From Carcharhinus amblyrhynchos (taxonomy: Eukaryota): a DNA stretch of 64,000 nt. The notes under the pieces were generated by a model. That model saw only the letters and a list, made by a program, of their open reading frames with translations, searched no databases and was not told where the DNA came from. Shown here one piece after another: positions 1 through 64,000 of this stretch; the first letter of the stretch is position 1, and every line of letters starts with the position of its first letter. The position numbers and the translations under genes are program-made. The stretch covers positions 61,256,001 to 61,320,000 of the forward strand of contig OZ336885.1 of NCBI GenBank assembly GCA_965287045.1. Reading direction: 5' to 3'.

Positions 1-396
1 CATAAAACGTGCGTAGGGAGAATGTATCTTATTTTGAAATGGACAAACAGTCCCAGTGTTTCACTAAGAACCCCGCGACAGAATACACAACTCCCTTTTT
101 AATATACACTCGAGTTAAAAGATCATTTTTTCATCATTGTTCTTCTTTCCATCGAGAGTACCAAAATAAGATTGCCACAACAGAATCATATTTCTTGTGA
201 ATGATTTTAGTGGATAATAAGCACTTACAGAAATTAGCAGCTTTGGAATTTTATGTACATAAAGATAAATTTCATTCTGCACAGCCAAAATGAGCTGAAA
301 TAATATTGTTGCATAATGCGTGAAAATTGAGCATGCGTTTCAAAAACCACAGTATTTGCAAGTATGAGATAAACAGACGTCGGTTCCGTCTCTTGC

Positions 397-423
397 CTTT
401 ATCTTTCATTGTGAATATGCTCT
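397..423 (-). CDS. Micro-exon, 27 nt with GC donor (ESIFTMKDK)
   Basis: attttaattattttag|AGAGCATATTCACAATGAAAGATAAAG|gcaaga; typical AAG|GCAAG context of GC-AG introns; continues the alternation. Confidence 0.7.
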
Positions 424-3400
424 CTAAAATAATTAAAATACGCATATATTATCAACAATGTACAACACAAATGGTCTGATTTTTGTATTTGGGATTCTCG
501 CTCTTTTTTTCCATCATCATCATTTAATTGAGAAACTTCAGAATGTAATGACACTGTCTGTGCATTAATCAATCTATCGTCCAGCGTCAGCAGGTTTACT
601 TCACCCGAATATATCATCATTAAGTAAAACAAAAAAAAAATTAAAGCGGATCATCTGGATGAACATGGAGTCAAAGCTGGGGATTTATTTTTAGACGTGC
701 AGCAAACTGAACATGCTTTTCCATAGCTGTCGGATTAAAAGACGGTTAATAGTGTCCTTGCTGTCGACGTTTCGTCTATCAGTTAATCATTAAGACATTC
801 GTTCTGTTGACAGAAGCCCCTGTAATGAATTAGTACAGATTAAAGCAACTGGATAAAAAAAAGAGGATGCGGAAGGGAGATTTCACAAGTCCAATAATAA
901 TAATTAAAAAATGATTTGGAATATTCTGTTTTGCATTCCAACGATTAAAATGCAACCACAATAATGAAGAGCTAGGTAAGCATCTGAAAAATGTTTCATA
1001 AAATAAGTATAAATTAAAGTGACCACACGATGTTCAAATTGCTATCCTATCCATGGGATGATTCGATGTTGCATGTTTTATAGTACAATGACAATCGTAC
1101 TAATCCATCTTTGATCTCTGAGAGAATGTATTCGTGCATATATTAATTGCGCTTAGGCTTCTGAAGAAAATTGCTATGTTTGCCGTTACGGATTGCTCAA
1201 ACTTCTTCCCACACGAACAATTTCAATCGAAATTTCAAAATCCCACGACATTTTGAGATAATTTCAAAAACAGTGTTCACTCCTCGAGTGACCCTGAATT
1301 ATTTTTTGATTTCATTTCATAACTGCTTAATATAAATATGTTTGATCTGTTTAGTGCACACGAAAAACATATAAAAAATCTTCTCCACAAGTGTTATGTC
1401 AAGCTGCTTCATCATCACTAACACACTGTGTAGCCTCAAAAACAATACTGTGTTTTTCATATAACGCACAATTATTCATGGCATGGAGAAGCTAAACATG
1501 TTCAATGCTTCACTTTTTTTTCTATTATCGACTTTTCGTTAAATGGATGTAGAAATGATTTGCAAGTTTATTATTTCTTGCCTATACCTCAATGCAATAA
1601 ATCATGGACGTCACACAATTCTCGAAGTGCCTGCAGCCAACATTGTAGATTCGCCCTTGCCATCCTCTTCTCGAAGTACTTCCTGGATGTTGCCTCAAAA
1701 TGAGCCAAATAACTCTGAAATATTTCAAAGTCAGCAACTTGTGTGGCTGAGATGATAATTTGTGAGTAGGCTACCGCCATAACTATTTCCCATTGCTTTC
1801 GTCCAGATATTATATCCAGCATGTTCGGAAAGCTATGTGGCAGGCTTTTGATTTGTGGTCGTAATTCGGATGGAAGCTGCACTGTACCTTAATGCGGGCA
1901 GTAGTGAATTCAGAAATGATCGAGTGGGATACAGACCGAATTCATTCCATTATCCTGCATGGTATCAAGCTTTATTGCGTGCTGTAGGAAATGTAATGAT
2001 TCAGAAAATTTACAGTGTTGTACAATTCGCAATACCCTTGAAATCTGCCTCGCTGATTATGAACACGTTTTGACAAATCAATAGATGATCTCCTAACCCC
2101 GAAATACCAGCCTTCATATGGCTCAATTATATGGCTCAATTATTTCATGTATTTTTTGTTTGGTCATTATTAGATCTGCGCATATTGACGCTAATGTATT
2201 CACCGAAAGAACCGCAGCTGAAAGAACAGGGAGTTTTTGGTGTTCTGTATTATCGGCGATAATTGCAGCTTGCCACTTAGTTCATGCGAATTTTACTTGA
2301 TACCTGCCGGTACAATATTGAATTTTGTTCGTGATGGATTACATGCTAGGAATGTATGTTTCAGTATCTGAGAGTTCCTGTACATTTTGCAATAGAAGTG
2401 AAGACCGCCACTAAGTGAGTGCTCACGGTGGCAACATTGCATCCTCTGAATATGCAATGGCCTAAAGCACAACACTTAGCTGTTTTTGCACTTATGGCAT
2501 GTCAATATTTAAGATTGATTCACATAATCCCCCACAAAATTGGTTACAGTGGAGAGTTTGTCTGTCCAAATCCTATACACTTCAGTTTTGCTGAAATGCT
2601 ATTTATATATGCAGCATCATTCATTGTTTGCATCTGAACACAACCTGCTACTTTTACAAACTAAAGAACTTGACTTTTCCCAGGAGGACAATGAAATACA
2701 AATGATTCATTCATGTACCTTTTTCTTCAAGATTTTTCTTCAATTGCTGGCATTCTAGGGATCAATATCGTAATTATACAGTTCATTATATCATAACGAA
2801 TGCCATTGTTGGATGGAGATTGCGAAATTCTGCCTAATGCATGTTGAAATGATGAAAGTATGGCGCCCGATATTTGAGTGCATAAGTTGAGAAGCAGATA
2901 AATTTAAATGCTGATAATGACTTCTCCCCCGCTGTGACAAGATATTTAACGGTGAACGTATAATCCTGCCTATTTGAAATAATTATGAACGTTTGGGAGT
3001 TGATGTTGCTACCTGGTTATGAGTTCGGTTGAAGGCCAACAGACCCTCTAAAGTTGCTGTGCGAGCATTAAGCTCACAAGCAATTAGGGATCGGCAACGT
3101 ATTCTACCCTTGCAGTAATGCTTATACAAGCCTTCTAACGCATTCAGTATATGTTTATCCTTCTGTCATCTGTGTTCATCTAAATTTGACACGGTAACAC
3201 TCTGCACACTTCTAAACGCTACGTGACCAGACCTTCTAAGTTTTAGCTCACTCCAAATTAAATGAAGTAATATACAGCAGAGTAATAAAGTTGGATGATA
3301 ATACATACTTAATAGTACTTTTCCAGTCAAAGTAAGGGAGAAAGATTTGAACGAATATGTGCTTAAAATATATATAGTCAAATTGACACGTTTATTCGCC

Positions 3401-6400
3401 AAATACATATTGTAGCGTGCAGAACAGTGATGTTATACTGTCATATGCTGAAGCTTGCTTCAAAATTCAGTGTTTATTTGCTGGCTATTTCAAAGAACTA
3501 AATGTTGAAGAGGATGCGTGGCTTGTGAGTCGCTGCTCATTAACATAATATTTCCAATAATAAGCGATTTTACCAACAATGGAGTGTTGGCAATATTGTC
3601 TGCGCTCATTGTGCAATAAAAGCGTTTGGATAAACATTCGATATCCGGAATGTTTGAAAAAGCTAAATTGAAAAAAAAGTGTGTTATGATTTGCAGAATA
3701 CGTATGGAAACTGACACGCACGACCCAATTCGGATCTTCAGAATTCTAGTTTTACAGAACGAACGAAGGACATTGAAAGCAAACTGTCTTTCAGAAACAT
3801 GGTGAAAATGATCAAATATTTCCAAGCTAGCCTTGATTGCACCACGCCTTCTATTCAACATTAAAAGATCAGGTCCGTTTGATCATTGTGGCTGGTCCTC
3901 GAAGAGTCCCAATAGACATAACAGGTCATCCATCGCGCTGTGTATTGCAAGGAAGGTAACTATGAGCATTATGTGACAGTTACTTAAATGCCCTGCAGGC
4001 ATATTCGTGCCATTCAGTAACTTTCTGAGGGACTTTTCAGTTCTGACGATTACACTCACAATAGTCTAAAAACAAAATCCCAAATATTGCATGTGGAATT
4101 TTGACTGATCCCTGTGGAGCATAATTTTATGTTGGTCGCCAAAATGAGTAAATGTAATTCCTTTCGAGATAAAATGCCCTGACGTCAACATGCAACATAT
4201 GTCTCTCGTTGCTCTATGATTCCAATAGCTTGGAGATAATATATTTGCTTATTATACAGTGGTTTATCTTCAGGATTTTGGAAATAATTGTGAGGTTATT
4301 CATGTCGGCAGGAAAAAGATAAATGAAATTTATTACCCGAATGGAAAACAGATTCAAAATGTATCCAGGCAGAAAGATCTCGTTGTACACGTTCATGAAT
4401 CGCAGAAAGTCAATACACAAGTGGAGCACGCAATGTCAAAGACAAATAGGATTTTGTCATATATTGCGAAGGGATTAAATTAAAAGTGTAGAAACGTATT
4501 GCAATGGTGTAGGATGTTATTGCGACCACATCTGGAATGCATGTCCAGTTCTTGTCACTTTATTTGAGGAAGAATGTTTTGGCTTTGGGGGGCTTTCAGA
4601 CGCGGTTCACTAGATTGATTCCGAGGATGACGTATGAGGGGGATTAAACATTTTGCGCTCATGCGCAACACATTTTAGAAGATTGAGAGAAGTTCTGATG
4701 CAGGTGCATGACATGGTAAATGGGATTGGGAAAGTAAATGTAGATCGAATTCTTTGACTCATTGGGTACACGAGATGACAGGTACAGTTTGAGGGGCGGT
4801 AGCTTTAACACAAAGTACAAAGAACAACACAGCACGGGAAACAGGCCCTTCGGCCTGTAGGTGGTGAATTTGATGATCTCGCCGCCCCATTGCGTATGGG
4901 AGTCTGAATTGTTCGATCACTTCAAGAAGGGGATACACATATTTCTGATTAGAACGGACAATAACATATGGGATCATGTGTGTAGGTTGACTTGAGACCA
5001 GAGAATGATGAACGGTAATCTGATTTAATGGTGGAGCAGACTTGAATGGCTGAATTTGCATACTTCTGTTCCTAATTCCATGTTTCTACGTTCAAATTAT
5101 ATAAAGTTCTCCCTTCTTACCACTGTCCGTCTGATACAATTGATTATCTATTGCAAACAAGACATAAAGATAATGATTATAAGAGAATTAAGCTTAACTT
5201 AAAACATCCCAGAAAGAAATGCAGGACATATAGTTGACATATAACTTGGTAGCTAGCAGATCGATATTAAGTCAAAATAGAAATGTGTAATGGAAGGTAA
5301 AGAAAATGCAGGTAAGAGCAAAACAAGTGAAGTAACAAAGGAGGAACGTGGATAAGTGATTTTCTTTTTTTTCAAATGAAATTACGTTAACCATCAATGT
5401 GGAAGCATAGCATCAGGTTTAGTGAGATGGTTAATAACGTAACTCACCCTTGTCTATATAAGCTTTATATTGATACATTGTTGTCTAAATTGTGCAGGTT
5501 AACATGTTCCGGGTCTTCTATGGAAGTGCAAAGCAAGTGAAGCCCGGAAAATAAAACGACATCAGGTCCACAATATCTTCAATGTCTCAACTCATTCCAA
5601 ACGTTCCAAAACTGCGTGAATGCTCTTAATAGACGTAACACACGTTGAACTGTGCAATTCACAGAGCAGTCTATGCCTAGAAAGCACATGTCCACAAGAA
5701 CGGTACGAGTCAGTTGTTAACCATCCAACTGCATCGAAAGCTGATAGAATCCTTTCACACTGACGGTTAGCTTAATTTCTCTGCTGAAAAATTACATGTG
5801 CAAATGACGTTTAGTTTAGATTCCATGCTTTATTTCAGTCTTCATTCATGCAAAATACTTCTGCACAAGACCACACATTAGGGTCAGTTCCAAGAGGCTC
5901 AACCGTCTCTAAACCAGCTAAATCCTCCTGTTCGGCGCAAGAGACAATGCGTGTTAAAAGAATGTTTTTGCTCACTGATTGAGATGTACAGCGCAGAACG
6001 AGGACATTCGGCCCGTTGAGTCTGCACTGACCACAATCCTACAGACCCATGCATTAACCCTAGCTAGTCCCACTGACAGTGCGCAGCAATTCAGCATGGA
6101 CAATCCACCTAACCCTGACATCTTTGGACTTTGGTAGGAAAACAACGCAGGCACGGGAACAACATGCAAAATCCACACAGACAGTGGTCCAAGCCGGGAA
6201 TCGAACCCAAGTTGCCGACTTGTGAGGTAGCAGTACTAACCACTGTGTCACCGTGGAACCGGTTGCAATACATCATGCAAAAATGACGATGTTCATACAC
6301 ACGTCTGACATGTCTGAACTGCAAAATAAAATATTGAAATTGCATTTACCAAACATTAGACAAAAAGGCATTTTTTTAATGCAGGTACTGCGCCTCAAAC

Positions 6401-9400
6401 TCTAGTCAATTGATTGCTCGTGAACATAAAAAAATCAGAGAATAACACTTCCTCTTGAAGTCACTGTGTGTTTTGTATTCTTCACCTACCGAGATCTTTG
6501 ACTTTTCTTTTCAGTTTCTCAACAGCTGTGAATGCAAACGACGGATTACTTGAAATACGACCTAAATTGGTATGTGGACAATAACAGTTGAAAATTTAAT
6601 ACTAATACAGCAATAGTTCATCTGAAACAGTTAATCCCCACAGTCTGGCAAATCACTGGCATCAGAAACATGTTACATGAGAGGCATCAATAATGGCCCC
6701 ACATTGGTAATTGAAATGTCCTGCATTGTCTAGATCATGCTACGTTCGTAATTGATTGCGGGGATGCCAATGAAATGCATTCCATCTCCATGGTACACGT
6801 CGTAGAATACCGTTTTGCCTGCATTGGAAGACCAGTGATAACAAAGTGGTCCCTGAAATAAAATAACACTTGTGAAATTTACTGGATTTAGACATCGGTT
6901 TCACTATCAAATCCGTATTTTGCGATACAACGCAACGATCATTCTTTGCATAAATGCTTCGGGGTGTTTTCATAAGACTAGAGAGTTGTTCTGTATTTTA
7001 TTTTACAAAAACAACTTCTGGGAATAACAGGACCCTAAATGTTGACGCATGCATAATGTCGTCATAGTCCTGTGAAACCACCCCCACCCTGCCCATACCC
7101 CAAACCCCACATAACACTCCCCCAAGTTTCTCTCGGCACGTAATGTTTTTAATGCGCTGATAACAATTCTAGGATGTGCCAAGGAACGGGTTATAAAGTT
7201 AAAGTGGCTAGATCAGTGTACTTAGTACTTGAAAGTAGACCTGGCTAACCAACAGAAACGAAGACGTCAACTGCATTGTTAAGATAAAATTGCCGTATTG
7301 AATCTTAATTACAGCTGCTTGCAGAAGATGGGTCCATATCGAAATCATTATTCGTTGGATTAGATCCATATCTGTAGCATGTCCCGCCTTTGCCTGTCAC
7401 AACTTATCTTGCACAGAAACAGACATCCTCAACTTTCCCTCCGCTGGTCCAGTCCATGCACTTTAGCTCAGACCATTTCGCCCAACCGATGGAATTTTCA
7501 ACTACTAAATTCATTGCTTTTGACGCAGACACATTGGATTAAAGATTGGTGGTGTCAGAGAAAGTAGCCAATCGTTCCATTGCCTCGGTGTTGACCGACC
7601 AATGCATTAATCTACAATTGCTTCACGAGCGTCTTCACATCATATGGTTCGCAATCCACCTTTTCAGTTCCGAATCCAATTTGTCTTAATTAGCTCAATA
7701 GGCCACTCTTCAATGACACTCTGTGACAGTACATTCAGAGTCAGACACAAAAATGTCCCTCAGCTTGTCGTTCGTTCGATTGCCAATTGACTACTATCAA
7801 TGTTTCCTGTACGTGATAACTCTACAAATTTAACTAACCTTTCCCAACAGGCTTTCTGTGTAACTGATGACTTTAAATGGCTGCATTGATTTATCTCTCA
7901 AATTTCACTTTTTCTTAAGGAAAGCTGTCACACATTATTCAGTTTATCCAAATAATTAATGTTTGTATCAAATGGAATCATTCTTCAAAAATGGTGTCTG
8001 AATGACCTTCTAACGTATCCCGATCCTTTCAAGGAGTTGTGCCCTGAGCTGGCGAAAATCCTTCAGTTGAGAACGGACAAGTATTCTATACAGTTTAGCA
8101 TTTTCAATTGTCTGATCTATGCCTTTGCTTTTGCCAGTTTTGTTGTGCAGGCCACATTTTTTTTCGCATGCCTTGACACTTCATGTTTTCTCTGTTCTAC
8201 ACAGAGTTAAATTTGGAGATACACTCACATTCAAAATATCTTCGAAAAAGTGACAAACAATAACGCAATAATATGGAGAATATGAAATAAAAAAGGCAGT
8301 CGCAATTTTGATCCATTTTTGATTTTTGCTAGCCAACAGAGAACAGTGCTTGATTGATATATTGTTTTAAGAAAATCTATGCCTGCCCATTATAAGAATG
8401 TTATTCGGACCTGATATTTCGTCGTATACTTCAACGGCTTATGCACTGGCATATAACGGAGAGAAAAAAATAATCAGGCGCTTAGGCAGGAAAATTTAAA
8501 CAGAACGACATGTGTTCTGGTCAGTGTGAAATTGCACATGACTGAAATTGAATAGCCAAAAGCTAAAAGGACGAAATGCTTAACTGATCTGTGGTAACCC
8601 ATCTGAATCATACTTATTTCCATATAACAAAAGCCCACATGAGTTTGAGTGCTCTATTTCAGGACCCACCGGTATGGAAACAATGTTCTGGCGGCTCGAA
8701 ACCACACTGTCTGAGGCAAACACAGGCCGAGCAAAAGAATAGCAGGCAACACTTTGATTACACCTCTGCATTCTGACACCTGCAGGAGCTTATTCATTTT
8801 ATTCATTGATTCGACAATTGCCTGTGTCTCGACTACATGACTATTCCTTGATACGACCAACTCAATCCTGATTGATTGTCCAGACACCAATAATTATCCG
8901 AGCGCCTCTTAAAAAACAGGATCACCTTCAATTTGACCTGGACACCTCACCGCCTGGATCGTATCTGCATCCCAAGCCTTCCCGATAAGGTGCCAGAATG
9001 TGGCTACTGCGGAAAATCCACAATGAATTAATTACAGTATTAGCATGGGCCGACCTGTAGCACTAGCATATACATAATAAACTTTAAACCAATTGCTCAA
9101 AATCTTAACATCTACCTGCATAAACCAGCCACCTGGTAACACAGCCTTTCTTTCCCTTTCCCGTAAATGACACGCCTGACCAGCTAACTAATACACAGCC
9201 AGACGAAAATTATTACTTGAAAGCTTGAATATTTCCAATTCATCACAATGAGAACCAAAGACCACTCTGACCCCGCTGCAACCCACATAAAACAGGCATT
9301 TTTGTCGAGATTTGTATATGACACTACTGGCGTCTATTGCTGACTAATAAATAATTACACTTAATGTAATTCACGATATGCAAACATGCATTACATCTGA

Positions 9401-12400
9401 TTATCTTTACACACCCGAGAACCCTTTTAGCCCACAGATGCGACATCGCACAACATGATCAGGGTGCTGAGCATGAGATCACATTTCCAACCACCTCACA
9501 AATTTACTCTATAATGCAATACCTTCTTACTTGATCAGGCATGCACTAACCAAAGTCGCATACTTAAGCATGCCATCCGCTCATTTCTCGTGGCCACTCA
9601 TTGAATCACCCACATGCACATTTTGCATTCTGGTATCGTACATACGCAATCTGATGATCAGCTTAGCAAATTCACACATATGTCCGGCCAGCTTAACGGT
9701 ACTTCACTAACAATTACATCTCATGCAGGTAGATGCCAACAACATACAATATGCGTAACTGTATTGTTACCAAATTAATCATTCGGCCACATGTTCATTT
9801 CCGCAAAACTACACATTCCCGTCGCATGCATATAGATAGGACACCCACGCAGCAACTCACATATAATGTTATACCTACCCCTAGCAAACTGCCCACATGT
9901 GAAGTATGCAAAGATGCAAGTACTATCCTTGCAGTCACATAGCCACCATCCCAAATGTTCATTGGCACATGTCAAAATTGTATCCATATTAAAGAAATCG
10001 TAAGTAATCAGCTATTTATAGAAATACCATCTCACTCTTGTTCTCACCACATCCATCTACAGCTACTTAATTAATATATCATTCAATGTCCCATGCACTT
10101 CACCTCGCCAAATCAATAATTGTTCACCCGAACAAACACCTACGCAACTGTGTGCAAAACAAACGAACATATCATGTATTTACTCACTTCATCCCGGCAA
10201 CTCACAACCACATCTACATATGCACTTCACAACCAAACCAACCACACTCATGTGCTGTCCTACGTAAAATTATTCCAAAACACACAGGGGACCATCTAGC
10301 ACATTCAGCAGCTTCAGAAACTCCCCAGCTAACCCACTAATTCAAGTCAATCAAATCATTCCCTCAAAAAAACTCAATTTTTCCGTATCAATTTACTCAT
10401 ATCATTCAACTGCTTCCTCATTAGCAATCATGCACACTCGTATATTCTTAGGTGACAGCCCACTTCGTGGTTTACCCAGTAAACCTTCACCTCTTTACAT
10501 AGTTACCTCTGTTGGTTTTAACTTCGCAACTCACCTACTGCCTCACTATTAACTTAATCAAGCTACCCACTCACATCACGTTGAGGCTCACAAGCTGTAG
10601 CCGATTCGACAAACAGGAAATGATTAACTAATGAAAAACTATTGATTGCCTAACGACACACCCTATTTAAACTAAACTAACTGAATGCTCCACTTGAAAT
10701 AAGACATTAATTCTTCAACACCCACAGTCTTTGTGCTCAGTCATCCTAAAGCAAACAATAAATAATATATTTTATTCCCGGACCACTGTTACTATGTTGG
10801 AGCAAAACCCAAGATATGTTTTGAGGCCAGCTGTTTCAGCCAGCCAAGGGTGATTTCTCTTCAGGAGCAATTTAACGGGAAAAAAAAATTTACATTAACA
10901 ACACAAGGTTTAGCCAAGCACTGTGTTGTTCTAAATCTAACTATGGAAACAACTTAAATCTTCATCACTGAGCAATGCTAATTTTGGAAGAACACCTTTT
11001 AAATTCCAACGTATTGCAATTCAATTGCAATTTAGAAATATTGATCATATAAAACTATGCGACACTTTAAAGATACTTTACAACTTCCGGCATATTTGCT
11101 TGAACATTTGTTAAATACTTTGTAGGTTCCAGAGAATTTTTTTGGAGGACCGGGGAATGTTAGGGGGAGAGAGAGAGAGAAAGATGAAGGGCGGGGCAGG
11201 GAGGGTGTGTGTGTTTGTGCCGGGGGGGGGGGGGGGTGGGGGCTGGGTAGTGGGGGGGGGGGGTACTGTCAGAGCTGATTGGAGGCTAGTATCTTTAAAC
11301 AGCATTTTTTTTCAGCAACTGTATATAAAAAGCTGTTTTATTTCTCAGCTGCAAATCTAGTTCCTCCCACTTCTAAAACCGCACAGCTGCAACACTTTAA
11401 ATACTTTTTTTTCACGTCCCTGTTATGTTAAACAAGAAAACAGTCCAGTGGGCAACTTTTTTGACAATGAAACACTCATTAAGCCTTCTACTGAAAAGGA
11501 AAGTTGCATGGATGCAACGAGTTATTTTTTTCTGATTCCCGTTGTCTGCTGTATTCCAGCCAGCTAAGCTGTCGTTTGCAACGAAACACTGAATGTTCTT
11601 GCACTCCCCTTGAACAAAAAAATATACTAGTGTCACAGTAACATTACAGCATACAAGGTGCTGAATTGCAATTCATCGGCAGTCCTTCGACTTTGCCTCC
11701 AGGAACCTCGACCTCCGCCACAAGCAGAACTGCGGCAGATTCTTGGCAGTTCCAGTACCTATTCAAGCTATGCATCATATTTACATGAGCTTTATTAATG
11801 CTATTTCATTGCTGCTGAGAAAAAAAACAATCTGGACTACTTGATGTGTACTGCAGAGTTCAAGGGCGTGGCTCACCATCACCATTTGAAGGTGAATTAT
11901 GCACGGACATGAAAGGATGGAATAGCCATCAAAGGGCATACCATGGAAGGAATCCATCGGTATAAAACTAAACTTCATTCATCCAACAATTTCAGTGAAT
12001 TATCCAGCGGTTCCATCAACGCATGCTTCCACATTTTTTTCTCGAATACAGATAGAGTCATAAAATTTCACAGCAATTCTACCCAATTTATCCAAACGCC
12101 CAATTTTCACCTAGTCCCAATTTCCCGCATTTGGCACCTATTCCTCTCTATCCTCCTTTTCGTTTTAATTGTCTACATGATTTTTTAAAGATAATGTTTT
12201 ACCGTCTCTATTACTGTCTCGAGCATCTCGTTCCAGACACTCTCCACGCTCTGAAATAAATGAAAAACGCCCCTCGGGACTCTTTTGTATATTTCCCCTT
12301 TCACTTCTAGTTTTACTTTCCCCCATGTTTGGGGGGAAACGAAAGCTGTTTACAATCCACCTCACCTAAGCTCCTCATTACTTTACAGCCGTCTATATAA

Positions 12401-15400
12401 TCACTCCTAAGCCTTCTAAGCTCCATGGGGAAAAACGCAGTCTATCCAACCCCTCATTAAAACTCGAAATCAGTAGATTTCATCATTAGTTCATCCTGTA
12501 ACACATATTCAACCATTGGACTTTTACATTTGCCAGACGTTTGCTTTTTTCAAGAGATATTAGTACTTCATTAGGGCTATACTTGTCTGCCGAAGGTATC
12601 GTCTGAATGTTCCGTATATTGATTTCAATGATGGAGTCGTGAGCAAGATATGAAGAATTGTAAGTCTCGCTTCGGATTTTGCACGACTGAATCTTTAGTG
12701 CAGTCGGTTAACGTGTCACTATATCTGAGCTCCCAACCACAATCTGTCCCTCAAAACAGGACATCTCACTCTCACCGACGCAAAACACATACTCCACAGA
12801 TTAATGCCACAATCGAAAAAGAAGAGAGATACACCTATCGGCACCTCAGGCCCTTCAACTCAGCCTTTGAGCGCACTGTGAAACATCCGGTCAACTGAGG
12901 CTTGAATTGCACAGACTGCCACGTTCTCACACATTTCTAATTAATGGACTGTGCTGTACAGTCAACTGCTCACTGTCAATCATTCACTCACTCACGTACT
13001 TAATCACTCACTCATTCATGCACTCATGAAGGCCCTCGTTAAATTGAATATTGATTTTTTGAACGAATGTGCCCACAACACCTAGTTCATTCCAGCAAGT
13101 TCAAATTCTCATCTATTTTATTCTGCAAATTTTGTTTGCCGTTTGGAATAATTGATAGGCCATTTGTGTTCCACCTCAAAATGCAATTTAGCATTTGAAA
13201 CAGACTATATATTCAGGACTCAGAAAATGCTGGGCGTTTGGCAATGCCGGTTACATTGACATGCGCAGCAGGTCATATTCGACTGTCTTCTTTCAGTTAA
13301 ATAGCGTTGTCAATTTTCACCAAATAAAAGGCGATCAACTGATGCACATAGGCTGAGATCTTCATATAACCTTGTGTGAAAATTGCCACGTGACAAGGAT
13401 ACAGGCAAAGATAGATCAAAAATTGGATAGCTTGATACTGTAGTCCTTTTTTTGCTATATTGCATGTATCTTTTTAAACAGCAGAGGAGAAAGTCATATT
13501 CTGCTTGTCCTGCATTTTGATAAAATATAATTGTACATCAGCCACACTAGAAGACGACACATTTTCATTTTTAAAGGGAACGGAAATTGACTCATAAAAT
13601 AAGCTTAAATTAACACAGTCAATAATTGTTGCACAATAAACTTGACAATAACGCTCACTTACCGCTTTGATAAGTTGTCATCGCAAATTCTAAACAAAAA
13701 CATAAATTTCTTTAACTTTACAAGATGCATTTTTCACTAACTGGCATGCAGACCTGTATCTCTGGATGTAAAGCAGAACATTAATCGTTGTTCGTCACTA
13801 GGCCAACAGCTCACATATTCAGTGGCATTAATATGAGGGCAGCAAAGACGAGTATATCCGAACAATTCGTCGATCAGCAACATTGTCATTTAAATATAGC
13901 TATGTCACGGAAAAAAGCCCTTCTTACTTCTAGTTCAATCGTGTACTGCTTAAACATCGAAAAGGAAGAAAAATAAGTAATGCTCGAGGAAGAGTGAATT
14001 ATAGGAACTGATACCCTCTAAAAATAAGTTACTATTCTATGCTATTTTGTCATACCGGATTTAAACCTGAGAACAAAAAGGGATAGATGTTTCCGTTCGA
14101 ATGAACTTCCACTGTCAATTAATAAGGTGAGCCAATTTTTCACTTTCCTGACATTTCATGCAGTTTTCCTCTGCTGCAGTCATTCAAGAGATGCTATTGC
14201 GTTAAGAAGACATGTTGTGGGAGGGAGTTCAAGCACAATATGAATCACAATACAGCACACCATGGGGCCTGCGTTGTTTGTGCTTTATTTTATATATATG
14301 ATTACATAATGACGTGAATGAAAATGTAAGTAGATCATCGTGACTAATCAGTGTGATTTTCTTCACAGTTTATCACTTACGATTATCTTCCACATCTGTT
14401 TTCAGTTTCTCGATTTCTGTGGACAAAAAAAGAGTCCATGTGACATCTGGTTGCAAGACTAAATGGAGGAAGTGATCGCTGCATGTTAAAAAAAAAGATT
14501 GAAGCCGGTACAATAAAAGTGTGCCGTTTCACGGTCGCGGCACAGTGATGGCAGGGTGGCAGAGTGGCTTGCATCTCTGCCTCACAGCGCCAGGGAACGC
14601 GGTTCAATTTGCGACCTGGATCCCTGTCAGCGCGGGATCTGCACGTTTGTCCCGTGTAACATGCGTTTTCTCCAATTGTTCCAATTGCCTTCCAGTCCGA
14701 AAGATGCGCGGTTTCAGTGAAGTCTGCAAACTAATTTTTATTGCGTTTGTAAGAACAGACGTTGGAGGTGACGACTGGCGGACGTTCGGAATAACTTAAT
14801 TGTATTGTTAATGCCATGTTCATAATGAAACCTTTGTAAAGAAACTTAAAAATAAAACACAATGACGCTGCCTGAGTTGTTCAATTCGCATCATTGTAGA
14901 TCATGACGAAAATTTGAATAAGTGCAATTTATAGTTTTGAATTAGCGAAAACAACAACTGGCACACGGTTCGAGACGTATCTTTCGAAGATGAACATGCA
15001 AATGGAGGTTTTTTCAATGTCTTTGTTTACATTATCATAAAAGGTGGTAGAATTTGTGTCTGTGGAATACTATCCCGAAGAATGCTTGGCGGATTGCGGC
15101 AATGCGCCTTTTTTATTGGAGTGGAAGAACAAACTGTACATGGTTGTTTTGAGGACAGTATGCTTAACCTGGTGGTTGAGCTCAGGGGCAAGTTTCTTGC
15201 TTTGCACAAACTGGTTTCAAGAACATTGTGCTTTCCTGAACATGCCCTTATTATTTACTCTTTGTGCGAATGGTGGACAGCATTTGTCAAATTAGGAACA
15301 GAATAACTACACGCAGAAGTTTAGGAGCCGATCCTTTCACTTCAGACAGTTTGGTCTATTTATGTTGCAAATCCAAGAATGCTCATGGTGATGACTCGAT

Positions 15401-18400
15401 AACTGAGGATGGCATTGGAAGTCATGGCGAAATGCTGAACTTTGATTGGGCAAGGCAAGGCCGAATGTGTTGTGTGGGAAAACATCAATTTATCTGCTAA
15501 CCACATTCTGCATATACGTAGATACTTATTATGTGTACCAGTACATGGTCCAAAAACCGTGGAATTTTGAGTGGACATTTCCACTCCTCAGCCATCCCAG
15601 CTCTGGCCATGTGATTCCGAAAATTTGAAAGCTTACTGGGCTAGTTCCTGACCATTTTTGGACCCAGCAGGGTGCCCACAATAGCCGCTTATGCACAAAT
15701 ATTCAACCAGCATGATTGAACATAGACAACCACATTACTTCATTTTTACAGGTAACTGTTAAACCACTGGATTTTTTTAATTGTGTTTGAACAGATTTTT
15801 TCCCCAGCTGATGGCCGACGGATTTTTTTTCCATGATAAACCAACATCTGCTACAACTGTTGTGCATTTGTTACATTTTGCAGGTGTATGAAGCAAACAA
15901 CGCAGTGGAAGTCATCCTGTTGAGTGAAATAACTTAAAGAGAGCTTTGTATTAGAAGCAAACTGTGTTGTGAATTTTGTGGGACATGCCATAGAATGAAA
16001 AGCTTGATTTCCCTCTTTGATTTGCAGAACAAGTGATCACAACAACAACAACAACAAAACTTTGTCTGCAAATCTGAAAGAACAAATATGTCACATCCCA
16101 TCTGACACCAACAGTCTTGGAATTTTTTTATTGAAAAGCGCTATGTGTACGCTTCTCTAATAAACCAACACGTTGTTTGCTAAGGGGAATGCCAAATCAA
16201 ATCCAAAATTGAGTAATTGGTGAGACTAAAGTAGATTTGGAATGGTTAGGATCATATTGAACAATGAAGACTAGATCGTCGAGTTGAACTTTTCGTTCCG
16301 TCTGCCTTCAGCTTATTTTGCAAATTTCACAAAATAATGCAGCCGTCTGTGTATCAGCCCATTCAGCTCCCGATATATATATATATTATATATATATATG
16401 TAACCCCTGACTTGTTAACTAACTTAAGTTCTTCAACATTTTTACAAGTCGTGAATTAGCCCATATTTTAAAAAAAATCCCATGCCGTCCTATGTTTTCG
16501 GCCGCTGCACTCATTCTTTTTGTACTTGTCGAAACTCAAAACACGACAGTAGTTCGGTTATGGTATTAGCTTCATAAACAGGCTTTCTGCATTCCCGATG
16601 CGTAGTTATTTACATACAATCATTGACAAATACATACCATTGCTTTGAGCCATCAATCGTTCTTCTATAAGAAAGAACATTAACGACAATAGATAACATA
16701 CGTAAGATATATGTGTAAGGGTCAATGTGTAGAAGCATCTAACGACATAGACGATGCATATATTGGTCAAACGTCAACATGTCAGAACATTAGGGAGATT
16801 CTGCTTGAGGCCCTATGATACTGAAAATAAAAATCAATCAATAAACTACTGTGCACACTGATTTTATGCTAGGTCTATCAGAGAATGCTTTAAGGAATTG
16901 ACCATTGTGTAATTTTGTTGCAAGGTTGATGCGATCAGAAACATAGAGGAATGGTTCAGGAGGCTGCCATTTGACCTTTCGAATCTGTTCCGCCATTCGA
17001 ACTTTGGCTGATCATTAACTCAATAGCCTAACCCTGCTGTTTACCTCCATAAACTTTGATTCCATTATTTTATTAAGTAACATAGATTATGCCCTTCGTT
17101 TTTGAGTGGTTGGCTAATCGCAATAAGAGATTAACTGTAATTGATGTTCGTGTTTCTATTGCTTTGAGAATGACTTTGCCATAATGCACTTAAGTGCAAT
17201 TTGAGCCAGGCACTTCCGTAATGGCACTCCCTGACGTAAAGAATGATATATCTGATGCTAGTTGGAATAATTAATTTCCCGTGTCAGCACCAACAGTATT
17301 AATTCTATCATGAATGCACAGCACCATTTCTCTTATGAGCACGGTAAACTGATAAGAAATACATTAAAAATGATGCCTCGATGTTCGGTCTTCTGTGATA
17401 TAAAACAAATATTTCTCCCTCAAATTAGAGTGAATTGGCCTCAATGGCCAAATCATGTTCAATGATTTTACATACATATGCATGTTTCCAAAATTGAGCA
17501 TTCTACGTTGTTTTGGCTTGCAACATATTCGGTAAAACCGATAACAACATATACAGTTTTGCAAATATTCCAATGTTTTTGTAATTATTAAGGACGCATG
17601 GCAGAGTCTAATGATAAGAAAATGGCCGAGGTACTCCTGAAACAAACAAAAAAAATCATTGTTTCCTTGATTGATTGAAGGAGATTGGAACATTTCTGTC
17701 AGAGTACATGATTGTGCGTCTCACGAGTCGCTTTGAGAGCCGGACTGCATGCCGGAGAGGAAACCCCACTTCTTCGTCAATTGTGTATGCTTTACCCTGA
17801 CACAGTTGGCTTGAATCAGAGAATTGAGGGGCCCACAATTCCGTTTGAATCTATATGGTCTTGCTGCAGTCTCGAGATTAGGGTGACTTTGCTTAAAAGA
17901 TGACACTATTTGCACAGATGAAAAAACAATGTGTAAGTTGGCAACTGATCTTGATGCAAAAGAACAAGTGTCAGCGAGAAAGTTGTGCAACCGATAAGTG
18001 AAAAAGTGCACTCACTTTGCAATATTTGAAGCATTGCATGTATTAACTTTATTATTTTGTTCACTTGCAATTGAAATGTAACGCTTATCTTGTGAAGATG
18101 TTAAGCAAGCACCAAAACGTAACGTTGTTTGATTTGATATGGCTTTCGTGTACACTCTTGAACATCACATTTCAGAAGTATTTCTAAAAGGCCTTTAAGA
18201 TGGAATTTATTTTAACGATGACTGGAATTAATATGTTCGGTTCCATCGATTAAAGCAGAAGGTTGAACACTTTTTTTTCCCAAAAAGTGAAAGTTTCAGG
18301 GATGTTTTAGAATAATTTTAAAGTCATGGGCAGTAACTGAAAATGCACTCTTGAGATATGTCTGAGAAAACATGATGGATCATTTTTTTCGAACTGTTTT

Positions 18401-21400
18401 CCTCATTCGAAAAACCCGATGATATGGAAAATTTAGAACTCGCAAGGTCTGGTAGGACAATGTTACATATGTATATGGAAGTTGCGACGTGTTGTAGGTC
18501 CATACAACGGAATGTGATATCCAATCATCTTGCATCCACTTGCAACTGAGCCAACGCCTTGCTGCACGATGTCCATGCAGTACGTACCGTACCACAACAA
18601 TTACTTCCTAAAATGATACACGCACAATCAGCTTCCACTAATTATAGCGAAGATTGGAACTGGAGCAGCGACAGACCAAAAGAGAGCACCGAGATGATCG
18701 CCCGTGATTTCAGGCGTTACTACGTTTACAGTGCTATGCTACGCGAGACACAACAGGTAGGGGAACGCTAGCTGAAGGAACATCATGCTGTTTGCAACTA
18801 CTTTTGGGATATTGAATCAAAATAAGACCTTAATCACATCTAGGTTCCCTGCATCTATGTTGCCATCTAAAGGACTTAGGTAGTGGAGTAATCCATTGCC
18901 TCATAACGCTTCATCTCATCTTACCCAGTAATACATCCTTTTATAAGTGCAACACCTGTCCAGTCAACTGGAAATTCTTTGTCCAATAATGAAGGAAAAT
19001 CATTCATAATAAACCAATGCTTTATAACCACAGAGAGCTGCAAACGGGAGCTAATAATGACAATGAGAGGAACAAGTAACAACCCAGCCACCCGTTCCGC
19101 CGCCTACCGTTGACAAGGAGTGTTGGGTGCAAATTAAACAATAAACAATAACATCTGAGCAGCACCTTAAATAATAACAACCTCCATGTGCGTCAAGGCG
19201 TGTCGTACACGATGCCGAGCGGCTGCCGAATGAGCGGAACATATATTAATAATACATTCATGATTCAAGGCAATTTATGGATTTAAGTACCTTCAATTCA
19301 AATGTGGAAATGAAAACTCATAAAGGGCATATGTTTGCAATAGCATCACCTTTGCCTTTTTTAACACATCTGAACTACCCTGAAATCTACCATTATTCCA
19401 AAACGGCAACGAAGCACATTCCCTGTTGTTCATTATTCCGGCTTTCTGCAACTGCGTTGGCATTATATTCCAAAATCTGTCACAACTGTGCCTTTTTCAC
19501 TTACCTTCACGATATTGACAGTCTCATTGACGGTTAGCCTAACTTCCTTTACAGAAAAATCGCGTAGTTACAAATATAATTCAATGCAGATACTCTGCTT
19601 CATTTGACTCTTCCTTCGTGCAATAGTCATGTTGTATAGTGTGTTGATCGCTATCATGATCCGTCTTCCAATCACGAGCCGCAAATCAGATATACATTTG
19701 ATGTATTTTGTACATATCTGTGTGCGTTTGTTTGCGAATGCGTGTTTGTGTGTAATAGTATTAATCCCTACAAAGCGAACGAGAAGAAAATGCTTATTTG
19801 TAACAGTTACCTTTAGTTTCAAGTTGGTTTTTCAAATATTGCATTTCTGTGGCATACAATTGATTGAAAATCATTGATTATTGAAGCAGTGTTTCATTTA
19901 AATTAGACAATATTCACTGCAGGCAATATTTCCGTACAACAACAAATCGGCTGGGATATTTTCTTTCCAATGGCCTTTAGAGTAAATAGTGAAGAGTTCC
20001 GTAGGGGGCGGAGGGGGTGGGGGCGTGATGATGGGTGTGTAGTGTTTAAACGAACTGTCTTAACTATCAGGCGATGTGAAAACGAGATTCCTGGAAGCCA
20101 GATGTTGAGGTATGATCGTACTCGGCTTGCGCCAGTAATGCAATGGGGTTTCAACCAGGCAATAATGGAAACTTCGTTGAAGACATTCCAATACCATCGG
20201 CGCCCAATGATTCTGTCAAATGCGGATTTTGCCGGTATCCGAGATACCGTTCAATAGGCAGTGTTTACAGGATTACAACAGACCTGGATCAACGTAAACA
20301 AAGAACTTAGGATTGTTCAGCACCAAAATTGATGTTTCAGCTCGCAATGTCTTGTAGAACAGGACGCCAAATTAAACTATTCCCCTCCGTCTTCTGCTTG
20401 TTCATATTTGTCTACTACTTCTTCTTATGCACGTGCTTATTTAAACGTCTTTTAAACGCCCCTCACTTATCTCCACATACCACCGAACCCGATCCAGGTC
20501 CCTATTGCACTGTGCAAAATAACTTGCCCTTCACATCTCTTTTGATTATTTCTCTCTCTCTCTCTCTCTCTCACTTTCATCAATGTCCCATTAAAGATTT
20601 TGACTGTCAACCCTATGCACGCCTATCATAATTGCATAGACTAATGTCAAGCTTTCCTTCAGCCTCCACCAATCAAGAGAAAACAGCCTTAGTTTGCCCT
20701 ACTCTTTTATGTAACCCATACCGTCTACACCAATGAGTATTCTAGTGAACATATTCTGCACCCACTTCGTAGCCTTCACATTCATCCTGCAATGTGGTGA
20801 TAAGAATTGATTGAACACTCCTAAAGGTCAAATCAAAATGTTGTAAAGTTACAACATGACATTCGAACCCTTGCACTCAAAGCTGCGAACAATTAATGCA
20901 ATCATGGCGTTTGCCTTCTTTACTAACCGAAATTATGCCCATTCATGAGTGACTCTGACTTCCATTACTAGAGAAGATAATGGTTTAACTTTACACATGA
21001 ATGTACACTCACATGTGTCTTAATTACCTTCTCTCACTAGTCACACTTTTGTTTAGGCTCACCTTCATTTTTGAGCACATCTTGCCTCCAAAAGTATTAT
21101 GTAGATGAATCAACGTTCAGTGATACTCTGCCTCGTTTTTATTTTGTTGCCTTCATCAAATCGTTCACGCATGCATTCAGTCTCCCCGTCCTCTGTGAGA
21201 ATTCTCCACTGATTGCGAAGTAATCATTGTATGGCCACTCTTTATGCCACTCGCTTAGAAGAATGATATATTTCATTTTCCTCTGACCTTTTCCCTGATG
21301 GATTTTCCTGTTCAGTAGATCATCGTCAGTTGTTTTCAACGTTGGCATTTTCATGCAACCATCATCAGTCCTTTACCATTTATCAGCATTCATCATTTTG

Positions 21401-24400
21401 CGTGAATGTTTTCCTTAATAAGCTCCTGACTCACTCTTCATTTCAGTATTTTTGTCTTCTTCACGAATTTTGCAGCTCATTTTCCATGCAACATAAGGAG
21501 AACACCTATACTTTAAATGCTCATGTATCACGAGCTGAGACCCCACAATTATTTCTAATGAAACTTTGTCTTACTGTTATATCCTGTTGTCACATATTTT
21601 GCATTTGCTGTGAAAAGTGGTGACTATTCGGTTTAGAAAAAAAAATGATTATGAGGCCATTTTAGGGACAAGCAGATATATTCAAAGCATATTGCAATGA
21701 ACTTCTTATCGCTTCCAGTAGTAGTTCGCCACCGTGATCACATTTTTTGTTCTCTCTTGCTTGCCCCACGACATTGTTCCGACGGATTCCATTTAAGTCC
21801 AGGTAGGTTATCTCTTCTCTCAACTCCACACCATACAAAATTAGCAAATTAAAACTGAATTCTTCAATTTCAGATCACGCGAGCGTCTTCCAGCTTGCTT
21901 TTTTGTTGATGTTTCATTTACAGTTGTAATGTTGCTTTCTATTCATGCAACATTCAGCCAGCAACGAAATGAACATTCGAATCATGATGTATTATGTTTT
22001 GAAAAGACTGCCCGTTCCATTTTCACAAATGTCGAGCACGTTTCAGGCTCTATAGTAATGACAAAGGACACAATGTTATCACTTACAGATTGAATATATT
22101 CCTGCTACTTGGAATTTAGCACAGGAGAGGAAACTGATGAATATATATATATATATATATATATGTGCATTAAAACCAATACCTTTGATCATTTCGCTTA
22201 ACTGTTCATCTATTGGAAAATGCAATAATAAGTTCATGACAAAATCATATTTATAAATAATTCTTTTTGAAATAATGTTCATTTCTCATTGACAGTTTTT
22301 GTTATCGATATATATGAATATGACATTATCATTAATTAATTCCAGTTATCTTCTGCACTTACATTTTAACATTAATACTACACCCATGAAGAATAGGAAT
22401 ACGTATGTCGAATTTGTCAGCATACGCTATTTTGACATCTAATCATCATTGCAAGTTTAAATTTGAATAAATAATAGTAATGTTGCAAGTTCTGTTCCCA
22501 ATAAATTTACAACAATAAAAATAAAATTTCAATCTACAGCGACTGCAATTTTAAATCAAACTGACGTTGTCATTGCAGTCCTGCAAGCAAGATGACTGCT
22601 GCTTTATCTTTAAATAGCATGATGGAACCTAGTCCACTGCTATCCATAAGTGACTAACAGCGTCCAAAACACTATTTGAATTGAACTTGTATTCGAAAAA
22701 GAAATACTTCAATGAGTTGAAAACATGCAAATCAATCTGACAGTCATTAGCAGCGATCGCTTTGATGGCTCGAGACATTTATTTTCTTATATATTTAAGA
22801 ATGTAATTATTTATCGTAATAAAAAAAACTAATTAACTTCTGCACTTAGGTTTTATATTATTATCTAAATCAATGAAGCATATATCTGTCATCGAATTTG
22901 TTACCATTACAGATTTTAAGAGAATTTAAAATTTGAATTAAGAATAATCATATGACAAATTCTACTAACTACCAAAATCGTAACAAATATAATAATATGT
23001 CGTTCATTGTGGGGGCATAGACACTTATCAGGGTGGCTTGACTTCTGTTCTGTAGCCGAAGCTGCAATGTCATATGCCGGTCGTTCACACCCTTAGGTAG
23101 ACTAGCAAGTTTCCGAGCAAGGTGACTCCTGACGGCGAATCCAATTTCCAGCATCACGACGCTCATCGCTGCCGCGACCGCTCCAGAAAAAAAGTGTATC
23201 CACCTCCAGTTTCAGCCAACTGACTTACGTTGGCAAGACGAGTTTCACTCAAGGCTGCAATGTCAATGTTGCATCTTGCGAGCTCTCTTGCAACTAAGGC
23301 TGTTCTTCTCTCTGGTCTGTCTGCTGTAGGGTGTCCAATAGAGTGCGCACGTTCCACGTGCCAATGGTGAGTGGTGTCACCTGGTGATTTATTTTGTTTA
23401 TTCGACCTCAAGATCGGATCCCCGTCAGCCGCGGTAAACTGGCCAGTGTGTAGTGAAATAGACAATGTTTAGGGCACTTTTTCTGGCCCCTTCCTCATTC
23501 TACGGAGGTGAGCAGTACGTTCCTGAAGGGGAACGCTCAGTCGCTTCGGTAGACGCCGAGTTTCAGTGCTGCTTCGGTCAGCAGAAAATGGCCATTCGAC
23601 CTGAGCCGCCTGTGTGGAAGTGCATGACTACAGCTCCCAGTTCTTATCCACGGCAATACTCGGGCACGCTCCAATCCTTTACTTTTATTGGATAAAACAA
23701 TTTTGCACAGATGACCTGAGATACCAATTCACGAGACGTAATCCTTAGTGGAATTCCTTATGGACGTAAAGGGCAGAGATAATAAATCAGATCTGTTAAT
23801 GCGGAATGGGATGTCAATTGTTTAAAATGTTAGCAAAAATACAGACAACATCGACAATAACATGCAACTTCGATTTTCATTGCGAAGGTAAAGGCAGCGT
23901 ATGGATCTAGTGTTTCAAGTCAAAAAGTTGGTAAACGTAGAATGAAACGTATTTGAAAGGGAAACTATGACAGATATTTTGGCAGACAATTGATGTTTTC
24001 GCCGCACAACAAAAATACCCTTTTTTAATTTTTTTTTTATTTACGCATAGAAAACTGTGCTAGCTAAATATGCAATCAATCTGAAATATAACTTGTTTCC
24101 CAATAACATGAAGATGAGCTGTTGATCATAAAACGTTTCAAAGAAAAAAACGTGTTTTATACTGAGACAAAGCATACAGTTGTGTAACAGGCAGTTAAGT
24201 GTCCTTCAAATACAGACATCAATGAACATGTAGTCAAAAGAATTGTTCTTCCCACAAATACAAATATCAGAAATGGGAAGTACGCAGTCTATGTAATGAA
24301 TTGGACACGTGTAATCACAACAAAGGACATTCAATTGGTTTCGTTTGCATAAAACAAGAGCAGAAATGAATAATTAAAAAAAATGCAAAATTAGTCAAGA

Positions 24401-27400
24401 TAATAGTTAATAATACAATTGAAAAAATATCAGGAAAAAAAAAATTGAGACGCTCCTTGTCCGTCCGAAGTTATGGCATATGCCCTGGAAACACAACACA
24501 GCTTCGCAGTCCAAAGATGTTGCCGGACTTTTGATTTTATTCAGCTTCTGTCTTTCTAATCTTGACCCTAGTGGATGGCATCTACGGTATTTAATAACTT
24601 TCTGTAGAAATAATGAATGTCTGAATTGTAATCTTCTAAAGTTTTCTCAAGAATTTGAAGTTAGCCACGGATTTGAAAGCAACAACTCTAATGTAATATA
24701 TTGCAAGGCAAATTATGTACCAACTTTGATAGGTCGACTGCAGCTTTATAAGTACTTCGATAGACAACATCTGTCATATTGTAAAATGCTTTTGCATGTT
24801 TACTCCACAAGATCTGTGAAAATGCGTGCTATTTCATCTGTCACAGTGCTCAGCAGATCTGAGGGAAAACTTGAAATTCAGTATTTTGTGGTGTACTTAT
24901 TTGGAATAATGCGGGAAATTAAGAATAATCGTATATTGTACCAACCAATCGCTCTGTAAGCAATTAATACGATCATTTATTATAGCAATATAAATGAGTA
25001 CCATGCACGAATGTCTAATGTAACTATGACACTTAAGTATATTAGTAACTGGATTCGATGTTTTATCTGTATTTATTTTTGCTTCCCTTTAAAATGACTG
25101 CATTCGATAGACACAATGAACAAACAAATAAAAACAACAGCGCAGGAAAAAGCCCCCGAAGCATGTGATGATCATGATGCCTGAACTAAAACAAAGCTAT
25201 TCCCTTATACTATCAGCATCTCTCAATTTGTTCCTTATTAATGTGCCCATTAAGATGACGCTTAAATGTTACTGTTGTGTCTGCTTCCACCACTTCATCT
25301 GGCAGGTGTTTCAAGACACCACCCCCTCCCCCACTCTCTGGGTGAGAATTTTCTCCCACACATCTCCTTTGGACTGCCCCCCTCAGTCTGAACTTGTGCC
25401 ACTTGTAATTGATCGTTCCACCTCTGGAAAAATTATTTGATTTTCCACTCTACCTATGCCTCTCATAATTCTGTAGACCACTATTTAGTTTCCCAACAGT
25501 CTCCATCTTTTTTTTAGTGACAGCAACCCTAATTTATTGAATCTCTCCCGATAACCAACACCCTCGAGATATGGCTACATCCTTGTGAACTTTGGCTGCA
25601 CTGTCATCAAAGCTTCTACTCCCTCCGGTAGTGTGGTGACCAAAAATGAACGCAATGTTGCAAACGTGCTCACATAAATATTTTATATAGCTGCAACATG
25701 ATTTTCCAACCCTCTACTAAATGCCTCGGCTCATGAAGGCAATCATGCCATATGCCTCCTTCTTCACCCTAGGCGCATGTTTTGCCAAATTTAGACAACT
25801 GTGGACATATGTACCCATATTCCTCTGGATGTTAATGTTGCACTAAAATTCATAATTAACTTTGATCCTCCGAAATGTTTCACCTTGCATTTGTGAGGAT
25901 TAACCTCCGTCTGCTATTTCTAAGCCCAAGTCTCCAAGTCTCCTACAATCTCTGTCAAACCCTGACAATCCTCCGCACTACCAGCATATCCGCCAATCGT
26001 TGTGTCATCCGCAAATTTACTGATCTGATCTCCCACATTTGCCTCCACGTAACTTAAATACTGTACAAATGACAGAGGTCCCATCACCGATCCCTGTGGA
26101 ACACCACTGAGTATTGATCTTCATTCAGAATAAAAAAAATCCTTCCACCGCTACTCTCGGTCTTCTATGACGAAACCACTTCAGTATCCATCTTGATAGT
26201 ATTCCCCGAAAGCCACGGAAAAAGAAAATATATTCTTAAAAAAAAATCCGATTTTTTAGCTGTATAGCTCATGTCCACCGAAGGCTACCACACAATCCAG
26301 CTTTCAATACCAAATCTGGGAAAACGATTTGTCCTGTGCATTTTATAGAAATATGTTTGCAGGCTGCAATATCTATAAATGCTCTTTGGATAATCCGTTC
26401 CTGGGCCTGATAATAAATGATGCTAGCCTCTATGAAGATTAGATACATTTGGATAGTCTGACTGTTGGATGGTAAACAAGCCCAATCCTCCAATCAGGCC
26501 ATTATCTGTTATACTGTTCAGAATTATTGTTATTCTAGCCTACATATTAGGTTGTCTGTACCTCTTAACATTAATGTCTTTGAAATTAATGGAATATGCA
26601 CTTACACCGGTTATCTGGTACATAATTTTCTGACATTGCTGGTGGCTCTCAATTTTTTTTTCTAGCCACCTACTACTACTTGTGCTGTGCAAATTACACC
26701 TCGTTTATATTCCAGACGCCTGCTATTCCTGTTACATGTCTGCTATGCTGGTTTGATCTCAGGATCAGCTTTAACCTCGTTAGCCTTCCAAATTCCTAGG
26801 GATAGATAATTGAATTTAAATTTTCCTGACAGTTTTGAGTGAAGGACTCCTAAGAAGAAATTGATGTCTTCCAGAGAAATTTCGAGCTGGCAAATCCGAG
26901 ATCCATTGTCGTAAAATGACAAGTGCCGAAATTATGTTGAATCATATAGACACAAAAGAAAAAATACTGTGGATGTTGGAATCTGAGAAAGAACAGGAAA
27001 TGTTGCAAAATCCCAACAGTTCCTGTATGGACATGTATGGAGACAGAAAATAGAGCCAAAGTTCCGAATCGATTGCACCCTTCTTCAGCGTTTGTTTCAC
27101 GGAACATCAATGTACGAAAATCGTGGTAAAAGCGAATCAACGCCACTAAAAAAAAATCTTATTTCAAATAGGGACAGAAAGCGTCAAATATTCAAGCCGA
27201 GTATTGGAGCATTTAAAACCATCATATTTAGCTTGCAGTCCAAATATGTGTGGAACTACAGTCATTTCATGTTATGACCGTGCCTCGCACAATTTGCGTG
27301 TGACCGATATCATGAGCTCTTGACCTACTCAGAATCCTAGAGATTATATGATGGCATTGAGCAGAGAATTACAAAAAAAAATCAACTTATGGAATCGAAA

Positions 27401-30400
27401 CATTTGCCGCCAGTTGAATCTAAAATGTTCAAGAGTTTAACTTGTACTATTGGTAATCCACAGTTCCGTGTCATGGCTGATGCTGTGCATGCGTTTTCAA
27501 CCAACGGCAGTGCAGAACGTGAACGCCAAAACAATGATCTTTCCTTTTTTTTTGTGGAATGTGACTTCACTGGCGAAAAGCAAACAGTTCTTCAAAACTA
27601 GCTGTGTACGCGTCTTCTGAATTTCTACAGCATCAAAATAAGCAGGATCCCAACTCAAATCTTTCCCATTTGCCTTCCTTCCCAAAATCCATTGACCTGC
27701 GTCCACGGCCTGCTCCAATGTTTCAATCTAGTGCATTCTATTTGAATATATTTATTCCGATTCAGAAATTCTAAAGTGATCTGTCCGACTCAATGCCGAT
27801 TGCGAAAGCCTGAGAGCGTGCTATTTGTTTATTTAATTTATGCCCATCCTTTTTTCCAGTCAACCACAATATATTTCTGGCGAACCGAATTTGCTCACAC
27901 CTTGAACAGTTTCTCATTCAACTATTCATATTGACTTATATAGTCGACGAACATATTTGTGCTTATTGGATCTGCGGAGCGAACCTGAGGACATTCAGAT
28001 TCAATTCATTCCGGTAAAATTCCTAGCCGATTGAACAGCAGTTTGCATTCATACAACACTCGTCCTGAGACGAAAAATTTCATCTTCATACCTTGCGAAC
28101 ATTCCCAGTGTTTCTTGTTTAATGATCGATACATGTCCCTTCGATTTCCCTCCTAAGCATAATTCTTCCATTACTGGAGGTAAATTAATACTGACGACAT
28201 GCCGACGGGCTGCCGCAACTATCATGCATCACTTTTCTCACAAGTTTCATTTGTTACGCTGTGCTTTATTTCCCAGCCCATCTACGCCTCCAGAAGTTAT
28301 TCAGAAGTGTCAATTTTTAATTTCTGATATATTTTGTTGTCCACACCCGAGCTTTTCCCGACTCATTCAGTTCCACAAACCTTACTTGCGCCAATCATTT
28401 TCTTTTGGCCCTTCTTATTTAGTCAATTACTCACATTCTTATCCATCATCTCCATTTCAATGTGACCAGCAAACATAATATAAATCCAGCCATAATTTAT
28501 CCTCGTGCAGGGATTTTTTTTTAATACGACCGTGGACCACTCTTAATTACACCAATTCGGCAATGCTAAATGTTGTTCATGACAAATGAAAAGAATCAAC
28601 ATGTGTTCTTTTTCTACTTAATTCTTACCAGGCAAGACGGCCAAAAGTCTAGCCACTGAAACTGTTAAGCTGTTTTGATATCCAAGTGTTTTGGTTTTAT
28701 TGCTGAGGATGAAGACTTCCCTTTTTTGTAGAGTGCAACTATGACCTTGAGCTGTTTGCGTGGGGCAACTTAGTGCAGAACTTAAGCAGGACCACGATCT
28801 GCTATCACCACCAGTATCATTTCTTCACAGTGCTATTGCTATGTGTTTTCTTTCTCTCCATGGCATTCCACATTGCTCCAAAGGAGCTATACACAAATTC
28901 ATGAAGAGTAACTCCGATTTCGACTCTACAGAATGCAAACCTCTGAAATGAACAACGAATCCGTCAATTTAAAATTGAGCAATCTTCTTTCAACTATGGT
29001 TTTCTTTGCTCTTTCATTTTTGTTCTATTCATTAACTCTTCATACAGTATTCAGCAGGCAAGAACATCGCCATTCTAATATCAATAGTTCATGGCTACAA
29101 AATCTCGTTAATGGCTAAATCTGCGTACATTCATGGCCAACACATTTTAGTTTGTACAGTAAAAGCACAAAAACAAAACAGTATTGTCATGCTCAGATTA
29201 GATGTATTCCAGCAACTCGGAAGCAAACTCAGGAAACAAAATGCCAATACCTTTGAATGAACTATTCATTTTCTCACCTATACATTTTTTAAAAAAAACA
29301 TAAATAATTCTGTCAGAAATCATGTTAAGGTTTTTTTGCACATGATGCGTACAAGACAGCTATAATAATCCATATTTGTTCAGGATACCGAATTATAATT
29401 ATCTTATACAATTATATTTTGTAACGATTATAACAACACAATTGAATAAGAAAAAAAACACTTCGCATGACAATTAAAACAATATTATGTTTGAACTAAA
29501 AACAGCGTAACAAATACCACTGCCAATAATAATGCCACAAACCACAATGAAAATTCATTCAAGCGTGACTGCGCCGCTTAATCGGGCCGGTATGGCGGCA
29601 CAGTGATAAACACTGCTGCCTCACAGCGCCAAGGACATGGGTACCTTCCTATCTTCAGTCACTGTCTGTGTGGAGTTTGCACGTTCTCCCCTTGACTGTG
29701 TGGGTTTGCTCCGGCTGCTCCGGTTTCCTCACACAGCCCAAAGATACAGTTGGGATTAGCTTAGATTTAAAAAAAAATAAGGGCGGCATTGATAAGTTGA
29801 GCTGAAGGGCCTGCTTCCAAGCTGTAAACCTCTATGTGTAGTATAGGTGGATTGAAAATAAGAACATAAGAAATTGGAGCAGGAGTAGGCCATCTAGCCC
29901 TCCGAGCCTGCCCCGCAATTCAATAAGATCCTGGCTGATCTGTCGTGGCTCAGTTCCACTTTCCCGCCCTATCCCCATAACCCTTAATCCCCTCGCTTAT
30001 CAAAAACCCATCAACCCGCGTCTTATTTAGCGAGGCAGCCTCCACCACTTCAACGGGCGGAGAATTCCAGATTCACCACCATTTGAGTGAAGAAGTTCCT
30101 CGTCAACTCCGTTCTCAACCGCCCCCCCCCCCTTTATCTTGAGGCTGTGCCCCCGAGTCCTATTGTCCTTTCTGAGCGGGAAGAGTCTCTCCACCTCTAT
30201 CCTATCCATTCCATTCGCCATCTTATTTGTCTCAATGAGATCTCCCCTCATTCTTCTAAACTCTAACGAGTACAAGCCTAGTTTATTCAGCCTCTCCTCA
30301 AAGCTCAACCCCCTCAACTCCGGCATCAGCCTAGTAAACCTCCTCTGCACTCCCTCCAAGGCCAAAATATCCTTGCGTAAGTGCGTCGACCAAAACTGCA

Positions 30401-33400
30401 CACAGTACTCCAGCTGCGGCCTCACCAGTGCCCTATACAGCTGCAGCAAGACCTCCCTACTTCTATATTCAATCCCCCTCGCTATGAAGGCCAGCATCCC
30501 ATTAGCCTTCCTGACCACCTGCTGCACCTGCAGGCTGGGTTTTTGCAATTCATGCACAAGGACCCCGAGGTCCCTCTGCACCGTCGCCTGCTGCAGTTTT
30601 TCACCACGTAAGTAATAGTCCTTCCTACCATTATTCCTAACAAAGTGGACCACCTCGCACTTGTCAACATTAAATTCCATTTGTCAGTTCCTGACCCATT
30701 CGCCCAGCCTATCTAGATCCTTCTGCAGACTCTCCACACCCTCCGCGCAATATGCTGTTCCACCAATGTTGGTGTCATCAGCAAATTTCGACATCATACA
30801 CTCGGCTCCCTCCTCCAGATCGTCTATATCAATGGTAAATAGCTGAGGCCCCAGCACCGACCCCTGGGGCACTCCACTAGTCACCAACCGCCAATCCAAA
30901 TAGCACCCACTGACCCCCACTCTCTGCCTCCTATTTGACAGCCAATCCTCTATCGACGCTAACACCCTAACCCCAACTCCATGCCCCCTTACCTTCTGCA
31001 ATAACCTCTTGTGAGGTACCTTGTCAAACGCCTTCTGAAAATCCAGAAAGACCACATCCACCGGCTCTCCTCGATCTACCGCCATAGACACATCCTCATA
31101 GAACACCAATAAATTTGTCAGACAGGACTTCCCCTTAACTAAATCATGCTGCGTCTGCTCTATCAAGCAATTCCCCTCAAGATGCCTCGCTATTTCCTCC
31201 CTAATGACGGATTCGAACATTTTACCTACAACAGACGTTAAACTAACCGGCCTATAATTCCCTGCCTTTTGCCTGCCACCCTTCTTAAACAACGGTGTAA
31301 CATTAGCCGTTTTCCAATCTTCCGGCACTTCCCCGGAATCCAGCGGCGTTTGGAAAATAACCACCAAGGGATCCACTATCACCTCCGCCATATCTTTCAG
31401 AGCCCTTGGATGCATTCCATCCGGTCCTGGGGACTTGTCCACAATCGGTTCCCTCCAGTCTGTCGAGCACCGCCTCTCTAGTAACAATAATGTCATTGAG
31501 ACCCTCCTGTCCTATCATCTTTCCATCGCTAACACCTGGCAAATTATTCACGTCCTCCTCCGTGAAGACCGAAACAAAAAAGTTATTCAAGGTCTCAGCC
31601 ATTTCCCCATCCCCTACCTCTAAGTCCCGCCTCTCATCCTCTAAGGGTCCAACGTTCACCCTAGCCAGCCTCTTCCTTTTTATATATTTATAAAAACTCT
31701 TGCTATCCTTTTTTATATTAAGCGCTAGCCCAGCTTCATAGTTTATCCTACCCTTCTTTATCAACTTCTTTGTCAATCTTTGTTGACTTTTAAACATCTC
31801 CCAATCCTCTTCTCGCCCACTACTCTTAGCTACTCTAAACGCCTCCGCTTTTAATTTAATACTTCCCTTCACCTCCTTCGTTATCCACGGCTTATTACCT
31901 CTCCTCCTAGTTCTCCCTCAGTGTACCCAGACAAGCACCCGAGGGTAGCGACGAGGGATTTTCACAGTAGCTTCATTGCAGTCTGAATGTAAACCTACTT
32001 ATCACCAATAAATAATTACATTTTAATGTAAACTGTCACAGAGAGCTGCAAAGTGGCTGCTGCTTTTCTAGCACAACATGAGAAAATCTGCCGCAGTTCT
32101 ATCCACAATTGAGTGAAATGCATTCAAAACTCGTTTTGCTCGTGAACCAGACCTGTATGCAATAATTGTAAAGAGAGAAAGGCATCCTTATAATTTCAGC
32201 TCGCGTCAGTGAGATCATTTTGGTGTTTCATGAACTTGGTTCGAGAAAAGGAACGACAGCTCATAGACATTCGTAGGTAGCACCTTTGCAGAGATGATTG
32301 TGTTCCCTTGGTCTCTTCAGCTTTCATCAGATGGGTAAAATTATTGCATGATAGCATTCCAAACATACTTCCAACGCTGTCCTGCCCAACGGCGCTTCAT
32401 GCACATACAATGTCAGCCGCGTTCTGCCTTCGATAGGATAGTACATACAAGCTGGAATCATGTTTAATTTCATTGCTGATGTTGATGATTACAAACATCA
32501 TACCGTGTAAAATTGTGACGCTGCTTCAGATTAAAGCTTCAAACAACGATTGATGTGATTTCGATTTCAATCGTGATGGAATGTAATATGAGCGCACGTG
32601 TTCTATAAACTAGCGTGTCACACGTGGCAAAACCAATCGAGGCGAAGATTTTATATTTACTTTATTGTTAATTGCACATCATAATCAAAATAGTTGAAGA
32701 GATGTTCGGTTCTCCTACATTTCGAGGCTGCATTCATTGGATACTCTCTGGGCTTTCAAACAAAACAACGGTACTGAAGATGCTTGACTGAGTATAAACA
32801 GAAGGATAAGTCCCTCCCATGAATGGAAGGTAACGTAACATAGAGCTATGAAGGAATACCATCACGGACAAAACGTTGAATTCGTGGGAATTCTGTCAAA
32901 AGTGCGCTGAAACTGCTGTAGTGGGCTGTTGAAATAGTTTTGAGCCAAGCAACACCAAAGGTATTGTCGATTGACAGAAATTTTGTTCGAGTCATGCTGC
33001 AATGATCATTTTTGTCAAGTTTTCTTCTCTTGGTCGTTGGAATGGAATGAATTATGAAGTTCGACGGAATAATTAATACATTCGGCCCATGCTTCTTGGT
33101 CATTATAACGTTCTACTTGATAAATAAGTCATAGGGGTGTGCGGTGTAGAAAAGTGATACACTGATAGCGCTATATTTTCTTGGATAGTGCATGGGCTAC
33201 GAGTTTCATTCATATCAATCAAAACAAAAGAAACGCTGTAATTATACTTTGAAGAAGCTAACGAAATTCTAGAGTTAACAAATGAACCAAGCGAATGCAA
33301 ACGCTGCCTGCATTATTATCCAAAATCATTTAGAGCAAAATAAAACAGAGCAAATTGCTTATTTCCGTGACATCCGTGAAAGCAATCAAAGTGCATCAGA

Positions 33401-36400
33401 CAACAGAACGTCTAGAAAGAAGTATGGAAAGGAAATTAATGCCCGAACAGTGGAAATGGGTAAAAATGCAGTGGGAAGATGTTAAATATTTCATTGCATT
33501 GAACATTTGAAATAAAATGATTCAAATCAATAATCAATAAATGTGTATGATGTGTGAGGATATTTATAGAAACATATTTATAAGCCGATAGATAATGAAA
33601 TTTGATTAACTAAGTGTAAGATTTATGAAGAAAGGCAACATTTAAATAATAACAAAATATTATATTTGTGCTCCATCTGTCAATGCAGGACGAGCCACGT
33701 TCAGTGCAGATATACTATTTTACTTCGGCTGGACAAGACTGAGCATTAGTTTGATGTTGTTAAGACTACAGAAAGAATTGGTCGTATGTATCAGTGATTT
33801 ATAGACACTGTCATCCGCAATCTCCAGCGAACCCCCCGCTTGAGCACTTTGCAAGCATCAAGGAACAATTCGGGATGGGTAAAAAATATACTGCGATACC
33901 AACGGACGGCCCAATCCTTTTCTATGTACTTGAAAACACATTTTCAAGATAACCAGCAATTTCAGTTCGTAAGGTACATTTTACTTACAACATTTCTTTA
34001 TAGAACGAAAAGATGCATATAAAGAAATGTGAGGCTTTGTTTGTCAATTAGATTAATTATGATCACGGAATAGCAAGGGCGATGATATCATGGTAACTCC
34101 AGTGTTCAATTTAAAGGGGCGGAGGAGTTTGGATATGAATCTAGTATCTTAAGCTGAATTAAATTGAATTTACTTCGGTGGAGTTTACATTTTGAAAACG
34201 AAGGTGGTAAAAGTGGAATGAAAATTATACAAAGGGACGTTAACACAAAGATGATTTATACCTTCCTGCATCGTCAAAATTACTGTAGTCTCCCAATATA
34301 ATGTTCTATCCATAACGCATGAGATAGTTAATGATGCAATCACAATAAAACTGAAATTAGTTCTAAGTGTTGTGAAAGTGAGGTGTGGGTCAGAAAAAAG
34401 TGAAATTCGCAAAGAAAACATCGTTAATAGGGCCCGCACGGCGGCACAGTTGTAAGCACAACTGCCTCATAGTGTCAGGGGCCTGGTTTCGATTCCGGGC
34501 TTTGATCTCTGTGTGTAGTTTGCACACTGTTCCTGTGTCTGCATGTGTTTCCTCCGGGTGCTCTGGTTTCCTCCCACATTCCAAAGTTGTACAGGTTAGG
34601 TTGAATGGTCATGCTAAATTGTCTCTTCGTGTCAGGAACTTAGTAATATTATTGGGTAGGATTCAGTGGATTGAGGGTGGCTGGGATTGTGTTCGGGGCA
34701 GGCTTGAGGGGCCGAATGTCCTCATTCTGCACTGTACGGATTCCAGGAATAGTTATATAAATAGTATTGTCATGTATCAGAGAGAAATTTTATCTTGAAA
34801 TTTGCGAGACATCAATACATGTTTACTAAAAACAATGATGTTCCTGTAGATCTTCGGAAAAGGAAATACGTTATTGGGAAGTAAGGGGATGCTCTAATTA
34901 GATGTGCATGTGCAATCACCATAATCGACTCAAGTTATCCCAATGCGGCTATAAGTCAATTTCCCATAGCAATAAAGTAACGCGGAAACAGTTGCGCTAC
35001 TGTTGCCACAATATAACTGCAAAATACAGGGAGAAATACCTGATGAGTTTACTGTATATCTGAAGATATGTCATAAGCCCTCGAACTTAACTCAATTTCT
35101 CACTCCACAGATGCGGCCAGACTTGTTCGTTGTATGAAGCAGTTTCTATTACTAACCTAGCCCACAACTGTTGACACACTCATTCTTCAATATTTTGGTT
35201 CTGAAATAATGATTGCACGAGCTGCAGTCTTCCTAAATTGTTTGACACTGGGAGGGTACTGTTACCGGACAACACATTTTATGAAATTGGGCACACAAAA
35301 TGGAAGCAAACTAAAGCTTTCCTCAGAGCCCTCCACTAAAATCACAAAGTGACGGACTCTGATCAGTAGGCAAGAGTATTCTTTTTGAATGCAAATGAGA
35401 GCTAGCACATAAGGGAAATTGGACAGGATAGCACCTACAGGAACTAAATTAAAGAACACATCCCAACCCCATCAAAATCAGCACTTCTAAACCAGGCAAA
35501 CAAATCATGGAGACACCTAAAATTAACATAGTTAGGGAAAGCTTCCCTGGCCCCTCACAACTCTTGAGATCGATAACGCACCTATGGTTCAAATCCCAGA
35601 GATTCTGGAGCATTGATAACCAACCAGACAAAAACGATTAACACACACTTGAAACAATTGCTCCAACACTTGAAAACATCGAAACAGGATGGCTGAAGTC
35701 AAATACTGTAAATAAAGGATTAGCATTTGAAACGCGAAGTTCAGATATAACTGTAGCCCGTTGTGGGGGAGTCTTTAGAGCGCTTTCGGGACAGTCCGAT
35801 TGTATGTCCTGACTGCTTCTCCGTTGACGTAAAAAGAAAATAAAACTGTGCCGTTATTGAATTCACCCTGAGTCCGTAGTGGTCGTTTCTCCCACTCGCG
35901 CTAAAAGAAACGAAAGACTTGAAATCAGTAAGTCTATTTTCTGTTCGGTTACTGCAAGAAAATCTATAATGACCAGAATATTACGACCGTGTTTCTGTCG
36001 TAGGTCGGGGTGGTAAGGTAAAACGGAAATAAAAAAGGTAAAATAGAAACGAATCGTGTCCATATTGGTACCATTCTGTGTGTGCGCGCGCGAGTGGTGA
36101 GCACTAAATGGGAGAAATATCAAATAGCATGCAGTTCTGTATATCTCCATATAATTACTATGGTAGGCATGCAATTGTTCCCACGGTTTTGACTTGCCTT
36201 CATCTACAGCCAATGCATAAACGGTTGCTCGGGAGTGATTGAGGGTTCCGTATTGGAGAACGGTGATAATTCATTCCCTCTGGCCCGCAGATGCATCCAG
36301 GAGGTGACAGATGACCTGTTCATCCAGACAGTCGAGCACATTCATTCCGGCGTTAGCTGCGCCCAGCTGGAAGCAGGGCTGCAGGCTTTGCCGCCATAAA

Positions 36401-39400
36401 TCGGATGTCAAATTTGCAGGGAGCCACTGATATTTCCCAGATCATACTACAATTCATTTGCTGTCAGATACTGCAATTAGTTAACAGTATATATCTTTGC
36501 CATGTCGTTCATCCCATTCAATTTGAGATGCGACACTGTCAGTGAGGGGGAGTTGGAAGGCCCTGCAACAGTAGCAGCTTCCAGGGTGCCAGGCCCCGTC
36601 ATGTTCAGCATATCCTACTCCTCTGTGTGCCAAGGGGCCTAAGGGCTACTCAGTGGAATGGCGGAGCCGCTCGTCTGAGCTGCATAACCCCAGCGTCACC
36701 TAGGTCTGCCATTCCTGCAGGCCGAACTGCGCTTTCCTCATTGTGTTTGAACTCTTAGCAATAGTCTTCTGAGTCTGGGTCAAACTTTTGATATTCCTAG
36801 CAAATACCTGCTGAGACTAAGCCAAGCTCTGCAGCGCCTGACTGTGTCTAGGCCAAGCTCTCGAGTCCCTGTGCCATGGTCCACTGCATGCCCCGGGACT
36901 AAGCTGTGCCTTGGACCTTGCCACCCATGGCAATTATCTCCTGCCCCAGACTTTCCACTATAAAAGTCATGCTTGCAGTTTGGCCTGTGTACACACTGTG
37001 CCGCCACCAGCTTTTGCAACCGAATGCAGCGGGAACCTTTCCAACTGCCTCACAATTTTGCTGACAGCCGCTCCCGCATTCCCTCGTTCAGATGCTGCAT
37101 TTCCAGCATCTTAGGGAGAGCTAACCGCAGCGACCCCGCATCTGTTGTGGATCCAGCTGAATTCTTGGCACAGGCCTCGTACATTTCCGATTCCACCCAA
37201 AGTACTTCCACTGTTGTGTCATGCACAGCAAACAGTGACAGGGAAGCATTATCACTAATTTTACCGCCGTGACAATAGTGTGGGCGCTGCTGTGTTGCAT
37301 GGGGGAAACTGTGTATCATGACACGTGCTAGCTTCAGAGGTTTCCTTGGGACCTTGTTTAGAGACTTCCTCCGAGCTGCCACGAGATGTCTCAGCGCGAG
37401 CAGTGTGCGTTGGGTGTGGAAGCCGACAAGCCAGGGAATGCAGGATGGACCCAGAAACATTACAAGGCTGCTAGATGTCTTTATATCTATTTGATGAACC
37501 TGTTTGTTTTCTAAATCTGTTGGGTGGAAAGCGAGCTTATTCTCTCTGCCAGGTTACTAACTTTTATATGTTTCAGTCCCATCGGTTTTCTGCTTTGTGT
37601 AGTCGGCTACCTATGTCTCATAAAATATTTGCCTTTGATAGTCAGAAATGATAAAGGAACAACACACCCTGGTACATGTTTCTATCTTTGCAATTCACAC
37701 CTCAATCCAAGACTCGCCTGCTACTCTATGTACGGAACAAATCACATCTCTTTGCACTGCTAAATGGCTTCGAATCCGGTTTCTTATCAATCTCAATTTC
37801 AGATGTTAAACTCGTTCACTTCCCAAACGCGAGGATACATTATTTCAGAGAAAGACGGCATTAGTTTTGGCGCGAAGTGGTTTTAGGAAGAGAGTGTTAC
37901 ATCGGAAGGAAACGTCTTGCCGTTTATTTCCAGGGGGGAAAGAAAAGGTCAAAATGCATGTAAAACAATAATTCTGCATCATGTATAATCTCGGCGGGAC
38001 CTCCGCTGTTGCGATATAAAAGACCATGAAAGCCTTCTGATCGACAAAGAAGGAAAGGATTACAGGTGAAAGTGAGACAACTTGAGTTGCAGCCACATCA
38101 TGAGCGAGCTCAATTCTCTGGAATAGCAGATCAGTTCCATAGAGATGAATGTCCTCTTCCCAACCTGAGGTCTTCGTTCTTCAATACTAATATATTAATA
38201 TAACACCATGTTGTGCTATTTGTTCAACAACTTGAATTTTTGAACGTAATTCTTTCCGGTCTTCCTCATTCTTGGTTAATCTTTCATTGGAATTATTTCA
38301 GAAAACATGAAATAAGCTTATTCCTCGGTATGATAAATTGTTTTTGGAGAACATTTTGAACAATTTGGAATTATACTCTTTGACGTTTATAACAACGACA
38401 AGTGTTCTTAATGAAACCTACGGCATATTATCTTGTTTGCATTATTTTTCCATCGAAGTTTGAAGTTGCAAAGTGCAAGTGCAAAACATATGTTTCCCTT
38501 CCTGTTGGAATTTGGAACATTTGTCAGCCGCTTAAAAACACGACGAATCATTTGAATGGAGGGATTTCAATTTCGTCTGAAAGTAGTGATGGATTGTGTT
38601 TTTTTTTCAGATGATGTGCTGATAAACATTACTTTGTGTATACTCAAGGCTGACTTCGATAGATATATGAAATGCAAGAGATTCAAGGGACGTGGAGAGC
38701 ACACGGTAATTACGAGATAATGCACTGTACGATGAAGCAAACATTGGAGATGATGGGACATCGTGTAGAACTTACTCCCACGCAATTTTCATATATGTAA
38801 TTCTACGTTCTATTTTATAATAGGAGTCAATTTTTCAATACTACCGACTTGAATCATCATAGAATCCTACAATGCAGAAACAGACCCTTCGGCTCATCGA
38901 GTCTGCTGGGACCACAATCCCACCCAGGCCCTACCCCCATATCCCTACACATTTTACCCGCTAATCCCTCTAACCTAAGCATCTTAGTACACTAAGGGAC
39001 AATTTTAACATGGCCAATCAACCTAACCCAAACATCTTTGGACTATGAGAGGAAAACAAAGCAGCCGGAGAAAACCCACCAGACACGAGGAGAATGTGCA
39101 AACTCCACACAGGCAGTGACCCGAGATGGGAATCGAACCCAGGTCCCTGGAGCTGGGAAGCAGTGCTAACCACTGTGCTATCGTGCCGTCCACTTACAGT
39201 TCTAATCATATCGTGCTTAATATTCGTAGTAGCCAGAATATTGGCATTATTGATGGAACCACATGGATGCTACGAACGTATTCGAGACACAATATTCCAA
39301 TATCAATTACAAAGCAAAGTGCTAACGCGAAAAACAACTGTGCTTCATTCGATAAATGGGCGTGAAGTATTTTTACTCTGTGTTGCGTGGTTGTCCTACA

Positions 39401-42400
39401 AGGAGATTACAAAGTTCATCACGTATCCACAGCAAATATTAAGTGGAACAAATGGTGTAAGAGCCTAGAATACAGATGTCCAACACATGAAACTACATAA
39501 GTATTTCCGCATTTTTATGAGATCTCATTGAGAAAAAGTAAGGAAGGCTCGAAAGTTGTGCGACACCACGAATAGTATGTTTTGGTTTGAGATGCGCAAC
39601 GAATGTTTATTTCGATGATTTCACGGATACGTGTATTGTACCAGGCAATTCAGTTAAACGGCTTCACATATTTTTATATTTATGGCGACAAGTTATTAAT
39701 TTATTTTAACTTTTTTAGAATTATCAACGATAATTTCGTTGTTAACAGGGTTCACGTATAGAAAGATAAGAGACAGGATCAGAAGAAGTGGCAGTCGATT
39801 TATCACAGGAAATAATAAGCAATGCGTTAACTTGGAGCGGTCTACATGTTTTGAAGAGTCCTGAACAGAATTATGTGATGATGCAGAAGATCGGCAGATT
39901 CATGTTAACGCTGAAAAGCTTAAGACAATGTTAAATTATTTACGACTGTATGAACAATGCAGTGAGGAATATTTCACATATAGAATTCAGAATGATCCTG
40001 AATGCGGCACATAATTAAATAGCTGACTGGTCCACTCAAGGTGCTATTCCCAATGATCATATGCAACTGCTATCAATAATAATAAGTGCGCAAATATAAT
40101 GCTAGCTGTTTTCGTCCAATATCTAAAAGACACTATAATTTCGGTCACAGCTGCATGTCAAATTAATGTTATTTTCGTGATCTTTAAGTAATTTTGGAAT
40201 GCAAACGGACACAAAAAATATTCCCAAATACAAAACCGAAGCCGGGTCGCGGGTAATTGCTGCGACAGCTTGTCAGTTACTCTGTTGACTGGAGAAACTC
40301 ACACCACAAATTCGAAAGCAGCAACTTGCAATGACATGAACAATTTCTGGCATGAGAATGTCTCAATGGATATCACGTGTGGTATAAATGAAGTAATGGC
40401 GCCACCTCCATTTCTGTGAATGTGGGACAGACGCCGGGCAGCTCTTTCGAAATCCGGGTTCACGTCTGGGCAGTAATGTCTGTTAACGAGCTAAAGACTT
40501 GCACAGTTTTCGGAAAGTGAAACAATTGCTTGGATTCCAGGGCACTGATGGCACTGCAGCTAAAAGCGGCAGAAGTGGTGCACCAAGAACATTTCGGAGA
40601 GATGTGGGCTGCTGTAATTCGATTGTGCGGGTCAGGATGTTTTAAAGCGATGCAAAGTTAGTGAGCAAAGCTTCAATATAGAACCAGTGAAGATAATCGA
40701 GAACAAATGGTATATCGCTGCGCAGAAAGAATTTGCAGCTAAAGTCATCCTACAGATATTTGACTGCCAGCTTTGTTTTAATGGCAGCTGTCAGCAATGC
40801 AGTCATGCAGGTTCCTTCAGAATCTTTCATAACACCGCATTGTCCCCATAAATAAACACCACTTCAGAAATGCTGCTTGGTTCTTTGGGGCAAAATATTC
40901 TTGCTACGCAATCTGACTTTTTTGTTCAACATTAAAGTGTGGTTGTGGGGGTCGGAGGCAAACGTAGTTTGAACAGCCATCTTCATTATATATATACTTC
41001 CTAATTATTCATTTTCCTGTGCTATTCTCAAACTTCTGCATAACGAGAGCCGTTTGGATCACCAGGACATTTCCCTTTGAAAAATAACTCCACATTGTAA
41101 TTTTCCTTATGAACGTATATTGTACAGTGCTTCCCACAAAAAAAAATCAGAAACACAAGCTGTATCATGACCACCTAGTTTGCAATTACTTGTGGAGTTA
41201 AATATCAATGTTTCTAATCTCTCAAACACGTCCGTACTAATAGAATAAAAGTAAGGCAAATCTAAAATTTCCTACTTACGACAGTCTGCAAGTAATGCTT
41301 GCACATTTGTTCGTTCTGATATATAAAAAAAAACATCAATGTATACTGTTATATTGGCAACCGCTGTTGTTGAAGGATATCAGAAAACGAGTGATACGCA
41401 TTTTTTAAAAACAGAAATTGAACATAACAAATCAACGGTAGATTTTTTTTATAGTTCACTCCTCTAAAATTCAGTGGGCTATAGCTCGCCACGTCTATTC
41501 GCCGCATAAAGAAATACATTTCCATTCGTTTTATTTGTGTTCCTTTTAACATGCGAAACATACGCTTCTTCACCTCTGCTTTATTTACAAATCGAAGCCA
41601 ATCGTCGTCGTAGAATTGGCATGACGTCCCTTATGAGTTCACTGGTGTCGCTGCTGTTCAAACGCTTATTTTACCAAGGGAATCATGCTGCCAGTGCATT
41701 CCGTACTCACAGATGTCCTCCGTCCTCAGCTCCTGTAAACATGCCCTCAGTCAGATCTGACCCGACTTCTAATTCATCGTCACCTCCGTCTCTGCCCGAA
41801 TATGGACTAAAGTAACGCACACAAATTAAAAAAAAAAATCAGACCCTCAGACTGAACCGCACTGCTGACTGCTGGACAACGAGGCCAACATTCAGGACGC
41901 ATCTTGGCCTTGGGCCGACTCCCTCCAAACTCAGGACTAATTATAGTCCGAGCAGCCTTCTGTATGCTTGGCCTTCGGGACGCCACCCTCATCCTAACCT
42001 GGGAAAGCTTAACTCCATGGTTAGACCATAATGCTCCCGTCGGTCAGAGCGAAAGCAAAAATATTGGAAAAATTGATAGTTAATTGGTTCTAAATAACGT
42101 AACTGGACAGTCTATCTGGAATCAATGCCCTGCAATTTATTAATGGAAAGCAGAGATTGTTAGCACGGTTACCTAAGCTTCATGCACGGGAGTTCATAAG
42201 TATTGGCAGTGTGCACAAATTCCAGGAAAGGATGAAGCATAACATAAAATTCATGTTTAGACAATAACATTTGTATTTTGCTCAATTTGGAGTTGGTGGT
42301 GAGGAGCTGGATTGCAATCTTCAGGGACCATTCGAAGGCTCAGGTGATTTTGAAGAAAGCATTTCCGAAAATGGTGCCGAAACTGGCTCGGTCTAATTAT

Positions 42401-45400
42401 AAGCTGGTTCATGTTGTTGATTTCGGGCTTTAACGATTTTGGCATATCTCTTTGCTGCTATCTTCAATTTCTTGATGTTTGCTGCAATGCAAAGTTTTGT
42501 GTCGATTGTCACGTTTCAAACTTTCAGTATTTCAAATTCCTCTATCAATTACACGTTAAACCTGTCATTCGATGTTTTGTTCAAATTAGCCAGAGAAATG
42601 CGTGCCGTTCCGGTCATTTCAATTCTCCGGATTAATTTGCGTGCCCCTTCTATTGTGAAATTGTTCCCAACATATACTGCAGTGAAATGGAAGCTGAAAA
42701 TGAGGTGAAAATCATTTTTTGTTGGTTTCTGGGAACCTCAACATCGACGGGAAGCAATACCATTGGAAATGAACGTTTAATTTTGATTCACTGCGCGTTC
42801 ATATAAAAAGGTTAAAATCAATTGCATGCAACACATCATTGCCATGCAATTCACACCATGCTCCTTCTTCTGCGCTCTATCATCTCCCCACATCCTTTGT
42901 GTCCCAGAGTTGTCTTTCGAATCGCCTGCTTCATTAAAAAATGTCGTTTTCTCCTTGCAAGTTAAGTATCCACAGAACAACTGGTGTCATCTGCTCGCGC
43001 CATCAACAGCGCCTTCCTGCACGCATCCTCCTCCCAATTCACCCCCCCCCCCCCCGCCTTCCACCACCACTGTCACCTCAGCACTCTCCCAGAACACCAC
43101 AAATGTGACCATCGGTTCGAACCTAATGTTGGAGGAGCTAATGAGATCGTTGCAGCAATTTGAGGAGAGGTGGAATTTAGTGGTGTGATTGCGCGTAAAA
43201 GGTGGAGGGGGTGGGGTGGTGGGCAAAGCGGCGGAGCGGGTGGTGCGCTACTGGAACTCGTGGTGAGCAGCTGGATGGATTATAAGGCACAGTGTTGATT
43301 TATGTATTGTTATAACGAATATTTCCAGGTATGTTGCTGTCGGCTGAATTTATTTGTAAATCAAATGGTATGAGGCTGTGTAATTTCACTATGTCTGGTT
43401 TAAATTGCTTAAAACTTGGTGAGGAATAGAAGGATTGCTCTAACTAAGTGATGTTCTTAACATGCAAAGACATTATTGGCAGTCGCATGTAGGCCCGCGA
43501 GCTTTGCAAAGGCCTCCCACAGAGTTTATACTGAAGTTCGAAAACAAATAGTCATGTTCATAGATATTTACGGGAGGGACTGAAGTTTCATTTAGGACTA
43601 GAATGTAATTGTCAATACTATTGATTTCAGCGAGGAAAGCATTAAAACAATGTGCTGACAATGCCAAATGGACTGAATTCAAACGATTTTAAATGTCTCA
43701 AGGCAATTCGTTGTAGGATGCTTGCTTACTATTGTTTTTCTTTCGCAGCTGTTCCTCTGTTTCAAATTATAAATCTGATTGTAAATTTTGTAAACCATAC
43801 CAAACTTTGTAGTAGGTTGAGACAATTAGATGAAAAAAAAGTTTTACTCTCTTAATATAAAATCCGTGTATTGTTCCCCAAAGTTCAGAGTAGTTTCTTC
43901 ATGTTTGAGATAATGTATTCAATAACCAGTTCAAAATTCACATGTAGACCTTTTGTCCAGAAAATATTCGGGTAATGCAACTTACACTTCATCAACATAT
44001 TGTAGAACAGATAACTTTATACAGCCCGGGGTTGTTTTGAAATTGAATAACCATGATGACCTGTGTTTTACGGACGAGATTTACCATGCAACGACACTGG
44101 ATAAGGCGCCATAGTTTTAAAAAGGCGGTAATTCAAAAGCTTTACCTCTTTTGTGGGCAGTATTTGGATGTTGGGGAGGGAAGATGCTCGTCTGTCGTCG
44201 TCATAAAACATGCAACATTGTGCGCAATATATTTGTTTCCAGGACGAAATGAATTATCGGGAGGAAGCAGAATACTAATTAGAGTAACCAAGCCCGATGA
44301 TGTGGTGCAGTTCAGTAGCAACAACTCAGAAGGAGTACGATGTGAACTCATATTCTGACACTTTCAGGGGCAAGGGAACTTGATGGGAAGAAAAGCGTGA
44401 CAGGATTATTAAAGAATTGCGCACTCGGAAGGAAAACAATGGATGACAATGTGAATTAAGAATTATTGCTTTTAAATTGTTACAGAAAAAAAAGTTCAAA
44501 ATGCAGGAGTATTCGTTCATTCACAGAGAATATTTCACAGATTCAATAAAATGACAACAATATAAATGTCAGAGAAATTAACTCGTGTGGTTGATCCATC
44601 GTGTGCTTCCAGATGTTTCATACTATTTTGGTGGTGGTCACCAACATATAAACATAAAAGGTAGGAATTAACTACCTGTAAAAATTCTTCAGTAATATCG
44701 GGGGGCGGGGGGGGGGGGAATAGTTTACGTAGGTATGCGCAGCACATTATTAGTTTTTTTTAAATTTGATTATTTTCTGTCTATTTTTTTTAATCAAATA
44801 TAGCCTTTCTTGTAAAATCAGAGGAGTCTTTTTTTTAATCATTTAGCTACTTTTACTTCGTCCCTGATTTAAGTCTCCCAAATCACCTCGTCATTATTTC
44901 CACTATGCTGAAAAGTTTGTTTAGTCCTGGTGCGTGGGCATCCAAAACAGCTGCCAATAATCAATCAACGGCTAAACATCGCGCTTCCTCTTCTCGATTT
45001 GGTAACAATAACATCAGAATCCGATCTGATCTGAACGATGAAAACATCTCATTTCTTCCACCGATCTTGATAAATAAAAGCAATGGACACAGACCTAACA
45101 TCTCATGCTGGACATCTGCGAGACATTATCCACTAGCTAATCTATGCAACAACAGTCTACCATGTGTAGAACGGACACAACCTCAAAAAGCAGTGAACCA
45201 GCAAGAGGGCTATCCTGCTTCTGTTAAGGGTCAGCAACATAAGAACATAAGAAATAGGAGCAAGAGTAGGCCATCTAGCCCTTCGAGCCTGCCCCACCAT
45301 TCAATAAGATCATGGCTGATGCAAGGCGTTATATTGGTTAGCACCGCTGCCTCACAGCGCCCACGCGCATCGCCGTCATGTCACTATCGTTGCCGAGTCT

Positions 45401-48400
45401 GTATAGTCTCCCCGAGGTGCTCCGGTTTCCTGCCATTGTGCAAAGAAGAGCGGATTGTGTTGACTTTTAACGTTGAATTAACCGTAGTTTCAGAAAGATT
45501 AGCAGTGTCAATATGGCGGGTTGCGGGAAAAGGGCCTGGGTGGGATTATGGTCTGTACCGATTCGATAGGTTGAGTGGCCTCCTTCTGCACTGTAAGAAC
45601 TATGTAATTGCATGATTCTGTGAGGTGTGAAGAAGGCCATGCATTCTTTGATTGAAACCTATAATAGCTGCATCAATGGGACTGTTCAAAATATTTTGAA
45701 CACAGTTCCTATCAAGTTAGTGGGTTTGCAAACAAGAATCTGTCTCACCACAACAGTGTGAAGGGCATGTGTAACGATTGCAAATTCTTGTCTGAACTTG
45801 TCTGAAATGTTTCAAGTGAACACATGGGCTGGGAAAAAACAAAGAGATAACCGAACTGAAAATGCCACTTGTGGGCAGAACGATAGCATAGTGGTTAGCA
45901 CTGCTGCTTCACAGCTTCAGGGACGAAGGTTCGATTCCCAGCTTGGGTCTCTGCCTGTGTGGAGTTTGCACATTCTCCTCGTGTCTGCGTGGGTTTTCTC
46001 CGGGTGTTCCGGTTTCCTCCCACAGTCCAAAGATGTTTGGGTTAGGTTGATTGGCAATGCCACAAATTGCCTTTGTGTCCTGAGGTGCATAGTTTAGGGG
46101 GATTAGTAGGCACATGGGGTAGGGCCTGAGTGGAATTGTGGTCAATGCAGACTCGATGTACCAAATGGCCTCTTTCTGCACTGTAGGGTTTCTATGTTTC
46201 AATGTGATGCAGAATTTAGAAATAATGTTTCAATGCAGTGAAACAGTTACCACATTTCTCAGATACTAAATGAACTGCATAACATGGGGCACAATCATGA
46301 TCCAAAACGAAATGATCAGTTGGAAGGGCAGAAGAGGCACACACAGCTTCAAAATGTATTTGCTCATAAACAACTGAAAGTTACATTTGTGCAAAAAATG
46401 TTTACATATTTTGCAGTGATGCAAAATGCTGGTGCTGCTATGTTATGAATGGCATTATGTTAACGCACGTCTCGATGCACAGTTTACATTAAAAAAATGC
46501 AATGTGCTCTAACAAATTCCAAATACCCAATTCATGCACACTTTGCTCAGTGTGTTACTTTTTTAAGGCATAACCCGATTCAGTGGCTACATGTAGGTGG
46601 AATGGTGACACAGTAGTTAGCACTGCTGCCTCACAACACCGGGTTCAATTCCCGGCTTGGATCGCTGTCTTGCTGAATTTGTACGCTCTCCCTATGTCTG
46701 TCTCTGGTCTCTTCCGGGTGTTCCGTTTCCTCCCACAGTCAGAAAGACGTGTTGGTTAGGTGTATTGGCCTGTACAGGAAATTCCTCATTAACTTCATTG
46801 CAGTATTAATGTAAGCCTTACTTGTGACTAATACATAAATGTTAACTTCATCTTAATTGGACGTAATGCATTCGCAAAGAGTTTCGAGAACGATACTTGC
46901 ACTACAGGTATCCAAAATGAGGCCTGCTTTGAAATACTTGACCGGTACAGTTGGTTGGCCAAGAGGTCATGCAAATTGAGGACTGGTTTAACGTTATTAT
47001 TTTTGAAATGTCAAGATGATACTAAATACAGTTACCGCATAAAGAGTTCTGCCCTTTATTGGTTGGAGTTATGATATAGTTTACAATTGCATTCATACTT
47101 TGCAAAGCGTGTAGTCAGGAAAAAAATGACTTCATTTAGATTTTAGGATTTTTTTTCTCATTTCTATGTTCGTTGAAGCTGATTTGAATTTTTGCAAGGA
47201 AAACAATCTATTAATTTTTAATTAAAGCATTGTGACCAGAGCATACATTATAGAAAACTCGTACTTTATACGTCACTAGTGAAAATACTGAATGTCAGAC
47301 AAGCGATCGATGTTGGAAGCTAAACAACAACTTGTCTTTGCGCTCCAGTTTCAGTTGTGTACATATCTGTATCTTTTATATTTTTCTGTAAACCCGTTAT
47401 TTCTGTACCGAACAGAACAACAACTACAATAACAAAACAATTGTTTACATTTCAGCAGGGTACCTTCCTCTCAATGTAATACACCGCGTTTACAAACACA
47501 AGTTGATAATTGAGACTAGAGTTGAAAGCGGGCGATAGAATATTTTGGAGATGGAGTTTAGCAAAATGATTCCTGAATATTTGCCGTGCCCTATGATTGT
47601 TTTCTCAAATCAAATTTATTATATGTGATCTGAAAATAAAGGATTGCAACTTTAAGCAGTTAAAGATGCGCTGAAACACACGTGCTACTTGTCTAACAGG
47701 TCATTAATACGAAAACCTACCTGTCATTCTATGTGGATGTTTTAAATGCCAGAGAGAACGCTTATTCATCAGACACCAGAGATGTATTGCACCATTGTGT
47801 TTTTTTTTCTGATGTTGTCGTGCCGCCTCTGTTTCCTACATTGCAAACTGGAACAAAATTGCAATCTTTAAATAGTATTAATAGTTTCAGCTATTTCTGC
47901 TCCCTAATCTCATATGAGCCCTTTGACAACATATTCGCTACCCATTCAAACAAAATGACGCAACTCTATGCGCCCCCTTTACTCTGCTAGCTATGTGGCG
48001 ACCATATAATGATTAACATTTGGATAAATAGCCCTTGTGTTACATGACTCCTCCTCCAAAACAGGGGCAAAATTCACATTTGCAGCATAAGACGCATTTA
48101 TCACAGAATGATACCTGATCTTTTCTCTCGTGCCTCCTCATCTACACGTTAAAGCAGAAGAACAATGAATAATGAACTCATTCAAGGTGGAAATGATTAT
48201 GTGAATAGGGCGGAAACCTTCCTTCGGGTGCATTCATATTTATGAAAACAGGGATCCACAATTTTGATCTGTGATTTAGATCTTCGGTATAGCTTAACGT
48301 TTTTTTTCACAAGTACAAAAACAGAGGAAATAATTTGACAGTCAAAAGAGAAGGCTATTGAGGACATGAGGAACTTCGATTGAACTCGGTGCATCCTGGA

Positions 48401-51400
48401 CAGACAGTATGTCAGATTTGGAGTATTGCATCGTTCCCGGATGGTGGAGCTACAAATTTTATTAAAGGAAAGAAAGGTTAGGCAGGAAATTGAAGTAATG
48501 CTTGTAATTCTGAAGTCGAGGCGTCACTATAGAAGGACTCATTACGGTTGTCTAAATCTGAAGAGGGATGAATGAACTTTAGTCGTCATTTGTACAAAAT
48601 AATTCGGCTGCTATCGGATATTCGTTATTCAGATGCACTTGAAGTCACGTCTTAGCTAAGAATCATTGAACTCGCGAGCGACTGTAATGATAAACAGGTA
48701 CACTGCTATTTGCCAACAACTAAAAAGTTGTTGCTAATTTGATGTGTACAAACTCAATCAGGAGCAATTTACTTGAATGATGGTGTTGTTAGCTAATCTG
48801 TTATTTACAGTATTTGACTTCAGCCATCCTGTTTCGATGTTTTCGAGTGTTGGAGCAATTGTTTTAAGTGTGTGTGAATCGTTTCTGTCTGGTTGGTTAT
48901 CAATGGTCTAGAATCTCTGGAGTTTGAACCATATGTGTGTTATTGATCTCAAGAGTTTTGAGGAGCCAGGGACGCTTCCTTAACTGTGTTAATTTTAGGT
49001 GTCTCCATGGGTTGTATGACTGGTTCAGAAGTGCTGATTTTGATGGTGTGGCGATGTGTTCTTTAATTTTGTTCCTGTAGGTGCCATCCTGTCCAATTTC
49101 CCTAAGGTGCTAGTCCTTATTTGCATTCTAAGAACATGCTCTTGCCTACTGATCAGTGCCTGTTACTGTGTGATTTTAGTGGAGGGCTCTCAGGATAGCT
49201 TTAGTTTGCTTCCATTTTGTGTGCCCAATTTCATAAAATTTGTGGTCCGATAACAGTGTGAAGTTCTTCAGGTTTGCCATAAACACAAGGAGATATCATT
49301 TAGGATTTTAGACCCGTATGTTTCTCTTCAGCAATGGTAATCTCTTTGCTCACCATCAAGATTTTCCTTTACTTCAAGTTCTGGAAGAATACCGGATTGA
49401 CACTCAATGCAAAGTTCACTATATTTTTTGCGATTTTCGTTGAAAACGGAAAGTTAATCTCCTTAAAGGAATAAAATTCCCTCGAATTCGCACGCTGGTT
49501 AGTACTGCTGCCTTACAGCTCCCGGGATCCGCGTTCGATTTCGGGCTTGAGTCTCTGTGTGTTCGGACTCATCACGTTTCTCTTCCTATCTGCGGGGGTT
49601 TCTTGCGATATTCCAGATTGCTCCCCAGGCCGAAGAACGTGCTGGTTAAGTGCATTGGCCATGCTGAATTCTCTCACAGTGTAACCGACCAGATATCGTC
49701 GTGTGAGAGTTAAGGGATATTCAGAGTAACTTCATCGCAGTGTTAACGTAAGGCTACTTCTAACACTGATGAATAAGCTTAAACTTAACGAGTTGAACAG
49801 ATGATAGTCACGCAGCCATTGCCGATATTATCAAAATGGTCTGGTGATCAGTTATTTCCTTAAGAATGTAGACCCAAAACAAAGACTCAACTTTTGCATT
49901 CAAGGCCGACAAGCATTTTTTTTGGACACTGCCAGCTAGGACTCCTGCAAGCCATCTACCATCCGGAGATGGAAATACATCACTGTTGTTTAACTGTCAG
50001 TGGGGCAAATTTCTTGATATCCCGTCCACCCCCAACAATCCTGTGGGACACCCGACACCATATGAATTGTAGCAGATAAAATGTTCAGCTCTACACCTTT
50101 TAAATCAAAATTAGCGATGGCTATTGAAGGCTTTCCCGGGCAACATCAGGTTATATTTTAGAATGAATTATAAAGAATTGTCTCTAACGAAGTTTATAGT
50201 GCGAGGAAAACTTATGTATCAGAATGCGTTTTATCAAAGCAATGATAACACGTAATATCAGGTCACAAAGGAGAACGTAATTGCTGTAGGGTTACAGTCC
50301 TGAACAGACATAATGGCTCAAATTGATGGTCGGTTAGGAACAGCAAAAGCACATTCAACGTTTTTTTCATGTTGTGCGGTAAAGCAAGATTATTGACGAA
50401 TTAATTTCACATTCTGCTGTATTTCTTCTTTCAACAAGCCACAGTATTGAAGTGCAAATTTTATGTTAATTTTATATCGCAAATGCATTTAAAACACAGG
50501 CACATTTTTTTTTCTTTCTGCGGCTTTCTGATTTCCAGAGATTCATCTGGCATCCGTGCATTGATCGCATTTCGTATGAACTCCCGAGCTCTGAGTTGAA
50601 GGCTGTACTTCTTTACTTCACTATAATTGAGCAAGTCAAAAGAATTTCACCACCAAGAAATACATTATTTCCGACTACTGAAAAATAACGGACACATATT
50701 TGAGGGAATGAACTTGAAAACTGCAGGCTACATTGACAAAAGGTTGTATTGACATTTCGATTATTGGCAGGAATGAAGGGAATAATCAATGGAAATCGAT
50801 CGTGTTATAGATATAAATGCCAATGCAGCTTATCATTATTTAGAGTTGACGTGTCAATTTTTCATTATTCCCTTCTGAAAAGAACTGCTGGGAAGAAAAA
50901 GGAGATAGATCGCTGGGACAATAACTTGTTGTTATAAACGTATTTGGGACGGGAAGTCAGCTAGAATCATGGCGTAGGAAGGAACAATAGTTCAGAATAA
51001 TTTGTCTTAGCCGCTAGGATAACAGGATCATCGTTCTGTGCAGGTCGGTCATGTTACACAACTCATGTTCAATATTGGTTACTTTATATCCAACAGTTCA
51101 CATATAGCCAATGTGATAACCTTTTTTGCACTATGAATATTTCTACATCAGCATCGTATTACTGCAACAAGAATGCATGTCTATCATGTTCAAATCTTTA
51201 CCTTTCTTGATTTTGTCTGGAAACCAAGTTACAAAGAGGGAAGAAATGCTAAGTTTTCCAGTTGCACAACATAATATTTATTGTTGAGCACAAGTACAAA
51301 GAACGGATATAAACAATGGGCAAATTGTGATTATTCTATACTTTGAGACACATGGAGCACTTTGAGCCAAATCTTCTAAAAAATCATCACTGATCCTGGA

Positions 51401-54400
51401 GAATGCATCCAATGCACTACGTTTTTATTGCAATTATCTTTGTTGAATTTATTAGAAATGAGGGCAGACATCAAATATTTCAGCAAGATCATGACATATT
51501 TGTTAGTCCTCTATTAATGGACGGTTGGACATTCTTCGCAACAGCACCTATTCCGCGAACGTCCTCAACACCGGTGACCCACAAAGCTGTTTTTTCAGCC
51601 CGCTACTATGCTCCTTATACACCTGTGACTGTGTGGTCAAATTCTCCTCCAATTCGATTTTCCAGTTTGCTGGCGATACCTACCATACTGGTTCGGATCT
51701 CAGACAATGCGGAGGCAGAGTACAGGAATGAGATAAACTGGTGAACTGATGCGGCAAAAATAATTTCTCACTCAATGTTAACAAAACGAAGGAAATTGTT
51801 ATCGACTACAAGAAGCGTGAAGGAGAACATGCTCCTATCTACATTAACGAGGACGAAGCAGAACGTGTCGAGACTTTCAAGTTTTTATGTATGCGGAACA
51901 CCAACAACCTGTGCTGGTGTCGCCATGCCGGTGCTATATTTAAGGAAGCCCATCAACGCCTCTACTTTTTCAGGAGACTTAGGAAATTTGGCATGCCAGC
52001 TACGAATCTCACCATTCTTTAGAGATACACCATAGAAAACACTCTTTCTGGTTTTATCACAGCTCGGTGTGTTTGCTGCTCTGCCCAAGACAGCAGGAAA
52101 CTAGAAAAGGTTGTAAATGTAGCCCAATCCATCATGCAAAGCATCCTCCCATCCATTGACTCTGTCTGCACTTCTTGCTGCCTCGACAGAACAGCCAGCA
52201 TGTTTAAGGACCCCTCGTACCCAGGACATTTTCTCTTCCACCTTCTTCCTTCGGGACAAGGATACACAATTCTGACTGCATGTAGCAACCGACTCAAGAA
52301 CATATTCTTCCCTGCTGCTGTCCTGCTGTTGAATGGACTTATCTTGCATTGCTCATTCTCTACACCCTAGCTATGAGTGCAACACTCCATTCTGAATTCT
52401 CTACTTTCCTTTTGTATGAATGACAAGTTTTGACTGTGTAGCGGGCAAGAAACAATATTTTTCACTGTATGTTAATATATGTGTCAATAATATTTTAAAT
52501 CAAATCACAACTTTTTTTTACATTTTGCTGATGCATCTTCACCAAATCTCAACAAAAAGAACCCCACATGATATGCCCACTATTTTGTCATCCAGTCCAT
52601 AATCATATACCAGAACAACATAGATAAGGAGGAATTTTGGACATATACAAATGTTTATGAATGAATCGAATTTATTGCATTTTCTTCTTGCCAATTTAAT
52701 ATTTTCCTCACCTAATAATTTGGCTTTTTCCTTGAGCACTTTTATCTCTGAAAAATAAGAAAAAATGTTGATTTTTCAAACTCATTCTTTTCTTTTTCCC
52801 AAGGCAACGCTTTATCAGTTGAAGAATCCTCCCGTTACGGCACAACATTATCAGTTATGAAGTCGTTTCACTGCTGTCTTTCTGGTCATGAATATTTTCG
52901 TTTGATTGCACAAATCACAACCTCACGAGGGTTTCTCCATGTTCATTATCATCCGCCGGATGATTACGCAGGTTTCTGCGTGTTCTTTCTAAGATGAAGA
53001 CCGCTTTATATTGCAATGAAGATATCAACTTGGGGAATGGTACAGTCAATTTTCTCTTCTGTATCGAGGACAAATGTGTTTTTTATTTAACTGTGTCCGA
53101 GTTTTTAAACTTCCTGACCACCAGACAACATAATATAAACACGGAGCCAACCCAGAACACCCAGCCACATCACTTAAAGAAATATACATGTTTGTAGCAA
53201 CGCATTGTTATGAATCTGCAGTACTCAGAAGTGGTTAATTTCTTTAAAAGTTAATTTTGTGTTCAAATTAATGTTATTGTTGTGCCAAACATTATTATGC
53301 AGAAATTTACGCACCCGGCCTTGGATTGAGGGAATGCGCGCGTGTTTTAGCTGAGAAATAAGGAACGACAATTCTTTATTTATGAAAAAGTAATTATCTC
53401 CAATAGTGCAACACTTCTCCGGCGCTAGAGACTAGGGAATGGTGGTAAGTATTTGTGTTCAGGTTTCTATATTTGCGATGGTGCATCATGATTAACCCGA
53501 TGTTTGTTGCCGACTGTTAGCCATTAAAATATTACTGGCACAGGACAGATGATCATTTTAAGTTTCAACAGGCTGAAATCCACCAGTTTGTTCGCTATTA
53601 ATAAATCCAAATGAGCAGATTGAATAGTATCTTTTACCTGACTCATTTGTTTCTTGGTCCTCCTCTGCAAGATAACGGAGCATAGTATTAGATATGTGCC
53701 AAAAAAAGTAACATATCACATACCATAGGAAAGATCCCGGCCCATTATAAGTTAATTCGTTTCAATCTGGCCTGTGCTATTTAGTGCGAACTTGCTTTAA
53801 ACTGCAATCGGCAGCAAACAACGACGCCAACTGCTCTCTAATGTTGTGTTCTGCAATTCGGTCATGTCCTATGCCGTTGTCTGAATTACGACATAATTCG
53901 AAGATAAGACTTTTTTTTCACGGCTACAAATGAATGTACAAAATAAATTATCACTTTGAAGCGGAGATAATCTGTTCAACCCAAAAGCTCTTTCGATGTA
54001 TAAATGCCGCACCTTGACCTTCCCCCGTTCGTCATCTACCAGCACCGTCCGCAAAACGCATCTATCACTGTCCCCTTAACAGCGCGATTTTGGAAACCTT
54101 CTATTTCAGCGTGCCATTGTCCATTAGAGAACAGAATTTCTGATTTAATTGCCAGTTGATGTAAATTTTACACGAAAAGTCGCACTTATTCAGAAATGGA
54201 AAATTGTTCACTCCATATTTCCAAGTGAAAGAATCGGTCCTTTCATTAAGAGTAGTATCTGCACCCTTAATATTCATGACCCACAGTGCTTCACTTAAGT
54301 TCTCTCTCGTTTTTTTTTAGTTCCATTAGAATTACGAAAGTAATATGCATAATTTACATCTGTTCACCCACTGCGTGAAACAGATTTGCTCACTAAATGG

Positions 54401-57400
54401 TTCCTATTCGAGGCAAAATAGCTTTACCCAATGTACTGTACGACATTTTAGAATGGCATGGGAGACGGCAAAGTGGAGTTATCCAAATTCGAATAGTCAA
54501 GAGGCATGAAAACTTAAGTGAGTAGTCAAAATCTGCAGCCGTAGAAAACCGTGAAAACGAACACAATACGATTCAAATGCGAAATATAAGGGACATTAGG
54601 TACTGATGCGTAAGGGGAATTCGCCGTTCAGGGCAAACTTAATCATGACCCTGACACGATACATTTCTGTTAAATTTCAGCGATGCTCCACACCTGCATT
54701 TCCAGCATTGTTATTTTATAGCATTCTAGAGTTATAAAATATCTACCGTGCACTGGAAGCTTATTTGGCCCTTTGGGACTGCCGCACTAACAATCCCATC
54801 CACACTTTATCCTCGTCATTTCACACTGCTCGGCTACCTGACAAATTGAACAGTCTCACATTGCGAACTATGTAATTCGCAAATCAGTGGAGTTTAGGAG
54901 GAAACCGGAACAGCCAGAGGAAACCCACAGAGAAACGGGGAGAAAGTGTGAATTCCAAACGGACAAACACCCGGGGCCTGAATCGAACCCGTGCCACTGT
55001 CTCTGTCAGGTGCCAATGCTAACTAAGAAATCAGCCATTTTAGTTCGGCATTATAATTATTTAAGTTGACAGAATTGAAGTCATCCTGAATCGAGAGACT
55101 TGTGGATCCGAACTATGGGCATTACTAAACCTACTGCCAAACAAATAATCCCACATAACCCCTTTCGGAGCATGTTGCAACAAATGCCAAAATAAATCAT
55201 AAGAACAGAAATGGAAATACATTGCTTTTAAAATAGGGCATTCAGCTGGAGTTAACTTGCCAATATTTAAAACAAGGATATATTTACGACTGCATTTTTT
55301 TTTCGGAACGAAAACACATAGTAGAATCCATGGACAACACTTTCGCGGGTGTGGCGTTACAAACGTTGATCAGGGACACGGTCATATTTAATGATACTTA
55401 CTGCACTTCTTCTTAAGCTCCTCGTAGTCTAAACATTAAGAAGCGTTTTAGCAATCTATGATGTTCTGTGAAAAAAATGTGAAATATCTCGACAAATTGG
55501 ACAGAAGAAATGCATGCCACATGTGGATATCACTAGATAAATTATCATTGCCAGATATCTATTGGTATGTTTTAAGGTGCGTAACCAAAATAAATAATTG
55601 CACGTTTTCATCAGCTTTGCAAAGCAGTTTTCTAAAGGAATAATTTCACATTTCTTGATATATTCCCTACTTTGAGTTTCCTGATTCTGTTGATGTCGTG
55701 CAGAGGTTCGTTAGTTGAGTGCTCCGAAAGCATTGCCCCAAAATTGCTTCTCTGCTGCCAATGTTGTGCGGGCCTTAGCGCTCCCTGCTCGCAAAGAATT
55801 GTCCTCCTCAGGACAATTTTCCTGAGGGTATCCATTGAAACTGAGTGGACATAGGAAAGGACAGGGCAGGCACTGTTTTTGACATGAGTTACATTCACCC
55901 ACCAGTAAAACAAATCTTCAAATGAGAATGAATAAAGACGTAAATGGGAAGAATAAATTGGCAGTTTTGCTGAGTTGATAAAGTCTGAATGCTTACGTGG
56001 GTAATTGCTTGAATGTTTCTGTGTGCGTGTGATGATATGGGAAGATTGTGACAGGTTAGTGAGGGCTAACTGAATAAATGGGTCTGTTGGCTCGAGTTGA
56101 TCGGTGTCTACGGTCTGTAAGTCCCTATAAAGTTAGGATTGGAGAGTCGTTGTGCGCTATTTAATAATCTGTTTGCTCATAGGAGTAATCAGATTTGATT
56201 GCTGGTAGGTGTTCCCGTCGCCTTTTTGTCATTTGCAATACTAATTTATGATTGGATTGTGGTGTGGTACTCCCCAGTATTTGCATTACTACTAATCTGT
56301 CTGGGCCACCTTTAACAACACTGCCATAGCTAGTGTCAAGGCATTTAGCATTGTAGACATCACAGTGCATTCAGTAAGCGAGATAAGAAGAACAAGAAGA
56401 AGAAGATGAGCAAAAGGAGGAAGAAGAAGAAAAAGTAAGAGGAGGAGACAGAGAAGGAGAATGAGGAGGAGGATGAGAAAAGGGGGAAGACAGAGATAGG
56501 GAGAGCATAAGATTACGATGAAATTTGAGGTCAAGACGAAGAGCAAGATGAAGAAGGCGTGGAAGGTCCGGAAGAAGAAGAAGAAGAAGAAGAAGAAGAA
56601 GAAGAAGAAGAAGAAGAAGAAGAAGAAGAAGAAGAAGAAGAAGAAGATAATATAGTGTGGATATCAATATTTACCCAATGGCTGGAGTCAGTACTCTTCC
56701 GTTTGTATGCTGTGCCTATTATTGAGTTAATTTTTGAATTGCGGATCAATGCGTTTTCAATACGGCCAATTGCCTTTGGCAAAAGCTGTTCATTTGGACA
56801 AAACATTTGCCAAAATATGGAAAAAAAACATTTTTCTCCATACAAAAGTTTGTTTTATTTTCATGCTGAATGCAAAATGAAAATGTCAGCACATATTTTG
56901 TGTTCGGCTTTTAGTGTTTGTTCTGCGATACACACAGGCGTCTAGAACGCGAAAAATTGTGTGTTCCATTGACATGTATTGACCATGCGGGACGTCTGCG
57001 TAATTTAAGGTATCGCCAAAATCAAATGCATGCAGATTGCTCTTGCTCATGAAATAATGCAATGTAGACATACTGGTGCATAATACCTGCCACGATCTTC
57101 GCCTGGTTAACTTCTGTACGAGAAGGAAACATTTTTTTTATACACACGATGTCCAAGGAAATGTCTGCTGCGCACTTCCCACAGGACAGGATTGTTCTAT
57201 CAATGAGGAAGTTAGTTTATTCACGGATACTTATGACATATACCGTCATTAGTATTTTGAAACAAGATTGTCCTGAAACAATCATAGAAACAAGTACCTG
57301 TGACTTGTCATAACACTGTGATGTGCAATTGCTTCAATTCCTTTTTGAGTATCATTGTCAATACAATATAGAAGTGTTGCAACGTAATATTATCGAAAAA

Positions 57401-60400
57401 AGTACCGCGTATTGAAGCAACAAATACACGTTCTGCCCAAATGCTCTGTGGAGGGCATGACCTCCAATTTAACTTTCAGTTGCACTTCTAGCAAATCATT
57501 TCTGCCAGTGTTTCTGTTAACGTACTTATCTTCCACATGAACACAACATCGTTTTCGAAGACACCTGCTCCAATTGCTAGTTCCCCATTCTAATTACCAT
57601 GAGAGAAAATACGTTTTCGTTTTAATTCCTAAATGTGGAAAAGTGACGCATAAGTTTGTACTTGTTGAGAAATTGAAGGTCGTGGGCTTTATCGTTCCTT
57701 CACAACCAGCAAAATGACTATGTTACTCGAGGAATTCGATCACACCACTCATATTAGCCACTAACCACAATTCAATTAGGTTTTCACTATTTCATTCAAA
57801 GGTACCTCGGCATGTTGAAATACAATCCCTTACCCCACCCGACGGACTAACGCACCTCCACCCCGTTCACAGTAGGGAAAACATAGTTGTTCAGCAAGTG
57901 GTAGTTGTTAATGCACTTTGGGAGGAGAGATTTACCTAGTGCGCTGCATGAAGTTCAAGAAAGGTGCAGGCCACAGTAATGCCACTATCTATGAAAACTA
58001 GGAAAAAAAATCAGGCTACTGCAGAAATAAAAAACAAGAGTACAAACAGACTGTGCTAAACATGCTCAACAGACAATCCTCAGTGAACCGAAATACAATC
58101 AGTAATTCAGGTCTGTGGTCTTTAGAAAATCTGATCAATTGTGATTCATTTAAAATGAAGAGATCAGTTCAATAATTACCAATGCTAGGACACCGATGGA
58201 ACATTTCCAGCATTGATCTTTGATTACAATTGGACATGCACATTAGGTATGTTCACAGAATGGAAGGATTGCTGATTCACTTCACTTGCAGAAAAGTTGT
58301 GTGAACTTTATTCTATGGCTATCACGGAAATTAAACAAAATCGCCGTTGTTTTTGATCACATGATGTTAAATGTTCATGGCAATCAGCAAAAATTAGCCA
58401 ATTATCCCGTGTTTTTTCAAAAGATTTTCCACTCCAGTCTGAGGAAACATTATTGAAGGTATTTATTTAAAACTATCATTTAACAGAGGTAAATGGATTA
58501 AATTAGCAATATGGAGGGCCAAGTCTCCCACGATTGAGACAATCACGAATTATAACTTGTAGAGGACATACAAGGAACTCACCACATTTTCTCCGATGTT
58601 CGTCGTTCTCTAAACATCAAAAAAAAAGTTTTAGAAATCCAAGCGGTTCCAGCAACATGTGTTTGGTTTTTCGCCGTATTTGCACAAAAAAAAAATTGTT
58701 ACATCTCATTAGGACAATTACGTTTCGGCAAATAACTGGATGTGTACTTTTGGAACACGCTTATGAAATAAATTGGCGCAAATTAACATCAGCGTAGCAG
58801 TGTGCTTATCGTAATTATGTTTTCGAGTACCTCTGAGTAGAACTACTAAGCTTACATGGTCGTTTATGCTACTTCCATGCAGAGAACCATTTTCAGTGTA
58901 ATGCAACGGAATTGCCGCTCCGCTCTTCAGTACGCTGTTGCGCATTTCTTATGGAACCGCACAATGCCCACTTTCAAATACGTGTTGAGGTCAGCATTCC
59001 TTCGGGGCGATCTCCACAACTGAAGAAAGTTAGCATAGGGTAGGTTCAGCCATTGTTCATGGCACTAGCTAGAATCGGCCACAGTGGCTGGCACGATGGC
59101 ACATTGGATAGCAAAGCTCCGTTACGGCACTGGGGTCCGGCGTTCAATTTTGGCCTTGGCTGACAGTCTGTATAGAGTTTGTGCATTCTTGTCGTGCCAG
59201 TTTGAGTTTCCTGCACGTGTTCCAGTTTCTGTGGCGCAATACCCTGGATCAGGACTTCCCGCCGCGCATCCTTATTAGTACTGTCATATACTGAAATCAA
59301 GCGATCAGAAGGCAAGACAAATTTCTAAAGTCTTCTCTAGCTCTGCGAATATCCAGCAGCCTGTCAGGATGCTGAAAAGTATGCTCGTTAGCTGAGTAGT
59401 CACGCTAAACTTTCCCGTAGAATCCATAAAGTAACGGAATATCTCATTCCCCTATTGATGGAAGGCGTGGGAATTACGGGGATGGGGGGGGGGGGGGGGG
59501 GGTGGGGGTGGGTGGAGGTGGGAAGTGGTGGGGAGAAGGGGTTGGGCCGTAGGGCGGTATTTGCGAATACATTAATTCATATGCACTTGAAATCATTGGC
59601 GTTAAATCAAGCCAGCCGCACTTTATCTTAAAGAATATTAAATTCGTAAAATTAAAATCTGGTGTCAAATGAAACATCCTGAGCTTTTGGATGGACCTTC
59701 AGTACATTGTACATCGTGCTGTACAGAACCATATGAAGGAATAACACGACGGGATGTGTTTTCTTTTTGCGAATCGAATATCGTTGTCCTGACCTTCAGC
59801 ATGTTTTTGAACACTGTGAGACATTGAAGATGGAATGTTGTGAGTCACATTACTGATTTTTCCTTTTCCGAATAGTCCAGCATTGCAGTTTGTTGATGTA
59901 CTTATCTTGGCCAACATCACATTGGGTGAAGCCAATATAAAAGGGAATGAAAAAAATCAGATATTTATCCATCGCCTGTTGTTGGAGTCCTTCTATTTTT
60001 TTGTCCACATGTTATTGAGTTGTTTTAAATTGTGGCAGCTATGGTGGATGATCACGGGACATATCATTTCAAGAATTAGAGTGGTGCTTAGCTTAGTCAC
60101 TTTTATGCAAAATTGGCTGAGGGTGCATACCATGACAAAAGGCATTTTTTCGAAAAAAAAGTTAACTGCCCAAAATGATGTTTTTCTTTCTCGAATTAAT
60201 CTAATCTTGTCAGCATAACATGCGTGTCTTCATGTATACTAATCTCAGTGTAAAATCATCTCAATTAGGCTTGAATGATCCATTTTAATAATTTTCAGGA
60301 GTTCAACAGTAATTTTAACTGATCGGGTATCGGTATCCCAGGTGACACAATAACTATGCAGAAATATGGGTTGTCCATGTCATTTCGGCGGGTCTGGACT

Positions 60401-61436
60401 CCTATATCCAAGCAACTAAATGATGCAAACAGTATTTTCCTATAATGTATTCATGGATTATCTAGTTTGTTTTTGTTTAATCGTTTAACTTTATTTCGAT
60501 TTAATCTCAGAAATTACCACGATTTGAGCTAAATTCGTCTGCTTGCGATTTTATCTTAAACTTTACGATCACCCGTCCAGATTCATAGAATTCCTACAAC
60601 GCCGAAGGAGATCATTTCGCCAATCGAGTCCTCACCACAATCCAACAAAGTCCCAATTCCCGTCATCCCACATATGTAACCTGAGAATCCCACGACGCTA
60701 GGTTCAATTTAGCATTGACAATCACCCTAATCCGCACATCTTGTGATAACGATGTGGAGATGCCGGTGTTGGTGTGGGCAGAGTAAGAAGTCTGACAACA
60801 CTGTTTTAAAGTCCAGCTGGCTTATTTTGAATCACGAGCTTTTGGAGAGCTGTTCCTTCTTCAATAATGACTATACCACCCGATGAAGGAACAACACTCG
60901 GAAAGCTTGTGATTTCAAATAAGCGGTTTGGAATTTAACCTGCTGGTGTGAGACTTCTCACTTTATCTTAGGTTAAACCAATGGACTTTAGGAAGAAACA
61001 ACAGCACCGAAGGAAATCTACACAGACACGTATGAAATGTGAAAACGCCACACAGTCAATAACCCGAGGCCGGAATTGTACCTGAATCCCTGTTGATGTG
61101 AGGGAGCAGTGGCACCATGCCACCGTACCGCCCCGGAACATAAGCTACCAGGCCGGAGCTATTGTCTAGATTCTATCATTGTCCTTTTTGGTAACATTTC
61201 ACTTTAACAATCTATATTGTCTCTGCAGTCGCAAACTGAATTGTCTATATGAGGTAAACACTATTTAATAGTCTGATAAATTACTTCCTTTCAAAAATGT
61301 GGGCGCCAAACTAAAAAAAACCCTTCAACAACACAAATTCATTTTATGAGTTCTAAAAATGTCAACTGCTTTACATTTGGTTGTCAAGAAATATTTGTCA
61401 AATTGTTACCTTTTCCTTTCGCATCTAACCTCTCCG
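397..61436 (-). CDS. Partial multi-micro-exon gene (19 predicted phase-1 exons) encoding a coiled-coil segment; start and stop lie outside the window
   Basis: Spliced translation: xERLDAKGK-ENDEHRRKC-DYEELKKKC-KEDQETNES-EIKVLKEKAKLL-DKIKK-ELEVKENLD-DEEAREKRS-EEQLRKKNN-KRTNVQALLADC-LARLLAVLP-EMQYLKNQLETK-EERLMAQSN-EIEKLKTDVEDN-QFAMTTYQS-AVEKLKRKVKDL-DNQLYQTDS-ECQQLKKNLEEK-ESIFTMKDK. All exons have a YAG acceptor and a GT donor (one GC), lengths divisible by 3, and an open phase-1 frame. Exons 14381 and 2719 are open only in phase 1. Confidence 0.85.
2719..2754 (-). CDS. Micro-exon, 36 nt (ECQQLKKNLEEK)
   Basis: atattgatccctag|AATGCCAGCAATTGAAGAAAAATCTTGAAGAAAAAG|gtacat; stops in both other phases. 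Confidence 0.82.
4262..5092 (+). mobile_element. Degenerate CR1/HER1-type LINE 3' fragment
   Basis: Translates to NCEVIHVGRK...KDLVVHVHESQKV...KTNRILSYIAKG (CR1 ORF2 C-terminus) and ends in a CR1-type tail. A short opposite-strand LINE/SINE tail is nested at about 4808-4856. Confidence 0.8.
5121..5147 (-). CDS. Micro-exon, 27 nt (DNQLYQTDS)
   Basis: gtcttgtttgcaatag|ATAATCAATTGTATCAGACGGACAGTG|gtaaga. Confidence 0.85.
5985..6256 (-). mobile_element. HE1/V-SINE-type tRNA-derived SINE
   Basis: Minus strand has ACAGTGGTTAGTACTGCTACCTCACA (A box), GGTTCGATTCC (B box), V-domain-like core and LINE-derived tail. Confidence 0.85.
6490..6525 (-). CDS. Micro-exon, 36 nt (AVEKLKRKVKDL)
   Basis: gtttgcattcacag|CTGTTGAGAAACTGAAAAGAAAAGTCAAAGATCTCG|gtaggt; shares GAGAAACTGAAAA with exon 14381. 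Confidence 0.88.
11189..11363 (+). promoter_or_regulatory. Candidate Pol II promoter, antisense to the micro-exon gene
   Basis: GGGCGGGG at 11189, G runs 11222-11263, CTGATTGG (reverse CCAAT) at 11275-11282, TATATAAAAG at 11322-11331, Inr-like CTAGTTC at 11357, in canonical order. Confidence 0.5.
12185..12470 (-). mobile_element. Degenerate CR1-type LINE 3' fragment
   Basis: Minus strand resembles the CR1 ORF2 end (FPPNMGESKTR..., ECLERDARD) as in the younger copy at 30 kb. Confidence 0.6.
13663..13689 (-). CDS. Micro-exon, 27 nt (QFAMTTYQS)
   Basis: ttatgtttttgtttag|AATTTGCGATGACAACTTATCAAAGCG|gtaagt. Confidence 0.88.
14381..14416 (-). CDS. Micro-exon, 36 nt (EIEKLKTDVEDN)
   Basis: ctctttttttgtccacag|AAATCGAGAAACTGAAAACAGATGTGGAAGATAATC|gtaagt; stops in both other phases. 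Confidence 0.9.
14533..14725 (+). mobile_element. Degenerate V-SINE
   Basis: GGCAGAGTGG...CTGCCTCACAGCGCCAGGGAACGCGGTTCAATT head followed by the core. Confidence 0.75.
16638..16664 (-). CDS. Micro-exon, 27 nt (EERLMAQSN)
   Basis: atgttctttcttatag|AAGAACGATTGATGGCTCAAAGCAATG|gtatgt. Confidence 0.88.
16936..17070 (-). mobile_element. CR1/HER1 3' tail fragment
   Basis: Similar to the 3' end of the LINE at 29857-30000. Confidence 0.6.
19811..19846 (-). CDS. Micro-exon, 36 nt (EMQYLKNQLETK)
   Basis: caattgtatgccacag|AAATGCAATATTTGAAAAACCAACTTGAAACTAAAG|gtaact. Confidence 0.88.
20500..21880 (-). mobile_element. Highly degenerate CR1-type LINE fragments
   Basis: 20640-20930 matches the CR1 C-terminal region; 21700-21830 resembles the PGPDG..PR..LREAREE motif region. 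Confidence 0.55.
22999..23660 (-). mobile_element. RTE-clade LINE, 5' UTR plus endonuclease N-terminus (frameshifted)
   Basis: LTIGTWNVRTLLD / ADRPERRTALVARELARCNIDIAALSETRLA...GGGYTFF, then GFAV...PKGVNDRHMTLQL...ATLISVYAPTM. Confidence 0.9.
25190..26200 (-). mobile_element. Degenerate CR1-type LINE (RT to 3' end)
   Basis: Minus strand shows GVPQGSVMGPL- and KFADD-like motifs around 26000-26110, followed by CR1 C-terminal sequence. Confidence 0.75.
26950..27088 (-). repeat. Penelope-like terminal repeat fragment
   Basis: Minus strand CTGAAGAAGGGT...(G)GAAC...TTCTCAGATTCCAACATCCACAGT; related decayed copies near 35060-35150, 54640-54720 and 58020-58220. Confidence 0.45.
28629..28655 (-). 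CDS. Candidate micro-exon, 27 nt (LARLLAVLP)
   Basis: cttaacagtttcag|TGGCTAGACTTTTGGCCGTCTTGCCTG|gtaaga; fits the 27/36 alternation and RL motif, but has a weaker acceptor and a terminal Pro. Confidence 0.55.
29585..32020 (+). mobile_element. V-SINE split by a LINE insertion (head 29585-29855, tail 31908-32020)
   Basis: Head GGCGGCACAGTG...GCTGCCTCACAGCGCC; tail TTCTCCCTCAGTGTACC...TTCACAGTAGCTTCATTGCAG...AATAAA, matching the SINE tails at 46780 and 49670. Confidence 0.75.
29857..31907 (-). mobile_element. Young 5'-truncated CR1/HER1-type LINE, ORF2 reverse transcriptase with few frameshifts
   Basis: ORFs 31303-31872, 30684-31496 and 30027-30680 give KSPGPDG, NYRPVSLTS, LDFQKAFDKV, GVPQGSVLGP, KFADD, EYCVQFWS; (CTTATGTT)-type 3' tail at about 29858-29875. 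Confidence 0.96.
34430..34745 (+). mobile_element. HE1/V-SINE
   Basis: GCACGGCGGCACAG head, GGTTTCGATTCC B box, TCCGGGTGCTCTGGTTTCCTCCCACA core, GGCCGAATG tail. Confidence 0.85.
35260..35724. mobile_element. Solo LTR-like element, inverted copy of 48787-49255
   Basis: Reverse complement aligns colinearly with 48787-49255 over about 460 bp; begins TGTTA, far end decayed. Confidence 0.75.
36226..36450 (+). pseudogene. Degenerate PIF/Harbinger (HARBI1-like) transposase fragment
   Basis: SGVIEGS...ARRCIQEVTDDLF...HIH, frameshift, then RAAGFAAINRMSNLQGATD, matching the Harbinger SGSFQ...RCI.EVT.AL...GF..IAG.P...GAID region. Confidence 0.8.
36540..37460 (-). pseudogene. Probable decayed Harbinger partner (Myb/SANT-type ORF2) C-terminal region
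   Basis: GC-rich coding-like tract convergent with the transposase; frameshifted coiled-coil peptides (KMLEMQHLNEGMRE, MAQGLESLA, QSLA-SQQ). Identity inferred from its position. Confidence 0.5.
38858..39190 (-). mobile_element. HE1 SINE, near full length
   Basis: Minus strand ACAGTGGTTAGCACTGCTTCCCAGCTCCAGGGACCTGGGTTCGATTCC...GCATTGTAGGATTCTATG; closely resembles 45872-46200. Confidence 0.9.
41280..41315 (-). CDS. Micro-exon, 36 nt (KRTNVQALLADC)
   Basis: tttttttatatatcag|AACGAACAAATGTGCAAGCATTACTTGCAGACTGTC|gtaagt; hydrophobic at positions 5 and 9 as in other 36-nt exons. Confidence 0.7.
43730..43756 (-). CDS. Micro-exon, 27 nt (EEQLRKKNN)
   Basis: tttataatttgaaacag|AGGAACAGCTGCGAAAGAAAAACAATA|gtaagc; Leu at position 4 as in other 27-nt exons. 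Confidence 0.7.
45236..45615. mobile_element. CR1 3' tail (minus, 45236-45320) abutting a decayed SINE (plus, 45325-45615)
   Basis: AACATAAGAACATAAGAAATAGGAGC matches 29858; TGGTTAGCACCGCTGCCTCACAGCGCC SINE head. Explains the 236-aa ORF 44905-45615. Confidence 0.8.
45872..46200 (+). mobile_element. HE1 SINE, near full length
   Basis: AGTGGTTAGCACTGCTGCTTCACAGC, GGTTCGATTCC, core and CTGCACTGTAGGGTTTCTATG tail. Confidence 0.9.
46598..46840 (+). mobile_element. V-SINE
   Basis: A/B-box head and AACTTCATTGCAGTATTAATGTAAGCC tail. Confidence 0.8.
48115..48141 (-). CDS. Micro-exon, 27 nt (DEEAREKRS)
   Basis: ttcttctgctttaacgtgtag|ATGAGGAGGCACGAGAGAAAAGATCAG|gtatca; resembles exon 53638. Confidence 0.8.
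48787..49255. mobile_element. Solo LTR, 469 bp, with 4-bp target-site duplication
   Basis: Termini TGTTA...TAACA, flanked on both sides by GTGT (48783-48786 and 49256-49259); second copy at 35260. Confidence 0.8.
49354..49380 (-). CDS. Micro-exon, 27 nt (ELEVKENLD)
   Basis: ggtattcttccag|AACTTGAAGTAAAGGAAAATCTTGATG|gtgagc. Confidence 0.75.
49490..49785 (+). mobile_element. Degenerate V-SINE
   Basis: TGGTTAGTACTGCTGCCTTACAGCTCC...GTTCGATT head and AACTTCATCGCAGTGTTAACGTAAGG tail. Confidence 0.75.
49955..50175 (+). mobile_element. Degenerate LINE 3' tail (CR1/L2 group)
   Basis: Resembles decayed tails at about 11835-11950 and 3060-3130 (AATTAGGGATGGGCAA-like motif). Confidence 0.45.
51202..51216 (-). 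CDS. Candidate micro-exon, 15 nt (DKIKK)
   Basis: tgtaacttggtttccag|ACAAAATCAAGAAAG|gtaaag; phase 1-1 and charged, but short enough to arise by chance. Confidence 0.5.
51520..52500 (+). mobile_element. Degenerate Rex1/Babar-type LINE (RT C-terminus and 3' UTR)
   Basis: LNTGDPQSCFFSPLLCSLYTCDCV...FQFAGDT, NVNKTKEIVIDY, MFKDPSYPGHFLFHLLPSG...NRLKNIFFPAAV. Confidence 0.85.
52712..52747 (-). CDS. Micro-exon, 36 nt (EIKVLKEKAKLL)
   Basis: ttttcttatttttcag|AGATAAAAGTGCTCAAGGAAAAAGCCAAATTATTAG|gtgagg. Confidence 0.88.
53638..53664 (-). CDS. Micro-exon, 27 nt (KEDQETNES)
   Basis: ccgttatcttgcag|AGGAGGACCAAGAAACAAATGAGTCAG|gtaaaa. Confidence 0.85.
54745..55025 (-). mobile_element. Degenerate HE1/V-SINE
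   Basis: Plus strand GGAGGAAACCGGAACAGCCAGAGGAAACCCAC...AATCGAACCC is the reverse complement of the SINE core and B box. Confidence 0.75.
55402..55428 (-). CDS. Micro-exon, 27 nt (DYEELKKKC)
   Basis: cttcttaatgtttag|ACTACGAGGAGCTTAAGAAGAAGTGCA|gtaagt; resembles exon 58583. Confidence 0.85.
56571..56646. repeat. (GAA)~25 microsatellite within a purine-rich tract starting near 56377
   Basis: Direct inspection; accounts for the poly-E, poly-L and poly-S ORFs. Confidence 0.97.
58583..58609 (-). CDS. Micro-exon, 27 nt (ENDEHRRKC)
   Basis: ttttttgatgtttag|AGAACGACGAACATCGGAGAAAATGTG|gtgagt. Confidence 0.85.
59085..59260 (+). mobile_element. Degenerate V-SINE head
   Basis: GGCACGATGGCACATTGGATAGC...GTTCAATT...TCTGTATAGAGTTTGTGCATTCT. 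Confidence 0.6.
60584..61135 (-). mobile_element. HE1 SINE interrupted by a fold-back insert (about 60745-60965)
   Basis: SINE tail 60584-60742 and SINE core/head 60975-61135 flank a different repeat. Confidence 0.75.
60781..60963. repeat. Imperfect inverted repeat (about 83-bp arms), Penelope-like pLTR type
   Basis: 60781-60863 aligns with the reverse complement of 60881-60963. Confidence 0.75.
61410..61436 (-). CDS. Micro-exon, 27 nt (xERLDAKGK)
   Basis: gtgtattccttaacag|CGGAGAGGTTAGATGCGAAAGGAAAAG|gtaaca. Confidence 0.8.
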
Positions 61437-62789
61437 CTGTTAAGGAATACACGAAAAATTGAATAAAGGAGGGATTTTTGGAAGCATAGATAAGGTTAGG
61501 ATCACTTATATTAAAACAAAAGGCTGATGAAAAACAGGTACGTGGGCCTAAATTGCAGGTGCTGTTCGCGAACGTATATTCACTGAAATCCCACTTTCCA
61601 GATTTTCTTCTGCTTAAAGGCAGGCTACGATTTTGTCCTGCGTAACTACACACCTAACTGGATGTGGGAAGAAATTCTGTTGTTACGTGGTTAAGACAAG
61701 ATTTTGAATACACTGTCAGATAACTAAAAAAGAAACCTGACATTGTAAATATTGTTGCATTGTCCGTGGGCTGCAGTGCACTTCATGCTCTGTCATATCG
61801 TTCTAAGTCTATCTGAATCAGAAAAGTCAAACATGTCACTAAGCCATCTTGCAGTCTTAACTCAGCTGATCAGGCGAGCAGCCACACTCAGAACTTTCTA
61901 TCACATATTAACACATGACACCCCGAATGAATGAACAATGCAATAACCTGCAAAACATGGAAGGGAAACAACGACCCACATTGCCACATTTACATCTAGC
62001 AATTGAGCCAAAACCAATACCCACCTCATTCACTTTCATGCTGAACGAATCTCCAACATTTCTAAATAATTAATTCAGTTATCAAACCTAAACACCTGCC
62101 AACTGTATCAAAAACATAATCGAGAACAATATCATTCACTTATACACCACACCCAGCTTACAAGAAGAGGCACCACCCGTCCTAACCCTCACCCCCCCAC
62201 CTCATACAGCACTTCAAATTCACAACCACCCAGCTAATACACTATCACCTGAAATAACCACCAGTCATTAAGCTGGACACTACTTAAAATGCAGACAATG
62301 AGATCCACTTATCCCGCTTATCCAGCTACATGTTTTTTTTCTCAGTTGCAACAGGCAACCTGACCATTCATTCCCTTGCCAAGGTCCGTCCGCAAACATT
62401 CATCCATTCACCCAGTCATCAAACCAGTAACACTCAATGGCTGTTCCTTTAATTGACCAATCTCAGTTCTTGTCATAAGAAGTCAGGATTTAATGTTATT
62501 TCGCCGTCTTCAATCCACTCAGATGGAGTTCTGCATGGGATGCTATTATATGCATTTCTCTCAGACAAGAATTTGTCGGAGAAAAATGCAAACAATCACG
62601 GAGTCGATGAAACTTAGAAGCTTTAATTTCAATGTTTAGAATTGTCGAACCAATGAGTGTTTAATTGGACAGTTGTGCGAGCGACAGTTGGTTTTATGAC
62701 TTGTTCGGTGAATAATGTTGATTTTGTTGTTTATTTATTCGTGCACAGCCTTACAGTATGAAAGGGTGTATGCAAAAAAAAAATGCTTA

Positions 62790-62905
62790 AATGGACGACA
62801 CAGTGGACTGCTGCATCGGACTGCCACGATCCCTGGTTCGATTCCGGTCCTGGGCTGTCTGTATGAATTGCATGTTAGTTAGATTGGCCATGCCCAATTG
62901 TCATT
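62790..62905 (+). mobile_element. SINE fragment
   Basis: GACACAGTGG...CCTGGTTCGATTCCGG...GATTGGCCATGC. Confidence 0.65.
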
Positions 62906-63469
62906 TGGTGACCCAGACTTGTACAGCACATCCAAGGTAAATGTTCAAAATTACGGAGACCACACGGAAAGACATTCCTGGGCGTGATATTCTTTGAGAA
63001 ATTATGTCCTGACTGGACGGCAAATGTTTGCATTGCAGGGAATTACTTTTTGTCTGAATTCTAGGATAATGGTGGAGGAAGGCAGGGACACTGTAAAATA
63101 CATGATATGCTATTTATTGCAATGCAAATATTGTGAAATATGGAATATGATCAGAACAACCAGCTGAACGTTACATTTTGCTATCCTGGTTTGCTCGTGG
63201 CCTGTTGGTATGGGGAGGAGTACCTCACTTCTGATGGGAGAAATATGACTACCCTTAGGGAGGAGGCCAGGTAGTCAAATTATCTCTCGTACTTTAAGGT
63301 TTGTTTGGTTGCGTAATTTGGGTAACAGAGCTACCCTGGTTGATCAGCAGCTTAGGGTGGTGCATGGAGAAAACATTATTTCAGTTCGGGAGTAAACAGC
63401 TTGTCGCGCGGCACGGGTTCAAATATTTTTAGTGGCAGATGCATTGTCAGCTCAGCTTGCAGTTGCAAA

Positions 63470-63660
63470 TCCATAGTATAATAGTATACTTCCAGTTAGT
63501 CAGGAGGTTGACAGGTGTGCTGTAGAGACGGAGGGACTATGTGTTTGCTGCTTGAGTGGAGCAACCGTTTCAGATAAGACTTGCATTTTATTTGAAAGGA
63601 AGGCTGTAGTAGAGAGGTTTCGGGTAGGTAAGTTACATTTCCACAAACAATACTGCCATG
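63470..63660 (+). mobile_element. Possible highly decayed CR1 ORF1 (esterase) fragment
   Basis: CVCCLSGATVSD..ILFE resembles the CR1 ORF1 VCCLPGA.V.D motif. Confidence 0.35.
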
Positions 63661-64000
63661 CAAGGACCAGCAAATCACTGTCTCTGAGAACAGACAACTT
63701 AAGTTTGTCCATTTTTCCCTGGAAAGGTGCAATATAACTACTGATTTTTTTTTCTTTCATTTCTCTATTCAATATCAGAAATTAGTTTGCTACACCTATA
63801 GTCTTTGGAATTGCTGAGTTTTTAGTGTGCACAAGGATGTTTTCTACAGTTAGCCGTTGGAATATTACCCACACTGCATTCATGTTATTCTTTCCATTGC
63901 ATTATAAATTTGATCGTCATCTTCCACTTGATTTTAAATCTATGCCACAGTTGGGTGTTATCACATATTTTCCTGCAGCACCACAAGGCACTCCCGTTCA

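Follow-up and report, generated by a model that had tools for sequence, protein, structure and literature searches.

How does a gene assembled from very small exons keep a heptad register when neither of its exon sizes is a multiple of 21 nt? The question is raised by a 64,000-nt stretch of Carcharhinus amblyrhynchos DNA (assembly GCA_965287045.1, contig OZ336885.1, positions 61,256,001-61,320,000 of the forward strand), referred to here as the window. An earlier note on this DNA had described eleven consecutive exons in strict 27/36-nt alternation, each pair encoding 21 residues. We propose that the window lies in the middle of a single large minus-strand gene, that the coding part of this gene within the window consists only of phase-1 mini-exons, and that these exons encode a coiled-coil rod that grew as exon pairs were copied along with their introns and is now partly decaying. 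We assign this explanation, taken as a whole, a probability of roughly 0.7.

All exons described here are sequence predictions, and splice scores were computed with an approximate matrix drawn from general knowledge. The eleven exons, which we designate A-type (27 nt) and L-type (36 nt) and name by their higher coordinate, were recovered on the minus strand as phase-1/phase-1 candidates, with an AG acceptor in every case:

43730..43756, minus strand: 27-nt A-type exon, the first of the eleven; weak acceptor (0.3), donor 5.3
41280..41315, minus strand: 36-nt L-type exon, the most divergent of its type, with Arg at codon 2
22183..22209, minus strand: 27-nt A-type exon, from splice-site scan and leave-one-out ranking; acceptor 4.6
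19811..19846, minus strand: 36-nt L-type exon, from splice-site scan and leave-one-out ranking
16638..16664, minus strand: 27-nt A-type exon, from splice-site scan and leave-one-out ranking
14381..14416, minus strand: 36-nt L-type exon, from splice-site scan and leave-one-out ranking
13663..13689, minus strand: 27-nt A-type exon, from splice-site scan and leave-one-out ranking
6490..6525, minus strand: 36-nt L-type exon, paralog of 14381-14416
5121..5147, minus strand: 27-nt A-type exon, from splice-site scan and leave-one-out ranking
2719..2754, minus strand: 36-nt L-type exon, from splice-site scan and leave-one-out ranking
397..423, minus strand: 27-nt A-type exon with a GC donor, the last exon visible in the window

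Joined, these exons form one open frame with 0 stops; the two alternative frames have 9 and 11. At a splice score of at least 10, candidates of 27 nt number 12 on the minus strand and 1 on the plus strand, and those of 36 nt number 10 and 4, respectively; the mean for other lengths is 2.6 on the minus strand and 2.4 on the plus strand. When each training exon was left out in turn, the six 36-mers took the top 6 places among 381 candidates, and 12 of the 13 27-mers took the top 12 among 441. The remaining 27-mer, 423-397, fell to 15th through the penalty on its GC donor. It is extremely unlikely that the exons are chance AG...GT windows picked out by pattern-seeking. Several acceptors are weak (0.3-3.5), and at least 12 plus-strand pseudo-exons score above 10.7, but chance windows would not be expected to show an enrichment for exactly 27 and 36 nt that is confined to one strand, a clean leave-one-out separation, and paralogous introns.

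The heptad pattern reported for the last four modules was reproduced exactly, with M,L,L / I,V,M / V,V,L / C,L,F in columns 2, 9 and 16 and Leu at position 5 of every one of the four. The first module, which that claim omitted, has Arg at position 2 and Val at position 5. Furthermore, the 12 hydrophobic positions are not 12 independent observations, because they represent three columns of a duplicated module. Across the whole eleven-exon product, hydrophobic residues occupy 15 of 16 a positions and 9 of 16 d positions, as compared with 1-2 of 16-17 at each other position. The d positions are the weaker: module column 5 is hydrophobic in 5/5 modules and columns 12 and 19 in 2/5 each, and Lys or Arg is found at 4/16. 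Periodicity peaks at 3.50 residues with a power of 16.0, and is only 0.9 at 3.6 residues; the 113 residues include no Pro and no Gly. The joined peptide thus shows the canonical heptad combination of a 3.5-residue periodicity, an a/d core and freedom from helix breakers, over at least 16 heptads. By exon type, L codons 2, 5 and 9 are each hydrophobic in 7/8 exons and A codon 4 in 9/10, and the second codon position is the most conserved (0.62 vs 0.35 and 0.44 for L; 0.45 vs 0.41 and 0.32 for A).

The periodicity depends on the order of the exons. A power of 16.0 was matched by 0/5000 residue shuffles and by 11/5000 exon-order shuffles; all 507 alternating exon orders give this value, and none of 5993 non-alternating orders reaches it (maximum, 15.3). 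Hence, the proposal that heptad phase is held by 27+36 pairs stands, although by chance ~13% of size pairs (16/120) would also sum to a multiple of 21. From its sequence, we expect the joined product to be an alpha-helical rod, with a coiled coil most likely. The weakness of the d positions in module columns 12 and 19, the two relic exons and the one GC donor would suit a single helix, amphipathic or charged, or a pseudogene in decay. We consider it very unlikely that the segment is either of these rather than a functional coiled coil, given the sharpness of the peak at 3.50 and the fact that a chain of 19 exons, extended upstream, is stop-free with canonical sites apart from the GC donor of 423-397. 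The one N-glycosylation sequon in 188 residues is uninformative as to kinship with type II C-type lectin necks.

The mini-exon array as a whole comprises 19 well-supported predicted phase-1 exons plus exon 29277, spread across 61 kb of the minus strand, and the introns between the listed exons and relics are 0.7-12 kb long. Beyond the eleven, the array includes:

61410..61436, minus strand: 27-nt A-type exon, the first well-supported exon of the window
58583..58609, minus strand: 27-nt B-type exon, paralog of 55402-55428 with the upstream intron included
57087..57113, minus strand: 27-nt C-type exon
55402..55428, minus strand: 27-nt B-type exon resembling the first nine L-type codons (L-type rank 3/2260)
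53638..53664, minus strand: 27-nt C-type exon, second half of a 27+27 pair
52712..52747, minus strand: 36-nt L-type exon, upstream of the eleven
49354..49380, minus strand: 27-nt A-type exon, upstream of the eleven
48115..48141, minus strand: 27-nt A-type exon, upstream of the eleven
47367..47402, minus strand: relic L-type exon of 36 nt; good acceptor, open frame, AT in place of the GT donor
29251..29277, minus strand: 27-nt A-type exon inside the supposed 19,070-nt intron; AG and GT intact, open, weak acceptor; duplicate of 22183-22209
27589..27624, minus strand: probable 36-nt L-type relic; has an acceptor but lacks a donor at +36, with a cryptic in-frame one at +54

Three further candidates were seen: 51216-51202 (15 nt), 63201-63175 (27 nt) and 53350-53315 (36 nt), the last with strong splice sites but not L-type (rank 66,931). 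We dropped 28655-28629 (27 nt), which is dissimilar to the exon set.

The eleven exons are neither consecutive nor part of a strict alternation. The supposed intron of 19,070 nt contains 29277, an intact, open paralog of 22209, and the sizes upstream run 27,27,27,27,27,36,27,27, with weak periodicity in the 27-nt block (power 2.6-4.4). Counting exons with intact splice sites, the alternation fails at 29277 and again at 49380/48141/43756; from 22209 to 397, a run of nine exons, no break was detected. The register breaks if orphan exon 29277 is spliced in: adding it and skipping 27624 lowers the power from 16.0 to 5.0, and a power of 5.0-7.5 results when every exon with intact sites is chained. 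Inclusion of 29277 inserts 9 residues (2 mod 7), and the upstream units are 18 residues long (4 mod 7). The acceptor of 29277 is A-rich and decayed, scoring 0.4 as compared with 4.6 in 22209.

Do the breaks mark the loss of L exons? The best non-training matches to the 36-nt type, other than B-type exon 55428, are 27624 (6th of 2260 AG sites, 119th in a ranking of 127,918) and 47402 (7th of 2260 and 7th of 127,918). Both lie within gaps between neighbouring A exons, which hold 196 of the 2260 AG sites; simple arithmetic gives ~0.008 for two such matches. If both are taken as 36 nt, the in-phase alternation extends to 15 exons, with 20/22 a positions hydrophobic and a power of 18.8. Judged by these matches, 27624 is probably a relic L exon. 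Searches for flank homology found none for 27624 (score 30-35 vs a null mean of 34) or for 47402, and the interval from 49380 to 48141 contains no relic that has splice sites. Two other positions were rejected as relics: 48321 (rank 475, without AG or GT in register) and 24568 (rank 925, without splice sites in register).

Two intragenic duplications are visible in the introns:

28162..37923, minus strand: copy 1 of an old tandem duplication, with exon 29277 and a LINE insertion missing from copy 2
20956..26890, minus strand: copy 2 of the old tandem duplication, with exon 22209
57412..59082, minus strand: first copy of the duplicated 27+27 pair, matching 55902-53956
53956..55902, minus strand: second copy of the duplicated 27+27 pair

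The copies of the old duplication, 37923-28162 and 26890-20956, are collinear (nhmmer E down to 3.5e-18; blastn identity ~59-63%). Of 376 flank pairs, the one formed by exons 29277 and 22209 ranks first; these two are identical over 13 nt spanning the donor, and no other identical run in the duplicated block exceeds 11 nt. Percent identities from a gapped aligner were discarded, random pairs also reaching 0.63, and significance was taken from flank-pair ranking, blastn and nhmmer. Since the introns are paralogous, the exons were duplicated together with them. For the 27+27 block, collinear intron homology covers both halves. Alignment of the 27+36 unit is limited to the 27-nt exon and the introns, the 36-nt partner being a probable relic with no detectable flank homology. 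Because neither 27624 nor 47402 has such homology, we only infer that the duplicated unit included the L exon. Where duplicate status is clear, the exons themselves share little identity (0.44 and 0.56).

We therefore favor duplication of exon pairs, with later decay, as the history of the rod. There would have been two ancestral exon types, L with core codons 2, 5, 9 and 12, and A with core codon 4, which together encode three heptads (21 residues). Tandem duplication of these pairs with their introns, probably through unequal crossing-over, would have lengthened the rod; duplication in pairs conserves the reading frame and the heptad phase automatically. Some copies would have decayed later, leaving two L exons with no usable donor, and the alternation would therefore be an ancestral pattern that is imperfect gene-wide. 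By analogy with the BG cytoplasmic tail, the product may serve as a dimerising rod or spacer.

Is the register still policed in the present transcript? If so, 29277 would be skipped or mutually exclusive with 22209, the extra upstream A exons would come as a pair (18 residues, or one stutter), and the eleven-exon chain would be a real mRNA. We regard this as a tentative possibility. It fits the decay of the 29277 acceptor and the recovery of power when that exon is left out. Moreover, in coiled coils a 2-residue insertion, to which 9 residues are equivalent modulo 7, is described as one of the most straining, and a periodicity of 18 residues per 5 turns as accessible (PMC4786415); loss of a splice site can also affect neighboring exons (PMC9313022). 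However, 29277 retains its AG, its GT, its 27-nt length and its open frame, the identity with 22209 across the donor suggests continued use, and the acceptor of 43756 is equally weak, yet that exon is counted among the eleven.

It is possible to the same limited degree that the alternation is a mere footprint of duplication, with breaks tolerated, orphan A exons constitutive, and no selection on phase at the level of pairs. The core columns have stayed hydrophobic despite divergence and nine exons alternate unbroken, which argues against such indifference; the strong splice sites of the upstream 27-nt exons, the apparent loss of two L exons next to A exons that retain their sites, and the low identity of the clear duplicates, suggestive of relaxed constraint, argue for it. 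Rather unlikely, in our judgment, is a stronger proposal, that the gene both evolves and is spliced in whole exon pairs, so that the only length changes to survive are those of 21 residues, which are neutral, or of 18, which amount to one stutter. An L exon that lost its donor would then have its 27-nt partner co-skipped or made mutually exclusive with a duplicate. Were this true, the constraint on splicing would be counted in residues modulo 7 and not in bases modulo 3, and rod-length isoforms would come in three-heptad steps.

The earlier note had contrasted this locus with the one-heptad, 21-nt exons of BG genes. The difference in size holds, and 21-nt candidates are at background in the window (3 per strand at a splice score of at least 10). 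The contrast was otherwise overstated, because BG heptads also straddle exons: a true heptad "spans two exons", the exons split codons, and some are 18 or 24 nt (PMC5938342). Indeed, the chicken BG cytoplasmic tail resembles the array in its many split-codon mini-exons and long heptad coiled coil; its exon number varies, and the a residue lies at exon codon 4, as in the A-type exons here (PMC5938342, PMC4046983). In BG the d residue is the last (7th) exon codon, whereas A-type codon 7 is hydrophobic in only 2/10. BG exons encode one heptad each, and those here sum to 63 nt in pairs. The signal peptide, single IgV and TM exons that the BG architecture places upstream would fall outside this window.

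There is no evidence within the window for BG or butyrophilin kinship. A Pfam search of all 136 minus-strand ORFs of at least 62 aa gave four matches, three LINE-related and one sub-threshold Sex_peptide, and none to Ig, B30.2 or C-type lectin domains; the gene extends beyond the window, which has no convincing transmembrane exon and no Rfam match. BTN genes also carry a 27-nt juxtamembrane exon. The array is like BTN/BTNL and ERMAP genes in deriving heptads from small exons, juxtamembrane in those genes; exon 5 of BTN3A1 encodes 7 aa (PMC4337483). Unlike mammalian BTNs, which have few heptads before B30.2 (PMC5938342), it encodes at least 16, and no B30.2 exon is in the window. The IgV-IgC-TM part upstream and the B30.2 domain downstream that mark a butyrophilin would both lie beyond it. 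Butyrophilins are present in cartilaginous fishes, with heptad number variable across vertebrates (PMC12841164). If the gene is a B7/butyrophilin-family member, BG-like long tails would extend to cartilaginous fishes.

The pattern also resembles type II C-type lectin necks and the CD23 (FCER2) stalk. That stalk has 21-residue repeats, each encoded by one 63-nt exon. Here two exons encode each 21-mer, and no lectin domain is in the window. The heptad coiled coil of CD23 mediates trimers (PMC6791321). Olduvai (DUF1220) doublets of NBPF are similar in that the repeat unit is an exon doublet and exon-intron blocks are duplicated intragenically, but the first exon is mostly 52 nt, the second is larger, sequence kinship is not suggested, and the available part of that account describes no heptad-sum logic (PMC9313022).

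Coiled-coil tails made from mini-exons are already known, in BG, and so, separately, are repeats built of exon doublets, in Olduvai. A two-exon unit that is a heptad multiple only as a pair, 27/36-nt pairs included, was not found in the open-access literature searched. With an orphan 27-nt exon that adds 9 residues (2 mod 7) beside upstream units of 18 residues (4 mod 7), the locus is a natural experiment.

The eleven minus-strand exons predicted by the earlier note, alternating between 27 and 36 nt from 43756 down to 397, were all found again when both strands were scanned with approximate splice-site matrices whose values come from general knowledge. At a splice score of at least 10, 27-nt candidates number 12 on the minus strand and one on the plus strand, and 36-nt candidates 10 and four, respectively; other lengths on the minus strand average 2.6. 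Acceptors are AG in 11/11 exons, donors GT in 10/11 and GC in 1/11, and the joined chain has a single open frame, the other two being interrupted by 9 and 11 stops. In leave-one-out profiles, six 36-mers (five from the chain and exon 52747) take the top ranks among 381 candidates, and 12 of the 13 27-mers occupy top ranks among 441. Judged from sequence, the predicted exons are very likely real. The residues listed by the earlier note for the last four modules (21-residue products of a 27+36-nt exon pair) match exactly, but in the first module position 2 is Arg and position 5 is Val, and the exon series is not unbroken, since its 19,070-nt intron holds an extra exon, 29277. The exons and relics discussed individually are:

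61436, 58609, 57113, 55428 and 53664 (-), upstream exons, 27 nt each, in this order
52747-52712 (-), next upstream exon, 36 nt
49380 and 48141 (-), last upstream exons, 27 nt each
47402-47367 (-), candidate relic of a 36-nt exon
29277-29251 (-), orphan 27-nt exon
27624-27589 (-), candidate relic of a 36-nt exon
22209-22183 (-), 27-nt exon homologous to 29277

In the 113-residue chain, which lacks Pro and Gly, heptad position a is hydrophobic in 15/16 cases, d in 9/16 and the remaining positions in 1-2 of 16-17, although these positions are homologous columns and hence not independent observations. Hydrophobic periodicity is maximal at 3.50 residues (power 16.0; 0.9 at 3.6), a value matched by 0/5000 residue shuffles and 11/5000 exon-order shuffles. 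All 507 alternating exon orders reach 16.0, whereas the 5993 non-alternating orders stay at or below 15.3; heptad phase is therefore a property of the two exon classes in alternation. The proposal that exon pairs keep the register is supported in part; d positions are dependably hydrophobic at module column 5 alone (5/5, against 2/5 at each of columns 12 and 19). Of 120 possible size pairs, 16 sum to a multiple of 21, and an alternating run of 11 among 19 exons has a probability of ~0.002 under random order. We propose, with a probability of roughly 0.7, that the gene encodes a coiled-coil rod expanded by duplication of exon pairs together with their introns, some copies of which are decaying. 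A single such duplication would keep both the frame and the heptad phase. By analogy, the rod may act as an oligomerising rod or spacer.

The 19,070-nt intron harbours a tandem duplication, 37923-28162 being collinear with 26890-20956 by nhmmer and 59-63% identical by blastn (E to 5.6e-22); the diagonal shifts across a LINE found in the first copy only. Exon 29277, overlooked in the earlier note, lies in this first copy. Its flanks paired with those of 22209 rank top of 376 pairs (upstream p 0.0003, downstream p 0.001), and the two exons share a 13-nt identical run spanning the donor, longer than any other in the duplicated block. AG and GT are intact in 29277, its frame is open and codon 4 is hydrophobic; its acceptor is weak (score 0.4), and the general 27-nt profile places it no higher than 19th among 441 candidates. 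Adding 29277 alone to the chain lowers the power to 5.0. Within the explanation proposed here there are two equally tentative alternatives: the present mRNA may skip 29277 and stay in strict register, or it may tolerate breaks in register.

A 36-nt class profile applied to 2260 acceptor sites, no donor being required, ranked four training exons first, followed by 55428 (a B-type exon, half of a 27+27 pair), 27624 and 47402. The first candidate relic, 27624, lies between 29277 and 22209, with no donor at +36 and a weak in-frame donor at +54. In 47402, which is located between 48141 and 43756, AT stands in place of the expected GT. Among 127,918 frame positions, 47402 ranks 7th and 27624 119th. 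We found no homology between the flanks of either and those of other 36-nt exons, and for this reason 27624 in particular is only a probable relic. With both read as 36 nt, in-phase alternation reaches 15 exons, with a hydrophobic in 20/22 and power 18.8; with the 54-nt form of 27624, power is 6.9.

Further upstream, 59082-57412 matches 55902-53956, and therefore a 27+27 pair (18 residues) has also been duplicated. Periodicity in this upstream block is weak (power 2.6-4.4). In one account of coiled coils, a period of 18 residues per five turns is accessible, and insertions of 2 or 6 residues are the most straining, with beta-layers in trimers (PMC4786415).

The locus works like the tail of chicken BG, in which the split-codon exons are described as mostly 21 nt long, occasionally 18 or 24 nt, the true heptad extending over two exons (PMC5938342, PMC4046983, PMC8813856). 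Hence a register that runs across exons has a precedent, whereas the exon sizes here are new; the dependence of phase on alternation holds, but the contrast with BG drawn in the earlier note is overstated. Because its exons, unlike most BG exons, are not 21 nt long, and because membership-defining domains lie outside the window, we assign the locus to no family. The repeat exons of CD23 are 63 nt long. Published descriptions include a heptad stalk in CD23 (PMC6791321), a 7-residue exon 5 in BTN3A1 (PMC4337483, PMC7348870), the occurrence of butyrophilins in cartilaginous fishes and their variable heptad number across vertebrates (PMC12841164), and Olduvai domains as exon doublets amplified via intragenic duplication (PMC9313022). 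No 27/36-nt alternating heptad module was found described in the literature searched, mostly papers available without subscription.

The whole window, vertebrate-type DNA of ~40% G+C with dispersed repeats, sits within the mini-exon region of a single gene. Pfam returned no Ig, B30.2 or lectin domain in 136/136 minus-strand ORFs of at least 62 aa; across the window, a transmembrane exon search gave nothing convincing and no Rfam family was found. Other exon-like elements also occur in the window. A 42-nt element (19546-19505, minus strand; splice scores 4.8 + 12.2, a very strong donor) follows exon 19846 and contains stops in the gene's frame, and a similar 100-nt segment (5856-5755; E 4.5e-6) follows exon 6525; the element may be left over from a duplication, derive from a repeat, or represent a truncating or poison exon. 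An open 36-nt candidate at 53350-53315 (-), whose splice score of 19.1 is exceeded by only one other on that strand, contains proline and does not resemble the 36-nt exons of the alternating class; it is possibly an alternative exon interrupting the helix. Open candidates of 15 nt (51216-51202, minus strand; 13.9) and 27 nt (63201-63175, minus strand; 12.2) are indistinguishable from background.

The LINE fragment of the first duplicate copy, missing from the second, spans about 29850-31917 (-), with related pieces at 26191-25276 and 20926-20594. Its reverse-transcriptase ORF (30687-31508, Pfam RVT_1) is, among the named matches in the best 120 of 5686, most identical to cartilaginous-fish sequences: Scyliorhinus torazame 67% (a second Scyliorhinus match 54%), Hypanus sabinus 62% and Callorhinchus milii 59-62%, with birds and turtles at 45-57%. 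This points, indirectly, to a likely chondrichthyan origin of the DNA. Further LINE remnants lie at 23468-23166 (-), with a weak Exo_endo_phos match, and at 51750-52367 (+), where an ALKBH8_N match presumably marks a LINE tail. Just upstream of exon 22209, 22968-22826 and 22498-22339 are the two copies of a short, local tandem duplication with a spacing of 470 nt. An inverted pair (35258-35724 / 49257-48792; 467 nt, 89.5% identity) is probably a younger mobile element, and a perfect (GAA)25 microsatellite (56571-56647) lies inside an intronic purine-rich tract. A SINE-like family, which we take to resemble shark HE1/V-SINEs, has copies in both orientations at:

5986-6255
14550-14737
29578-29767
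34424-34743
38858-39193
45864-46196
46586-46770
49490-49682
54841-55023
59078-59229
60583-61139
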